Positions 1 to 40,000 of a stretch of 40,000 nucleotides of DNA are shown in pieces. How positions within the stretch are numbered: position 1 is the first letter of the stretch; every line of letters starts with the position of its first letter. Both the position numbers and the translations under genes were made by a program. This stretch comes from Nonomuraea sp. NPDC059194. GTDB lineage: Bacteria > Actinomycetota > Actinomycetes > Streptosporangiales > Streptosporangiaceae. The notes beneath the pieces were generated by a model. That model saw only the letters and a program-made list of their open reading frames with translations. It was not told where the DNA came from and did no database searches. The DNA lies in NCBI RefSeq assembly GCF_042754765.1, contig NZ_JBHZBH010000040.1, forward strand, positions 32,657 through 72,656, read 5' to 3'.

Positions 1-108
1 AGCGTCTGCGGACCGCTGGAGCGTTTCCGCGGCGAGGAGAAGCAGGCCGCCGAGGCTCTCCTCGAGACAACGGCCCGGCTCTCGGCCCAGTTGGGCCATA
101 CGACATGA
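1..108 (+). CDS. 3' end of an unidentified CDS that runs off the left edge (35 codons)
   Basis: Frame 1 is open from base 1 to the TGA at 106-108 (..EEKQAAEALLETTARLSAQLGHTT*). The fragment is too short to assign a family. Confidence 0.3.
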   Translation, partial: SVCGPLERFRGEEKQAAEALLETTARLSAQLGHTT

Positions 109-151
109 CGAAAGGAGGTGACGGCCGGGATCCCCTTCACCGGCCGCACCT

Positions 152-1567
152 ATGAAGCGATATGACCTGCTTGTCAAAGACGGTCTTCTTGTCCTGCCGT
201 ACCACGGCGAGGTCAAGGCTGACCTGGGCATAGCCGACGGCCGAATCGTGGCGATCGGCGAGGACCTGTCCGGGGCCGAGGAGGTGATCGACGCCGCCGG
301 AAAGGTCGTGCTGCCGGGTGCCGTGGACGCCCACTTCCATATCGGGATTTATCGGGATATGGGGCTGGACGCCTACGAGGAGACCCGCTCCTCGCTGGTC
401 GGCGGTGCCACCACGGTGTTGTCGTACTTCCGCACCGGCCAGCACTACCTGGACAAGACCGGCCCCTACCAGACGATCTTCCCCGAGGCGCTGTCCGCCG
501 TCGAGGGGCGGGCCTGGACGGACTACGGCTTCCACCTGGCCCCGATGACGGTCGAGCAGATCGAGGAGATCCCGCGGCTGGTCAGCGAGCACGGCGTCAC
601 CTCGTTCAAGTACTACATGTTCTACAAGGGCTTCGACCTGGCCGCCAACAGCCGCGACGCCCGATCCTTCACCATGGGTGACGAGTACGACCTGGGCCAC
701 CTGCTGCTCATCATGGAGAAGCTGGCCGAGGTCCAGCGCGACCACCCGGACAGGCGGATCTCGCTCAGCCTGCACTGCGAGCAGTCCGAGCTCATGCGCG
801 TCTTCATCGACCGGGTCCAGCGCAGCGGGCAGCCGCAGAACCTGCGCGCCTACAGCGAGGGTCGCCCGCCGCTGACCGAGGAAGTGGCCATCGCCGAGGC
901 CGCTACGATCGCCGCCCACACCGGGGTGAACGTCAACTTCCTCCACCTGTCCAGCGCCCAGGCACTGGCGGCGGCAGCGCAGCACCCCGGGGCACGCCGC
1001 GAGACCACCCTGCACCACCTCTGCCTCGACCACGACGAGCTCGACGCCCGGGGCGGCCTGGGCGGCAAGGTCAACCCGCCGATCCGCACCCGCGAGCACA
1101 ACGAGGCCCTCTGGGCCGGGGTCGCCGACGGCCGGATCGACTGGGTGGCCTCGGACCACGCCTGCTGCATGGAGGAACACAAGGGCGACGACCTGTGGCC
1201 GGCCCGGCCCGGCTTCGGCGGCACCGCACTGCTGTACCCGGTGCTCATCTCCGAAGGCCACCTCAAGCGCGGACTGTCCCTGACCAGGATCGCCGAGGTC
1301 GCCTCCGCCAACCCCGCCCGCGCCTACAACCTGTGGGGCCGCAAGGGCAGCCTCGCCGTGGGGTTCGACGCCGACCTGACAGTGCTCGACCCCGCGCTCA
1401 GCCGCACCGTGACCAGCGAACTGCTGCTGTCGGGCCAGGACCACTGCCCGTTCGAGGGCGTCGCCACGACCGGCTGGCCGGTGGCCACCGTGGTCGGCGG
1501 ACGCGTGGCCTTCCAGGACGGGGCCGTCGTGGGCGAGCCGGGCGGCTCCTACCTCCGCAGAATCTGA
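152..1567 (+). CDS. Cyclic amidohydrolase (D-hydantoinase/dihydropyrimidinase family)
   Basis: 471 aa. The N-terminal beta-sandwich is followed by the metal-binding HxH motif (VDAHFH). TSFKYYM matches the carboxylated-lysine motif of hydantoinases. Length and overall pattern are typical of the family. Confidence 0.85.
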   Translation: MKRYDLLVKDGLLVLPYHGEVKADLGIADGRIVAIGEDLSGAEEVIDAAGKVVLPGAVDAHFHIGIYRDMGLDAYEETRSSLVGGATTVLSYFRTGQHYLDKTGPYQTIFPEALSAVEGRAWTDYGFHLAPMTVEQIEEIPRLVSEHGVTSFKYYMFYKGFDLAANSRDARSFTMGDEYDLGHLLLIMEKLAEVQRDHPDRRISLSLHCEQSELMRVFIDRVQRSGQPQNLRAYSEGRPPLTEEVAIAEAATIAAHTGVNVNFLHLSSAQALAAAAQHPGARRETTLHHLCLDHDELDARGGLGGKVNPPIRTREHNEALWAGVADGRIDWVASDHACCMEEHKGDDLWPARPGFGGTALLYPVLISEGHLKRGLSLTRIAEVASANPARAYNLWGRKGSLAVGFDADLTVLDPALSRTVTSELLLSGQDHCPFEGVATTGWPVATVVGGRVAFQDGAVVGEPGGSYLRRI

Positions 1568-1595
1568 CGGCAATCCCACTAATCTGGAGGTTCGG

Positions 1596-2771
1596 GTGCG
1601 TAGAGCGACATCAGTCATCGTCTCGGCTGCGTTAACGCTGGCGGCGGCCGGCTGCGCGGGCAAGGAGGCGGGCGGGCAGCCGCCCGTCAAGATCGGACTC
1701 GTCGGGCCGCTGACCGGCCCGCTCGCCGTACTCGGCGTGTCCCAGCAGAACTCCATCCAGGTGGAGATCGACAAGCTGAACGCGTCGGGCGGGCTGGCCG
1801 GCGCCAAGCTCGAACTGGTGGCCCGCGACTCGGGCCTCGACCCGGGCAAGGCCGTGCAGGCCGCCCGGGAGCTGGCGGGGGACACGCAGGTCAAGCTGGT
1901 CGTCGGCCCGTCGTTGACCGCCTTCTACAACGCCGCGAAGGCAACCTTCGAGCAGGCCAAGAAGGTCAACTGCCAGCCGGGCGTCGCCGCCGGCGACTTC
2001 GGCGCGCTCAAGTACGGCTTCCGCGCTCAGGATCCCACCGAGGTCGACGTGGCCAAGGCGGTGGAATACCTGCGGGCCAAGGGGATCAAGAGCTTCGGCC
2101 TGGTCTACGAGGCGGACGACACCGGCAAGGCCGTCGACGCGCTGCTGACCAAGCTGGCCGGTGAGATGACCTACCTCGGGTTCCAGACCAGCCGGCCGGA
2201 CGATCAGAGCCATTCCGCGTACGTCGAGAAGTTCAAGGACGCCGGCGCGATCTTCTTCTCCAACAACGTGGGCGGAGCCAAGACCATCGCGGCGGCGGCA
2301 GCGGCCGGTTTCCGCGGTCAGCTCATCGGCGCCGGATCGGGGGCGCAGAACATCGCCTTCCTCGAAGGCGCGGGCGACGCGGCCCGGAACGTCATCTTCC
2401 AGATGCCCAACTACCGGTACCCGACGAGAGATCGGGCCGCCTGGGAACCGGGCTACCGCGCGCACATCGAGGCGGTCGAGCAGAAGTACGGCATCAACAC
2501 CGGGCCGAAGACCGGCGCGACCTCACCCAAGGGCACCGGCATGGCAGGTGACTGCGTGTTCGCCTTCGCCGAGGCGGCCAAGGCCGCGGGCAGCCTGGAG
2601 CCGGACAAGGTGGTGGCCGCCATGGAGGGGCTGAACCTCGCCGCCGACGCCACGCCGTCGGGCAACTCCGTCAGCCCGGGGACGGCGCACGAGTTCTACG
2701 GTGCCGACGACGTCCGCCTCTACCAGTGGGACAAGGACGACAAGGGCTGGTTCACCCGAGAGCTGCGCTGA
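1596..2771 (+). CDS. ABC transporter substrate-binding lipoprotein (Leu/Ile/Val-binding, type I PBP family)
   Basis: GTG start 5 nt after the GGAGG at 1586-1590. The signal peptide carries a lipobox (LTLAAAGC). The VKIGLVGPLTGPLAVLG motif is typical of LivK-like binders. The stop overlaps the next start (TGATG). Confidence 0.85.
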   Translation: MRRATSVIVSAALTLAAAGCAGKEAGGQPPVKIGLVGPLTGPLAVLGVSQQNSIQVEIDKLNASGGLAGAKLELVARDSGLDPGKAVQAARELAGDTQVKLVVGPSLTAFYNAAKATFEQAKKVNCQPGVAAGDFGALKYGFRAQDPTEVDVAKAVEYLRAKGIKSFGLVYEADDTGKAVDALLTKLAGEMTYLGFQTSRPDDQSHSAYVEKFKDAGAIFFSNNVGGAKTIAAAAAAGFRGQLIGAGSGAQNIAFLEGAGDAARNVIFQMPNYRYPTRDRAAWEPGYRAHIEAVEQKYGINTGPKTGATSPKGTGMAGDCVFAFAEAAKAAGSLEPDKVVAAMEGLNLAADATPSGNSVSPGTAHEFYGADDVRLYQWDKDDKGWFTRELR

Positions 2772-3640
2772 TGACCGCGCAGGTATGGATCGACGGCCTC
2801 TTCGCTGGAGCCGTCTACGCGCTGGTCGCCCTGGGGCTGGCCATCACGTTCCAGCCCACCCGGGTGATGAACTTCGCCCAGGGAGAGGCGCTGATCCTCG
2901 GAGCCGCCATCGGCTACCAGGTGATGAGCCTGGGCGGCCTCGGCTGGCCGGTCGCGCTGGCGGCGACAGTGGTCGTCGCGGGCCTGATGGGCCTGCTGGC
3001 CGAGCGGATGATCATGTTGCCCGTCCGGATGTCGGGGTCCAGGTTCGCCTGGATCGTGGCGACTCTCGCCGCGGCTCTGATCTTCCAGTCCCTGTTCACC
3101 CTCGCCTACCGGGATGTCGACGCGCTGCGACCGGAGCCGCTCGCCGCCGGCGGCTTCGCGTTGGGGGACGGCCGGGTCGGCTGGCAGGAGCTGATCACTG
3201 TGGGCATCGCGCTGGCGGTGATGGCCGCCTACGACCTGTTCCTGCGCCGCGGCGTGTACGGCAGAGCGATCCGCGCCGCCTCCCACGATCCGGACACAGC
3301 GGTGCTCATGGGGATTCCCGTCCAGCGGATGGTGGTGCTGAGCTTCGTCATCGCGACCGTGATCACCGCCCTGGCCGGCCTGCTCGCCGCCCCGGTGCTG
3401 TACATCGGGCCGGCCACCGGGCTGCTGTTCACCATCAAGGGCTTCACGGCTGCGGTCATCGGCGGCATCGGCTCCCCGCGCGGCGCGCTGGCGGGCGGGC
3501 TGATCGTGGGGGTGCTGGACTCGGTGGTCCGCACCGCCATCAACGCCACCGCGGGCAACCTCGTGGTCTTCGGCCTGCTCGCCCTGATTCTGGTGGTCTT
3601 CCCCGCCGGCCTGTTCGGCAAGCCGATGGAGGCACACTGA
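2771..3640 (+). CDS. Branched-chain-amino-acid-type ABC permease (LivH-like)
   Basis: I take the start at the internal ATG 2771 of track ORF 2726..3640, overlapping the upstream stop. The protein is polytopic and hydrophobic (MTAQVWIDGLFAGAVYALVALGLAITF..), typical of LivH. Confidence 0.85.
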   Translation: MTAQVWIDGLFAGAVYALVALGLAITFQPTRVMNFAQGEALILGAAIGYQVMSLGGLGWPVALAATVVVAGLMGLLAERMIMLPVRMSGSRFAWIVATLAAALIFQSLFTLAYRDVDALRPEPLAAGGFALGDGRVGWQELITVGIALAVMAAYDLFLRRGVYGRAIRAASHDPDTAVLMGIPVQRMVVLSFVIATVITALAGLLAAPVLYIGPATGLLFTIKGFTAAVIGGIGSPRGALAGGLIVGVLDSVVRTAINATAGNLVVFGLLALILVVFPAGLFGKPMEAH

Positions 3641-5379
3641 TGATCTCCCGACTGTCCTGGGCGGTGGGACTGGGCCTGCTGGCCGCCTGGCCGTTCATCA
3701 TCGACTACTACAGCTACAACGCCTCCTACTACGTCGGGCTCGTGGCGTCCGCGGCCATCTCGGCCATCCTCACGATCTCCCTCAACCTCGCCATGGGCTA
3801 CGGCGGCATGCTGTCCATGGCGCACACGGGCCTGCAACTGCTCGGCGGGTACGGCTGCGCCTTCCTGACGGTGCAGGCGGGGCTGCCGTGGCCGTTCGGC
3901 GTCCTGCTGAGCGTCCTGCTGGGCGCGGCCTTCTCCGCGCTGACGCTGCTGGTCAGCCTGCGCGCCACCTACCTGTACTTCGGCATGATCACCCTGGCGG
4001 CCAACCTCATCGTGGTGGAGATCGGCCGTGACTGGGACTCGGTGACCGGCGGCATCGTGGGGATCACGGGAGTCGACCCGGGAATGCCGAAGACCGCGTT
4101 CTACTACGTGGTCATCGGGCTGCTGCTGGCGACCTACGTGCTCCAGCGCAATCTCGTGCGAAGTCCCCTGGGTCGTTCGGCCATGGCGGTGCGCGAGAAC
4201 CCCGACACCGCGGCGGCGCTGGGAATCCGCCCCGCGACGACCAAGCTGCTCGTCTTCAGCATCGCGGGCGGGCTGGGCGGGTTGTCCGGCGCGCTCTACG
4301 CACTGCACCTCGGCTTCGTCAACCCCGACATCGGCCTGCTCGACAACGGGCTGGTCTTCTTCGTCGGCCTCTTCCTGGGCGGCATCGGCACGCTCGCCGG
4401 CCCGCTGCTCGGCGTCGCGCTGATCTCGCTCATCGTGGAGCTGGGCAAGGGGTTCGCCCAATACACCACGCTGGTACTCGGGCTGGCGCTGCTGGCCGCG
4501 ATGATGCTGGTTCCGCGCGGCATCGTCGGCACCTTGCGGGTCCGGCGCCGGCCGCGCGGAGACCCCGGCCCTGCCACGCCCGGCCGGCTGCCGGCGCTCA
4601 ACTCCGTGCCGGTGTCTCTCGTGCCCGCGCTGGAGGGCCGGGGCCTGGCCAAGCACTTCGGCGGAGTCCACGCGCTGAACGGGGTGGACGTCTCGGTCCG
4701 CGCGGGCTCCGTCCACGGGATCATCGGGCCCAACGGCTCGGGAAAGTCCACGCTGGTCTCCTGCCTGACCCGCTTCCACGCTGTGGACGCCGGCGAGGTG
4801 CTGATCTTCGGGAAGACCGCGCCTGCGAAGGCGTGGGCCGTGCCCGGAGCGGGGGTGACCCGGGTCTTCCAGGTGCCGCACCTGTTCGACCGGCAGAGCG
4901 TCCTGGACAACGTGCTGTGCGGAGTGAAAGCCGAGCATGGCTGGTTGTCCATGGTGCTGCGGCTTCCCGGCTACCGGCGCTGGGATCGCGCGGCCCGGGC
5001 CTTCGCCGGTGAGCTGCTCGGCTTCGCCGGACTGGCGGGGCTCGCCGAACGCGATGCGGGCACCCTCTCGCACGGGCAGAAGCGGCTGCTGGAAGTCCTG
5101 CGGGCCGTGGCCACCCGCCCTCGCGCGCTGATCCTGGACGAACCGGCGACCGGACTGACGCCGGAGGAGTTGGCGGCGCTGGCCGGGCTCTGCCGCGCGC
5201 TGCGCGAGCTCGGGCTGGCCGTCGTGCTCATCGAACACAACGTGGAGTTCGTCATGTCCGTCTGCGACGAGATCACCGTGCTGGAGACCGGCCGGGTGAT
5301 CGCCCGAGGGACCCCCGCCCACGTGCGGGCCGACCCTGCGGTGATCGCCGCCTACCTCGGTCTGGTGGGGTCGGCATGA
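3640..5379 (+). CDS. Fused LivM-like permease / LivG-like ATPase
   Basis: ATG 3640 overlaps the LivH stop and is in frame with track ORF 2701..5379. The first ~300 aa are hydrophobic permease. The C-terminal half carries Walker A (GPNGSGKST), the ABC signature (LSHGQKRLLE) and Walker B (LILDEP). Confidence 0.85.
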   Translation: MISRLSWAVGLGLLAAWPFIIDYYSYNASYYVGLVASAAISAILTISLNLAMGYGGMLSMAHTGLQLLGGYGCAFLTVQAGLPWPFGVLLSVLLGAAFSALTLLVSLRATYLYFGMITLAANLIVVEIGRDWDSVTGGIVGITGVDPGMPKTAFYYVVIGLLLATYVLQRNLVRSPLGRSAMAVRENPDTAAALGIRPATTKLLVFSIAGGLGGLSGALYALHLGFVNPDIGLLDNGLVFFVGLFLGGIGTLAGPLLGVALISLIVELGKGFAQYTTLVLGLALLAAMMLVPRGIVGTLRVRRRPRGDPGPATPGRLPALNSVPVSLVPALEGRGLAKHFGGVHALNGVDVSVRAGSVHGIIGPNGSGKSTLVSCLTRFHAVDAGEVLIFGKTAPAKAWAVPGAGVTRVFQVPHLFDRQSVLDNVLCGVKAEHGWLSMVLRLPGYRRWDRAARAFAGELLGFAGLAGLAERDAGTLSHGQKRLLEVLRAVATRPRALILDEPATGLTPEELAALAGLCRALRELGLAVVLIEHNVEFVMSVCDEITVLETGRVIARGTPAHVRADPAVIAAYLGLVGSA

Positions 5380-6104
5380 CCCTGCTGGAGATCTCCGGCC
5401 TGGGGGCCGGCTACGGAGGCGTTCGCGCCTTGGACGGAGTGGACCTGACCGTGGGCGAGGGCGAGTTCGTCGTGCTCCTCGGGCCCAACGGCGCGGGCAA
5501 GACCTCGCTGCTCAGGGCGGTTTCCGGGCTGCTCAAGGCGGCGTCCGGCAGGATCGTGTTCGGCGGCGCCGACATCACCTCCGTGCCCGGATGGCGTCGT
5601 GTCGGGCTCGGACTCGGCCATGTGCCCGAAGGGCGGCAGGTGTTCCCCGACCACAGCGTGCTGGAGAACCTGAGGCTGGGCGCGTTCGCCGACCGGCGGG
5701 CCAAGACTCGTGTCGAGCACCTGCTGGATGAGGTGCTCGACCTCTTCCCGCGCTTGCACGAGCGCCGCGACCAGCTCGCCGGCACGCTGTCAGGAGGCGA
5801 GGCGCAGATGCTGGCGGTGGGCCGTGCCCTGATGTCGTCTCCCCGGCTGCTGGCGCTGGACGAGCCCTCACTGGGGCTGGCCCCGCAGAAGGTGGCGGAA
5901 CTGTTCGGCTACATCAGCCGTCTCCACGCCGAGCGCGGCCTGTCGGTCCTGCTCGTGGAACAGCAGGCGATGACCGCGTTGAGCCTCGCTGAGCGCGCCT
6001 ACGTGCTGGAGCGCGGCAGGGTGGTCGTCTCCGGCCCGGCCGAGGCCGTGGCCGGAGACGACCGGGTCCGCGCCGCCTACTTCGGCGACGCGGACGGTTC
6101 CTGA
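5376..6104 (+). CDS. ABC transporter ATP-binding protein (LivF-like)
   Basis: 242 aa with Walker A (GPNGAGKTS), signature (LSGGEAQML) and Walker B (LALDEP). There is a 4-nt overlap with the upstream gene. Confidence 0.9.
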   Translation: MTLLEISGLGAGYGGVRALDGVDLTVGEGEFVVLLGPNGAGKTSLLRAVSGLLKAASGRIVFGGADITSVPGWRRVGLGLGHVPEGRQVFPDHSVLENLRLGAFADRRAKTRVEHLLDEVLDLFPRLHERRDQLAGTLSGGEAQMLAVGRALMSSPRLLALDEPSLGLAPQKVAELFGYISRLHAERGLSVLLVEQQAMTALSLAERAYVLERGRVVVSGPAEAVAGDDRVRAAYFGDADGS

Positions 6105-6105
6105 C

Positions 6106-7332
6106 TCACATCCCGTCGGTGCTCCAGCGTCCCGCCGAGCGGCTGCGAACCGGGAGGCTGGAGAGGATCGGAGCGGGGATGGCGTCGCCCTGCTTCCACG
6201 GCCGGCTCCGGCCCCAGTCGTGCGCGCCGGAGTCGATGCGCTCGTCGGCGTGCTCCAGCGTGTGCGGGTCGGCGCCCCAGTCGAGATGGTCGTGCCCGTG
6301 GTCGTGGTCATGGTCGTGCCCGTGGTCATGGTCATGGTCGGTGTGCCCGCCCTGCAGGCGGGCGGCGTCCATGGCCTTGGCGATGGCCAGCAGGCTCTTG
6401 TCGGTGCCGTGCCCGTGCGGAACGAAGTCGACGTCCCTGCCGCCCTGCTCGCGGGCGAAGGCCAGCGAGGCCTGCAGGTCGGCCAGGTCCTTCTCGCTGC
6501 GCGGCGGAGAACCCACTCCGAGGTCATGGCTGGACTGGGACCAGCGCATGCGTCCGCCGTTGGGCCCGTAGTTGACCCCCTCGCCGCCCCAGCGGACCCA
6601 CTCGTTCTGCGTGTACCAGTTCTGGAGCTCGCCGTCGGAGCGCAGGATCCAGGTGACTCCGCCCTCCATGGTGGTGAAGTGGCCGTGCTTGACCCGGGCG
6701 GGACGGAAGAAGTAGGTGCCGTCGATCAGGGTGCCGAAGTTGTACTCCATCTCTCCCTCGATGGTGTACGCCTCCTCGTAGCACGGGTGGTGCGCAAGGC
6801 GGTGGTCGGACCAGCCTTCCTGGGAGTGCACCAGACGGGTGTAGAAGCCGGATACCGGATCGACGTGGAGGTACTTGATGAACAGACCTGGCATCGGCCC
6901 GGCGTTGGGTACGGCGTCCCAGGTCATGGCCTCGGAATCGAGGACGATGACGTCGTCCCTGGAGTCGGTCCAGCGGGCCGCGCCGGGGTCGAAGCCGGCG
7001 TCGCCGTACTCGCGATAGTGAAGGATCTTGGTTCCTTCGGCGAAGGTGATGGCCTCGACCGGGACGCCCTTGGGCGCGTGGACGTAGCCGCCCTTGCCGA
7101 TGGTGCGCGCGCCGTAGGTCATGGAGCCTTCGAGCACGTAGTACTCGGTGTCGGCGTGGTGGACGCCGGGTCCGCGGCCCCACCGGGTGTGGAAGTCGAC
7201 GCGCAGGGAACACGATCCGTCTTCCTCGTCGACCGACAGGCGCCGCTCGCTGGCGCGGCCCTCTCCGCCCACGAGTTCGGCGCCGTGCCAGATGTAGTCC
7301 TTCTCGTGGATGAGTTCAACGTGGGGACGCAT
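6106..7332 (-). CDS. Bicupin-like protein with a C-terminal His/Asp-repeat extension
   Basis: 408 aa. There are two cupin-like segments (..HHADTEYYVLEGSMTY.. and ..HHPCYEEAYTIEGEMEY..HGHF). They are followed by a low-complexity tail containing HTDHDHDHGHDHDHDHGHDH. A GAAGGAG RBS lies 4 nt upstream of the ATG, inside the 3' end of the upstream ligase gene. Confidence 0.6.
   Translation of the reverse strand: MRPHVELIHEKDYIWHGAELVGGEGRASERRLSVDEEDGSCSLRVDFHTRWGRGPGVHHADTEYYVLEGSMTYGARTIGKGGYVHAPKGVPVEAITFAEGTKILHYREYGDAGFDPGAARWTDSRDDVIVLDSEAMTWDAVPNAGPMPGLFIKYLHVDPVSGFYTRLVHSQEGWSDHRLAHHPCYEEAYTIEGEMEYNFGTLIDGTYFFRPARVKHGHFTTMEGGVTWILRSDGELQNWYTQNEWVRWGGEGVNYGPNGGRMRWSQSSHDLGVGSPPRSEKDLADLQASLAFAREQGGRDVDFVPHGHGTDKSLLAIAKAMDAARLQGGHTDHDHDHGHDHDHDHGHDHLDWGADPHTLEHADERIDSGAHDWGRSRPWKQGDAIPAPILSSLPVRSRSAGRWSTDGM
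6286..6345 (-). repeat. Coding His-Asp dipeptide repeat (20 codons)
   Basis: The plus strand reads atggtcgtgcccgtggtcgtggtcatggtcgtgcccgtggtcatggtcatggtcggtgtg. Its reverse complement encodes HTDHDHDHGHDHDHDHGHDH. Confidence 0.9.
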
Positions 7333-8806
7333 GGGACTCCTTCAACTCGCGCTTGAGCACTTTGCCGCCCGCGTTCCGGGGGAGACGCGGGATGATGTGG
7401 ATGACCTTCGGCAGCTTGTAGCCGGCCAGGTGGGGGCGCAGATGTGCCTCGATGTCGGCTGGGGCGGCGGAGCCGACCACGTAGGCGACGATCCGCTCGC
7501 CCCACCTCTCGTCCGGTTCGCCGACGACGGCCGACTCCCGCACTCCCGGACAGCCGTCGATGACGCTCTCGATCTCTCGCGGGTAGACGTTGAGCCCACC
7601 CGTGATGATCATGTCCTTCTTGCGGTCGACGATGCGGAGGAATCCCTCCTCGTCGGCGACGGCGATGTCGCCGCTGGTGAGGAAGCCGTCGGCGGTCATG
7701 CAGGCCCGGGTGGCCGCGTCGTTGTGCAGGTAGCCGTTCATCAGGAACGGGGAACGGCTGAACAACTCTCCGGGAGTGCCCGCCGGGACGGGCGAGCCGT
7801 CGTCATCGAGCAGTCTGACCTCGGTCATGAACCAGGGGTGGCCGACCGAGCCGGCCTTGCGCCGGGCATCGGCGGGACGGAGGTTGGTGACGATGCCCGC
7901 TTCGGTGGAACCGTACAACTCGTGCACACCTGCCCCGGGGAAGGCGTCGAACACCCACTCCTTGAGCGGCACCGGCAGCGCGGCGGCGTTGAAGAACAGC
8001 GTGTCGAGGCTGCTCAGGTCGTGGCGGCGCAACGCCTGATCGCCGAGCGCGCGCAGGGTGTGCGCGTGGGTGGGGACCAGGAACACCGACTGCGCGCGGT
8101 ACTCGGCGACCATGCTCAGCAGGCGTTCCGGGTCCCACGACCGGAGCATGGCGACGGTCCCGCCGGTGTGGATCGCGCCGTAGGCGAAGGCGAACCCGGC
8201 GCCGTGGTACATCGGGGCGACGGCGATCGACCGGCGGCCGGTGCCGAGCTTCCAGTCCAACGCGGCGCAGTAGAAGGTGAGGACCCGGGAGCGGTGGCTG
8301 ATGAGCACGCCCTTGGGATCGCCCGTGGTGCCCGAGGTGTAGGCGACGCAGAAGGGCGAGTTCTCGTCGACCTGGATCTCAGGGTCGCGGGCGGACGCGC
8401 GGGCGAGGGCGTTCTCGTAGGTGTCGCTGACCCGGAGCACGAGGTCCAGATCGTCAGGAGTCAGCTCGGCGAGTGCCTCGTCCACGATGAGTGTTCTCGC
8501 GCCGGAGTGCGCGACGATGAAAGCGATCTCCGCCTGGGTCAGCCGGGGGTTGAGCGGCACCATCACCAGTCCGGCCTTGGCGATCCCGCACGCCACCTCC
8601 GGGTACTCCAGTTGGTTGCCGAGAAGGACCGCCACGCTGTCGCCGGGCGTCAGCCCCGCCGTGAGCAGCACGTTGGCCAGACGGCTGGAGCGCTCGTGCA
8701 GGGCCGAGTAGCTCAGGTGCAGGTCACCGTCCACCACCGCGATGGCGGAGGGGGTGGCCACGGCGAACTCTCGCACGCCGTTGGCGATCGACAACTGGGC
8801 TCTCAT
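7316..8806 (-). CDS. AMP-dependent acyl-CoA synthetase/ligase (class I adenylate-forming enzyme)
   Basis: Start taken at the internal ATG 8806 (MRAQLSIANG..) of track ORF 7316..9586. The AMP-binding motifs YTSGTTGDPKG, ..ELYGSTE.. and ..TGDI..DEEGFLRIVDRKKDMII.GG.NVYPREIE are present. Confidence 0.9.
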   Translation of the reverse strand: MRAQLSIANGVREFAVATPSAIAVVDGDLHLSYSALHERSSRLANVLLTAGLTPGDSVAVLLGNQLEYPEVACGIAKAGLVMVPLNPRLTQAEIAFIVAHSGARTLIVDEALAELTPDDLDLVLRVSDTYENALARASARDPEIQVDENSPFCVAYTSGTTGDPKGVLISHRSRVLTFYCAALDWKLGTGRRSIAVAPMYHGAGFAFAYGAIHTGGTVAMLRSWDPERLLSMVAEYRAQSVFLVPTHAHTLRALGDQALRRHDLSSLDTLFFNAAALPVPLKEWVFDAFPGAGVHELYGSTEAGIVTNLRPADARRKAGSVGHPWFMTEVRLLDDDGSPVPAGTPGELFSRSPFLMNGYLHNDAATRACMTADGFLTSGDIAVADEEGFLRIVDRKKDMIITGGLNVYPREIESVIDGCPGVRESAVVGEPDERWGERIVAYVVGSAAPADIEAHLRPHLAGYKLPKVIHIIPRLPRNAGGKVLKRELKESHASPR

Positions 8807-9255
8807 GACCCGACGCGGGTCTCGTTGATCAGGGTCCGCTGGATGCACTTCCCGCCGCGGATCCACTGCCAGACCCGGCTGCGGGTGTTGCCGTCCGGGC
8901 TCAGCACGATCAGTTCGAACAGCCTGAGGTCGGCGCCGTCCTCCTTGTAGATCCACGACAGGTAGATCGTGTCGTCGTCGACGGCCCAGAACTCGCCTTT
9001 GATCCGCTCGGTGTCGAAGGCGCAGCGGCCCTGGCCCAGGTAGGTGCCGGGGAAGCGGTGTTCTTCGGTACGGCCGTCCTCCCAGGTGTAGCGGTTGATC
9101 TGGTAATAGTCCCAGTCTCCGCTGTCCGGCAGGGTGCAGGTGAGCCGGGCGTGGTGGCGGTCGACGACCGTGCCGTCGGGATCCACGTAGGTGTAGGTGC
9201 CTTCCCAGTCGCCTTCGTGCCGGGCGAGCAGCGGCATCTCTTCCCTGATTCCCAT
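8803..9255 (-). CDS. DUF3598-like small beta-barrel protein
   Basis: 150 aa (MPLLARHEGDWEGTYTYVDPDG..YQINRYTWEDG..). It resembles proteins I recall annotated as the DUF3598 family. A GAGGAA RBS is present, and there is a 4-nt ATGA overlap with the ligase start. Confidence 0.5.
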   Translation of the reverse strand: MGIREEMPLLARHEGDWEGTYTYVDPDGTVVDRHHARLTCTLPDSGDWDYYQINRYTWEDGRTEEHRFPGTYLGQGRCAFDTERIKGEFWAVDDDTIYLSWIYKEDGADLRLFELIVLSPDGNTRSRVWQWIRGGKCIQRTLINETRVGS

Positions 9256-9270
9256 GGCTTGATGTTCCTC

Positions 9271-9993
9271 TCAGGAGAGCCCGGCTCCCACCAGGCTTCC
9301 GATTCCGAAGGTGGCCGCGGCGGCGAGCCCGCCGAGCACCAGTTGGCGCAGAGCGCCGGCCCACCAGGGGCGCGCCGTGAGCCGGGCGACGACGCCTCCG
9401 GCGACCAGCAGCCCGAGGACGCTGACAATGGTCGCCACCAGGAGGCCCGAGGCGCCGAAGATGAACGGCAGCACCGGGATGATCGCGCCGGCGGCGAAGG
9501 CGGTGAAGGAGGAGATGGCGGCCACGTACGGAGAGGGGAGGTCGTCCGGGTCGACGCCGAGCTCTTCGCGGACGTGGACCCGCCACGCGAGTTCCGGCTG
9601 GGCGCTGATCTGCGCCGCGACCTTCTCCGCGGTCTCCGCGTCCAGGCCGCGGACCCGGTAGAGAGCGGTGAGCTCGGCCAGCTCGCCCTCGGGGTTGCGG
9701 GCCAGTTCGGCCTTCTCCACCTCGATCTCAGCCTGCATGAGCTCGGTCTGGGAGGCGACGGACGTGTACTCGCCGGCGGCCATGGAACAGGCGCCGGCGG
9801 CCAGCCCGGCCAGGCCGGTGATGACGACGACCGTGCTCGAAGCGCCGCCGCCTACGACGCCGCTGATGAGGGCGAAGTTGGAGACCAGGCCGTCCATCGC
9901 GCCGAAGACCGCGGGGCGGAGCCAGCCGCCGGTCACGTCTCGGTGGTGCCGGTGCTTCTCAACCGGCGGGGAGGGCAGGACATCTGCACTCAT
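9271..9993 (-). CDS. VIT1/CCC1-family iron/manganese transporter
   Basis: 240 aa. It has the FGAMDGLVSNFALISGV signature, a central amphipathic cytosolic helix region (ELMQAEIEVEKAELARNPEGELAEL) and C-terminal TM helices. Only 15 nt separate it from the next gene downstream. Confidence 0.85.
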   Translation of the reverse strand: MSADVLPSPPVEKHRHHRDVTGGWLRPAVFGAMDGLVSNFALISGVVGGGASSTVVVITGLAGLAAGACSMAAGEYTSVASQTELMQAEIEVEKAELARNPEGELAELTALYRVRGLDAETAEKVAAQISAQPELAWRVHVREELGVDPDDLPSPYVAAISSFTAFAAGAIIPVLPFIFGASGLLVATIVSVLGLLVAGGVVARLTARPWWAGALRQLVLGGLAAAATFGIGSLVGAGLS

Positions 9994-10030
9994 ATGGGTC
10001 CTTTAGCTGGGGGATCTCAGATCTTGTTTT

Positions 10031-10045
10031 GTGACAGTATGTCGT
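10031..10045. promoter_or_regulatory. Candidate operator, degenerate copy of the ACGACA-N3-TGTCGT palindrome
   Basis: The site reads GTGACAgtaTGTCGT followed by GAAAC. It lies in the 122-bp divergent region between the VIT1 start (9993) and the NCS-like start (10116). Confidence 0.55.
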
Positions 10046-10115
10046 GAAACAGTGTTCCGCAAGAGACTCGGGGGTTCGACCAGACCACTTCCGGATCTGC
10101 CCAGGGAGGCCATGG

Positions 10116-10733
10116 ATGCCCCGCAAACTGCTCAGCTGGACCGCCGCTCTCGTGTTCGGGCTGGCACTTTGGCCAAGCCCCGCTGCCGCGGGCGCCCAGC
10201 CCGAACTGACCGCCAGCCAGAGCGCCGACCTCTCCTCCGGTAGCGAGATCACCGTGACCGGGACCGGCTTCGCCCCCAAGACCGCGCTGTTCCTGGCGAT
10301 CTGCGACACCAGGCAGCCTCCGGGCAAGGCCTGTGACACCGGCAACTTCGCCAGGGTCACGACCGACGCGGACGGCAGGCTGGAGGCGAAGGTCAAGCCG
10401 GTCGCGACCTTCGGGGCCACCGACTGCACGGCCACCGCGTGCGCGCTGATGACCAACGACTCCGCCAACCCGCGCGACACCCGCAACTACGCCCAGCTGC
10501 CCATCACCTTCCAGGCGGCCCAGGCCACACCCTCCACGGCGCCGAGTTCCCCGGCGGCCACCCAGCAACCGGCCACCCAGCAACCGGCCGCCCAGCAACC
10601 GGCAGCCTCGCCTGCGGCTGCCGCCGAGGAGGAGAGCGGCTCCAACACCATGCTGGTCGTCGTTCTCGGGATCGCGGCCGTGCTGTTGATCACGGGGATG
10701 GTCGTTCTGGTACGGCGTCGCCGTACCGCCTGA
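10116..10733 (+). CDS. Secreted neocarzinostatin-fold protein with a Pro/Gln linker and a C-terminal TM anchor
   Basis: Start at ATG 10116, after GGGAGG at 10104-10109. The signal peptide is MPRKLLSWTAALVFGLALWPSPAAAGA. The core (ITVTGTGF..AICDT..TDCTATACALMTNDSANP) resembles enediyne apoprotein (neocarzinostatin) domains. It is followed by a (A/T)QQP repeat linker, a hydrophobic helix (MLVVVLGIAAVLLITGMVVLV) and RRRR. Confidence 0.7.
   Translation: MPRKLLSWTAALVFGLALWPSPAAAGAQPELTASQSADLSSGSEITVTGTGFAPKTALFLAICDTRQPPGKACDTGNFARVTTDADGRLEAKVKPVATFGATDCTATACALMTNDSANPRDTRNYAQLPITFQAAQATPSTAPSSPAATQQPATQQPAAQQPAASPAAAAEEESGSNTMLVVVLGIAAVLLITGMVVLVRRRRTA
10557..10601 (+). repeat. 3 x 15-bp in-frame tandem repeat (ATQQP/ATQQP/AAQQP)
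   Basis: gccacccagcaaccg is repeated three times with one substitution, inside the linker of the NCS-like protein. Confidence 0.9.
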
Positions 10734-10744
10734 TCGCCTCCGAC

Positions 10745-10775
10745 GAGGGCGGGCCGGGACGACCGGCCCGCCCTC
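10745..10775. terminator. Bidirectional hairpin between convergent genes
   Basis: A perfect 13-bp stem GAGGGCGGGCCGG / CCGGCCCGCCCTC with a 5-nt loop. It lies between the NCS-like stop (10733) and the ABC ATPase stop (10774). Confidence 0.6.
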
Positions 10776-11733
10776 ACGCATGGGAGATCTCCAGGTCGCG
10801 CAGGCAGGCGCTGCTTCTGCCCGCGTGACCGGTCGGCTCCACCAGGGCCGGCACCACGCTCCGGCAGGCGTCCGCCGCGTACGGGCAGCGCGGGTGGAAG
10901 GCGCAGCCCGCCGGGGGGCGCACGGCCGAGGGCACCTCGCCGGCCAGAGCGGGGAGCTGTCTGCGAGTGGGGTCGGGAACGGGCACCGCGGCCAGCAGCG
11001 TGCGCGTGTAGGGGTGGCGCGGAGAGCCGAAGACCTCCGCCGCAGGCCCGTGTTCGACGATCCTGCCCAGGTACATCACGGCGACATGGGTGGCCAGATG
11101 CCGCGCGATGTCCAGCTCGTGGGTGATCAGCAGATAGCCCAGGCCCAGGGACTCGCGCAGGTCGAGCAGCAGGTTCACGACGGTGGCCTTGACGCCGACG
11201 TCCAGGCTGGCCGTCGGCTCGTCGAGCACGATGGCGCGCGGCTGGGCGGCCAGCGCGCGCGCGACGGTGACGCGCTGGAGCTCGCCACCGCTGATCCCGC
11301 CGGGACGACGGTCCGCGTAGCCCGCGGGCAGCCCGACCTGCTCAAGCAACTCGGCGACGCGCCTGGCGCGCTCGGCGCCGTCCGTGCACAGCTTGTGGAC
11401 GAGAAGCGGAAGCCCGACCGAGTGGCCGATCGTCTTGCGCGGGTTCAGCGCCGCCCAGGGGTTCTGCGAGACGAACTGGACCGCCCGGCGTGCCGTACGG
11501 CTGAGCGCCGGTCCGGCGGGTTCGCCGGCGACGCGCACGCTCCCGGCCGTCGGCGCCAGCAGGCCCACGGCGAGCCGGGCGAGCGTCGACTTGCCACACC
11601 CGGACTCGCCCACCACCGCCAGGGTCTGGCCGGGACCCAGGCTGAGCGAGACGCCTTCCACCGCGTGCACGACCTGCCGCCGGGTGAGCGGATAGCGGTG
11701 GGTGACCTGGTCCAGCTCGACGAGCGGCGTCAT
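10774..11733 (-). CDS. Opp/Dpp-type ABC ATP-binding protein (OppF/DppF-like)
   Basis: Start at internal ATG 11733 (MTPLVELDQV..). Walker A (GESGCGKST), signature (ISGGELQRV) and Walker B (VLDEP) are present. The C-terminal oligopeptide-transporter extension contains Cys residues (GCAFHPRCPYA). Confidence 0.9.
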   Translation of the reverse strand: MTPLVELDQVTHRYPLTRRQVVHAVEGVSLSLGPGQTLAVVGESGCGKSTLARLAVGLLAPTAGSVRVAGEPAGPALSRTARRAVQFVSQNPWAALNPRKTIGHSVGLPLLVHKLCTDGAERARRVAELLEQVGLPAGYADRRPGGISGGELQRVTVARALAAQPRAIVLDEPTASLDVGVKATVVNLLLDLRESLGLGYLLITHELDIARHLATHVAVMYLGRIVEHGPAAEVFGSPRHPYTRTLLAAVPVPDPTRRQLPALAGEVPSAVRPPAGCAFHPRCPYAADACRSVVPALVEPTGHAGRSSACLRDLEISHA

Positions 11734-12632
11734 GGCGCACCCTCCGTGTGGTGGCAGCGGACATCGAGAACGGGCTGGGGATCGTGCTCGGCGCACACCT
11801 CCAGCACGACCGGGCAGCGCGGTGCGAACGGGCAGCCGTGCCGGGCGACCGGGCCGGGGACGAGCGTGCCCAGGCGCGACCCCGCGGCGGCGCGCCCCGG
11901 AAGGGCGGAAAGCAGAGCCCGGGTGTAGGGGTGGCGCGGTGCTGAGAAGATCTGCTCGGTGCTGCCCGTTTCCACCAGGCGTCCGCCGTACATGACCCCG
12001 ACCCGGTCGCAGATCTGCGCCACCACGGCCAGGTCGTGGGTGACGTAGAGGATGCCGAGCCCGAGCCGGTCGCGCAGGTCCAGCAGCAGGCGGAGCACCT
12101 GCGCCTGGACCGTGGGGTCGAGCGTGGTGGTGGGTTCGTCGGCGATGAGCAGGTCGGGCTGCCTGGCCAGCGCGGCGATCAGGATGAGCAGGCGTTGCAG
12201 CTGGCCACCGGAGAAGCGGTGCGGTGAGTCGCGAGGCCGGTCCAGGACCGCGCGCAGTCCCACCTGGCCGAGCAACTCGGTGAGGTCGGCATCGCCCGCG
12301 TGCCACCGCAGCTGCCGCAGGACGGGGGTGACCGGGCTGAGCGAGGTCATGGGGCGTTGCGGGATGACGCCGATGCGGGTGGCGCGCAGGCGGCGCATCT
12401 CCTCGTCGCGGAGCGCGGTCAGCTCCCGGTCGCCGAGCCGTACGGCCTGCGCCGTTGCCTTGGCCCCCGCGGGCAGGACGCGGGTGAGGGCCGCGCAGAC
12501 GCTGCTCTTGCCGCTGCCCGACTCGCCCACCAGGCCGAAGATCTCGCCGTGTTGAAGCGCGAAGGAGACGTCGTGGACGGCTCGCTTGCCGGGATAGTCC
12601 ACGTGCAGGCCGGTGACGGTGAGCAGGCTCAT
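11730..12632 (-). CDS. Opp/Dpp-type ABC ATP-binding protein (OppD/DppD-like)
   Basis: Start at internal ATG 12632 (MSLLTVTGLHV..). Walker A (GESGSGKSS), signature (FSGGQLQRL), Walker B (IADEP) and a C-terminal GCPFAPRCP motif are present. There are 4-nt overlaps on both sides. Confidence 0.9.
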   Translation of the reverse strand: MSLLTVTGLHVDYPGKRAVHDVSFALQHGEIFGLVGESGSGKSSVCAALTRVLPAGAKATAQAVRLGDRELTALRDEEMRRLRATRIGVIPQRPMTSLSPVTPVLRQLRWHAGDADLTELLGQVGLRAVLDRPRDSPHRFSGGQLQRLLILIAALARQPDLLIADEPTTTLDPTVQAQVLRLLLDLRDRLGLGILYVTHDLAVVAQICDRVGVMYGGRLVETGSTEQIFSAPRHPYTRALLSALPGRAAAGSRLGTLVPGPVARHGCPFAPRCPVVLEVCAEHDPQPVLDVRCHHTEGAP

Positions 12633-14158
12633 CCGGTGACTCCACGTGGCCGCAGGCGCGCGGTGCCCAGGCGGCTGATGCTCATGCGGGCCGGATCGAG
12701 AGGGCTGACGCTGGAGCGCTGGCCGACGATCATCTTGGGGTAGACCGGGGGGAACATCACGGCGTCCTCGGTGATCTGGGCGTTGACCTCTTGGAGGAGC
12801 CGGTCGCGTTCGGCCCGGTCGTCGGTGGCCCAGATGCGTTCGATGGCGGCGTCGACGTCCTTGTTGTGATATCCGCAGGCCAGCACGCTGGTCGACAGGG
12901 CGGGGGAGAGGGTGAGGTAGTTGGCGTCGCCGCTGGTGAAGCCGCTGGCGAAGCGATTCATGATCATCTGATATTTGCCGGCGATCCAGCGTTGCGCCCA
13001 CGGGCCGCCCTGCAGGACTTCCAGCTTGACGGTGATGCCGGCGCGCTGCCAGCCCTGCATGAGGACCTGGGCGATGTCCTCCATGGTCTGCCCGGCGCTG
13101 ATGGTGAGTGTGAAGGAGGGGTCCTTCACCTCCTTCAGCAGCTCGCGGACCTTCGCCAGGTCCGGGGTGGCGGGGAAGATCTGGAGGTCGGGGTCGTAGC
13201 CGCGTTCGGCGGGTCCGATCGGGCCCTGGCCGATGGTGGCGGCACCGCCGAAGACCTTGTCGTTGACCGCCTGCCGGTCGACGGCGTGGGCGACGGCGAG
13301 CCGGAAGTTCCGGTTGTCGAAGGGGGGATCGCCGGCCTTGACGTAGGTGAGCAGGTCGATGGGCGCGTCCACACGGTGGACGGTGACATTGGGCTGGCCG
13401 TCGAGCAGGGGCAGGGCGGCGACGGGCAGTTCGGTGGCTATGTCGACGCTTCCCGCCCGCAGGTTGACCGCCCGGGTCGAGCCGTCGGGGATGATCTGGA
13501 AGTCCAGCCGGGGGTAGGCCGGCTTGGGGCCGTGGTAGCCGGGGTGGGCGCTCATCGCGTAGCCGAGCCCGGCCGTCACCTTGTCCAGCCGGTAGGGACC
13601 GGTGCCCATCATCGCGTCCTTGCGCTCGGCGTAGGCCTTGTGCGTGATCGGCAGGTTGGTCAGGTGGGAGCGGAGCAGCCCGTAGGGACGGTTGAGTTTG
13701 ATCTCCACGGTGTGCGCGTCGATCGCGCGGGCGCCCGAGTAGTAGCCGAGGAAGTAGACGACCCACTCGCTGCCGCTGGCGAAGGCGGCGACGTGGGCGA
13801 GCGAGGCGACGACGTGCTCGGCGGTGAACGGGTCGCCGTTGTGGAAGGTCACTCCGGGTTTCAGCGGGATCGTCCAGGTCAGGCCGTCCGGTGAGATGAC
13901 GGGGTCCTTGGCCGCGAGGAGAGGGACCGGGCGCACGTTCGCGTCGTAGTCGTAGAGGGTCTCCATCACCGGCTCGGCGATCCAGCGCGTCACCTCGCTG
14001 CCGGAGTCGAGCGGGTTGAGGTTGCTCGGTCCTGCCGGGACGCCGATGCGCAGGGTGCCGCCCGCCGTACGGGAGGTCTGCGGGGAGCAGGCGGCGGCCA
14101 GCGGGATCGCGCCGAGCACGCCGAGCAGGCGTCGCCTGGACCAGGAGGGGTGGTTCAT
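12629..14158 (-). CDS. ABC substrate-binding protein, family 5 (peptide/nickel/heme-type), Tat-lipoprotein signal
   Basis: Start at internal ATG 14158. The N-terminus MNHPSWSRRRLLGVLGAIPLAAAC carries a twin-arginine motif plus a lipobox. The ~509-aa length and motifs (TLRIGV.., GTGPYRL) are typical of SBP family 5. Confidence 0.9.
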   Translation of the reverse strand: MNHPSWSRRRLLGVLGAIPLAAACSPQTSRTAGGTLRIGVPAGPSNLNPLDSGSEVTRWIAEPVMETLYDYDANVRPVPLLAAKDPVISPDGLTWTIPLKPGVTFHNGDPFTAEHVVASLAHVAAFASGSEWVVYFLGYYSGARAIDAHTVEIKLNRPYGLLRSHLTNLPITHKAYAERKDAMMGTGPYRLDKVTAGLGYAMSAHPGYHGPKPAYPRLDFQIIPDGSTRAVNLRAGSVDIATELPVAALPLLDGQPNVTVHRVDAPIDLLTYVKAGDPPFDNRNFRLAVAHAVDRQAVNDKVFGGAATIGQGPIGPAERGYDPDLQIFPATPDLAKVRELLKEVKDPSFTLTISAGQTMEDIAQVLMQGWQRAGITVKLEVLQGGPWAQRWIAGKYQMIMNRFASGFTSGDANYLTLSPALSTSVLACGYHNKDVDAAIERIWATDDRAERDRLLQEVNAQITEDAVMFPPVYPKMIVGQRSSVSPLDPARMSISRLGTARLRPRGVTG

Positions 14159-14997
14159 CGAATCTCCTTCAGCGCACGTCCGCCGAGCCGGTCGGAGAGG
14201 GTGTCGCCGATCAGGTTGAAGCCGAGGATCCCGGCGAGCATGACGGCGCCGGGCAGGACGGAGTACCACCAGACGCCCGCGGGCAGGTAGCCGGTGCCAC
14301 CGCCGGTGAGGTTGCCCAGCGTGGCCTGGGGGAGCTGGATGCCGAGCCCGAGGAAGCCGAGGCCGCCTTCGGCGAAGACGGCCAGCGCCATCGCCAGGAA
14401 GGCCTGGACGGCCATGGCCGGGGCGATGTTGGGGAGCAGCTCACCGAGGATGATCCGGGTACGGCGGACGCCGATGACCTGGAGGGCGGGCACGTAGTCC
14501 TGGCTCATCTCGACGAGGGTGGCCGCGCGGGCGACGCGGGCGAAATAGGGGATGAAGGCGATGCCGAGCAGGAGCACGACCTTGGTGGTCATGGTGATGG
14601 GGATCGGCCCCAGGTGCACGGTGGCCGTGCCGCTGAGACCGATGACGAACATGGCCAGCACGAACATGGGGAGCGCCTGGATGATCTCCAGGCTCCGCAT
14701 GATCAGGTCATCGAGCAGGGTGCCGCGCAGGTAACCGGCCAGAATGCCCAAGGGCAGGGCCAGAAGCAGGCCGAGGGCGACCGCGGCCAGGCTGACCAGG
14801 AGCGAGACCCGGGTGCCTGACGCCGTTCGGGCCAGGAGGTCCCGGCCGAGTTGGTCGGTGCCGAAGGGGTGGGCCAGGCTCGGGCCGGTCAGCACGTCGG
14901 GTCCGCCCGCGTTGGGGTCGCCGGTCAGCAGCGGGCCCAGGACGGCCAGCAGGCAGAACAGCGCCGCGCATCCGGCGCCGAACCAGGTCAGCTTCAT
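14155..14997 (-). CDS. Opp/Dpp-type ABC permease (DppC-like)
   Basis: Start at internal ATG 14997 (MKLTWFGAG..). The HPFGTDQLGRD motif and the EAA-loop region (..SQDYVPALQVIGVRRTRII..) are present. There are 4-nt overlaps with both neighbours. Confidence 0.9.
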   Translation of the reverse strand: MKLTWFGAGCAALFCLLAVLGPLLTGDPNAGGPDVLTGPSLAHPFGTDQLGRDLLARTASGTRVSLLVSLAAVALGLLLALPLGILAGYLRGTLLDDLIMRSLEIIQALPMFVLAMFVIGLSGTATVHLGPIPITMTTKVVLLLGIAFIPYFARVARAATLVEMSQDYVPALQVIGVRRTRIILGELLPNIAPAMAVQAFLAMALAVFAEGGLGFLGLGIQLPQATLGNLTGGGTGYLPAGVWWYSVLPGAVMLAGILGFNLIGDTLSDRLGGRALKEIR

Positions 14998-15959
14998 CGC
15001 AGCACCCCCTCGCGCACCCGGGGGTCGATCATGAGCTGGGCCAGGTCCACCAGCAGGTTCGTCACGAGGTACAGCAGGGCCACGGCCAGGCAGCAGCCGA
15101 CGGCGACGGGATAGTCCTGGCGGCGGAAGGAGTCGACCATGAGCTGGCCGATGCCCGGCACGCCGAACACGTTCTCGACCAGGATCGCGCCGCTGACCAG
15201 CATGCCGAGCATCAACCCCATGACGGTGACGACCGGGACGGCCGCGTTGCGCAGGGCGATCCTCCTGACGAGCGCACCCCGCGGCTGGCCGATGGCCCTG
15301 GCGAAGGTGACGTAGTCGCGCTCGAGCACCTCCAGCAGCGAGGCCCGCAGCGTCCGGGCGACCACCGCGAACGCGGGCAGGCCGAGAACGAACGCGGGCA
15401 GCGCCAGACTGGCGAGGTGCCCGCCCAGTCCCTCGCCGGGCGGGATGTAGCCGTCGGCGGGGAAGACTCCGACGACGTAGACGCCGAAGACCAGGACGCA
15501 GACCAGTCCGAGCCAGAAACTGGGCACGGACAGCGCGATCACGCTGACCACCCGGACGAACCCGTCGATGATCGAGCCATGCCGGAGCGCGGCGGCGGCG
15601 CCGGCCAGGACGCCCAGGAACATCCACACACCCGCCGCCACCAAGCCCAGTTCGAGGGATACGGGCAGCCGTTCCATGACGAGGGTGACCACCGGCTGGT
15701 CAGAGAAGATCGAGTTGCCCAGGTCGCCGGAGAACAACCGGCCGACGTAGCGGATGTACTGTTCCGGGATCGAGGCGTCCAGGCCGAGCCTGGCCGCGAC
15801 GGCGGCCCTTCCTTCCTCGCTGTAGCTGTAGCCCAGGAGGGTGTACAGCGGGCTGCCGGGTGACAGCCGCAGTAGGACGAAGACCAGCGAGACCACCACG
15901 AAGACCGTGGTCAGCAGGGCGGTCAGGCGCCGGAGGAGGTAGGAGGCCAAGCAGACCAT
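14994..15959 (-). CDS. Opp/Dpp-type ABC permease (DppB-like)
   Basis: 321 aa. The N-terminus (..YLLRRLTALL..) and the EAA-like region (..ERDYVTFARAIGQPRGALVRRIALRNA) are typical of DppB. The start may instead be the TTG three codons downstream, because GAGG lies only 1 nt before ATG 15959. Confidence 0.85.
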   Translation of the reverse strand: MVCLASYLLRRLTALLTTVFVVVSLVFVLLRLSPGSPLYTLLGYSYSEEGRAAVAARLGLDASIPEQYIRYVGRLFSGDLGNSIFSDQPVVTLVMERLPVSLELGLVAAGVWMFLGVLAGAAAALRHGSIIDGFVRVVSVIALSVPSFWLGLVCVLVFGVYVVGVFPADGYIPPGEGLGGHLASLALPAFVLGLPAFAVVARTLRASLLEVLERDYVTFARAIGQPRGALVRRIALRNAAVPVVTVMGLMLGMLVSGAILVENVFGVPGIGQLMVDSFRRQDYPVAVGCCLAVALLYLVTNLLVDLAQLMIDPRVREGVLR

Positions 15960-15961
15960 TC

Positions 15962-16020
15962 CTCACATTGTTCCTATATGCGGAAAGTCGTATATGTGAG
16001 TGGAAAGAATAGGCCACTCA
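15962..16020 (-). promoter_or_regulatory. AT-rich intercistronic element with two mutually exclusive hairpins
   Basis: The minus-strand RNA reads UGAGUGGccuauucuuuCCACUCACAUauacgacuuuccgcauauaggaacaAUGUGAGGaAUG. CCACUCA can pair with the upstream UGAGUGG, which includes the DUF1838 stop codon. The overlapping CUCACAU can instead pair with AUGUGAG, which abuts the permease start. Confidence 0.35.
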
Positions 16021-16776
16021 GGCCTGCCGGGCATCGTCCGAAGGATGTATTGCGCGCCAGCGGAAGGAGGTCCAGCTGGTCTCGTTGGGGGCCGACCAGG
16101 CTTCCGGCGCCTCCGCGAACCGCGGGCCGTGCGCGGCGATGAACTCCCTGGTCCGCTCAGGAACGGCCGCCCAGTCCGCGAGCTTGGCGCCCCGGCAGTG
16201 GTAGACCAGCGCGCCCGGCCGGTCGGCCATCCGCATCCAGGGCAGCCAGGGGGCGACCCGCGTCCATGACAGCGTGCACGGCACGTTTGCCATGTCGGGG
16301 TCGTCCACATCGGTGGCGCGGGCGAAGAACTGGAACAGCTCCATGGCTCGATAGGTGTCGTCCCCGGAGTTGTCCGGATAGTCGGCGACCGGCAGCGGCG
16401 AAGGGTAGGCGAGGAGCACGTCCGCGTTGACGACCACATCGGTTCCGATCCGGGTGGTCGACGGTTCGAGTCCGCGGGGCCAGTACTGGTTCACCGGGTC
16501 GTTCCAGACGTGAAGGACGTCCACCTTCTCGCCGGTGTAGCGGTTGTCCCAGCCGTCCAGGATCTCGCGCGTGACCGGGTCGAGGTAGAAGGCCGCTTCG
16601 CGGCTGAGGAGCCGATAGCCGCCGTCAGCGGGCACCGCCCGGGACACGTTGACCCCTTCGAACCCGAAGAGGTGGTGGGGGCCGTCCCCCGGCAGCCAGG
16701 CGTAGACGTCGCCCGTCCACCACACGGTGACTTGCGCCCCGCTCAGATCGGCTCGGATACGGACCAGGTCCATCAT
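16018..16776 (-). CDS. DUF1838-like protein
   Basis: Start chosen at ATG 16776 (MMDLVRIRADLSG..), preceded by AAAGGAGG. Motifs such as ..FGFEGVNVSR..GYRLLSREAAFYLDPVTREIL..W.N.YTGEKVDVLHVWNDPVNQ match my recollection of DUF1838 family proteins. It is the first gene of the ABC-transporter operon. Confidence 0.5.
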   Translation of the reverse strand: MMDLVRIRADLSGAQVTVWWTGDVYAWLPGDGPHHLFGFEGVNVSRAVPADGGYRLLSREAAFYLDPVTREILDGWDNRYTGEKVDVLHVWNDPVNQYWPRGLEPSTTRIGTDVVVNADVLLAYPSPLPVADYPDNSGDDTYRAMELFQFFARATDVDDPDMANVPCTLSWTRVAPWLPWMRMADRPGALVYHCRGAKLADWAAVPERTREFIAAHGPRFAEAPEAWSAPNETSWTSFRWRAIHPSDDARQA

Positions 16777-16789
16777 CAGCCTCCTTTTC

Positions 16790-16804
16790 ATGACAATGTG
16801 TCGC
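16790..16804. promoter_or_regulatory. Candidate operator, degenerate copy of the palindrome
   Basis: The site reads ATGACAatgTGTCGC. On the minus strand it is GCGACAcatTGTCAT followed by GAAAAGGAGG, immediately upstream of the DUF1838 RBS. Confidence 0.5.
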
Positions 16805-16833
16805 CAAACCATTGACGTGAGGGGCGGCACTTA

Positions 16834-16848
16834 ACGACACTCTGTCGT
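16834..16848. promoter_or_regulatory. Candidate operator, perfect palindrome ACGACA-ctc-TGTCGT
   Basis: The two 6-nt arms are perfectly complementary and are followed by GAAAC. The site lies 38 nt upstream of the heme oxygenase ATG (16886) and 16 nt downstream of a TTGACG hexamer (16812-16817). Its centre is 44 bp from the centre of site 16790-16804. Confidence 0.65.
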
Positions 16849-16885
16849 GAAACATGATTCCAACGCAATGCCCTGGAGGGCACAG

Positions 16886-17536
16886 ATGACCGAGACCTTC
16901 GCCGACGAGCTCAGGAAGACGACCTGGGGCGATCACGAGGCTGCCGAGCACACCGCCTACCTGGAGGCGTTGATGAACGGCAAGGTCTCCCGCGCCGGCT
17001 ACGCCGAGATGGTCGCCCAGCACTACTTCGCCTACGTCGCGCTGGAAGAGGCCGGCCGGGCGCTGGCCGACGACCCCGTCGCCGCCCCCTTCGTGCGGGC
17101 CGAACTGGAGCGGGTGCCCGCCCTGGAGCGCGACCTGGAGAGCCTGTACGGCCCTGCCTGGCGCGAGGAGATCAAGCCGTCCAAGTCCACGCTCACCTAC
17201 GTCGCGCGCATCAACCAGGTCGCCGACTGGCCCGGCGGCTTCATCGCCCACCACTACACCCGCTACCTCGGCGACCTGTCCGGCGGCCAAGTGATCAGGA
17301 AGGTCGCCGAGCGCACCTACCAGTTCGAGGACGAGGGCGGTATCAGCTTCTACCTGTTCCCCAACATCCCCGACCTCAAGGCGTTCAAGGTCGAGTACCG
17401 GGACCAGCTCAACGCCCTCGACCTGGACGACGTCGAGCGCAAGCGGATCATCCGCGAGGCACTGCTGGCCTACCAGCTCAACACCGAGGTGCTCGTCGAG
17501 ATCGGCAAGCGGCTGCCGGACTACCTGGTCGCATGA
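16886..17536 (+). CDS. Heme oxygenase (biliverdin-producing, HmuO/HO-1 family)
   Basis: Start taken at ATG 16886, 5 nt after GGAGGG; the track GTG at 16847 lies inside the operator. The proximal-His region (TTWGDHEAAEHTAY) is present. The canonical distal-helix motif HHYTRYLGDLSGGQVIRK is essentially identical to AHAYTRYLGDLSGGQVLKK of HO-1. Confidence 0.85.
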   Translation: MTETFADELRKTTWGDHEAAEHTAYLEALMNGKVSRAGYAEMVAQHYFAYVALEEAGRALADDPVAAPFVRAELERVPALERDLESLYGPAWREEIKPSKSTLTYVARINQVADWPGGFIAHHYTRYLGDLSGGQVIRKVAERTYQFEDEGGISFYLFPNIPDLKAFKVEYRDQLNALDLDDVERKRIIREALLAYQLNTEVLVEIGKRLPDYLVA

Positions 17537-18714
17537 GCTTCCCCGTTCCGGTGCGATCCCTGGGCCGGCCGCGTCTGCTGGCCGGACTGCCCGCCGGCGG
17601 GCCTGAGCCGACCGGCGAGCAGGTCGTGGAGATCGCGGCGGCGGCGGGCATCCGCGGCCGGGGCGGAGCGGGCTTCCCGCTCGCGGTGAAGCTCCGCTCC
17701 GTCGCGGCCGGATTCGTGATCGCCAACGGCGAGGAAGGCGAGCCCGCCTCGGTCAAGGACCGCTACCTGCTGCGTGAACAGCCGTCCCTGGTGCTGCGCG
17801 GGCTGGAACTGGCGGCGCGTGCCGTACGGGCCGAGCGATCTTTCCTGTATCTCAGCGACCCCGTCGCGGCTGCTCGGGTGCGGGCGGTCGCGCCCGCCGA
17901 GGTCGAGATCGTGCAGGTGTCACCCGCCTACGTGGCAGGAGAGGAAACGGCCGTCGTCCGCGCCGTCGGCGGCGGCCCGGCGCTTCCGACGGCCAAACCC
18001 CCCCGGCCCTGGCAGTCAGGGCTGCTCGGACGGCCGACCCTGGTCGGCAACGTCGAAACCCTGGCGCAGCTCGCGCTGGCCGTACACCTCGGACCTGAGG
18101 CGTATCGCGCGGTCGGTACTGATGACTCGCCGGGCACCCTTCTCGCCACGGTCTCCGGTGCGGGACAGGCTCCCGCTCTCTACGAGGTGCCGTACGGCAT
18201 GCCGTTCGGCACCCTTGTGGCGCAGCACGTGGGCTCGGCGGCCGAGGTGACCGGCGTCGTGGCGGGCGGGTTCGCCGGCGGTCTGCTACCCGCCCCCGCG
18301 CTCGTCCTGCCCCTGACGCACGCCGCCTTCGCGAGCGCGGGAAGCACGCTCGGCTGCGGCGCCTTCGTGCTGCTGGCCGGTGACTGCCCCGTGGGGGTGG
18401 CCGCCGAACTGGCGCGCTTCTTCGACGAGGAGAACGCCCGCCAGTGCGGGCCGTGCGTCAAGGGCAGCGCGGGGGTCGCCGAGGTGCTGGCCCGGCTCAC
18501 GGCCGGAGCAGCGACCGGCGAGGACGTCGAGCGGCTGGAGCGGTGGGGGGAGGGGCTGGCCGGGCGCGGCAACTGCGCCACGCCCGACGCGGTGTCAGTT
18601 CTGGTCGGTTCGCTCTTCCGGCACCACCGCGAGCGGGTGCGGGCGCATGTGGACTCCAGGTGCGCCACCTGCGCCCCGCACGATTTCCGTATTCGACTTG
18701 AGGAGAATGCATGA
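17533..18714 (+). CDS. NuoF-like (respiratory complex I 51-kDa subunit family) flavoprotein, stand-alone
   Basis: 393 aa with an ATGA overlap to the heme oxygenase stop. It has GIRGRGGAGFP (FMN site), ANGEEGEPASVKDRYLL (NADH site) and YVAGEETAVV..KPPRP..GRPTLVGNVETL. The C-terminal Fe-S region is FFDEENARQCGPCVKG...GRGNCATPD. Confidence 0.75.
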   Translation: MSFPVPVRSLGRPRLLAGLPAGGPEPTGEQVVEIAAAAGIRGRGGAGFPLAVKLRSVAAGFVIANGEEGEPASVKDRYLLREQPSLVLRGLELAARAVRAERSFLYLSDPVAAARVRAVAPAEVEIVQVSPAYVAGEETAVVRAVGGGPALPTAKPPRPWQSGLLGRPTLVGNVETLAQLALAVHLGPEAYRAVGTDDSPGTLLATVSGAGQAPALYEVPYGMPFGTLVAQHVGSAAEVTGVVAGGFAGGLLPAPALVLPLTHAAFASAGSTLGCGAFVLLAGDCPVGVAAELARFFDEENARQCGPCVKGSAGVAEVLARLTAGAATGEDVERLERWGEGLAGRGNCATPDAVSVLVGSLFRHHRERVRAHVDSRCATCAPHDFRIRLEENA

Positions 18715-18899
18715 AGGTCGCCATTGACGCTTCTGTCTGCGACGGCAAGGGCTACTGCAAGCGCTTCGCCCCAGAGGTGTTCGGCCTGGATGAGTGGGGC
18801 TACGGCAAGGTGCTCGTCGAGGAGGTGCCGCCGGAGCAGGAGGCCAACGCCCTGGCTGCGGTGGAAGCCTGCCCGCTCCAGGCCATCAACACGATGTGA
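18711..18899 (+). CDS. Small single-cluster ferredoxin (3Fe-4S/4Fe-4S type)
   Basis: 62 aa with an ATGA overlap to the upstream stop. The cysteine pattern CDGKGYC ... CP matches actinomycete single-cluster ferredoxins. Confidence 0.8.
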   Translation: MKVAIDASVCDGKGYCKRFAPEVFGLDEWGYGKVLVEEVPPEQEANALAAVEACPLQAINTM

Positions 18900-18903
18900 A
18901 CGA

Positions 18904-18930
18904 GGGCTGCCTCCGGGTGGGAGGCAGCCC
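18904..18930. terminator. Bidirectional hairpin between convergent genes
   Basis: A perfect 11-bp stem GGGCTGCCTCC / GGAGGCAGCCC with the loop GGGTG, followed by GTTTG. It lies between the ferredoxin stop (18899) and the second heme oxygenase stop (18940). Confidence 0.65.
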
Positions 18931-18939
18931 GTTTGCCGC

Positions 18940-19602
18940 TCAGCCGAGGTCGAAGGTCTCGCCCAGCTCGACGGTGATGGCGGCGTTGCCGTTGAAGGCC
19001 TGGTTGCCCTCGTCCACCAGTGCCGGGACGTCCTCGTCGGTGACCGGGATCGCATTCATCCGGGCGTGGTATTCGCCGACGAACGCGTGAGTGTCCTCGA
19101 TCTCGGCGAAGTCGTAGAAGGCGGTGCCTTCGCCTCCGGTCAGGCCGTAGGTGGTCGCGAGCATCTTGCCGAGCGTGGCCCCGCCGTGCAGGTAACCCGC
19201 GTAGCGGATCCAGTGATGGGGCACCAACCCGAGCGGCCACTCGTCCCTGACCCGCTCCAGCCGGGCGACGTAGGCGTCGGTGGCCGGTGAGGTCTCCAGG
19301 GCCTGTCGCCAGTCCCGGCCGTAGAAGTGCGCCAGGTCCTTCTCGATCGCCTCGGTGCGGTGGAGTTGCGGCAGGTGCAGCACGCCGACCGCCGGGTCGT
19401 CGCGCAGCGCCTCCGTGGTGCGCTCCAGGGCGGCATAGACGGCGTGGAAGCGCACCAACCAGAGGCGGTAGGCCTCCTCGGTGAGTTTGCCCTGGAACAG
19501 GGCGAGCATGTAGGGCGTGTTCTCGGCCGCACGATGGGCCTCCGTCGTCCCCTTGTAGAGCAGCCGGGACAGAGGATCGCGGTCCTGCGAGATGGGTTCC
19601 AT
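18940..19602 (-). CDS. Divergent heme-oxygenase paralog
   Basis: Start at internal ATG 19602 (MEPISQDRDPLSRLLYKGTTEAHRAAENTPYM..), after GAGGAG plus 4 nt. The proximal-His motif is canonical. The distal-helix motif reads HHWIRYAGYLHGGATLGK instead of ..YLGDLSGGQ... Confidence 0.75.
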   Translation of the reverse strand: MEPISQDRDPLSRLLYKGTTEAHRAAENTPYMLALFQGKLTEEAYRLWLVRFHAVYAALERTTEALRDDPAVGVLHLPQLHRTEAIEKDLAHFYGRDWRQALETSPATDAYVARLERVRDEWPLGLVPHHWIRYAGYLHGGATLGKMLATTYGLTGGEGTAFYDFAEIEDTHAFVGEYHARMNAIPVTDEDVPALVDEGNQAFNGNAAITVELGETFDLG

Positions 19603-19640
19603 GGGTCTCCTCATCTTTATGACGACATGCCACAAAGATA

Positions 19641-19655
19641 ACGACAACTTGTCGT
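19641..19655. promoter_or_regulatory. Candidate operator, perfect palindrome ACGACA-act-TGTCGT
   Basis: The arms are perfectly complementary and are followed by AAAAAC. The site lies in the 80-bp divergent region between the second heme oxygenase start (19602) and the TetR start (19683). An isolated ACGACA half-site lies at 19622-19627. Confidence 0.65.
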
Positions 19656-19682
19656 AAAAACAATGGAACGGCGTTCCTGGTC

Positions 19683-20324
19683 GTGGCTGTGATGGTCTCG
19701 GCTGCTGTCGCGTGCGAAGATGCCGATGTGCCCCGAATCTCCGCCGCGAACCTGAGCGAGCATCGCGCGCAGACCCTGGAACGCATCTTCGCAGCGGTCT
19801 CCCGGCTGTCGCGCAGCCAGGCCACCGACGACATCTCCATGACCGACGTCGCCGCAGCGGCCGGAGTGGCACGCACCGTGCTCTACAACTACTTCCCCGA
19901 CAAGGCCTCGCTGCTGCTGGCCTTCAGCGAGCGGGTCACCGAGTACTTCGTCGAGCGGTTCGAGCGCGACCTGCCGACGTCAGCCGGCGCATCCGAACGG
20001 GTTGCCGTGTTCATCCGGCTCACCCTCGACGGGCTGCTGGCTCATCCCCACCCCGACGCGGCCGAGATGTCCGTGGCTCTGGGCGCCGAGGCCTATCACG
20101 CGCTGGCGGGACATGTCGCGCCGATGCAGCGGATCCTCGCCGAGATCATCGCGGAGGGCGTGCGAACGGGGGAGTTTCGCCCGCTCGAACCTGACACTGC
20201 GGCACGCAGCGTCATGGGGGTCATCGGTGCCGAGCGCATACCGCTCGTTCAAGGGCGGATTGGCCTGGACGAGGCGCGGCGCGCCGTGACGTCCTTCGTG
20301 CAAAACGCTCTCCGGAAGGAATAG
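19683..20324 (+). CDS. TetR-family transcriptional regulator
   Basis: The N-terminal HTH (ISMTDVAAAAGVARTVLYNYFPDKASLL) is typical of TetR. The start is uncertain: GTG 19683, ATG 19692 and GTG 19728 are all possible. Confidence 0.85.
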   Translation: MAVMVSAAVACEDADVPRISAANLSEHRAQTLERIFAAVSRLSRSQATDDISMTDVAAAAGVARTVLYNYFPDKASLLLAFSERVTEYFVERFERDLPTSAGASERVAVFIRLTLDGLLAHPHPDAAEMSVALGAEAYHALAGHVAPMQRILAEIIAEGVRTGEFRPLEPDTAARSVMGVIGAERIPLVQGRIGLDEARRAVTSFVQNALRKE

Positions 20325-20527
20325 CTGCCCAGGAACGCCCACGACCTCGTACCCGCCGGCCGAGCGCGAGACCCCGTTTCGTGGAGGGTCGCCCACCCGA
20401 TGTGGCAAGCGGGCTGAGCGCCCCGGTGGGACCAGCATCAGTCCACCCTCAGCGCCCGATCCAGCTTGCCCTATTCTAAAAATCTTAGCTATAAGGTAAA
20501 TTTGCCAGGTCGAGAGGGAGGAAGCAG

Positions 20528-21982
20528 GTGCAACCAGCAGACGAGATCCTCGTGGGCGGGAAGTGGCGGGGCGGCTCAGGCCCCGTCATCGAGACGGCCG
20601 ACCCCGCCACCGGCCAGGTGATCGCCCGGATCCACGGAGCGGGCGTCGACGACGTGGCGGACGCCGTGCGGGCCGGGCAGCGGGCCGTCGCCGACCCGGC
20701 CTGGCGCGACCTGCTCCCGCATGAGCGGGCGCGGTACCTGGCGCGGATCGCCGACCTGGTCGACGGGCACGCCGAGGACCTGGCCCGGCTGCAGACGGCC
20801 GACACCGGTAAGTCGATCAACGAGACCAGGGCTCTGGTCGCCAGCGCGGCGGGCACCTTCCGCTACTTCGCGGCGGCGCTGGAGACGCTGGAAGGCGCGC
20901 TGACCCCGTCCCGCGGGCCGTACCTCACGATGAGCGTGCACGAGCCGATCGGCGTGGTCGGCGCGATCACCCCGTGGAACTCGCCCATCGCCAGCGACGC
21001 CCAGAAGATCGCCCCGGCGCTGGCCGCGGGGAACGCGGTGGTGCTCAAGCCCGCTGAATGGACGCCGCTCGTGTCGCTCGCGCTGGGCCGTCTGGTCACC
21101 GACTCAGGTCTGCCGCCGGGGCTGCTGTCGGTGCTGCCGGGAGAGGGGCGGGTGGTCGGCGATGCGATCGTCCGCCATCCCGGCGTGGGCAAGGTCTCCT
21201 TCACCGGCGGCACCGCCACCGGCAGGGCCATCGGCGCGGTCGCCGCGGAGAAGATCATGCCGGTCTCGCTGGAGCTGGGCGGCAAGTCGCCCACCATCGT
21301 CTTCCCGGACGCCGACCTGGACCAGGTCGTGGCCGGGGTGCTGTTCGGGATCTTCTCCTCGTCCGGGCAGAGCTGCATCGCCGGATCGCGCCTCTTCGTC
21401 CACGCCGACGTCTACGACGAGGTTCTCGCCCGGCTGGTCGAGCGGGCCGGCAAGCTGCGGGTCGGGCCGGGCGTCGACCCGGCGACCCAGGTGGCCCCGC
21501 TCGTGACGCACGCGCACCGGGACCGGGTGGCGGCCATGGTCGACCGGGCACGGGACGAGGGGGCCAGGGTGCTGTGCGGTGGCCGGGCACCGGACGGCCC
21601 CGGAGCCTATTACCCGCCGACGATCCTGGACGGCCTGGACAACGATTCGGCCACCTGCCAGGAGGAGATCTTCGGCCCGGTGCTCGTCGCGCTGCCGTTC
21701 GCCGACGAGGACGACCTGGTCGCCCGCGCCAACGCGTCGGTGTACGGCCTGGCCTGCGGCATCTGGACCCGCGACTACCGTACGGCCTGGCGGGTCGCCA
21801 GGCGGGTGGAGGCGGGCACGGTCTGGATCAACACCTACAAGCAGTTCAGCGTCTCCACGCCGTTCGGCGGGATGAAGGAGAGCGGGCTCGGCCGGGAGAA
21901 GGGGCGCGAGGGCATCCTCGCATACACCCGGCAGAAGAGCGTCTACCTGGGGCTCAGCGAAGACCCGTTGCCCTGGGCTTGA
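20528..21982 (+). CDS. NAD(P)-dependent aldehyde dehydrogenase
   Basis: 484 aa with a GTG start after GAGGGAGGAAG. The catalytic motifs ELGGKSP and SSGQSCIAGSR (nucleophilic Cys) and FTGGTATG are present. Confidence 0.9.
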   Translation: MQPADEILVGGKWRGGSGPVIETADPATGQVIARIHGAGVDDVADAVRAGQRAVADPAWRDLLPHERARYLARIADLVDGHAEDLARLQTADTGKSINETRALVASAAGTFRYFAAALETLEGALTPSRGPYLTMSVHEPIGVVGAITPWNSPIASDAQKIAPALAAGNAVVLKPAEWTPLVSLALGRLVTDSGLPPGLLSVLPGEGRVVGDAIVRHPGVGKVSFTGGTATGRAIGAVAAEKIMPVSLELGGKSPTIVFPDADLDQVVAGVLFGIFSSSGQSCIAGSRLFVHADVYDEVLARLVERAGKLRVGPGVDPATQVAPLVTHAHRDRVAAMVDRARDEGARVLCGGRAPDGPGAYYPPTILDGLDNDSATCQEEIFGPVLVALPFADEDDLVARANASVYGLACGIWTRDYRTAWRVARRVEAGTVWINTYKQFSVSTPFGGMKESGLGREKGREGILAYTRQKSVYLGLSEDPLPWA

Positions 21983-22494
21983 GCGGCGCGCCCGGCCGCC
22001 TCCAGGGAGCTCTCCAGCCGGGACAGCAGGCGGGCGAGCTGGCGCTGCTCCACGTCGGTCAGCTTGGCCAGCATCCGCTGCTCGTTGGCGAAGTGCGTCT
22101 GCGCCACCCGCTCGACCAGGTCGAGCCCGGCGTCGGTCAGCTGCGCGTAGACGACGCGCCGGTCGTCGGGGTCGCGCTCCCTGACGACCAGCCCCGCCTT
22201 CTCCAGCCGATCGACGCGCAGTGTCACCCCGCCCGTGCTGACCAGCGAGGTCTCGGCGAGCTGGCCCGCGGTCATCCGGTATGGCGAGCCGGAGCGGCGT
22301 AGGGCGGTCAGTACGTCGAAGGCCGCCATGCTGATGCCGTACGTCTCGAAGACCTCGTTCAGCAGCACCTGGTACCGCAGGAAGCTGCGGTGCAGGCGGC
22401 CGAACACGGCCAGGGGCGCGATGTCCACCTCGGGAAGCTCGCGCCTCCACTGCTCCATGATCTGGTCCACCGCGTCGGATGATCTGCGCGTCAT
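21943..22494 (-). CDS. MarR-family transcriptional regulator
   Basis: 183 aa. The winged-HTH region (FDVLTALRRSGSPYRMTAGQLAETSLVSTGGVTLRVDRLEKAGLVVRERDPDDRRVV) is a canonical MarR pattern. Its 3' end overlaps the aldehyde dehydrogenase 3' end by 40 bp. Confidence 0.9.
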   Translation of the reverse strand: MTRRSSDAVDQIMEQWRRELPEVDIAPLAVFGRLHRSFLRYQVLLNEVFETYGISMAAFDVLTALRRSGSPYRMTAGQLAETSLVSTGGVTLRVDRLEKAGLVVRERDPDDRRVVYAQLTDAGLDLVERVAQTHFANEQRMLAKLTDVEQRQLARLLSRLESSLEAAGRAAQAQGNGSSLSPR

Positions 22495-22597
22495 GAGAAA
22501 AGCCTAAAGGGGACTTGTGCGTGAGGAATCTGACTGCTAGAAAGCTTGTACATCAATATTTTGGTCCTAAGATAATTTCCCCAGATAGGAGGGGCCA
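22495..22597. promoter_or_regulatory. AT-rich divergent MarR/cupin promoter region
   Basis: This is the only intergenic space between the divergent MarR gene and the first catabolic gene. It is locally AT-rich (..aagcttgtacatcaatattttggtcctaagataatttcc..). A GATAAT hexamer sits at 22571-22576, 22 nt before the ATG. I found no convincing -35 element or operator. Confidence 0.4.
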
Positions 22598-23095
22598 ATG
22601 ACCGATCTTGACAAGCTGATCGACTCGGCTATTGCCACGCGGGAGAGCCGCCACGAGGACTGGGACACCCTGGGCTTCCAGGCCAAGGCCGGGGACGAGT
22701 TCAGGCGTGCCCAGATCCGCTACATCGGCTCAGGGGCCACCGGCAATCACGAGACCGACCACCGCATCCTGCCGGCCGAGCACTTCACCTTCTCCAACAT
22801 GCGGCTGCCCGCAGGGGCCGTCGGCCCCGAGCACACCCACCATGACGCGGAAGAGGTGTTCTTCGTCCTGGAGGGCACCCTGGAGGTCACCGTCCACGAC
22901 GTCGAGGACGGCACCAGGACCGCGTCCAGGATCCTCGGCTACCGCGACCTGATCCGGGTCCCCGCGGGGGTGCCACGCAGCCTGCGCAACATCGGCGACG
23001 GTGACGCGCTGTTCTGCGTCGTCATCGGCGCCGCCAAGCCGCAGATCCCGACCTACCCGCCGACCTCGGCGGTGCACGGCATCTCCAGGGACTGA
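22598..23095 (+). CDS. Cupin-domain protein
   Basis: 165 aa with an AGGAGGGG RBS. The cupin motifs are G.EHTHHDAEEVFFVLEG and ..LIRVPAGVPRSLRN. Confidence 0.7.
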   Translation: MTDLDKLIDSAIATRESRHEDWDTLGFQAKAGDEFRRAQIRYIGSGATGNHETDHRILPAEHFTFSNMRLPAGAVGPEHTHHDAEEVFFVLEGTLEVTVHDVEDGTRTASRILGYRDLIRVPAGVPRSLRNIGDGDALFCVVIGAAKPQIPTYPPTSAVHGISRD

Positions 23096-23096
23096 C

Positions 23097-24020
23097 ATGG
23101 TCGCGCTGCGCCTTCACCAGATCACGTGGCTCGCCGAGGGGGTCGTCCGCCTCGAACTCACCGATCCCCGTGGCGGCGCCGCCCTGCCCTCCTGGGAGCC
23201 GGGCGCACATCTCTCGCTGCACCTGCCGAACGGCCAGATCAGGGAGTACTCCCTGTGCGGCGACCCCGCCGACGGCCGGGCCTACGCGGTCGCCGTGCAG
23301 CGGGACGAGCGGTCACGGGGCGGCAGCGCGCACGTGCACGAGCGGCTGAGGGTGGGCGACCTCATCGAGGTCGACGGGCCGAAGAACAACTTCGCGCTGG
23401 TGGACGCGCCGTCGTACCTGCTTGTCGCGGGCGGGATCGGGATCACGCCGATCAAGACCATGGCGGAGGCGCTGGAGGCCGCGGGCAAGGACTGGCGGCT
23501 GTTCTACTGCGGTAGGTCGCGAGACCGAATGGCCTTCGCCGACGGCTTCGGCGACCGCGTCACCCTGCACTGCGACGACGAGGCCGGTTCCCCGCCCGAC
23601 CTGGCCGCGGTGATCGCCCGAGCCCCCGCCGACGCGCTGGTCTACTGCTGCGGCCCCGAGCCGCTGATCCAGGCCGTGGAGCGGGCGCTGGACGACCCCG
23701 CGCGGCTGCGCGTCGAGCGGTTCCGCGCTCCCGAGCAGCCCAGGGGCTCCGCGGCCGAGGCGCCGTTCACGGTGGTCTGCCGCGACCGGCGGTTCACCGT
23801 TGAGCCGGGCAAGTCGATTCTGGAAACCCTCCGCGCGAACGGCCTGGACGCCCCCTCCTCCTGTGAGGAGGGCATCTGCGGCACCTGCGAGACCCGGGTG
23901 CTCGGCGGCGAGCCCGACCACCGCGACTTCCTGCTCACCGACGCAGAAAAGGCCGCGGGCACGTCGATGATGCTCTGCGTCTCCCGCGCCCGCACCCCCG
24001 AACTAGTCCTCGACCTCTGA
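23097..24020 (+). CDS. PDR/VanB-type oxidoreductase (flavin + NAD-binding + plant-type 2Fe-2S), Rieske-oxygenase reductase
   Basis: Start at ATG 23097, 1 nt after the cupin stop. It has the REYSL flavin motif, the GGIGITP NAD(P)H motif and the C-terminal CEEGICGTCETRV...C 2Fe-2S ferredoxin domain. Confidence 0.85.
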   Translation: MVALRLHQITWLAEGVVRLELTDPRGGAALPSWEPGAHLSLHLPNGQIREYSLCGDPADGRAYAVAVQRDERSRGGSAHVHERLRVGDLIEVDGPKNNFALVDAPSYLLVAGGIGITPIKTMAEALEAAGKDWRLFYCGRSRDRMAFADGFGDRVTLHCDDEAGSPPDLAAVIARAPADALVYCCGPEPLIQAVERALDDPARLRVERFRAPEQPRGSAAEAPFTVVCRDRRFTVEPGKSILETLRANGLDAPSSCEEGICGTCETRVLGGEPDHRDFLLTDAEKAAGTSMMLCVSRARTPELVLDL

Positions 24021-24030
24021 GGGAGAAGCC

Positions 24031-24252
24031 ATGCCCCTGCGGCTGCAGCCGGTGCAATCCCGTAAACACGAGCTCACCAGCTACGAGCACGCGCTTGCCG
24101 ACGAGCTGGAAGCCATCTTCGGCCACGGCGTGCACGACCTGTCCGGACTGGTCGCGGCACTGAACGAGACCGGCGTGCGTCCACCCGACGGCGCCGACTG
24201 GACCGAGGAGTCGTACACCGCCGAGATGGCGAGGCTGGGAGCTGCCGAATGA
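24031..24252 (+). CDS. Small conserved-looking protein of unknown function (73 aa)
   Basis: It is wedged between the reductase and oxygenase genes, and its stop overlaps the oxygenase start (ATGA at 24249-24252). It vaguely resembles the small 'recombinase-like HTH domain' proteins found beside Rieske oxygenases; this is recollection and low certainty. Confidence 0.4.
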   Translation: MPLRLQPVQSRKHELTSYEHALADELEAIFGHGVHDLSGLVAALNETGVRPPDGADWTEESYTAEMARLGAAE

Positions 24253-25268
24253 ACACCGTCGAGGACCTGATCCACCTGGGCCTGCGCGACAGGTGGTACG
24301 CCCTGTGTCCGTCGGAGCTGGTCAAGCGGGGCGAGCTGGTCCGGCTGGACCGGGCGGGCGAGGAACTGCTGCTGTGGCGGGACGCCGCGGGAGCCGTACA
24401 CGTCCAAGAAGACCGCTGCCCGCACCGCGGCGCCCGGTTGTCGCAGGGCGTGCACATGGGCGACCGGATCGCCTGCAACTACCACGGCGTGCAGATCGAC
24501 AAGGCGGGCGTGGTCGTCTCAGTGCCCGGCGTGCCCGGGTGCTCGCTGGAGGGCAAGCGCGCGCTGCGCACGTTCCCCGCGACCGACCACGCCGGAGCGG
24601 TGTTCGCCTGGTTCGGCGACGCCGAGGACGCCGAGCCGGTGCCGTTCGACGTTCCCGAGCAGCTCGCCGACGAGGAGTGGGACCACTTCCTGGCATACGT
24701 CGAGTGGGACGCACCCTGGGTTTACTCGCTCGACAACCTCATGGACCCCATGCACGGCGCGTTCCTGCACCGCAAGTCGCACACTATGGCGTCGGGCAAG
24801 CGGGAGGCGCTGTTCCAGATCAGGGACACCGACACCGGGTTCATCTTCGAGAAGACCGACCAGGTCGGCGTCAACTTCGACTGGTCGGAGTGGATCGACA
24901 CGGGCGCCCAGTGGGTCCGCCTGGAGATCCCCTACCGGGCGACGGCCGGGCCCGGCGGTCCCTTCACGATCGTGTGCACGGTCACGCCGATCAACCAGAC
25001 GCAGCAGGCCGCGTTCTTCTGGCGCTGCCGCAAGGTCAGCGGCTGGCAGCGCGACACCTGGCGGTTCCTCTACAAGGCCAGGCTGGAGGCCAGGCACTGG
25101 GAGGTCCTGGAACAGGACCGGGTGATGGAGGAGGCCATGCCGCTCGACGCCTGGTCGCGGGAGAACCTCTACCAGCACGACCTGGCCCTGGTACGGCTGC
25201 GCCGCATGATCCGCGGTGAGGCCCAGCGCCAGCTCGCCGCCCGCGAGGAACGGAAGGCCAAGGTATGA
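24249..25268 (+). CDS. Rieske non-heme-iron oxygenase, catalytic subunit (class IA, homo-oligomeric alpha type)
   Basis: The Rieske motif is CPHRGARLSQGVHMGDRIACNYHG, and the mononuclear iron motif is DPMHGAFLH. At 339 aa and with no beta-subunit gene nearby, it fits the phthalate/VanA/KshA-like family. Confidence 0.85.
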   Translation: MNTVEDLIHLGLRDRWYALCPSELVKRGELVRLDRAGEELLLWRDAAGAVHVQEDRCPHRGARLSQGVHMGDRIACNYHGVQIDKAGVVVSVPGVPGCSLEGKRALRTFPATDHAGAVFAWFGDAEDAEPVPFDVPEQLADEEWDHFLAYVEWDAPWVYSLDNLMDPMHGAFLHRKSHTMASGKREALFQIRDTDTGFIFEKTDQVGVNFDWSEWIDTGAQWVRLEIPYRATAGPGGPFTIVCTVTPINQTQQAAFFWRCRKVSGWQRDTWRFLYKARLEARHWEVLEQDRVMEEAMPLDAWSRENLYQHDLALVRLRRMIRGEAQRQLAAREERKAKV

Positions 25269-26182
25269 ACCAGCCCGTAGCGCGCCTGCGCACGCTGCGC
25301 AGCGTTGCCCTGCGCACGCCAGACGCGGCCGACGCGGCCGAGTTCTATCGGCACGTGTGGGGCCTGGATCCGGTCGAGCAGGACGGCGGGGTCACCTGGC
25401 TACGCGGCACCGGTCAGGAGCACCACATCCTGGAGCTGCGCGAGGCTGAGCAGAACGCGCTCGGCAAGATCGCGTTCGCGGTGGGCGCGCCGCGCGACGT
25501 CGACGAGGCCGCGCGCAGGCTCGCCGCGCTCGGCATCCCGCTCGTGACCGAGCCCGGCCCGCTCGACCAGGCAGGCGGCGGGTACGGCCTGCGATTCCCC
25601 GACCCTGAGGGACGGCTGATCGAGCTGTCCTGCGAGGTCGAGGCCGTCGTGCCCAGAGACATCGACGGGCGCGAGGCCGTGCCGAGGAAGCTCGCCCATG
25701 TCGTGCTCAACACCGTCGACCTCGACGCGGCCTGCAAGTTCTACACCACCGTGCTCGGCATGCGGATCTCCGATTGGTCCGAGCACCAGATGGCGTTCCT
25801 GCGCTGCAACGCCGACCACCACGTGATCGCCTTCAACCAGGCGTCGTGGACGTCGGTCAACCACATGGCCTACGAGATGCCGTCGATCGACCACTTCATG
25901 CGCGGCATCGGCCGCCTGAGGCACCACGGTGTCACCCCGCTGTGGGGCCCCGGCCGCCACGGCCCCGGCAACAACACCTTCTCCTACTTCGCCGACCCGG
26001 CCGGGCTGGTCTGCGAGTACACCTCCGAGGTGGAGCAGGTCCAGGAGGACGCCTGGTTGTGCCGGGTCTGGCGTCGGGTGCCCGAACTGGCGGACCTCTG
26101 GGGGACGGCCGGGCCGCCGTCCAAGGACGTGCGCTCGCACATGGCCGGAATCCCCGACTCCGGCCATTGGTGGGAGAAGTGA
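25265..26182 (+). CDS. Two-domain VOC-family extradiol ring-cleavage dioxygenase
   Basis: 305 aa with a 4-nt overlap to the oxygenase gene. It has two glyoxalase/VOC modules (..LRSVALRTPD..FY; ..KLAHVVLNTVDLDAACKFY..) and conserved H...H...E-type positions (HH..AF, NHMAYE, CEYT). Confidence 0.8.
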   Translation: MNQPVARLRTLRSVALRTPDAADAAEFYRHVWGLDPVEQDGGVTWLRGTGQEHHILELREAEQNALGKIAFAVGAPRDVDEAARRLAALGIPLVTEPGPLDQAGGGYGLRFPDPEGRLIELSCEVEAVVPRDIDGREAVPRKLAHVVLNTVDLDAACKFYTTVLGMRISDWSEHQMAFLRCNADHHVIAFNQASWTSVNHMAYEMPSIDHFMRGIGRLRHHGVTPLWGPGRHGPGNNTFSYFADPAGLVCEYTSEVEQVQEDAWLCRVWRRVPELADLWGTAGPPSKDVRSHMAGIPDSGHWWEK

Positions 26183-26196
26183 CGCCCGTGGGGGAG

Positions 26197-26964
26197 ATGA
26201 TGCCGGAGAACGAGCCAAGCGGTGACCTCCCCGGTCCGGCCCCTTCGCGCAGGCTCTGCGTCGCGATCGTCGGCCGGGGCGCCATCGGCAGCGTGGTGAT
26301 CTCCGCGCTGGAAGCGGGGGAGATCCCCCGAGCTCGGCTGGTCGCGACCGTGGATATCGGCGACCGCCTCGAAGACGCCATCGAGGCCGCGGATCTCGTG
26401 GTCGAATGCGCGGGACAGCGGGCTCTGGCCGAGATCGGCCCGAAGGTGGTCGCGGCGGGCAAGGACCTGCTGGTGGTCTCCATCGGCGCGTTCACCGATG
26501 ACGCCCTGCTTGCCGGGCTCCGCGAAGGCCCCGGCCGTGTCCACCTGACCTCCGGCGCCATCGGCGGCCTGGACCTGCTACGGGCGGCCTCCCGGATGGC
26601 CCCCCTGGACAGGATCCGCATCATCACCACCAAGAAACCGGCCACGCTCGGCGTCCCCGACGTCGGACAGCCCGTGGAGGTCATGCGCGGACCGGCCCGC
26701 GAGATCGCGGCCGCTTTCCCCAAGTCCACCAACGTCGCCGCCGCCGTCGCCCTCGCGGTCGGCTCCCTCGACCTGGTCGAGGCCGTCGTCGTGGCCGACC
26801 CCGCCGCCACCCTCACCTCTCACGTGATCGAGGCGCACGGCGCCTCCGGTGACTACCGCTTCGAGATCCGCAACCACCCCTCCACCGACAACCCCGCGAG
26901 TAGCCGGATCGTCCCCTACGCCGTCCTGTCCGCGATCGAGGAACTGTCCCGATGCCTGCCCTGA
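26197..26964 (+). CDS. Aspartate-dehydrogenase-like (NadX/DUF108) NAD(P)-dependent dehydrogenase
   Basis: It has an N-terminal Rossmann motif (VAIVGRGAIGS) and a C-terminal ..SGAIGGLD..NVAAAVALA.. region typical of the NadX family. The start is uncertain: ATG 26197/26200, GTG 26188 or GTG 26179. Confidence 0.65.
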   Translation: MMPENEPSGDLPGPAPSRRLCVAIVGRGAIGSVVISALEAGEIPRARLVATVDIGDRLEDAIEAADLVVECAGQRALAEIGPKVVAAGKDLLVVSIGAFTDDALLAGLREGPGRVHLTSGAIGGLDLLRAASRMAPLDRIRIITTKKPATLGVPDVGQPVEVMRGPAREIAAAFPKSTNVAAAVALAVGSLDLVEAVVVADPAATLTSHVIEAHGASGDYRFEIRNHPSTDNPASSRIVPYAVLSAIEELSRCLP

Positions 26965-27034
26965 TCACCACCTGCGCGCCGGCCGATCCCGGACGGGGCA
27001 GCGGACGGCGCATCGGCGGGGAGGAGACGGCCTG

Positions 27035-27784
27035 ATGGGCATCCATGTGATCGATACCGGGGGGACCGGTGTTCCCGTCCTGCTGTTGCACGGGATCGGC
27101 GGCAGCGCCGAGTCCTTCGTGGACCAGATCCCCGCACTGTCGGCGTGCTTCCGGGTCCTGGCCTGGGACGCCCCCGGCTATTTCCGCTCCGACGATCTTG
27201 CCGCTGTGGAACCTGACATGTCGGTATACGCGGCCCATGCCGCTGCCCTGCTGCCGGTCCCCGCGCACGTGATCGGGGTGTCCTGGGGCGGGGTCATCGC
27301 GACCCGGCTCGCGGTGGAGCACCCCGGATTGGTGCGGTCGCTCGTGCTGGCCGACTCCACCCGGGGCTCCGGCCGTACCGCGGAGCAGGCAGCCGCCATG
27401 CGCGCCCGCGCAGTGGAGTTGGAGCAGGTCGGGGCGGCGGCGTTCGCCAGGGCCCGGGGCCCGCGCCTGGTGTCCCCGCAGGCGGCGCCCGAGCTGGTGG
27501 ACCGGGTGGTGACCGCGATGGAGCAGTCGATCCGCCTGCCCGGTTACCGCCATGCGGCCGCCTCGATGGCCGGGACCGACCACGATGACGTGCTCGGCTC
27601 CATCACCGCTCCCACCCTGGTCGTCGTCGGCGACCAGGACACCGTCACCGGTGTGGCGGAGAGCGAGGCCATCGCGGCTGCCGTCCCCGGCGCGCGGCTC
27701 GCGATCATCGAGGGCGCGGGCCACCTGGCCAACCAGGAACGGCCCGAGGAGTTCAACCGGCTGATCCTGGAGTTCCTGCGATGA
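27035..27784 (+). CDS. Alpha/beta-fold hydrolase (meta-cleavage-product-hydrolase-like)
   Basis: Start at ATG 27035 after GGGGAGGAG. It has the HG oxyanion motif (LLLHGIGGS), a nucleophile elbow (GVSWGG), and the C-terminal GDQD and AGH motifs of the catalytic triad. Confidence 0.85.
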   Translation: MGIHVIDTGGTGVPVLLLHGIGGSAESFVDQIPALSACFRVLAWDAPGYFRSDDLAAVEPDMSVYAAHAAALLPVPAHVIGVSWGGVIATRLAVEHPGLVRSLVLADSTRGSGRTAEQAAAMRARAVELEQVGAAAFARARGPRLVSPQAAPELVDRVVTAMEQSIRLPGYRHAAASMAGTDHDDVLGSITAPTLVVVGDQDTVTGVAESEAIAAAVPGARLAIIEGAGHLANQERPEEFNRLILEFLR

Positions 27785-28566
27785 GTCCTGCTGCGAACCA
27801 CCCCGGATTGGTGGCTCAGGGACACGTCCTCGGTGGACGGCTCGTCGTCGTGACAGGGGCAGGGAGAGGCCTCGGGTTTGAGATCGCGAAGGCGGCCGGC
27901 CTGGCCGGGGCGAGGGTCGTTCTGGCGGAAGTGGACGGGGAACGGGCCGCCAAAGCGCACGCCACGCTGGTCGGCGAGGGTGTCGAGGTTCATCGTGTCG
28001 ACACTGACGTGGCCGATCCGGTCTCGGTGGCTCGGCTGGCGGGCGCGGTTGCCGACCTCGGCGGCGCCTACGGGCTGGTCAACAACGCCGCCCTGGCCGA
28101 CGGCGTCGGCGGCAGGCCGTTCCACGAGATCGACGTCGCGGACTGGGACCGGCTGATGACGGTCAACATCCGCGGCCCCTGGCTGGTGGCCCGCGCCCTG
28201 TTCCCGCGCATGACCCGGCCCGGCCGCATCCTCAACCTGGCTTCGGACGCCGCGTTCTACGGCTCTCCGAGGCTGGCGCACTACGTCACCTCCAAGGGTG
28301 CGCTGATCGCGATGACCAGGGCGCTCGCCCGGGATGCCGGGCCGTACGACATCACCGTCAACGCGCTCGCCCCCGGCCTCACCGAAGGCGAGGCCGCCGA
28401 GCGCATTCCCGCCGAACGCCACGAGCTCTATCGCGCGGGCCGCGCGCTCGCCCGCCCGCAACGGGCCGACGACCTCACCGGGGCCGTCGTGTTCCTCCTG
28501 TCCGATGCCGCGTCGTACATCACCGGGCAGACGCTCGTGGTGGACGGCGGGTTCGTCTTCCACTGA
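27781..28566 (+). CDS. Short-chain dehydrogenase/reductase (SDR)
   Basis: It has the TGAGRGLG cofactor motif, NNAA, and the catalytic S...YVTSK. There is a 4-nt overlap with the hydrolase gene. Confidence 0.9.
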   Translation: MSPAANHPGLVAQGHVLGGRLVVVTGAGRGLGFEIAKAAGLAGARVVLAEVDGERAAKAHATLVGEGVEVHRVDTDVADPVSVARLAGAVADLGGAYGLVNNAALADGVGGRPFHEIDVADWDRLMTVNIRGPWLVARALFPRMTRPGRILNLASDAAFYGSPRLAHYVTSKGALIAMTRALARDAGPYDITVNALAPGLTEGEAAERIPAERHELYRAGRALARPQRADDLTGAVVFLLSDAASYITGQTLVVDGGFVFH

Positions 28567-28575
28567 GGGGCTGTC

Positions 28576-29355
28576 ATGGATCTCGGCCTGACCGGACGCA
28601 CCTACCTGGTGACCGGAGCCAGCTCGGGCGTCGGTCTCGCGACCGCCGAGCTGTTGCTCGGCGAGGGCGCCAACGTGATCGCCTGCGCCAGGGACGGCGT
28701 ACGGCTGGCGCAGGCGCTGGAGCCGCTGCCCCGCGCAACGGGCGCCAGAGTGGTCGCCGAATCGTGCGACGTCTTGGACGCCGAGGCCGTGGCCGGGTTC
28801 GTCGCCCGCGCGGGGGCGGACCTGGGCGGCCTGGACGGCGTGGTGAACAACGCCGGCCGCTCCCTGATGGCATCGGTCGCGGACACGACGGCGGAGCAGT
28901 GGCGTGAGGAGTTCGACCTGAAGATCTTCGCGGTGCTGAACACGGTTCGCGCCGCGGAGCCGTACCTGCGCAGGTCGCGGGCGGGAGCGGTCGTCAACGT
29001 CAACGCAATTCTGGCCCGCCAGCCCGAGCCCCGGCTGGCCGCCACCTCCGCGGCCCGCGCGGCGCTGCTCAACCTCACCCGGACCCTGGCCGCCGACCTC
29101 GCCCCGGTCCGGGTGAACTCGGTCTGCCTCGGGCTCATCGACACCGGCCAGTGGCGGCGCCGTTTCGAGGCCGTCGGCGCACTGTCCTACGAGGAGTGGT
29201 CGGCCGAGGTGGCCGCCGACCGGGGCGTCGCGCTCGGCAGGCTCGGTCGAGCCGAGGAGGTCGCCTACCCCATCGTCGCGCTGCTCTCGCCGCGCGCGTC
29301 CTACATCACCGGTTCGTCCATCGACGTCGGCGGAGGAGTTGCGAGATATGTCTAA
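28576..29355 (+). CDS. Short-chain dehydrogenase/reductase (SDR)
   Basis: It has the TGASSGVG cofactor motif and NNAG, with SDR-typical length. The usual YxxxK region is replaced by ..ATSAARAA.., so it may be an atypical SDR. Confidence 0.85.
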   Translation: MDLGLTGRTYLVTGASSGVGLATAELLLGEGANVIACARDGVRLAQALEPLPRATGARVVAESCDVLDAEAVAGFVARAGADLGGLDGVVNNAGRSLMASVADTTAEQWREEFDLKIFAVLNTVRAAEPYLRRSRAGAVVNVNAILARQPEPRLAATSAARAALLNLTRTLAADLAPVRVNSVCLGLIDTGQWRRRFEAVGALSYEEWSAEVAADRGVALGRLGRAEEVAYPIVALLSPRASYITGSSIDVGGGVARYV

Positions 29356-30970
29356 CGGTGGTGACCTGCTGGTCCAGATCCTGCGGGAAAACGGCGTCGA
29401 CACCGTCTTCGGCGTGATCAGCGTGCACAACCTGCCCTTGGTCGAGGCCGTGGACCGGGAGCTGCGATTCGTCGCCGTCCGGCACGAGGCCGCGGCGGTC
29501 AACGCCGCCGACGGCTACGCCCGGGCGAGCGGCGGCCTCGGCTGCGCGCTGACCAGCACAGGCACCGGCGCCGGCAACGCCGCCGGATCCCTGATCGAGG
29601 CGCTCAGCGCGGGCAGCCGGGTGCTCCATGTGACCGGGCAGATCGACAGCGGCCACCTCGGCCAGGGCCGCGGCGTCATCCACGAGACCAAAGACCAGCT
29701 CGGCATGCTGACCGCGGTCTCCAAACACGCCGTCACGGTGCCCTCCGCCGGAGAGGCCGGCGCCATCCTGCGCGAGGCGGTACGGCGGGCATTGGCCAGG
29801 CCGTACGGCCCGGCCAGCGTGGAGTGGCCGATCGACCTGCAGTACGCCGCGCAGGAGGTGACCTCCGGGACAGCGGGGAGCTCGCCCGTGCCCGCCGCGG
29901 ACCCGGATCGGGTCGGGGAAGCCGCGCGGGTCATCCGGGCTGCCCGGCGTCCGGTCATCTGGGCCGGGGGCGGCGCCAAGGAGGCGGGACCGGAGCTGCG
30001 CGAGTTCGCACAGCTGCTCGGCGCGCCGATCTTCACCTCGAACGCCGGGCGCGGGGCGGTGTCCGAGGACCACGAGCTGGTCGTCGGCAACTTCGCCGTG
30101 AACCCCGCCGCGGCGTCCTTGCTCGCGGATGCGGATCTACTGATCAGCATTGGCACGCATTTCCGGTCGAACGAGACCAAGCACTACAAGCTGGCGCTGC
30201 CCGAGCGGCACGTGCAGATCGACCTCGACCCGGCTGCCCTGGGGCGGGTGTACCCCGCCACGGTGGGGGTTTGCGGCGACGCCGCCGACGCGCTTGCCGC
30301 CCTGGCAGGCGAGTTGTCATCGGGAGTGTCGACCGAGGAGGGCTGGCACGACCGCGCGGTGCAGACGCGGCAGGCGGTCAGACAGCGCCTACGCGCCGAC
30401 ATCGGGAAATATGCACTCATCTGCGACGCGATGCGGGAGCACCTGGACCCGCGCTCGCCGATCGCCAGGGACGTGACGATCCCCTCCAGCCAGTGGGGCA
30501 ACCGCCTACTGCCGATCCACGACCCGGCCACCAACATCTTCCCGCTCGGCGGGGGCATCGGTCAGGGCCTGGCCACCGGCATCGGAGCCGCGCTCGCCCG
30601 GCCTGACGTGCCCACCGCGGTGATCGCCGGAGACGGGGGCCTCGCCGTCCACCTCGGGGAGCTCGCCACGCTGGCCCAGGAGCGCCCCTGGCTGGTCCTG
30701 GTCGTGTTCAACGACGGCGGCTACGGCGTGCTGCGCAACATGCAGGAGGCCAGGGGCGTGGCCCGCTCGGGCGTCGACCTGTATACCCCGGACTTCCGGG
30801 CGCTCGCCGCGGCGATGGCGCTGCCATATGGCTTCGTAACCGCCGCCGAGGAGTTCCAGGAGGTGTTCGCGAAGGCGGTGGCCGCGCGCGAGCCGTACCT
30901 GATCGAGGTGGACGTCACCGCCGTCGGACCCACCCCCGTGCCCTTCGTCCCTCCCGTGGAGGTCAGATGA
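29348..30970 (+). CDS. Thiamine-diphosphate-dependent enzyme (acetolactate synthase/benzoylformate decarboxylase superfamily)
   Basis: Start taken at ATG 29348 (MSNGGDLLVQILRENGVDTVFGV), 9 nt after GGAGGAG. The ThDP-binding motif GDGGLAVHLGELATLAQERPWLVLVVFNDGGYG is present. The three-domain length is ~540 aa. Confidence 0.85.
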   Translation: MSNGGDLLVQILRENGVDTVFGVISVHNLPLVEAVDRELRFVAVRHEAAAVNAADGYARASGGLGCALTSTGTGAGNAAGSLIEALSAGSRVLHVTGQIDSGHLGQGRGVIHETKDQLGMLTAVSKHAVTVPSAGEAGAILREAVRRALARPYGPASVEWPIDLQYAAQEVTSGTAGSSPVPAADPDRVGEAARVIRAARRPVIWAGGGAKEAGPELREFAQLLGAPIFTSNAGRGAVSEDHELVVGNFAVNPAAASLLADADLLISIGTHFRSNETKHYKLALPERHVQIDLDPAALGRVYPATVGVCGDAADALAALAGELSSGVSTEEGWHDRAVQTRQAVRQRLRADIGKYALICDAMREHLDPRSPIARDVTIPSSQWGNRLLPIHDPATNIFPLGGGIGQGLATGIGAALARPDVPTAVIAGDGGLAVHLGELATLAQERPWLVLVVFNDGGYGVLRNMQEARGVARSGVDLYTPDFRALAAAMALPYGFVTAAEEFQEVFAKAVAAREPYLIEVDVTAVGPTPVPFVPPVEVR

Positions 30971-31668
30971 GCGTCCACCACGGCCCGGCGAACCGGGGCA
31001 GAAGAGTGCTGCGCACCGCGGCTCCGCTGTTCGTACGGGAGCCGTACGGCCCACCCGCGGGCGGCGCGATCGTGCTGCACGACGTGTTCGGTGTGACGGG
31101 CTACGCTGAGGCGGTGTGCCGCCTGCTGGCCCGCCAGGGCAGGCTCGCGGTATCGCCGTACCTGTACTACGAGAGCGGCGGCCCGGCCTTCGAGGCTGAC
31201 GAACTGACCGTCGCCCGGGCACACATGGACTCCCTGACGGCGCAGGATGTCGCCGCGGACGTATCGGCGGCACTGAACTACCTGGCCGGGCGAACCGTGG
31301 GGCCGGTGCTCGTCATCGGATTCAGCATGGGCGGCTACCTGGCCACCTGGACGGCGGCCCACCACGCCGTGCAAGCCGCGATCGCGGTCAGCCCGTCCGG
31401 CCCCTGGGCGGGCATGCCCCCGCCCGAGGTCCTGGTCGCGGACCGCAGATCGCCGTGGCTCGGGGTGGTCGGCGAGTCCGACCTGTTGGTCGACGCCGAT
31501 CTGCTCGGGATGGCCACGTCAACTCCCGGGCCGCCCGCGGCGCTGGAAAGGATCTCCGGTGCCGGGCACGGTTTCTACCGCGCGGGACGCCCGAGGTATG
31601 ACGCCGAAGCGGAAGAGGAATCATGGCGTCGAATCTGCCGCTTCCTGCAGAAAAACACTTTGCCCTAA
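30967..31668 (+). CDS. Dienelactone-hydrolase-family protein
   Basis: 233 aa with a 4-nt overlap to the ThDP gene. It has the DLH-like layout (..IVLHDVFGVTGY..; nucleophile elbow GFSMGG with Ser where classical DLH has Cys; C-terminal ..GAGHGF). Confidence 0.65.
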   Translation: MSVHHGPANRGRRVLRTAAPLFVREPYGPPAGGAIVLHDVFGVTGYAEAVCRLLARQGRLAVSPYLYYESGGPAFEADELTVARAHMDSLTAQDVAADVSAALNYLAGRTVGPVLVIGFSMGGYLATWTAAHHAVQAAIAVSPSGPWAGMPPPEVLVADRRSPWLGVVGESDLLVDADLLGMATSTPGPPAALERISGAGHGFYRAGRPRYDAEAEEESWRRICRFLQKNTLP

Positions 31669-31672
31669 ACTA

Positions 31673-31701
31673 TTGACCCCTAAGGTATCGCGGCCTATTG
31701 T
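31673..31701 (+). promoter_or_regulatory. Candidate sigma70-type promoter for the MFS gene
   Basis: TTGACC (31673-31678), a 17-nt spacer, then TATTGT (31696-31701). The -10 hexamer ends 33 nt upstream of ATG 31735. GGAAGGA lies at 31720-31726. Confidence 0.45.
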
Positions 31702-31734
31702 CTCGGCAACGCTCGTCCACGGAAGGAACCCCCC

Positions 31735-33099
31735 ATGACGACCGTGTCCCCCGACTCTTCGGTCGCGTCGATCGCGGCGCGGCTCGAGCGGTTGCCCAAC
31801 TCCCTGTGGCACCTGAAGGTGCGCACGCTGATCGGAGTCGTCACCTTCTTCGAGGCCTTCGACCAGCTGCTCGTGGCCTCCGCCCTCCCGTTGCTGATCA
31901 AGGAATGGCAGCTCACCACCGGCCAGATCACCCTGGCCATCACGAGCGGCTCGGTCGGCATGCTGCTCGGGGCGCTGGCCGCGGGCTGGGCGGCCGACCG
32001 GATCGGCCGCGTCCGCGTGGTCATCCTGGCAGTCGCGCTCACCGCGGTGTCCAGCCTGGCGATCGCCTTCGCGCCCGGCTTCGCGGTCTTCGCACTGCTG
32101 CGCTTCGTCCAGGGCTTCGGCATCGGCGCCGAGGTGCCGGTCGCGGCCACCTATGTCAACGAGATCGCCAAGGCCAAGAACCGCGGCAGGTTCGTGCTCC
32201 TGTACGAGCTGGTCTTCCCCGCCGGCCTCACCGCCGCCACCGTCGTGGCCGCCTGGGTGGTCCCCAACTGGGGCTGGCGTGCCATGTTCCTGCTCGGCGC
32301 GATCCCCGCGCTCCTGGCGGTCTACCTCCAGCGCCGCATCCCCGAGTCGCCGCGTTGGCTCGCCACCAAGGGGCGGCTGGAGGAGGCCGACCGGGTGCTG
32401 TCCGGCATCGAGGCCGAGGTGGCGCGCTCCAAGCCGCTGCCCGAGCCCGAGCCCGTCACCCAGACGTCGGCCGCCGAGCGCAAGGCGGGCCTCCGAGACC
32501 TGTTCGCCGGGATCTACCTGCGGCGCACCATCGTGGTCTCGCTGCTCTGGTTCTTCGGCTACTTCGTGAACTACGGCATCACCGCCTGGCTGCCGACCTT
32601 GTACACCAAGGTCTTCAAGCTCGACCTGCAGACCGCGCTCAACTACAACCTGTTCACCAGCCTGGCCGGGCTGATCGGCTGCCTCGTCGTGGCCCTGGTC
32701 ATCGACCGCGTGGGCCGCAGGCTCTGCCTGGCAATGGGCCTCGGTGGCGCGGCGGTGGCGCTGTTCACGGTGGCCGTGCTGGGCGCCACCTCTGGCACCC
32801 AGGTCGCGGTGTTCGCCTCCTTGACGGCGATGTTCGTCTTCGCCACCAACGTCACCCTGTATCTGTACACGCCGGAGCTGTACCCGACCCGGAGCCGGGC
32901 CCTCGGCTGCGCGGCCGGCGGTGCCTGGAACCGGGTGGGCGTCATCGTCGGCCCCATCGTGGTCGGCGCCATCGTCGGCTCGGGCGGCAGCCCTTCGACG
33001 ATCTTCACGGTGCTCGGCGTGATGGCCCTCACCGGCGCGGTGGTCGCCCTCTTCGCGGTCGAGACCCGTGGGCGCACTCTGGAGCAGCTCAATCCCTGA
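31735..33099 (+). CDS. MFS transporter (metabolite/aromatic-acid:H+ symporter-like)
   Basis: 454 aa with 12 predicted hydrophobic segments. The MFS loop 2-3 motif is GWAADRIGRVRV, and a second-half motif is DRVGRR. Confidence 0.9.
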   Translation: MTTVSPDSSVASIAARLERLPNSLWHLKVRTLIGVVTFFEAFDQLLVASALPLLIKEWQLTTGQITLAITSGSVGMLLGALAAGWAADRIGRVRVVILAVALTAVSSLAIAFAPGFAVFALLRFVQGFGIGAEVPVAATYVNEIAKAKNRGRFVLLYELVFPAGLTAATVVAAWVVPNWGWRAMFLLGAIPALLAVYLQRRIPESPRWLATKGRLEEADRVLSGIEAEVARSKPLPEPEPVTQTSAAERKAGLRDLFAGIYLRRTIVVSLLWFFGYFVNYGITAWLPTLYTKVFKLDLQTALNYNLFTSLAGLIGCLVVALVIDRVGRRLCLAMGLGGAAVALFTVAVLGATSGTQVAVFASLTAMFVFATNVTLYLYTPELYPTRSRALGCAAGGAWNRVGVIVGPIVVGAIVGSGGSPSTIFTVLGVMALTGAVVALFAVETRGRTLEQLNP

Positions 33100-33106
33100 T
33101 CCCGGC

Positions 33107-33136
33107 GGTCCCCGTCCGCTCTGGCGAACGGGGACC
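33107..33136 (+). terminator. Stem-loop downstream of the MFS gene
   Basis: GGTCCCCGT / ACGGGGACC (9 bp) with an inner CGC/GCG extension around a TCTG loop, starting 8 nt after the stop codon. It is followed by tgtgctgg, a weak U-tract. Confidence 0.5.
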
Positions 33137-33594
33137 TGTGCTGGTGCGCCCAGCATGGGCGATCGCTTGGGGGTGGAAGTCCCCTGGAGGAAGAAGTGGT
33201 GCTGACACCGAGCCGGAGGCAAGAACGTCGTCGTGAGACCCTGCACTGAGGGACAGGAACCGCGTATGAGGCCGGATGGGTCTGGGTGAGCCTGCCGGCG
33301 ACGGTGAAGCCCTGTTCGGTGCCGAAACTGACGCAGAGGCTGCGACCTGGTCTTGTAGCTGGGGCTGACGGATTCTGGCGGTCAACCGGTGTGCGCGGCG
33401 GTCCGCCCACCGCTGGTGGAGTGGTCGGCGCCCGCGGTCTGATGGCGGCTGGAGGGCGTTAGTGCGCTGGTCGCCGGGCTGGCGAGAATGCTGCACACCT
33501 CTTCGCTGGCGCATTCCTGACTGGGCGGGTCATGCACAACTTGTCGGGTTGGCCTCCGCCCAGTCGGTACTGGAGTTGCGGTGTGCGGCCGTGG

Positions 33595-33915
33595 TCAGGT
33601 ACCCGGCGGGCGGAAGTCGACCGACTTCTTGGCGGCCTGGTCGACCTCCTCGACGGTCACCAGAACGCTCGTCTTGGATACCAGGGCTCCGCTGGCCCGG
33701 ACGGTCATCGCGATGGCGGCCATCGACATGCTGTCGGGCAGGTCAACGATGCAGTACAGGTCGTCTTCACCGTATGCGAAGTACATCGACTCGACTGTGC
33801 CGCCACACGACCTGACAACCTGCTCCACAGCGGCCTTGCGCCCACTGCCCCCCTCAGCGATCAGCCCCTTCGCGCCCTCCGCGGTGTACCTGGCCTGCAC
33901 CATGTACTTCGTCAT
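33595..33915 (-). CDS. GYD-domain protein
   Basis: 106 aa. MTKYMVQARYTAEGAKGLIAEGGSGRKAAVEQVV...YFAYGEDDLYCIVDLPD...AKKSVDFRPPG matches the GYD family pattern. Confidence 0.75.
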   Translation of the reverse strand: MTKYMVQARYTAEGAKGLIAEGGSGRKAAVEQVVRSCGGTVESMYFAYGEDDLYCIVDLPDSMSMAAIAMTVRASGALVSKTSVLVTVEEVDQAAKKSVDFRPPGT

Positions 33916-34170
33916 CCGACCCCCCGAAGCTCATACAGAGCGCGGACTGCCCCCACCCGACCACTATCGCACACGACACGTGATCGCCAATTTGATCCGC
34001 CATGAGGCCGCCGCAGGTCAGCCTGAGCTTTCGCGCCACGCCTGCCCACCCCTCGGCTTGGAGGCGGGGCTTCTCTTTGGCTCGCTCCAGGCGACCAGCC
34101 GCTACCCATCCCGGGTTCCGAGGTCCACATGCTGATCGGGTGCGAGTCCGTCTGACGACATAGCCGCGGC

Positions 34171-35233
34171 TCAGGTCCCGGGCTTCCTCATGGGCATCCA
34201 TCGCCAGGTGGCGGCGGCGGCGAGCGCGCAGACCGCCGCCGCCACCAGCACCGCGGCCTGGAAGCCCGTGACGAGGGACCGATCGTCCTCCACGATGACG
34301 GGCCCGTACGCCGCGATCCCGGCCGTGGTCGTGAGGGCAACCCCGAGCACGGCTCCGAGCTGCCGGGATTCGGTGGCCAGGCTCGCCGCGAAGGCCCGCC
34401 GCTCACCGGCGAGGGCGAGGAACGGCCCGGTGCCGGCCGGCGTGAACACCGCCGGGCGGGCCACCGTGAACACCAGCAGGCCCGGCAGGAGGACGAGCAC
34501 CCCGCCCACCGGGGCCAGGAGGCCGAGGGCCAGCAGGGCGGCGGTCGCCAGCACAAGACCGGGCAGGACCAGGCGGCGCGGCCCGCGCCGATCGGCCACC
34601 CGCCCGGCGGCCGGTGAGAGTAGCGGGGTGCCAAGGCCTGCCCGGCGAGCACGGCACCGGCGGCGAGGCTAGTGAGGCCGAGCCCGTGCTGCAGATACAG
34701 CGCGAGCGAGACGGTGACGCCGAGGACCGCGAACTGGATCGCGAACAGGGCGGCGAGCGAGGTCGCGAGCATCGGGTGACGGAGCAGGCCGATCTCGACG
34801 AGGGGGTGTGGCGTGCGCATCTCGTGGCGCACGAACAGGGCCAGCAGGAGCAGCCCGCCGACCGTGAGGACCAGCGCGAGAGCCCCGAGCTGGTCACCGC
34901 CGACCACTCCGGACACGAGCGTGCCCAGTCCGGCCAGCAGGAGGGCGACCGACTGCCACGCGATCGGCCGCGGAACCGGTTCCCGGGACGGGGTGATGTT
35001 GCGATAGCCAAGCATCAGCGCCAGCACCACGATGGCAGCGTGACCAGGAAGATCCAGCGGCGGTCAACAGCGACCAGAACGCCCGCAAGCAGCGGTCCGA
35101 GCGCAAGGAATGACGTGCCGCCCGTGGTGAGCACCCCGATCGCCCAGCCCCGTTGGTCGACCACCGACCCAGCTGGCCCTGCGGGCACCGAAGCCCAAGC
35201 CACGCCAGTCGCTTGGCGCAGAGCCGGCTGCAT
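34171..35233 (-). pseudogene. N-terminally truncated, frameshifted MFS (DHA2/EmrB-like) transporter remnant
   Basis: MFS-like sequence is spread over three reading frames. They are 35233-~35031 (..GPLLAGVLVAVDRRWIFLVTLP), ~35030-~34630 (AIVVLALMLGY...AGAVLAGQALAP) and ~34630-34171 (LLSPAAGRVADRRGPRRLVL...*). The first TM helices are missing because the neighbouring gene ends at 35270. Confidence 0.65.
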
Positions 35234-35269
35234 GTCTGGAGCGCGGCTTTCACCCGTGGCCCCCGGTGG

Positions 35270-36805
35270 TCACTCCAGCCGGCGTGTGATGTCCGTGCAG
35301 GAACCTCGCCCTACGGGCAGCCACAATGTCAAAGGCCGCGGAGGCCTCCCGCCGATCAGCCGGGACACCTCGCCCGGCACGTTCTCCAACAGCCTCCGCG
35401 GGCAGCGGCGGTAGTGCCTGGTCAGATCGGGGGGAAATCCTCGGAGATCGGCGGGCTGGGCGACCACGATCGCGGCGAATCGCCGTTCGGTCACCGCGCG
35501 GGCGATGCTGCGTTCGAGTTGTGCCCGGGCGGCGCGGTTCGTGCCGCGCAGGACGTCGGCGGCGGCGGCGCGGTGGGCCACGGGCGGGAGTCCGGCCAGC
35601 ACGCCCAGGCCCGGGTCGGAGAAGACCGCCACCGGCCCGTCGAAACCACCCAGCCACGCGCGGAGCCGGTCACCTGCGCGGTGGTCGGCGACGCCCGGGA
35701 CCACGCGGTCGACGGTGAAGGTGTTCACGGCCAGGACGGCGATCTGCGCCAGGACCAGCATGCCGGCCAGCGCCCCGCGTGCGCTCGGCGTCGAGCCGCC
35801 CATCCCGATGCCGGCGAGCAAGGCCACCGCCGCATAGGCCGGGAGCATGTTGTTGACCGTGCCGCCCGTATGCAGGAGGCCGGCATAACCTTCCACGGTC
35901 AGCGCGAGGCAGCTCAGGGCGATGAGCGGCGGCGTCCGCCGTACCGCGAGCAGGACGGCACCCAGCGAGATGCCGAGGGTGGGCAGCAGGTGCCGGGTCC
36001 AGAATCCCGTGTACGCGGCGTGCTCGACGGGGTGCTGGGTGAGGAGTTCGAAGACGTAGAACACGTACCAGCCGTGGCTGGTCAGTCCCCAGAGGAGCGT
36101 GGTCAGTCCCACCACCCCCGTGAACGTCGCCGCCAGCACCGCTCCCAGACGGCGCCGGGTGTCGAACAGCAGCGCCGCGGTGATCGCCCCCGCCTCGGCG
36201 AGTGCGCTCTGTTTGGTGAGGAAGGCGGCCGCGAGCAGCAGTCCGGCGGCCACCGCACCGCCCGGTCGGCGCATCCACCGAGCCACGTACAGCCCGGCGA
36301 GGCTGAGGAGAAGGAACAGCGAGTCCACTCGGGCGATGTCGAACCAGGAGGCGGCGGCGAAGTAGGTCGCGGCGTACAGGCCCGCCGTGGCCACTCCTGC
36401 GGCCAGGTCGCCGGTCTCGCGCTGGACCAGCCGGGCGAGGAGGAAGAAACAGCCGAGGGAGGCGATCAGCGAGACCAGCCGCAGTGGGAGATAGGAGACT
36501 CCCAGCATGCCGGCCAGGGCCGCCGAGGCGGCGAAGTACAGCGGGGGATAGGGGTCGGGCACGTAGTCAACCGTGGGGGCGGAGTACAGCGACTGGCCGG
36601 TGAGCAATCGTTCTACTTCGACCAGGGAGTTGGCCTCCAACCATTCCAGGGCGTACGGGTAGCCCATCCGGCTCACGGCGGTGGCGGCGAACACCGCGAT
36701 CGCGGTGAGCCCGGCGGCTGCGGCGAGCAAGACCGGAATCCGTGCCACGCCTGCCGGGCCGAGCCGTTGTCCACGACCACCGCACGGAAGCGCGCGACTA
36801 CTCAT
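35270..36805 (-). CDS. Polytopic membrane protein, GT-C-type glycosyltransferase-like (ArnT/PMT-like)
   Basis: 511 aa. About 11 hydrophobic segments are followed by a ~150-aa soluble C-terminal domain. An early loop is rich in acidic and aromatic residues (YALEWLEANSLVEVE..VDYVPDPYPPLY), as in GT-C enzymes. It is divergent from a GT2 gene. Confidence 0.55.
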   Translation of the reverse strand: MSSRALPCGGRGQRLGPAGVARIPVLLAAAAGLTAIAVFAATAVSRMGYPYALEWLEANSLVEVERLLTGQSLYSAPTVDYVPDPYPPLYFAASAALAGMLGVSYLPLRLVSLIASLGCFFLLARLVQRETGDLAAGVATAGLYAATYFAAASWFDIARVDSLFLLLSLAGLYVARWMRRPGGAVAAGLLLAAAFLTKQSALAEAGAITAALLFDTRRRLGAVLAATFTGVVGLTTLLWGLTSHGWYVFYVFELLTQHPVEHAAYTGFWTRHLLPTLGISLGAVLLAVRRTPPLIALSCLALTVEGYAGLLHTGGTVNNMLPAYAAVALLAGIGMGGSTPSARGALAGMLVLAQIAVLAVNTFTVDRVVPGVADHRAGDRLRAWLGGFDGPVAVFSDPGLGVLAGLPPVAHRAAAADVLRGTNRAARAQLERSIARAVTERRFAAIVVAQPADLRGFPPDLTRHYRRCPRRLLENVPGEVSRLIGGRPPRPLTLWLPVGRGSCTDITRRLE

Positions 36806-37064
36806 GGCCAGCTTCTGGCTTCGCTGGGAGAGGTGTCCTCGGCCACACCGGTCACGTTAGCGGCGAAGTCCCAGCGGCAGGGCCGACGCCGCTGCATGAC
36901 GCGGTCTCGGCACGGTCAAGGGCCGCGGTTTGCGCGCGATGGCCTCGCGCCTTCCCCCTCAACCCTCGGTCACCGTATGACCGCAGGCTTGAACTGGCCA
37001 TTTCTCGGAAAGCAGATGACCTTCCCATGAGAATCGGGCCGTCCCGCGGCTCTAGCGTCGAACT

Positions 37065-37718
37065 ATGACGATCGATGTGGTGCTGCCCTGCCTGGATGAG
37101 GCTGCGGCCCTGCCGTGGGTGCTCGGGCGGATGCCGGACGCCTTCCACCCGGTCGTGGTCGACAACGGCTCGACCGACGATTCCGCCCGGATCGCCGCCC
37201 GGCTCGGTGCGACGGTGGTGACCGAACCTCGGCTCGGGTTCGGCGCCGCCTGCCATGCCGGGCTGATGGCCGCGACCACGGACGTGGTCTGCTTCATGGA
37301 CGCCGACGCGTCGCTGGACCCCGAGCAGCTGCCGCTGGTGGCCGGGCCGGTCCTGGACGGCGAGGCGGAGCTGGTCCTCGGCCGGCGCGTTCTCCGCCCA
37401 GGGGCGTCGTGGCCGTTGCACGCCCGGCTCGGCAACGCTCTGCTGGCCAGGAGGCTGCGCCGCCGGACCGGCGCCGCCCTGCACGATCTCGGGCCGATGC
37501 GGGCGTGCCGGCGCGCCGACCTGCTGGCGTTGAGGCTGGTCGACCGGCGCTATGGGTACCCCTTGGAGATGGTCCTGCGCGCGGCTTCCGCAGGCTGGAG
37601 GATAGGCGAGGTCGAGGTGGACTATCTGCCCAGGATGGGCCGGCCGAAGGTGACCGGCACGCTGCGGTCCATCGGCGACATGCGCCGGGTCATGGCCGGC
37701 CGCGAGAACAGGGTATGA
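37065..37718 (+). CDS. Family-2 glycosyltransferase (polyprenol-phosphate sugar synthase-like)
   Basis: 217 aa. It has the GT-A N-terminus (IDVVLPCLDEA..VVVDNGSTDDS) and the DxD motif (MDADAS). Confidence 0.85.
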   Translation: MTIDVVLPCLDEAAALPWVLGRMPDAFHPVVVDNGSTDDSARIAARLGATVVTEPRLGFGAACHAGLMAATTDVVCFMDADASLDPEQLPLVAGPVLDGEAELVLGRRVLRPGASWPLHARLGNALLARRLRRRTGAALHDLGPMRACRRADLLALRLVDRRYGYPLEMVLRAASAGWRIGEVEVDYLPRMGRPKVTGTLRSIGDMRRVMAGRENRV

Positions 37719-38401
37719 GCGAGCCCGCGGACCACCTGTCCCCTCGCGTGCGGGGAGGGCCACCCGAGGCCCAGATCGTCGTGATGGCGAAGGAGCCGGT
37801 ACCCGGGATGGTCAAGACCCGGCTGACCCCGCCATTCACCCCGCGCGAGGCCGCGGCACTGGCAGCCGCCGCGCTGGAGGACACGCTGCGAACCGTGGCC
37901 CGCGTACCGGCCACGCGCCATGTGCTCGTACTCGACGGCGCCCCTGGCGCCTGGCTCCCCGAGGGCTTCACGGTGCTGCCGCAGCGCGGCCTCGGGCTGG
38001 ATCAGCGGCTCGCGGCGGCCTTCGACGACGCCCACCGGCTCCTGCCCGTACCGATCGTGCTCATCGGCATGGACACACCGCAGGTCACGCCGGACCTGCT
38101 GGCCACCGCCCGCTCCCTGCTGGGCCCCCACGACGCGGTGTTCGGCCCGGCGGCGGACGGCGGGTTCTGGCTGCTCGGCCTGCGCGTCCCCGACCCGGCG
38201 TTGCTGCTCGGCGTCCCGATGTCGGAGCCGACCACCGGTGAAGTCCAGTTGCGGAGGCTCAGAGAGGCCGGGTTGAGCGTCGCCTCGATGCCATGCCTGA
38301 TCGATGTGGACACCGCGGCGGACGTGTTCGCCGTGGCGGCTCTCGCTCCATGGTCGTCCTTCGCCGCCACGCTCGTCAGGACGAGGACGCCGCATGGATA
38401 G
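37715..38401 (+). CDS. DUF2064 (TIGR04282-like) nucleotidyltransferase-fold protein
   Basis: Start at ATG 37715, overlapping the GT2 stop (ATGA). It has MAKEPVPGMVKTRLTPPFTPREAAALAAAALEDTL, ..IGMDTPQ.. and GPAADGGFWLLGL, which are the hallmark motifs of DUF2064 as I recall them. Confidence 0.7.
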   Translation: MSEPADHLSPRVRGGPPEAQIVVMAKEPVPGMVKTRLTPPFTPREAAALAAAALEDTLRTVARVPATRHVLVLDGAPGAWLPEGFTVLPQRGLGLDQRLAAAFDDAHRLLPVPIVLIGMDTPQVTPDLLATARSLLGPHDAVFGPAADGGFWLLGLRVPDPALLLGVPMSEPTTGEVQLRRLREAGLSVASMPCLIDVDTAADVFAVAALAPWSSFAATLVRTRTPHG

Positions 38402-38508
38402 CAAGGCTCAACGGGGATCGAGCACGCCGGCCGCCCTTCGACGCCGCTCGCAGCCTCCAGCCGGCCGCGGGTGACGAGGCCCGGTGGATGCCGGCCGGCT
38501 CGCGGCGC

Positions 38509-39492
38509 CTACGCGCAGGGGAAGCTCTCCGCCGCGGCGTTGGCGCTGCTGCGATATTCGACGAAGCGGCGGCGTATCTCCTCGACGGCCGCCGACAGAG
38601 GGAAGATGTCGCGGGTGACGAGCTGGTCGAGATGGTCGGCGCCGACGGGATGCCAATAGACGCCGTCGTCGGTCACGGTCACTTCGGGGATGAGGCTGTC
38701 GACGGTGAGCGCGACTCCTTCGACGGCGGACCCGCGTTGCGCCACGGGCCGTACGACCCGGTCCTGCAGGGGGATGCCCAGAGCGTCGAGGAAGGTGTGG
38801 AAGGCGTCGGCGTCGCTGTCTTCGCCAGGTGCGATCGTGGCGGCCACCCGGACGCGGAAACCCTCGTCGAGCGCGATGCGGATACCCGCGATCGCGCGGT
38901 TCCAGCTCCCTTGGCCGCGATGCCGGTCGTGCCGGTCCGGAGCGGGGGAGTCGAGGCTGATCTGCAGCGTCAGCCGATCCCGTGGCATGCTGCGCAGCAG
39001 GTCGAGCCGGCGGCCGCGGAACAGCATGCCGTTGGTCAGCAGGGTGGTCGGGAACCGGTCGGTGCAGGCTCGCACGATCTGGTCCAGGTCGGGCAGCAGG
39101 AACGGCTCCCCGCCGGTGAGAAAGACCTCGCCGACCTCGGTGAGCTCTGCGGCCTCGGCGATGATCCGGCGTACCCGGTCCAGGCCGAGCGCGCGGCGCG
39201 GGGTCCGCGGTGAGGACCGCGCACAGCAGTAGTCACAGGCCAGGTTGCAGTCGAAGTTGGTGTAGAGCCACAGACGCGCGCCCGGACGCCGATCGTGAGG
39301 GAGGTCCTCGACGGGGTCGCGCGCGCGGCCTCGCCGTACCACCGCGGTGTCGGGACCGATCGCGACGAGCTCGTTGCCGGTCCGCTCGCACCAGCGCCGG
39401 ACCAGATCGGCGTCGCCGGGCGCGAGGGGAACCTCGACGGTCGCCCCGATCGGCAGGGCGCCGACGCGTTCGACCAGGTCGAGGATCACCAT
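38509..39492 (-). CDS. Radical SAM protein with a short N-terminal TusA/SirA-like segment
   Basis: Start at internal ATG 39492 (MVILDLVERV..). The radical-SAM cluster motif is CNLACDYCC, and a GGEP SAM-binding motif is present (LTGGEPFLL). The first ~55 aa (IGATVEVPLAPGDADLVRRWCERTGNELVAIG) resemble the C-terminal two-thirds of TusA but lack the CPxP cysteine; that call is tentative. There is no Cys-rich SPASM tail. Confidence 0.7.
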   Translation of the reverse strand: MVILDLVERVGALPIGATVEVPLAPGDADLVRRWCERTGNELVAIGPDTAVVRRGRARDPVEDLPHDRRPGARLWLYTNFDCNLACDYCCARSSPRTPRRALGLDRVRRIIAEAAELTEVGEVFLTGGEPFLLPDLDQIVRACTDRFPTTLLTNGMLFRGRRLDLLRSMPRDRLTLQISLDSPAPDRHDRHRGQGSWNRAIAGIRIALDEGFRVRVAATIAPGEDSDADAFHTFLDALGIPLQDRVVRPVAQRGSAVEGVALTVDSLIPEVTVTDDGVYWHPVGADHLDQLVTRDIFPLSAAVEEIRRRFVEYRSSANAAAESFPCA

Positions 39493-40000
39493 CGCGACGG
39501 GATCTGCTGTCTGTCCACCGCCTCGAACAGCGAGGCGTAACCGTCCAGTTGGGGCCGGACCCACCGGCGCAGTCCTTCCATCTCCAGGATCCGCCGATGG
39601 TCGGGATTGTTCCAGTCCATCTTCAGCAGGTGCTCCACCCACGGCTCGGTGCGTTCCGCCGGGAGCAGGGTGGTGAAGTTGCAGTGGCAGTACGGCTCGG
39701 AGCGCCACACCTCCTCCAGCGCACCCGGCATGAGCTCGTCCCTGCCGATCGCCTCCCAGGAGTTGATGCCGATCGCGGCGGCGTCGGCCTGGTCGGCGAG
39801 CACCGCCCGGATGGCGTCCAGCTCGCTGCGCCCGGTGTCGCCGTGCTTGCCCAGGTCGCTGTCGATCCGCAGGAACTCCACGTCGGTGACACCCGCCAGG
39901 GTGAGGAAGTGCACGGGCAGGATGGCGGCATGGGCGGAGTCGCACGAGCCCAGCGCGATCCGGCGCTGGTGCAGGGCGTCCAGGCCGCGCATGCCGCTGC
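39486..40000 (-). CDS. PhnD/SsuA-like periplasmic-binding-fold protein, partial (5' end beyond the window)
   Basis: The frame appears to stay open from the track's first ATG (39992) to the window edge. The sequence (..DSDLGKHGDTGRSELDAIRAVLADQADAAAIG..W..EPYCHCNFT..) resembles the phosphonate/phosphite-binding PhnD family. Its stop overlaps the radical-SAM start (ATGGTGA). Confidence 0.4.
   Translation of the reverse strand, partial: SGMRGLDALHQRRIALGSCDSAHAAILPVHFLTLAGVTDVEFLRIDSDLGKHGDTGRSELDAIRAVLADQADAAAIGINSWEAIGRDELMPGALEEVWRSEPYCHCNFTTLLPAERTEPWVEHLLKMDWNNPDHRRILEMEGLRRWVRPQLDGYASLFEAVDRQQIPSRW

Follow-up and report, generated by a model that had tools for sequence, protein, structure and literature searches.

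A predicted TetR-controlled heme-catabolism regulon marked by conserved 21-bp palindromes in Nonomuraea sp. NPDC059194

RESULTS

Gene content of the locus

The 40-kb stretch of Nonomuraea DNA that we analyzed (hereafter the window) contains a block of 16 genes between positions 6106 and 20324, which a sequence-only reading had divided into six transcription units under the proposed control of a single TetR-family regulator. Pfam agrees with all gene calls in this block, so that the gene identities proposed earlier hold for all 16 genes and TetR stands as its sole regulator. The genes, with their supporting evidence, are as follows:

6106-7332, minus strand: DUF4437/ChrR-cupin bicupin (Pfam)
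7316-8806, minus strand: AMP-binding acyl-CoA synthetase (Pfam)
8803-9255, minus strand: DUF3598_N-like protein, 150 aa (Pfam, weak, E = 1.5e-6)
9271-9993, minus strand: VIT1/CCC1-family Fe2+/Mn2+ transporter (Pfam, E = 1.1e-68)
10116-10733, plus strand: neocarzinostatin-fold protein, NCS (Pfam Neocarzinostat, E = 3.8e-14)
10774-15959, minus strand: five-gene Opp/Dpp/Nik-type ABC importer (Pfam; synteny), comprising the following three entries
10774-11733 and 11730-12632, minus strand: importer ATPases (Pfam)
12629-14158, minus strand: importer family-5 binding protein (Pfam)
14155-14997 and 14994-15959, minus strand: importer permeases (Pfam)
16018-16776, minus strand: DUF1838 beta-barrel, first gene of the importer operon (Pfam, E = 4e-76)
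16886-17536, plus strand: HO1, canonical heme oxygenase (Pfam PF01126, E = 2.1e-61)
17533-18714, plus strand: NuoF-like flavoprotein, FMN and 4Fe-4S (Pfam Complex1_51K and NADH_4Fe-4S)
18711-18899, plus strand: single-cluster ferredoxin, 62 aa (Pfam Fer4_15/Fer4_13)
18940-19602, minus strand: HO2, divergent canonical-family heme oxygenase paralog (Pfam PF01126, E = 1.2e-53)
19728-20324, plus strand: TetR-family repressor, open reading frame open from GTG 19683 (Pfam TetR_N and TetR_C_27)

HO1 possesses the proximal histidine and an intact YTRYLGDLSGGQ motif (GDLSGGQ) and matches the heme oxygenase structures 1we1 (1.4e-42), HmuO and human HO-1. The best PDB match of HO2 is likewise 1we1 (6e-37), and its proximal histidine aligns; its distal-helix motif, however, reads GYLHGGA instead of GDLSGGQ in all HO2 orthologs and is devoid of the distal-helix aspartate of canonical enzymes. 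The start of the NuoF-like gene overlaps the HO1 stop, and its product matches HydB, Nqo1 and HoxF in the PDB (1e-52) while scoring under the NuoF equivalog cut-offs. The ferredoxin contains three cysteines in a C-x5-C...CP pattern, which we take to be of the 3Fe-4S type. Together with this ferredoxin, the NuoF-like protein may serve HO1 as its NAD(P)H-dependent reductase.

A 21-bp palindrome marks the divergent promoter regions

The palindrome TTnATGACAnnnTGTCATnAA occurs in four copies in the 40 kb, none of which falls outside the block's three divergent promoter regions. Its GACANNNTGTC core is matched five times in the window, compared to 0.36 expected matches, and none of 100 shuffled sequences reached this number. 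We then scored the window with a 21-bp weight matrix (PWM) trained exclusively on other genomes, which returned 28-32 bits at positions 10028, 16787, 16831 and 19638 and no further site above 10 bits in the whole window. The fifth core match (33725) is intragenic and scores below 8 bits, and we rejected it as a chance match. Applied to tetR-containing loci of other genomes, 1.6 Mb in total, the matrix detected 150 sites scoring 20 bits or more, and none after shuffling. The four strong sites are located in the three divergent intergenic regions from which all six units start, as initially proposed. The operators and the associated promoter element are (palindromes unstranded):

10028-10048: operator of the VIT1/NCS divergent region (PWM 30.8 bits; block CTTGTTTTGTGACAnTATGTCGTGAAACAGTGTTCC conserved)
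16787-16807: operator A (PWM 30.8 bits; 44 bp to operator B)
16812-16817, plus strand: TTGACG, -35-like hexamer (HO1 promoter), with 18 nt between it and GACACT
16831-16851: operator B, HO1 promoter (PWM 32.4 bits; geometry invariant in 60 loci)
19616-19636: degenerate second operator of the HO2/tetR region (PWM 9.7 bits)
19638-19658: main operator between the divergent HO2 and tetR genes, ATAACGACAACTTGTCGTAAA (PWM 28.5 bits)

The VIT1/NCS operator is also found in the loci L081, L087 and L088, and the main HO2/tetR operator has an orthologous site in all 11 expanded loci (see below). The degenerate site lies 22 bp from the main site, abuts the HO2 ribosome-binding site and is kept across genera, with a perfect site in the Actinomadura locus L026; an operator spacing of 22-23 bp recurs among loci.

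The geometry at HO1 links the operators to the promoter. Operators A and B are exactly 44 bp apart, centre to centre, in 60 loci, and operator A and the DUF1838 ribosome-binding site are separated by 5 nt. Between both operators, a TTGAC[GC] hexamer is invariant in every expanded locus as well as in 60 of the remaining loci. GACACT (16836-16841), the left half of operator B, occupies the expected position of the -10 hexamer. From the cross-locus consensus siteA-TTGACG-N13-TTTGT-GACACT... it follows that operator B overlaps an extended -10-like element (TGnGACACT), and this overlap with the HO promoter implies repression. Operator A just upstream of the -35 hexamer and operator B over the -10 hexamer and the likely transcription start would thus allow a repressor bound to both sites to block RNA polymerase at the HO promoter. 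Since the promoters are divergent, the DUF1838-importer operon in the opposite orientation would be blocked as well. The same logic would apply to HO2/tetR, where it would amount to autoregulation, and to NCS/VIT1.

The operators are conserved together with heme oxygenase and tetR

All 80 loci harboring an ortholog of the window's TetR belong to the order Streptosporangiales, and a canonical heme oxygenase lies near tetR in 73 of them. In each of these 73 loci the palindrome or palindromes are positioned directly upstream of the PF01126 heme oxygenase gene, and where this gene is 6-9 kb away from tetR, the site remains with the oxygenase. The TetR-ortholog loci without heme oxygenase yielded no site in the PWM search. 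An MFS pump gene follows tetR in 46 loci, and most genomes possess HO-tetR-MFS alone, without an importer. The ancestral module, which the sequence-only reading had not recognized, is the compact arrangement operators-HO-tetR(-MFS pump), of which the window carries a paralogous, expanded version: HO1-NuoF-like-ferredoxin, DUF1838 with the Dpp/Nik-type importer, HO2, and the NCS-fold surface protein opposite VIT1. Five genera from two families (Nonomuraea, Microtetraspora, Streptosporangium, Actinomadura and Spirillospora) possess the complete expanded cluster, including sites in all three intergenic regions, and here tetR, too, is equipped with a site of its own. Neighborhood and palindrome are therefore conserved well outside this strain, whereas a neighborhood restricted to it would have refuted the sequence-only reading by its own standard; the conserved operators and the TetR-HO pairing also support its proposal that the units form one regulon under a TetR-type regulator.

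The TetR repressor and its candidate ligand site

Since all TetR homologs begin with MPRISA, translation of tetR probably starts at GTG 19728 rather than 19683. This places the palindrome about 75 nt upstream of the gene and not 28 nt, as had been stated. The AF2 model (pLDDT 86.8) and sequence comparisons identify acyl-CoA sensors (FadR, KstR) and drug sensors as the closest relatives. HrtR appeared neither among the top 60 sequence matches nor among the top 50 PDB fold matches, so the suggested analogy to HrtR does not extend to kinship beyond the superfamily level. Of the HrtR operator described in the sequence-only reading, it is the 15-nt length that the literature confirms (PMC10368836, PMC12839281).

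We infer that the palindrome serves as the binding site of TetR, bearing in mind that the motif tracks heme oxygenase more closely than tetR and that its assignment to TetR is one of association. It is conceivable, and to us highly improbable, that another, unlinked regulator binds the palindrome while TetR controls only the MFS pump or answers an unrelated lipophile, e.g. acyl-CoA. The absence of sites from tetR-MFS loci lacking heme oxygenase, the acyl-CoA and drug sensors among the fold neighbors and the frequency of TetR-MFS pairs as drug-efflux units would fit such an arrangement. However, tetR adjoins HO or shares its operon in the 73 loci, carries its own site in the expanded clusters and is joined in the block by no second regulator according to Pfam. 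Moreover, two-fold palindromes of 15-21 bp are typical of TetR operators (PMC7858072).

Within the HO-linked clade, H121, H123 and H144 of TetR show no variation and M148 hardly any. As H27 and H144 are conserved far outside this clade, the AHPHP motif, which is located where helix 5 ends and is confined to the closest clade, is the sole specific candidate ligand. The His-rich site raises the question of whether TetR senses Fe2+ or another metal directly, as an iron-status regulator replacing IdeR. Besides these residues, the membership of VIT1 in the regulon and the scarcity of IdeR boxes speak for this option: no IdeR, Zur or Nur box was found in the 40-kb window, and across about 89 loci an IdeR-like box accompanies HO in only one. 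Yet induction at high iron would suit VIT1 and not heme import or degradation, with the reverse mismatch at low iron, and the retention of H144 and H27 in distant relatives without AHPHP argues for a structural role. Metal-sensing TetR proteins are also rare, and we consider this option very unlikely. The near-absence of IdeR boxes further indicates that control by an iron repressor is not the primary circuit.

Importer, surface protein and iron transporter

The importer binding protein is closest to GsiB, NikA and HbpA, nearer to these than to M. tuberculosis DppA, and all matches are under curated cut-offs. Hence, heme specificity is a candidate property, and heme would be the presumed substrate. 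Import of heme by family-5 binding-protein importers, including the Dpp-type system of M. tuberculosis mentioned in the sequence-only reading, is documented (PMC6751184, PMC10954201). The DUF1838 protein has no signal peptide and an AF2 model with pLDDT 93.6, for which the fold comparison returned no solved structural neighbor and no functional clue; its orthologs are syntenic in four genera, and homologs elsewhere occupy unrelated contexts. The NCS-fold protein combines a signal peptide with a C-terminal membrane anchor, scores 65.8 bits against the NCBIfam chromoprotein model (cut-off 86) and is a candidate surface ligand receptor. NCS lies opposite VIT1 with an operator common to both in four genera, and the linkage of VIT1 to the operator extends over Nonomuraea, Microtetraspora, Streptosporangium and Spirillospora. 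VIT1 may transport in the direction of disposal of surplus iron.

Alternatively, the importer, DUF1838, NCS-fold protein and VIT1 might be unrelated to heme, serving for instance peptide, nickel or metallophore uptake together with manganese efflux, and be co-regulated merely by their insertion beside the HO promoter. The best binding-protein matches are indeed glutathione, nickel and peptide binders, the DUF1838 and cupin families are widespread in non-heme contexts, and operator A is present upstream of HO even where the divergent gene is missing. We nevertheless judge this unlikely, given that gene set, order and operator positions are constant over the five genera and two families and that the NCS/VIT1 pair owns a dedicated operator distant from HO.

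For the distal genes of unit 1, whose tight packing was confirmed, the picture differs from the one first drawn. The DUF3598-like gene begins 15 nt past the VIT1 stop, followed by overlaps of 4 nt and 17 nt; it follows VIT1 in three genera and is elsewhere also found without it. The bicupin has a His/Asp-rich segment (6286-6345), a stretch conserved in 72 of 120 homologs. Acyl-CoA synthetase and cupin are probably co-transcribed with VIT1 here. In other genomes they occur, partly with DUF3598, within clusters of IclR/GntR, MmgE-PrpD, CoA-transferase and HpcH/HpaI genes, and their contexts in L082-L084 contain no VIT1, HO, TetR or operator. Their assignment to iron handling was therefore not upheld; both are probably read-through passengers from a separate catabolic module.

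DISCUSSION

The earlier interpretation as a whole is partly supported. We favor, as a somewhat probable reading, a one-repressor heme-catabolism regulon in which TetR (19728-20324) acts on the 21-bp palindromes with heme as the presumed inducer. Dimeric TetR would bind the palindromes and repress all units. Upon cytoplasmic build-up, heme would bind the C-terminal domain of the repressor, with the His-Pro-His-Pro motif as candidate ligand, and the release of the repressor from DNA would jointly induce the Dpp/Nik-type importer with the surface NCS-fold protein and the cytosolic DUF1838 barrel, both heme oxygenases, an electron chain from NAD(P)H via the NuoF-like flavoprotein and ferredoxin to the oxygenase, and VIT1, which would dispose of surplus released iron. 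That an importer, the oxygenases and a protein of the iron-exporter type would be switched on together is coherent with heme as substrate signal and fits neither a low- nor a high-iron signal.

The same repressor and regulon could also respond to another tetrapyrrole, either biliverdin or the coproporphyrin/coproheme of the actinobacterial heme pathway, in which case the system would tune bilin production or porphyrin detoxification and not the acquisition of external heme. The regulon targets are heme oxygenases in this case too, the importer-free HO-tetR-MFS arrangement of most genomes suits the handling of endogenous tetrapyrroles, and the altered distal pocket of HO2 could mean a different substrate; Streptomyces forms both biliverdin and coproporphyrin when no heme is supplied (PMC10060970). 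It would, however, be unusual for a catabolic enzyme to be induced by its own product, the importer and surface protein of the expanded cluster point to an external substrate, and Pfam finds no bilin reductase or bilin-binding gene in the cluster, which makes this alternative distinctly unlikely in our view.

With heme as the favored inducer, this soil actinomycete would place heme degradation, nutrient import and iron transport under one predicted repressor, whose palindrome lies beside HO in about 70 related genomes. HrtR, FhtR and HatR are TetR-family heme sensors (PMC12670364, PMC11442138), and the MFS pump gene behind tetR resembles the heme-responsive hatRT operon. While the known cases regulate efflux only, the locus described here suggests, at the sequence level, a heme-linked TetR control that would reach beyond efflux.

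Operator sites and the heme oxygenase promoter

A 21-bp weight matrix, which we trained on 111 sites that all come from other genomes and none from the window, has the symmetrised consensus TTnATGACAnnnTGTCATnAA and retrieves exactly four sites at 28–32 bits from the 40-kb window (10028, 16787, 16831 and 19638). The sites and the genes next to them are the following.

9993 to 6106, minus strand: unit 1, encoding VIT1, a DUF3598-like protein, an acyl-CoA synthetase and a cupin
10028: operator between VIT1 and the gene for the neocarzinostatin-fold (NCS-fold) protein
16787-16807: operator A of the heme oxygenase gene HO1
16831-16851: operator B, which together with A flanks the -35 element of HO1
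16886-17536, plus strand: heme oxygenase HO1
18940-19602, minus strand: paralogous heme oxygenase HO2
19616: degenerate operator between HO2 and tetR
19638: main operator between HO2 and tetR
19683-20324, plus strand: tetR open reading frame, encoding the putative repressor, with its likely start at GTG 19728

The next-best score in the window, 9.7 bits, belongs to site 19616 and is low because of two substitutions in the core; at a distance of 22 bp from the main operator of tetR, this site is kept across genera, and an Actinomadura locus (L026) has it in perfect form. The GACANNNTGTC core occurs five times in the window, against 0.36 copies expected. A core match at 33725 was ruled out as a chance occurrence since it is located inside a gene and scores less than 8 bits by the matrix. 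At the window sites, the 15-nt perfect core sits inside the 21-bp motif, and the symmetrised 15-nt consensus is TTTATGACACAGTGTCATAAA, the three central bases of which vary in the matrix of sites from other genomes. As the 21-bp sites fall into three divergent regions that serve all six transcription units, every unit starts in an operator-bearing region, which agrees with the sequence-only reading that each of them begins at a palindrome. The distance of 28 nt that had been assigned to the tetR palindrome has to be corrected to about 75 nt if translation begins at GTG 19728, and this codon is probably the start because MPRISA begins every TetR homolog.

The 21-bp palindrome overlaps the -10 element of the HO promoter. 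In 60 loci, operators A and B are spaced by exactly 44 bp, and the consensus of these loci, TTT.ATGACA.gGTGTCGTCAtCagcTTGACG-N13-TTTGTGACACTtcGTCATgAAAc, can be read as a -35 hexamer followed, after a spacer of 18 nt, by an extended -10-like element, TGn-GACACT, which coincides with the left half of operator B. A generic sigma-70 scan found no promoter, and TTGACG-N18-GACACT was revealed by phylogenetic footprinting only. Judged by its sequence, this layout is the anatomy of a promoter closed by steric occlusion, and the adjacent TetR very probably represses HO through the promoter-overlapping operators.

Further conserved elements lie close to the operators. The tetR leader contains a small palindrome, GGAACGGCGTTCC (19665-19677), downstream of the operator and ahead of the probable start codon, which is kept as GGAAC-N3-GTTCC in three other Nonomuraea loci and is missing from Microtetraspora, Actinomadura and Spirillospora; it could form an RNA hairpin or be the site of another protein. 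A block GTGAAAC-N4-TTCC directly follows operator B of HO1 (16852-16875), where the leader carries the longer form TTCCAATGCAA, as well as the NCS operator (10049-10065). It is kept in four to five genera and is explained neither by the palindrome nor by the promoter hexamers.

Conservation of the putative repressor, its operator and its neighbourhood

A TetR profile search of reference genomes yielded 80 loci, all from Streptosporangiales; since the loci were gathered via TetR, genomes with the motif and without this TetR are invisible to the analysis. The sequence-only reading had raised the question whether TetR co-occurs with heme oxygenase and whether the palindrome travels with these genes. 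Both is the case: a PF01126 protein is encoded within 10 kb in 73 of the 80 loci, and the palindrome lies directly upstream of HO in all 73 of them. Across the 1.6 Mb of tetR loci, 150 matrix sites score at least 20 bits, and shuffling reduces this number to zero. Where insertions of 6–9 kb split HO and tetR, the site remains with HO, and none of the seven tetR loci lacking HO has a site. Pfam annotation of the block bears out that TetR is its sole regulator. A different protein might bind the motif; repression by TetR is the reading that we prefer.

The inserted genes between HO and tetR (a LacI regulator, DoxX plus TetR, KatG and others) are variable and were set aside as uninformative. In Nonomuraea purpurea (L045:5374-7602), the insertions include an ORF that resembles KatG in its length (742 aa) and its N-terminus, as judged by eye; KatG, a catalase-peroxidase, is a heme enzyme. 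Other genomes carry unrelated insertions at this spot.

Two architectures can be distinguished. Most genomes possess a minimal one, in which operator A, TTGACG, operator B, HO and tetR follow each other, and an MFS pump is found downstream in 46 loci, immediately after tetR in about 36 of those. The expanded architecture has tetR opposite HO2, the HO1-NuoF-like-ferredoxin operon opposite DUF1838 and five ABC genes, and the NCS-fold gene opposite VIT1; the version in the window has no MFS pump. Conservation of the neighbourhood extends beyond the strain, as the expanded cluster with orthologous operators is present in Nonomuraea, Microtetraspora, Streptosporangium, Actinomadura and Spirillospora, five genera that represent two families. 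Two genomes harbor both architectures (loci L002 and L051, and L003 and L066, respectively). A neighbour-joining tree is consistent with a lineage of expanded-cluster TetRs apart from the 69 minimal-type TetRs, although only a short branch separates the two.

The Microtetraspora loci deviate in their gene content. DUF1838 is missing upstream of HO1 from both L004 and L007, and the latter, from Microtetraspora niveoalba, has apparently also lost both importer ATPase genes (L007:2600-3300). Both loci still carry both operators, HO1-NuoF-like-ferredoxin, HO2, tetR and VIT1/NCS, and the losses may reflect decay of the uptake arm. A Microtetraspora fusca locus (L006) encodes a TetR of the expanded lineage (67% identical) next to an unrelated Opp system only, with neither HO nor operator; this TetR is either an orphaned copy or has its regulon elsewhere in the genome.

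The TetR protein

The protein matches the Pfam domains TetR_N (34.6 bits, cut-off 24) and TetR_C_27 (44.3 bits, cut-off 26.1). Its AF2 model consists of nine to ten helices and aligns with many TetR structures in Foldseek at TM 0.6–0.7. It hence combines the N-terminal helix-turn-helix and the all-helical C-terminal domain of the TetR family. Invariant histidines are H121, H123 and H144 (numbering of the 213-aa ORF). Helix 5 ends in an AHPHP motif that is restricted to the closest TetR clade, whereas H27 and H144 are conserved far more widely. The family is small, with 27 cluster representatives at E <= 1e-30 among 1.84 billion.

Heme oxygenases and a candidate electron transfer chain

Each of the 16 gene calls of the sequence-only reading was matched by Pfam, and NCBIfam holds no family that covers TetR, the HOs, DUF1838, VIT1 or the cupin. 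The cupin and the DUF1838 protein share 100% identity with proteins of Nonomuraea sp. NPDC059194, a genus of the family Streptosporangiaceae within Streptosporangiales. HO1 and HO2 score 207.7 and 182.4 bits, respectively, against PF01126 (cut-off 23), and the proximal histidine of both aligns with that of Synechocystis HO-1 (1we1). The distal helix motif GDLSGGQ (YTRYLGDLSGGQ) and the proximal histidine are kept in HO1 and in every HO of the minimal loci, the closest solved relatives of which are Synechocystis HO-1, HmuO and human HO-1. All HO2 orthologs have GYLHGGA (IRYAGYLHGGAT) in place of the canonical GDLSGGQ and hence a tyrosine instead of the catalytic distal aspartate, so that the putative activity or product of HO2 may differ from that of the canonical enzyme.

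The NuoF-like protein of the HO1 operon contains FMN and 4Fe-4S domains. We rejected the possibility that it is a true NuoF, as it reaches 215 bits against TIGR01959 (equivalog cut-off 558) and its gene lies between HO1 and the ferredoxin gene and not in a nuo operon. The ferredoxin comprises 62 aa with three cysteines in a C-x5-C...CP pattern, which we take to be of the 3Fe-4S type known as a partner of P450s in actinomycetes. The obvious route for electrons would run from NAD(P)H via FMN/4Fe-4S and the ferredoxin to HO1. To our knowledge, the reductase partner of heme oxygenase is still missing for many species, and the literature searched contained no NuoF-like partner for a heme oxygenase. 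We propose that the operon supplies a bacterial heme oxygenase with a reductase dedicated to it.

Importer, DUF1838 and the composite unit 1

The importer is composed of an SBP_bac_5 binding protein, two BPD_transp_1 permeases and two ATPases with an oligo_HPY C-terminal domain. The binding protein is a generic family-5 member that is nearest to GsiB, NikA and HbpA, followed by DppA, all below the equivalog cut-offs. DUF1838 is confidently modelled as a beta-barrel (pLDDT 93.6), for which we found no solved structural neighbour, and its homologs elsewhere occur in unrelated contexts. A terminator-like hairpin, AGGCCTGAGTGGCCT with a T-rich tail (16011-16025, minus strand), lies just past the DUF1838 stop codon and ahead of the first permease gene. 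Read-through toward the importer genes may be weakened there, with the caveat that the overall hits of the hairpin scan were not above chance.

The genes of unit 1 are tightly packed as had been described, with a 15-nt gap, a 4-nt overlap and a 17-nt overlap; by its gene content, we regard the unit as composite. VIT1 has the complete membrane domain of the VIT1/CCC1 iron/manganese transporters (231.7 bits, cut-off 28.1, profile positions 1-214 of 214), and it lies opposite the NCS-fold gene with a conserved operator in between in four genera. The gene after VIT1 is DUF3598 in Nonomuraea, Streptosporangium and Spirillospora but not in Microtetraspora; the DUF3598-like protein has no PDB match and no extra Pfam match. 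As a pair, the genes of the acyl-CoA synthetase and the DUF4437 cupin are widespread and highly conserved. The pair resides, in Actinomadura meyerae, Planobispora and Solwaraspora, in clusters with IclR/GntR, MmgE-PrpD, family-III CoA-transferase, HpcH/HpaI and MaoC, and these clusters contain no VIT1, HO, TetR or operator. Both genes are probably co-transcribed in the window through read-through, and we would not assign them to iron handling. Some DUF4437 cupin clusters (L082, L083, L084 and L081:11400-21200) also hold a cyclase and an amidohydrolase, and those in L081-L083 an AMP-binding synthetase; in gene content, these clusters resemble a CoA-dependent organic-acid (itaconate-like) catabolic pathway.

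The cupin had been described as carrying a His/Asp tail. A His/Asp-rich segment indeed exists (HTDHDHDHGHDHDHDHGHDH, 6286-6345), but it lies about 60 residues before the C-terminus and is not terminal. Such a stretch is present in 72 of 120 cupin homologs, also in genomes where neither VIT1 nor HO is linked to the gene, which suggests an intrinsic metal-binding feature of the cupin family.

Downstream of tetR, an AT-rich island (cctattctaaaaatcttagctataaggtaaatttgcc, 20455-20520) stands out against the G+C content of the window of about 70%. It lies upstream of an aldehyde dehydrogenase gene (20528-21982), the 3' end of which overlaps with a MarR-family gene (21943-22494, minus strand), and is probably a separate promoter/operator region with no tie to the TetR regulon.

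Candidate inducer and reading of the regulon

Heme is the most coherent candidate for the inducer of TetR, and we lean slightly toward it. All conserved targets would handle heme or heme iron, catabolic TetR repressors usually sense the substrate of their pathway, heme-sensing TetR proteins exist (PMC12670364, PMC11442138), and joint induction of an importer, oxygenases and a VIT1-type transporter suits heme as the signal and neither low nor high iron. Alternative inducers would be another tetrapyrrole, a metal or an unrelated ligand. Scans for IdeR, Zur and Nur boxes found none in the window. Since IdeR boxes are absent, the usual actinobacterial iron repressor is not the direct controller, and we discarded iron-repressor control also because a single IdeR-like box near HO was present among about 89 loci. 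This near-perfect IdeR-type box, TTAGCTGAGGCTAACCTAA with two mismatches, precedes the HO operator of Streptosporangium amethystogenes by about 160 bp (L074:7871-7889).

With heme as the preferred inducer, a wider picture can tentatively be drawn, although we rate it as doubtful in its entirety. TetR would belong to an undescribed heme-sensing family, marked by His-Pro-His-Pro, that is the primary switch of canonical heme oxygenase across Streptosporangiales. The expanded form would constitute a complete new actinobacterial heme-acquisition pathway with an NCS-fold surface heme receptor, a Dpp/Nik-type heme importer, a cytosolic heme-handling barrel (DUF1838), an HO served by a NuoF-like/ferredoxin reductase chain of its own, a further oxygenase whose active site is altered and VIT1 as an overflow valve for the released iron.

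For the analysis as a whole, whatever goes further than sequence, conservation and geometry is inferred. The regulon offers testable functions for orphan families, namely DUF1838, the membrane-anchored NCS-fold protein and the stand-alone NuoF-like flavoprotein. The compact operator-repressor pair is extremely well conserved in 150 instances and, if heme is the ligand, might be usable as a heme biosensor for high-GC hosts.

Comparison with known systems

The literature searched contained no description of a TetR controlling heme oxygenase. A Streptomyces atratus paper was retrieved only because 'tetrapyrrole' begins with 'TetR', and a paper on Sp1418 is unrelated; we dismissed both as prior descriptions. 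HrtR-HrtBA of Lactococcus lactis shares with the system described here a TetR-family repressor, autoregulation, a short palindromic operator and, as we propose, derepression by heme binding. For the HrtR operator, which is 15 nt long (PMC10368836, PMC12839281), the sequence-only reading suggested ATGACACAGTGTCAT, a string with no exact match in the literature searched. HrtR ligates heme through His72 and His149 (PMC10368836), and reviews give residues R46/Y50 and H72/H149, whereas the candidate ligand site of the present TetR is AHPHP at the end of helix 5. We rejected a specific kinship beyond the superfamily, as HrtR is absent among the best 60 PDB sequence matches to the family profile and among the best 50 fold matches. 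The targets differ as well: HrtR controls an ABC efflux pump only, the putative targets here are HO1, HO2, the importer and VIT1. Control of an efflux pump as by HrtR was likewise excluded for the window, which has none; the MFS pump follows tetR in minimal loci only.

HatR-HatT of Clostridioides difficile is a heme-induced operon of a TetR and an MFS transporter (PMC12670364, PMC6303022), and the minimal module, with its common tetR-then-MFS layout, resembles hatRT with an oxygenase in front. FhtR of Enterococcus faecalis acts through a pair of palindromic operators that lie in the -35/-10 region (PMC7858072), the same arrangement as found here. Neither HatR-HatT nor FhtR involves a heme oxygenase and both serve efflux only, whereas here the operator precedes HO, with tetR and the MFS pump downstream. 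HrtR, FhtR and HatR are TetR repressors released by heme; the likeness is one of function, and the targets here differ from those of all three.

Among Actinomycetota, hmuO of Corynebacterium is controlled by DtxR and the two-component systems HrrSA/ChrSA (PMC7337898), and the HO gene of Streptomyces lies beside HtaA/HmuTUV-type genes (PMC10060970); Corynebacterium, too, has HtaA/HmuTUV clusters for heme uptake. The clusters of both genera resemble that of the window in the canonical PF01126 HO, a heme-connected induction, which is proposed for the window, and adjoining uptake genes (PMC7337898, PMC10060970). In contrast to the iron repressor and two-component systems of Corynebacterium, the window encodes a one-component TetR and has no IdeR/DtxR box, and instead of HmuTUV it has a Dpp/Nik-type importer; HtaA domains are lacking, with an NCS-fold protein and DUF1838 in their place.

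DppABCD of Mycobacterium tuberculosis imports heme (PMC6751184, PMC10954201). This transporter and the importer of the window are both actinobacterial five-component family-5 ABC importers with a link to heme, which we infer for the latter. The binding protein of the window matches Dpp-type proteins at only about 1e-19, and since GsiB and NikA match better, it is not a DppA ortholog. Moreover, M. tuberculosis breaks down heme via MhuD and not via a canonical heme oxygenase, unlike the PF01126 enzymes here. Known reductase partners of heme oxygenases are ferredoxin-NADP+ reductase in Leptospira and Fpr in Pseudomonas (PMC5542595). Common to them and the candidate partner is an NAD(P)H-dependent flavoprotein, with or without ferredoxin, that feeds electrons to HO; the candidate differs in being a stand-alone NuoF-like FMN/4Fe-4S protein encoded with a small ferredoxin within the HO operon.

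Overall, the known TetR heme sensors HrtR, FhtR and HatR control efflux pumps only, and for bacterial heme oxygenases, the known regulators are iron repressors or two-component systems. It would be a different solution to heme homeostasis, here in free-living soil actinomycetes, if a one-component repressor linked the breakdown and import of heme with the supply of electrons and the disposal of iron.

Follow-up and report, generated by a model that had tools for sequence, protein, structure and literature searches.

In Lactococcus lactis, the TetR repressor HrtR (hrtRBA; PDB 3VOK) acts on its own promoter through a 15-nt palindrome, from which heme releases it (PMC12839281, PMC12670364), with residues R46 and Y50 reading G11 and T12 of the palindrome (PMC5389471, PMC12839281). 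FhtR, the TetR regulator of hrtBA in Enterococcus faecalis, binds two palindromes in the −10/−35 region of one promoter and is also heme-released (PMC7858072), and in Clostridioides difficile the gene of the TetR repressor HatR is followed by that of the MFS heme exporter HatT (PMC12839281). The only well-studied control of HO-1-type heme oxygenase and heme uptake in actinobacteria is that of Corynebacterium hmuO by DtxR together with HrrSA/ChrSA (PMC7337898).

Our analysis of a 40,000-nt stretch of Nonomuraea DNA (here referred to as the window) revealed five 21-bp palindromic sites that, judging from sequence, are probably the operators of a dimeric TetR repressor, with the product of 19728-20324 as the most likely candidate, in a proposed heme regulon. 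In contrast to hmuO, which is governed by a DtxR-family protein and response regulators, the candidate here is a one-component TetR regulator, and no IdeR/DtxR-type box accompanies it. The likeness to HrtR lies in DNA recognition: R46 and Y50 have their aligned equivalents in R49 and Y53 of the window TetR, both invariant, and G11 and T12 correspond to the G and T of TGTC, which are kept in 38/38 and 33/38 sites, respectively. The HrtR operator, which we take to be ATGACAcagTGTCAT, would fit RYGACA-N3-TGTCRY. However, the two proteins share no detectable homology beyond the generic fold (21% identity, in the DNA-binding domain only), and the window TetR, in which H106, H108, and H129 are conserved, has no aligned counterpart of H72 and H149, the heme ligands of HrtR. 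Furthermore, HrtR controls a heme efflux pump, whereas the putative regulon comprises heme oxygenases and an importer, and the window sites are paired at 22-bp or ~44-bp spacing. The two-palindrome promoter of FhtR matches the paired sites at the heme oxygenase 1 promoter, but its operators, TTATCAATCGATAA and TTATCGATTGATAA, bear no sequence relation to ours, and FhtR, the product of a monocistronic, constitutive gene, targets efflux and senses heme via Y132. HatRT is similar in gene order, as the window TetR family is widespread as HO-TetR-MFS or TetR-MFS (loci L006, L010, and L005); in the window, by contrast, the gene after TetR encodes an aldehyde dehydrogenase and not an MFS protein, and hatRT lacks a heme oxygenase.

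Genes around the sites

The gene map was built from a GC3 frame plot and Pfam, with NCBIfam for some genes, as follows.

6106-9993, minus strand: VIT1 operon (Pfam, NCBIfam, frame plot)
6106-7332, minus strand: DUF4437/cupin protein, VIT1 operon (Pfam/NCBIfam)
7316-~8800, minus strand: acyl-CoA-synthetase-like enzyme, VIT1 operon (Pfam/NCBIfam)
8803-9255, minus strand: DUF3598_N protein, VIT1 operon (Pfam/NCBIfam)
9271-9993, minus strand: VIT1 iron transporter, VIT1 operon (Pfam/NCBIfam)
10116-10733, plus strand: secreted neocarzinostatin-fold protein (Pfam Neocarzinostat, E = 3.8e-14)
10774-16776, minus strand: DUF1838-ABC importer operon (Pfam; internal gene boundaries approximate)
12629-~14155, minus strand: family-5 solute-binding protein, DUF1838 operon (Pfam)
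16018-16776, minus strand: DUF1838 (Pfam)
16886-18899, plus strand: heme oxygenase 1 operon, three genes
16886-17536, plus strand: heme oxygenase 1 (Pfam Heme_oxygenase, E = 2.1e-61)
17533-18714, plus strand: NuoF-like flavoprotein (Pfam Complex1_51K, NADH_4Fe-4S)
18711-18899, plus strand: small ferredoxin (62-aa ORF)
18940-19602, minus strand: heme oxygenase 2 (Pfam Heme_oxygenase, E = 1.2e-53)
19728-20324, plus strand: TetR-family regulator, candidate binder (198 aa, GTG start; Pfam TetR_N and TetR_C_27)

The neocarzinostatin-fold translation contains a linker rich in Pro, Ala, and Gln and carries a membrane anchor at its C terminus. The DUF1838 operon also holds two Dpp/Opp-type permeases and two ATPases (Pfam), and its solute-binding protein is nearest to the nickel and peptide binders NikA/GsiB/Opp5A, all under family cut-offs. 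The heme oxygenase/NuoF-like/ferredoxin trio recurs in loci L007 and L008, there with a Fer4_15 match. The map upheld the claim of the initial annotation that the palindromes are confined to three divergent intergenic regions; the third of these, however, ends at 19727 and not at 19682, as the TetR start had been placed at 19683 and was moved to 19728 by the conserved N terminus MPRISAA.

Definition and specificity of the palindrome

The exact palindrome ACGACANNNTGTCGT occurs twice in the window (16834-16848 and 19641-19655), as initially annotated, with no match in 100 dinucleotide-preserving shuffles of the window and 0 expected. The core GACANNNTGTC was observed five times versus 0.36 expected. 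Four of these matches (10033, 16792, 16836, and 19643) belong to the four copies reported initially, whose sequences and flanks had been given correctly; the fifth, at 33725, lies within a GYD-domain coding gene and has a full-matrix score of −2.2 bits. The 15-bp palindrome described at the outset is thus real and repeated, but the conserved unit is a 21-bp palindrome, TTnRYGACA-N3-TGTCGYnAA, with TT at −3/−2 and AA at +2/+3. Among 26 compiled sites, T at −2 and A at +2 are present in all 26 and A at +3 in 25. What had been described as an A-rich flank is the outer arm of the palindrome.

A weight matrix for the 21-bp sites was trained on other genomes only, leaving the window out. In a scan of the window, five sites scored 20 to 34 bits, compared with 2.5 bits for the next best match, a gap of ~18 bits, and with a shuffle maximum of 14.6, and all five fell in the three divergent intergenic regions. 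There are therefore five copies and not four: a half-site at 19622-19627, previously regarded as isolated, is part of a degenerate copy 22 bp from its neighbor. The five sites, here referred to as Operators A to E, and one promoter element are as follows.

10028-10048, unstranded: Operator A, TTTGTGACAgtaTGTCGTGAA, between the VIT1 operon (minus) and the neocarzinostatin-fold gene (plus); 31.8 bits; kept in L001-L003
16787-16807, unstranded: Operator B, TTCATGACAatgTGTCGCCAA; 31.1 bits; equivalent site in 11 other loci
16812-16817, plus strand: TTGACG, putative −35 of heme oxygenase 1 (assigned manually; under the strict sigma-70 threshold)
16831-16851, unstranded: Operator C, TTAACGACActcTGTCGTGAA; 34.2 bits; holds GACACT (16836-16841), putative −10 of heme oxygenase 1
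19616-19636, unstranded: Operator E, TTTATGACGacaTGCCACAAA; degenerate fifth copy; 20.2 bits versus the shuffle maximum of 14.6
19638-19658, unstranded: Operator D, ATAACGACAactTGTCGTAAA, in the HO2/TetR divergent region; 31.0 bits; both flanks kept in 6/6 genomes

In 225 kb from 10 genomes, we found zero sites of at least 10 bits inside genes, and the sole such site away from heme-cluster promoters lies directly 3′ of the DUF1838 stop codon in L003. Loci examined later added only two overlapping-register matches and, in a gap between convergent genes, a single site of 17 bits.

Sites and putative promoters

Each site would overlap or abut core promoter elements. Operator A appears to lie within two back-to-back promoters, those of the VIT1 operon and the surface protein. 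Operator B, 11 to 31 nt upstream of the DUF1838 start codon, would sit just 5′ of the heme oxygenase 1 −35 element, while the −10-like GACACT of the same promoter falls within Operator C. On the minus strand, Operator D would fill the 17-nt spacer between TTGTTT (19663-19658) and TATCTT (19640-19635) of a putative heme oxygenase 2 promoter, and Operator E, 14 to 34 nt upstream of the heme oxygenase 2 start codon, would cover its start region. A strict sigma-70 scan detected no promoter in any of the three intergenic regions, and the overlap of sites with promoters therefore relies on weak, manually assigned hexamers; a promoter of the TetR gene was not located in the window. GACACT is invariant in type C sites (11/11), and TTGACG, TTGACC, or TTGCGA precedes it by 16 to 18 nt in 11/11 loci. 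Operators B and C are 44 bp apart center to center, as first noted, and their spacing is 42 to 44 bp in 10/10 loci. The D-E spacing is always 22 bp, Operator E being present in all six genomes with the divergent HO2/TetR layout.

Conservation and linkage to heme oxygenase

All copies are kept in the orthologous regions of three other Nonomuraea genomes, with no change in the GACA/TGTC core but with variation in the spacer and the outer bases. These site pairs were also found in Microtetraspora, Actinomadura, Acrocarpospora, Streptosporangium, Thermocatellispora, Bailinhaonella, and Nocardiopsis, each time beside a heme oxygenase gene and a gene of the window TetR's family. Of 13 loci with this family, 12 carry, next to the TetR gene, a heme oxygenase gene preceded by paired sites of fixed spacing, frequently as a compact HO-TetR unit, and the linkage spans three gene arrangements and eight genera. 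Loci L010 to L012 were out-of-sample predictions, and exactly one site pair was found in each. In six genomes, the sites lie in the TetR gene's own divergent promoter region. Most loci lack the acyl-CoA synthetase and the ABC importer. Collectively, specificity, conservation, and linkage support the original proposal of a shared, nonchance operator in divergent promoters, for which the adjacent TetR had been named as the candidate regulator, and the palindromes are almost certainly protein-binding operators.

The candidate regulator and its possible effector

The sites are probably bound by this TetR family. In the family alignment, R49, Y53, H108, H129, and M133 are invariant and H106 nearly so. 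Among the matches listed, the closest solved relatives by both sequence and fold are the acyl-CoA-sensing FadR proteins, FadR/YsiA of Bacillus subtilis and FadR of Thermus (E = 2e-8 to 5e-11, TM 0.75-0.80), although identity is only ~21% and FadR regulons consist of fatty-acid degradation genes. The B. subtilis FadR box is unlike GACA-N3-TGTC. HrtR was absent from the best 57 to 60 PDB sequence matches and the best 50 Foldseek matches, and a heme effector thus has no homology support. In our judgment, an effector that is heme or derived from heme is about as likely as not.

The main alternative, clearly less probable but to be taken seriously, is that the sites are operators of this TetR with another inducer, such as biliverdin or some other breakdown product, ferrous iron, an acyl-CoA or a related thioester, or a metal-chelate carried by the importer. 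The FadR relationship, the acyl-CoA-synthetase-like gene within the VIT1 operon, the below-cut-off resemblance of the solute-binding protein to NikA/GsiB, and the conserved His/His/His/Met of the TetR, which could equally hold a metal ion, all speak for it. However, TetR ligand domains are too divergent for a ligand to be named by homology, the synthetase and importer are not constant members of the loci, and the sole constant partner of TetR and sites across the 12 loci is the heme oxygenase gene, which, by the usual logic of TetR regulation, suggests the substrate of this enzyme as the inducer.

It is unlikely that a different factor encoded elsewhere, e.g., a global heme/iron regulator, binds the sites and that the adjacent TetR has other targets. 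Consistent with such a factor, no site precedes the Nonomuraea spiralis paralogue L005, a TetR-MFS locus lacking heme oxygenase, so that the motif follows the promoter of heme oxygenase and not the TetR gene itself, and Dactylosporangium L014 has weaker sites with the same gene set and no TetR_C_27 regulator within 6 kb. Since sites and TetR are both invariant, there is no site-TetR covariation to exploit. Yet in L014 a TetR lying 1.7 kb away shows a related DNA-binding domain and a GCGACA palindrome of its own, a palindrome of 15 to 21 bp with a 3-bp center is typical of TetR operators, and no IdeR, Fur, Zur, or Rex box was found. The adjacency in 12/13 family loci and the sites in the TetR's own promoter region likewise argue for the neighboring TetR.

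That the palindromes act as RNA hairpins (attenuator, terminator, or 5′-UTR structure) is very improbable. A terminator-like scan flagged the Operator D palindrome and a T-rich tail on the minus strand, and the fold of the HO2 leader is better than that of shuffles (z = −3.6), but those of the other two regions are not (z = −0.9 and −0.2) and there is no Rfam match. Moreover, the 6-bp stems with 3-nt loops are weak, the commonest state of the variable arm positions is a noncomplementary T/G combination (17/38), with A/C mismatches too, and the sites, located upstream of or within the putative core promoters, serve genes of both strands. Finally, chance recurrence or a dispersed repeat without a regulatory role, for which only the coding match at 33725 could be cited, as 0.36 expected allows, is effectively refuted by the shuffles, the matrix gap, the genome scans, the out-of-sample loci, and the position and spacing kept in eight genera.

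Proposed regulon

The sequences directly show the sites, how specific and conserved they are, and that they are linked to heme oxygenase and TetR genes; from these we infer the hexamers of the promoters, that this TetR binds and represses, and what its effector is. Given the position of the sites at core promoters, the bound repressor would shut five transcription units with ~17 genes. The Dpp-type ABC transporter, DUF1838, and the surface neocarzinostatin-fold protein may import heme, which the two heme oxygenases would break down with electrons from the NuoF-like protein and ferredoxin, and VIT1 may handle the iron freed from heme, possibly by export. Heme or a derivative would bind the TetR C-terminal domain, with H108, H129, M133, and H106 as candidate ligands, and the repressor would leave the DNA. 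This type of switch is ordinary; the regulon has not been described previously. If correct, one TetR would switch heme import, heme breakdown, and iron export together in a soil actinomycete.

Gene map of the heme oxygenase cluster

Genes in the window (70% G+C) were called from third-position GC content together with Pfam and NCBIfam matches, which placed the following features around the palindromes.

Genes around the palindromes
9993 to 6106 (-): VIT1 iron transporter, DUF3598_N protein, acyl-CoA-synthetase-like enzyme, DUF4437/cupin protein
10116-10733 (+): secreted neocarzinostatin-fold protein with a Pro/Ala/Gln-rich linker and a C-terminal membrane anchor
16776 to 10774 (-): DUF1838 protein, two Dpp/Opp-type permeases, family-5 binding protein, two ATPases
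16886-18899 (+): heme oxygenase HO1, NuoF-like flavoprotein, 62-aa ferredoxin
18940-19602 (-): heme oxygenase HO2
19728-20324 (+): TetR regulator (Pfam TetR_N and TetR_C_27)

HO1 and HO2 are heme oxygenases of the HO-1 type (Pfam, E = 2e-61 and 1e-53, respectively), and the family-5 binding protein is nearest to NikA/GsiB, at scores below the cut-offs. HO1 matches a protein of Nonomuraea sp. NPDC059194 at 100% identity, which assigns the window to this organism or to a near-identical strain. Genes of the hrtBA type were not among the Pfam matches of the window, and for DUF1838 our literature search returned only two incidental gene-table mentions. The three intergenic regions in which the initial annotation had placed the palindromes are indeed the divergent ones of this stretch. 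The start of the TetR gene, previously set at 19683, had to be moved: the N-terminus MPRISAA, present in 98% of 120 homologues, begins at GTG 19728, and the reading frame from GTG 19683 overshoots it by 15 codons. The third intergenic region therefore extends from 19603 to 19727.

Several other elements were observed in the window. At 21943-31000, a MarR regulator (21943-22503, -) faces away from an aromatic-catabolism-like cluster that comprises a cupin, a ferredoxin reductase, a Rieske/VanA-type oxygenase, an extradiol-dioxygenase-like protein, a hydrolase, two short-chain dehydrogenases and a ThDP enzyme; it bears no relation to the palindrome. Within the DUF1838-importer operon, an AT-rich gap of 58 bp (15960-16017) carries the inverted repeat CTCACAT...ATGTGAG and the block TATATGCGGAAAGTCGTATA, which is kept in two other Nonomuraea loci (L001 and L003), and this gap may act as a promoter within the operon or as an RNA element.

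The palindrome is a 21-bp element present in five copies

The initial annotation had described four copies of a 15-bp palindrome, ACGACA-N3-TGTCGT. The exact sequence ACGACANNNTGTCGT occurs at 16834-16848 and 19641-19655 and did not appear in any of 100 dinucleotide-preserving shuffles, while its 8-base core GACANNNTGTC was found five times in the window against 0.36 expected; four of these five core matches are the sites reported earlier, and the sequences quoted for them are correct. When up to three mismatches were allowed, the 15-mer was not enriched (16 found, 13.9 expected), and the signal thus resides in four good copies and not in a diffuse excess. The remaining core match, TCGACAtgcTGTCGG at 33723-33737 (core from 33725), is the sole GACA-N3-TGTC outside the heme cluster; it sits within a GYD-domain coding gene (33595-33930, -), scores -2.2 bits with the 21-bp matrix described below and looks like a chance occurrence.

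Alignment of 26 compiled sites showed that the flanks belong to the palindrome. T was found at position -2 and A at +2 in all of them, T at -3 in 20 of 26 and A at +3 in 25 of 26, so that the full unit is the 21-bp TTnRYGACA-N3-TGTCGYnAA. The A-rich flank noted earlier is therefore present but constitutes the right outer arm of the element, whose left mirror arm had been overlooked. A weight matrix for the 21-bp unit, trained solely on loci outside the window, separated five sites from the rest of the sequence.

Candidate operators in the window and their weight-matrix scores
Operator C, 16831-16851: 34.2 bits
Operator A, 10028-10048: 31.8 bits
Operator B, 16787-16807: 31.1 bits
Operator D, 19638-19658: 31.0 bits
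Operator E, 19616-19636: 20.2 bits

The next match in the window reached 2.5 bits, and shuffled sequence gave a mean maximum of 6.9 and an absolute maximum of 14.6 bits. The number of copies is consequently five: what had been taken for an isolated half-site is part of operator E (TTTATGACGacaTGCCACAAA), which recurs exactly 22 bp from its neighbor D in each of the six genomes where HO2 and TetR are divergent. Between operator D and the TetR start lies a second perfect palindrome, GGAACggcGTTCC (19665-19677), which the four Nonomuraea genomes share but Microtetraspora and Actinomadura lack; it may be part of the TetR promoter or a site for a different factor.

Conservation of the sites across genomes

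A search with the TetR protein yielded orthologous loci in Nonomuraea spiralis (86% identity), N. sediminis (76%) and Nonomuraea sp. NPDC048916 (73%). All copies recur at matching positions in these three genomes, which is one of two tests on which the initial annotation had made its interpretation depend. In the Nonomuraea alignments the GACA and TGTC blocks never vary, and the variation falls on the 3-base center and the outer two bases. As the intergenic regions are 73-81% identical overall, this footprint is of limited power within the genus and more distant loci matter; these were retrieved by homologue search followed by gene-context look-up.

More distant loci
L006, Acrocarpospora phusangensis: HO-TetR-MFS
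L007, Microtetraspora glauca: HO-NuoF-ferredoxin / HO2 / TetR
L008, Actinomadura sp. 9N407: full cluster including importer and neocarzinostatin-fold gene
L009, Streptosporangium becharense: HO, TetR

In all four, every exact core match falls within the HO or TetR intergenic regions. An out-of-sample set, retrieved after the matrix was fixed, consisted of N. phyllanthi, Thermocatellispora tengchongensis and Bailinhaonella thermotolerans. All three loci carry an HO gene followed by TetR, with one strong pair of sites directly upstream of the HO gene, and beyond this pair, matches reaching 10 bits or more are confined to overlapping registers of its upstream member. The other test concerned density in coding sequence, and across 225 kb from 10 genomes no match of at least 10 bits was located within a gene. 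The sole extra match in these sequences is a 27-bit site, TTTACGACActcCGTCATCAT, in the NPDC048916 locus (L003, 6234-6254); it lies directly 3' of the DUF1838 stop codon, before the permease genes, and the corresponding stretch of the window scores -4 bits at best. Collectively, the absence of the exact palindrome from 100 shuffles, the gap in matrix scores, the 225-kb scan and the out-of-sample loci exclude a chance origin of the palindromes.

Two further loci came from a search based on heme oxygenase. In Nocardiopsis mwathae, an HO-TetR tandem encodes a TetR that is 54% identical and retains the HPHP and HVAPMQ motifs, and two sites 43 bp apart flank TTGACA. Dactylosporangium roseum (L014) combines a sortase and a neocarzinostatin-fold gene with HO, ferredoxin, VIT1 and a Dpp-type importer; the divergent region of its HO gene contains weaker sites (21.0 and 12.6 bits, 22 bp apart), and no close relative of the window TetR was found within 6 kb. 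In the same locus, a 17-bit site, TTGCTGACAattTGTCAGAGA (4257-4277), occupies a convergent gap between the 3' ends of a TetR and the sortase gene, an odd location for an operator that might mark an unannotated small gene.

Overall, paired sites and an adjacent HO gene accompany this TetR family in 12 of 13 loci. The exception, L005, is an N. spiralis paralogue in a TetR-MFS arrangement beside a urease cluster, which has neither HO nor site; a deltaproteobacterial TetR of 27% identity (L004) is likewise without a site. A TetR paralogue of about 60% identity, in the context TetR-MFS-P450-FG-GAP, is also retained by genomes that carry the large cluster, and the HO gene and both sites that precede the paralogue in N. 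phyllanthi are replaced by the urease cluster in N. spiralis. The recognition helix of the paralogue is identical, so cross-regulation is possible.

Position of the sites relative to putative promoters

In the putative HO1 promoter, GACACT is preceded at a distance of 16-18 nt by a TTGACG-like hexamer, as seen in 11 of 11 loci. GACACT consists of the left half-site and the first spacer bases of site C, and for this reason the spacer of type C sites always starts with CT. Site B is positioned 7-8 nt upstream of this putative -35 hexamer of HO1, and the B-C spacing is 42-44 bp. For three other transcription units, hexamers were assigned by hand; none could be assigned to the TetR gene.

Putative promoters assigned by hand
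HO2: TTGTTT 19663-19658, 17-nt spacer, TATCTT 19640-19635
VIT1 operon: TTGCGG 10062-10057, 17-nt spacer, TACTGT 10039-10034
Surface (neocarzinostatin-fold) protein: TTGTTT 10025-10030, 17-nt spacer, AACAGT 10048-10053

With these assignments, site D would fill the spacer of the HO2 promoter and site E would cover its start region, and site A would occlude the promoters of both the VIT1 operon and the surface protein. A strict promoter scan was negative for all three regions, the manual hexamers falling under its threshold, and it is the conservation of the flanks that suggests that these hexamers act as promoters. The 21-bp inverted repeats are within the 10-30 bp typical of TetR operators and lie in or beside these putative core promoters, two of them in the HO2/TetR divergent region. 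Such a layout would be of the classical steric-repression type.

The putatively regulated promoters were also searched with the known consensus sequences of IdeR/DmdR, Fur, Zur and Rex boxes, all of which were rejected as candidates. The closest match to an IdeR box deviates at 7 of 19 positions and is located elsewhere; the three regions gave no Fur or Rex match, and the sole near match to Zur is a coincidental overlap with a ribosome-binding site.

The adjacent TetR regulator is the candidate binder

The product of the TetR gene (19728-20324), which had already been put forward as binder, is predicted by AlphaFold to adopt an all-helical TetR fold (pLDDT 87.7). Four observations make it our candidate. 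No other regulator accompanies the sites through the three gene arrangements and eight genera; the divergent promoter region of the TetR gene itself contains two of them; the size and symmetry of the palindrome are typical of TetR operators; and the recognition helix of the protein contains R49 and Y53, which do not vary among 30 homologues. A TetR of D. roseum gives independent, if weak, support to the idea that domains of this kind recognize GACA. Upstream of its gene, in the 3536-3660 region that separates it from an MMPL transporter gene, is a perfect 22-bp palindrome, TTAGCGACACTGGTGTCGCTAA. Its GCGACA half-sites are the same as in the window but are separated by a 4-bp center, and the DNA-binding domain of the neighboring TetR is 38% identical to that of the window TetR.

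A counter-argument is that the motif follows the HO promoter and not the TetR gene, as seen in the N. spiralis paralogue. A regulator encoded elsewhere could account for this pattern, but given how the TetR gene and the sites travel together, we regard binding by such an unlinked protein as rather improbable. That the palindromes act as RNA hairpins or intrinsic terminators is unlikely, because no Rfam match was obtained, the fold z-scores of the three regions (-0.9, -3.6 and -0.2) are unremarkable in two of them, and variation in the arms is mostly non-compensatory. The palindromes are real, and the reading of them as operators of the neighboring TetR is supported, with a 21-bp unit, five sites and a changed TetR start.

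Comparison with HrtR and the possible effector

The operator of HrtR is probably ATGACAcagTGTCAT (ATGACA-N3-TGTCAT type), which would fit the consensus obtained here. This sequence is consistent with the published description of the HrtR operator as a 7+1+7 palindrome that is split by one base and includes G11 and T12 (PMC5389471). R46 and Y50 of HrtR read G11 and T12 of a 15-nt palindrome (PMC5389471, PMC12839281). We aligned the N-terminal sequence of HrtR, taken from PDB entry 3VOK, directly to the window TetR and obtained 21% identity over 73 residues of the DNA-binding domain. In this alignment R49 and Y53 of the window TetR correspond to R46 and Y50, and in the sites compiled here G11 is kept in 38 of 38 and T12 in 33 of 38. 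The likeness is limited to the operator pattern and the pair of residues that read the DNA. The C-terminal domain does not align with that of HrtR, which ligates heme through His72 and His149 and targets the efflux pump HrtBA, whereas the putative targets here are heme oxygenases and an importer. HrtR homology beyond the generic TetR fold was rejected, 3VOK being absent from the PDB sequence matches and from the top 50 Foldseek matches. The window TetR is not a member of the HrtR family, but its DNA recognition appears HrtR-like.

Gene content is what points to heme as the effector: the constant partner of the TetR gene is an HO-1-type heme oxygenase, and the larger clusters add electron supply, an importer, a surface protein and an iron transporter. 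The importer family (Dpp, NikA) includes known heme carriers, and TetR repressors are usually released by the substrate of the enzyme that they control. Homology lends no support to heme: among solved structures, those closest to the window TetR are the FadR regulators, which sense acyl-CoA, together with YvdT and EthR, and HrtR was not among the top matches. Within the TetR family, H108, H129 and M133 are invariant and H106 nearly so (motifs AHPHP and HVAPMQ); all four residues are located in the ligand domain of the confident model (pLDDT 87.7), where they are plausible heme or metal ligands. Taking these points together, we consider the case for heme or a heme-derived compound as the effector to be evenly balanced.

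A signal peptide, a linker of low complexity and a membrane anchor at the C-terminus characterize the neocarzinostatin-fold protein, and it occurs with the HO cluster in three genera, at 10116-10733 in the window, at 1-498 and 10679-11308 in the Actinomadura locus and at 5143-5868 in the Dactylosporangium locus, where the gene adjoins a sortase gene. The protein may therefore be a heme receptor on the cell surface, with a fold that is not known to serve in this capacity.

Implications

The heme-sensing TetR regulators HrtR, FhtR and HatR all control heme efflux (PMC7858072, PMC12839281, PMC12670364), and actinobacterial hmuO is controlled by DtxR together with HrrSA/ChrSA (PMC7337898). Our literature search found no report of an actinomycete TetR protein that governs heme oxygenase or the uptake of heme. 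At the least, the arrangement described here would represent a new TetR repressor with palindromic operators of a familiar kind and an ordinary mechanism, acting on an uncharacterised and possibly heme-responsive regulon. A bolder reading, which we advance tentatively, is that it belongs to an undescribed family of heme-sensing TetR proteins of the Streptosporangiales (Streptosporangiaceae, Thermomonosporaceae and Nocardiopsaceae) that induces heme acquisition and catabolism through an HrtR-type operator. Its targets would be the importer, the neocarzinostatin-fold receptor, the two heme oxygenases with their NuoF-like/ferredoxin chain and, for iron disposal, VIT1, and its ligand domain, unrelated to that of HrtR, would provide a His-Pro-His / His...Met heme site. 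Such a family would differ from HrtR, FhtR and HatR, which induce heme efflux only.

Heme acquisition in filamentous soil actinomycetes is essentially unstudied, and the only actinobacterial paradigm that our search yielded is control by DtxR plus two-component systems in Corynebacterium. The value of the finding lies in the regulon, which is coherent, conserved and experimentally tractable, and in its possible effector, and not in a new mechanism. If our reading is correct, it provides an operator-repressor pair with a complete local regulon for heme use in these organisms. The compact HO-TetR cassette with its two 21-bp operators could then be used in high-GC hosts as a switch that responds to heme. 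Co-regulation with the heme oxygenases would also turn a set of uncharacterised genes into testable candidates for heme handling, namely those for the DUF1838, DUF3598 and DUF4437 proteins, the membrane-anchored neocarzinostatin-fold protein, VIT1 and the NuoF-like/ferredoxin pair.
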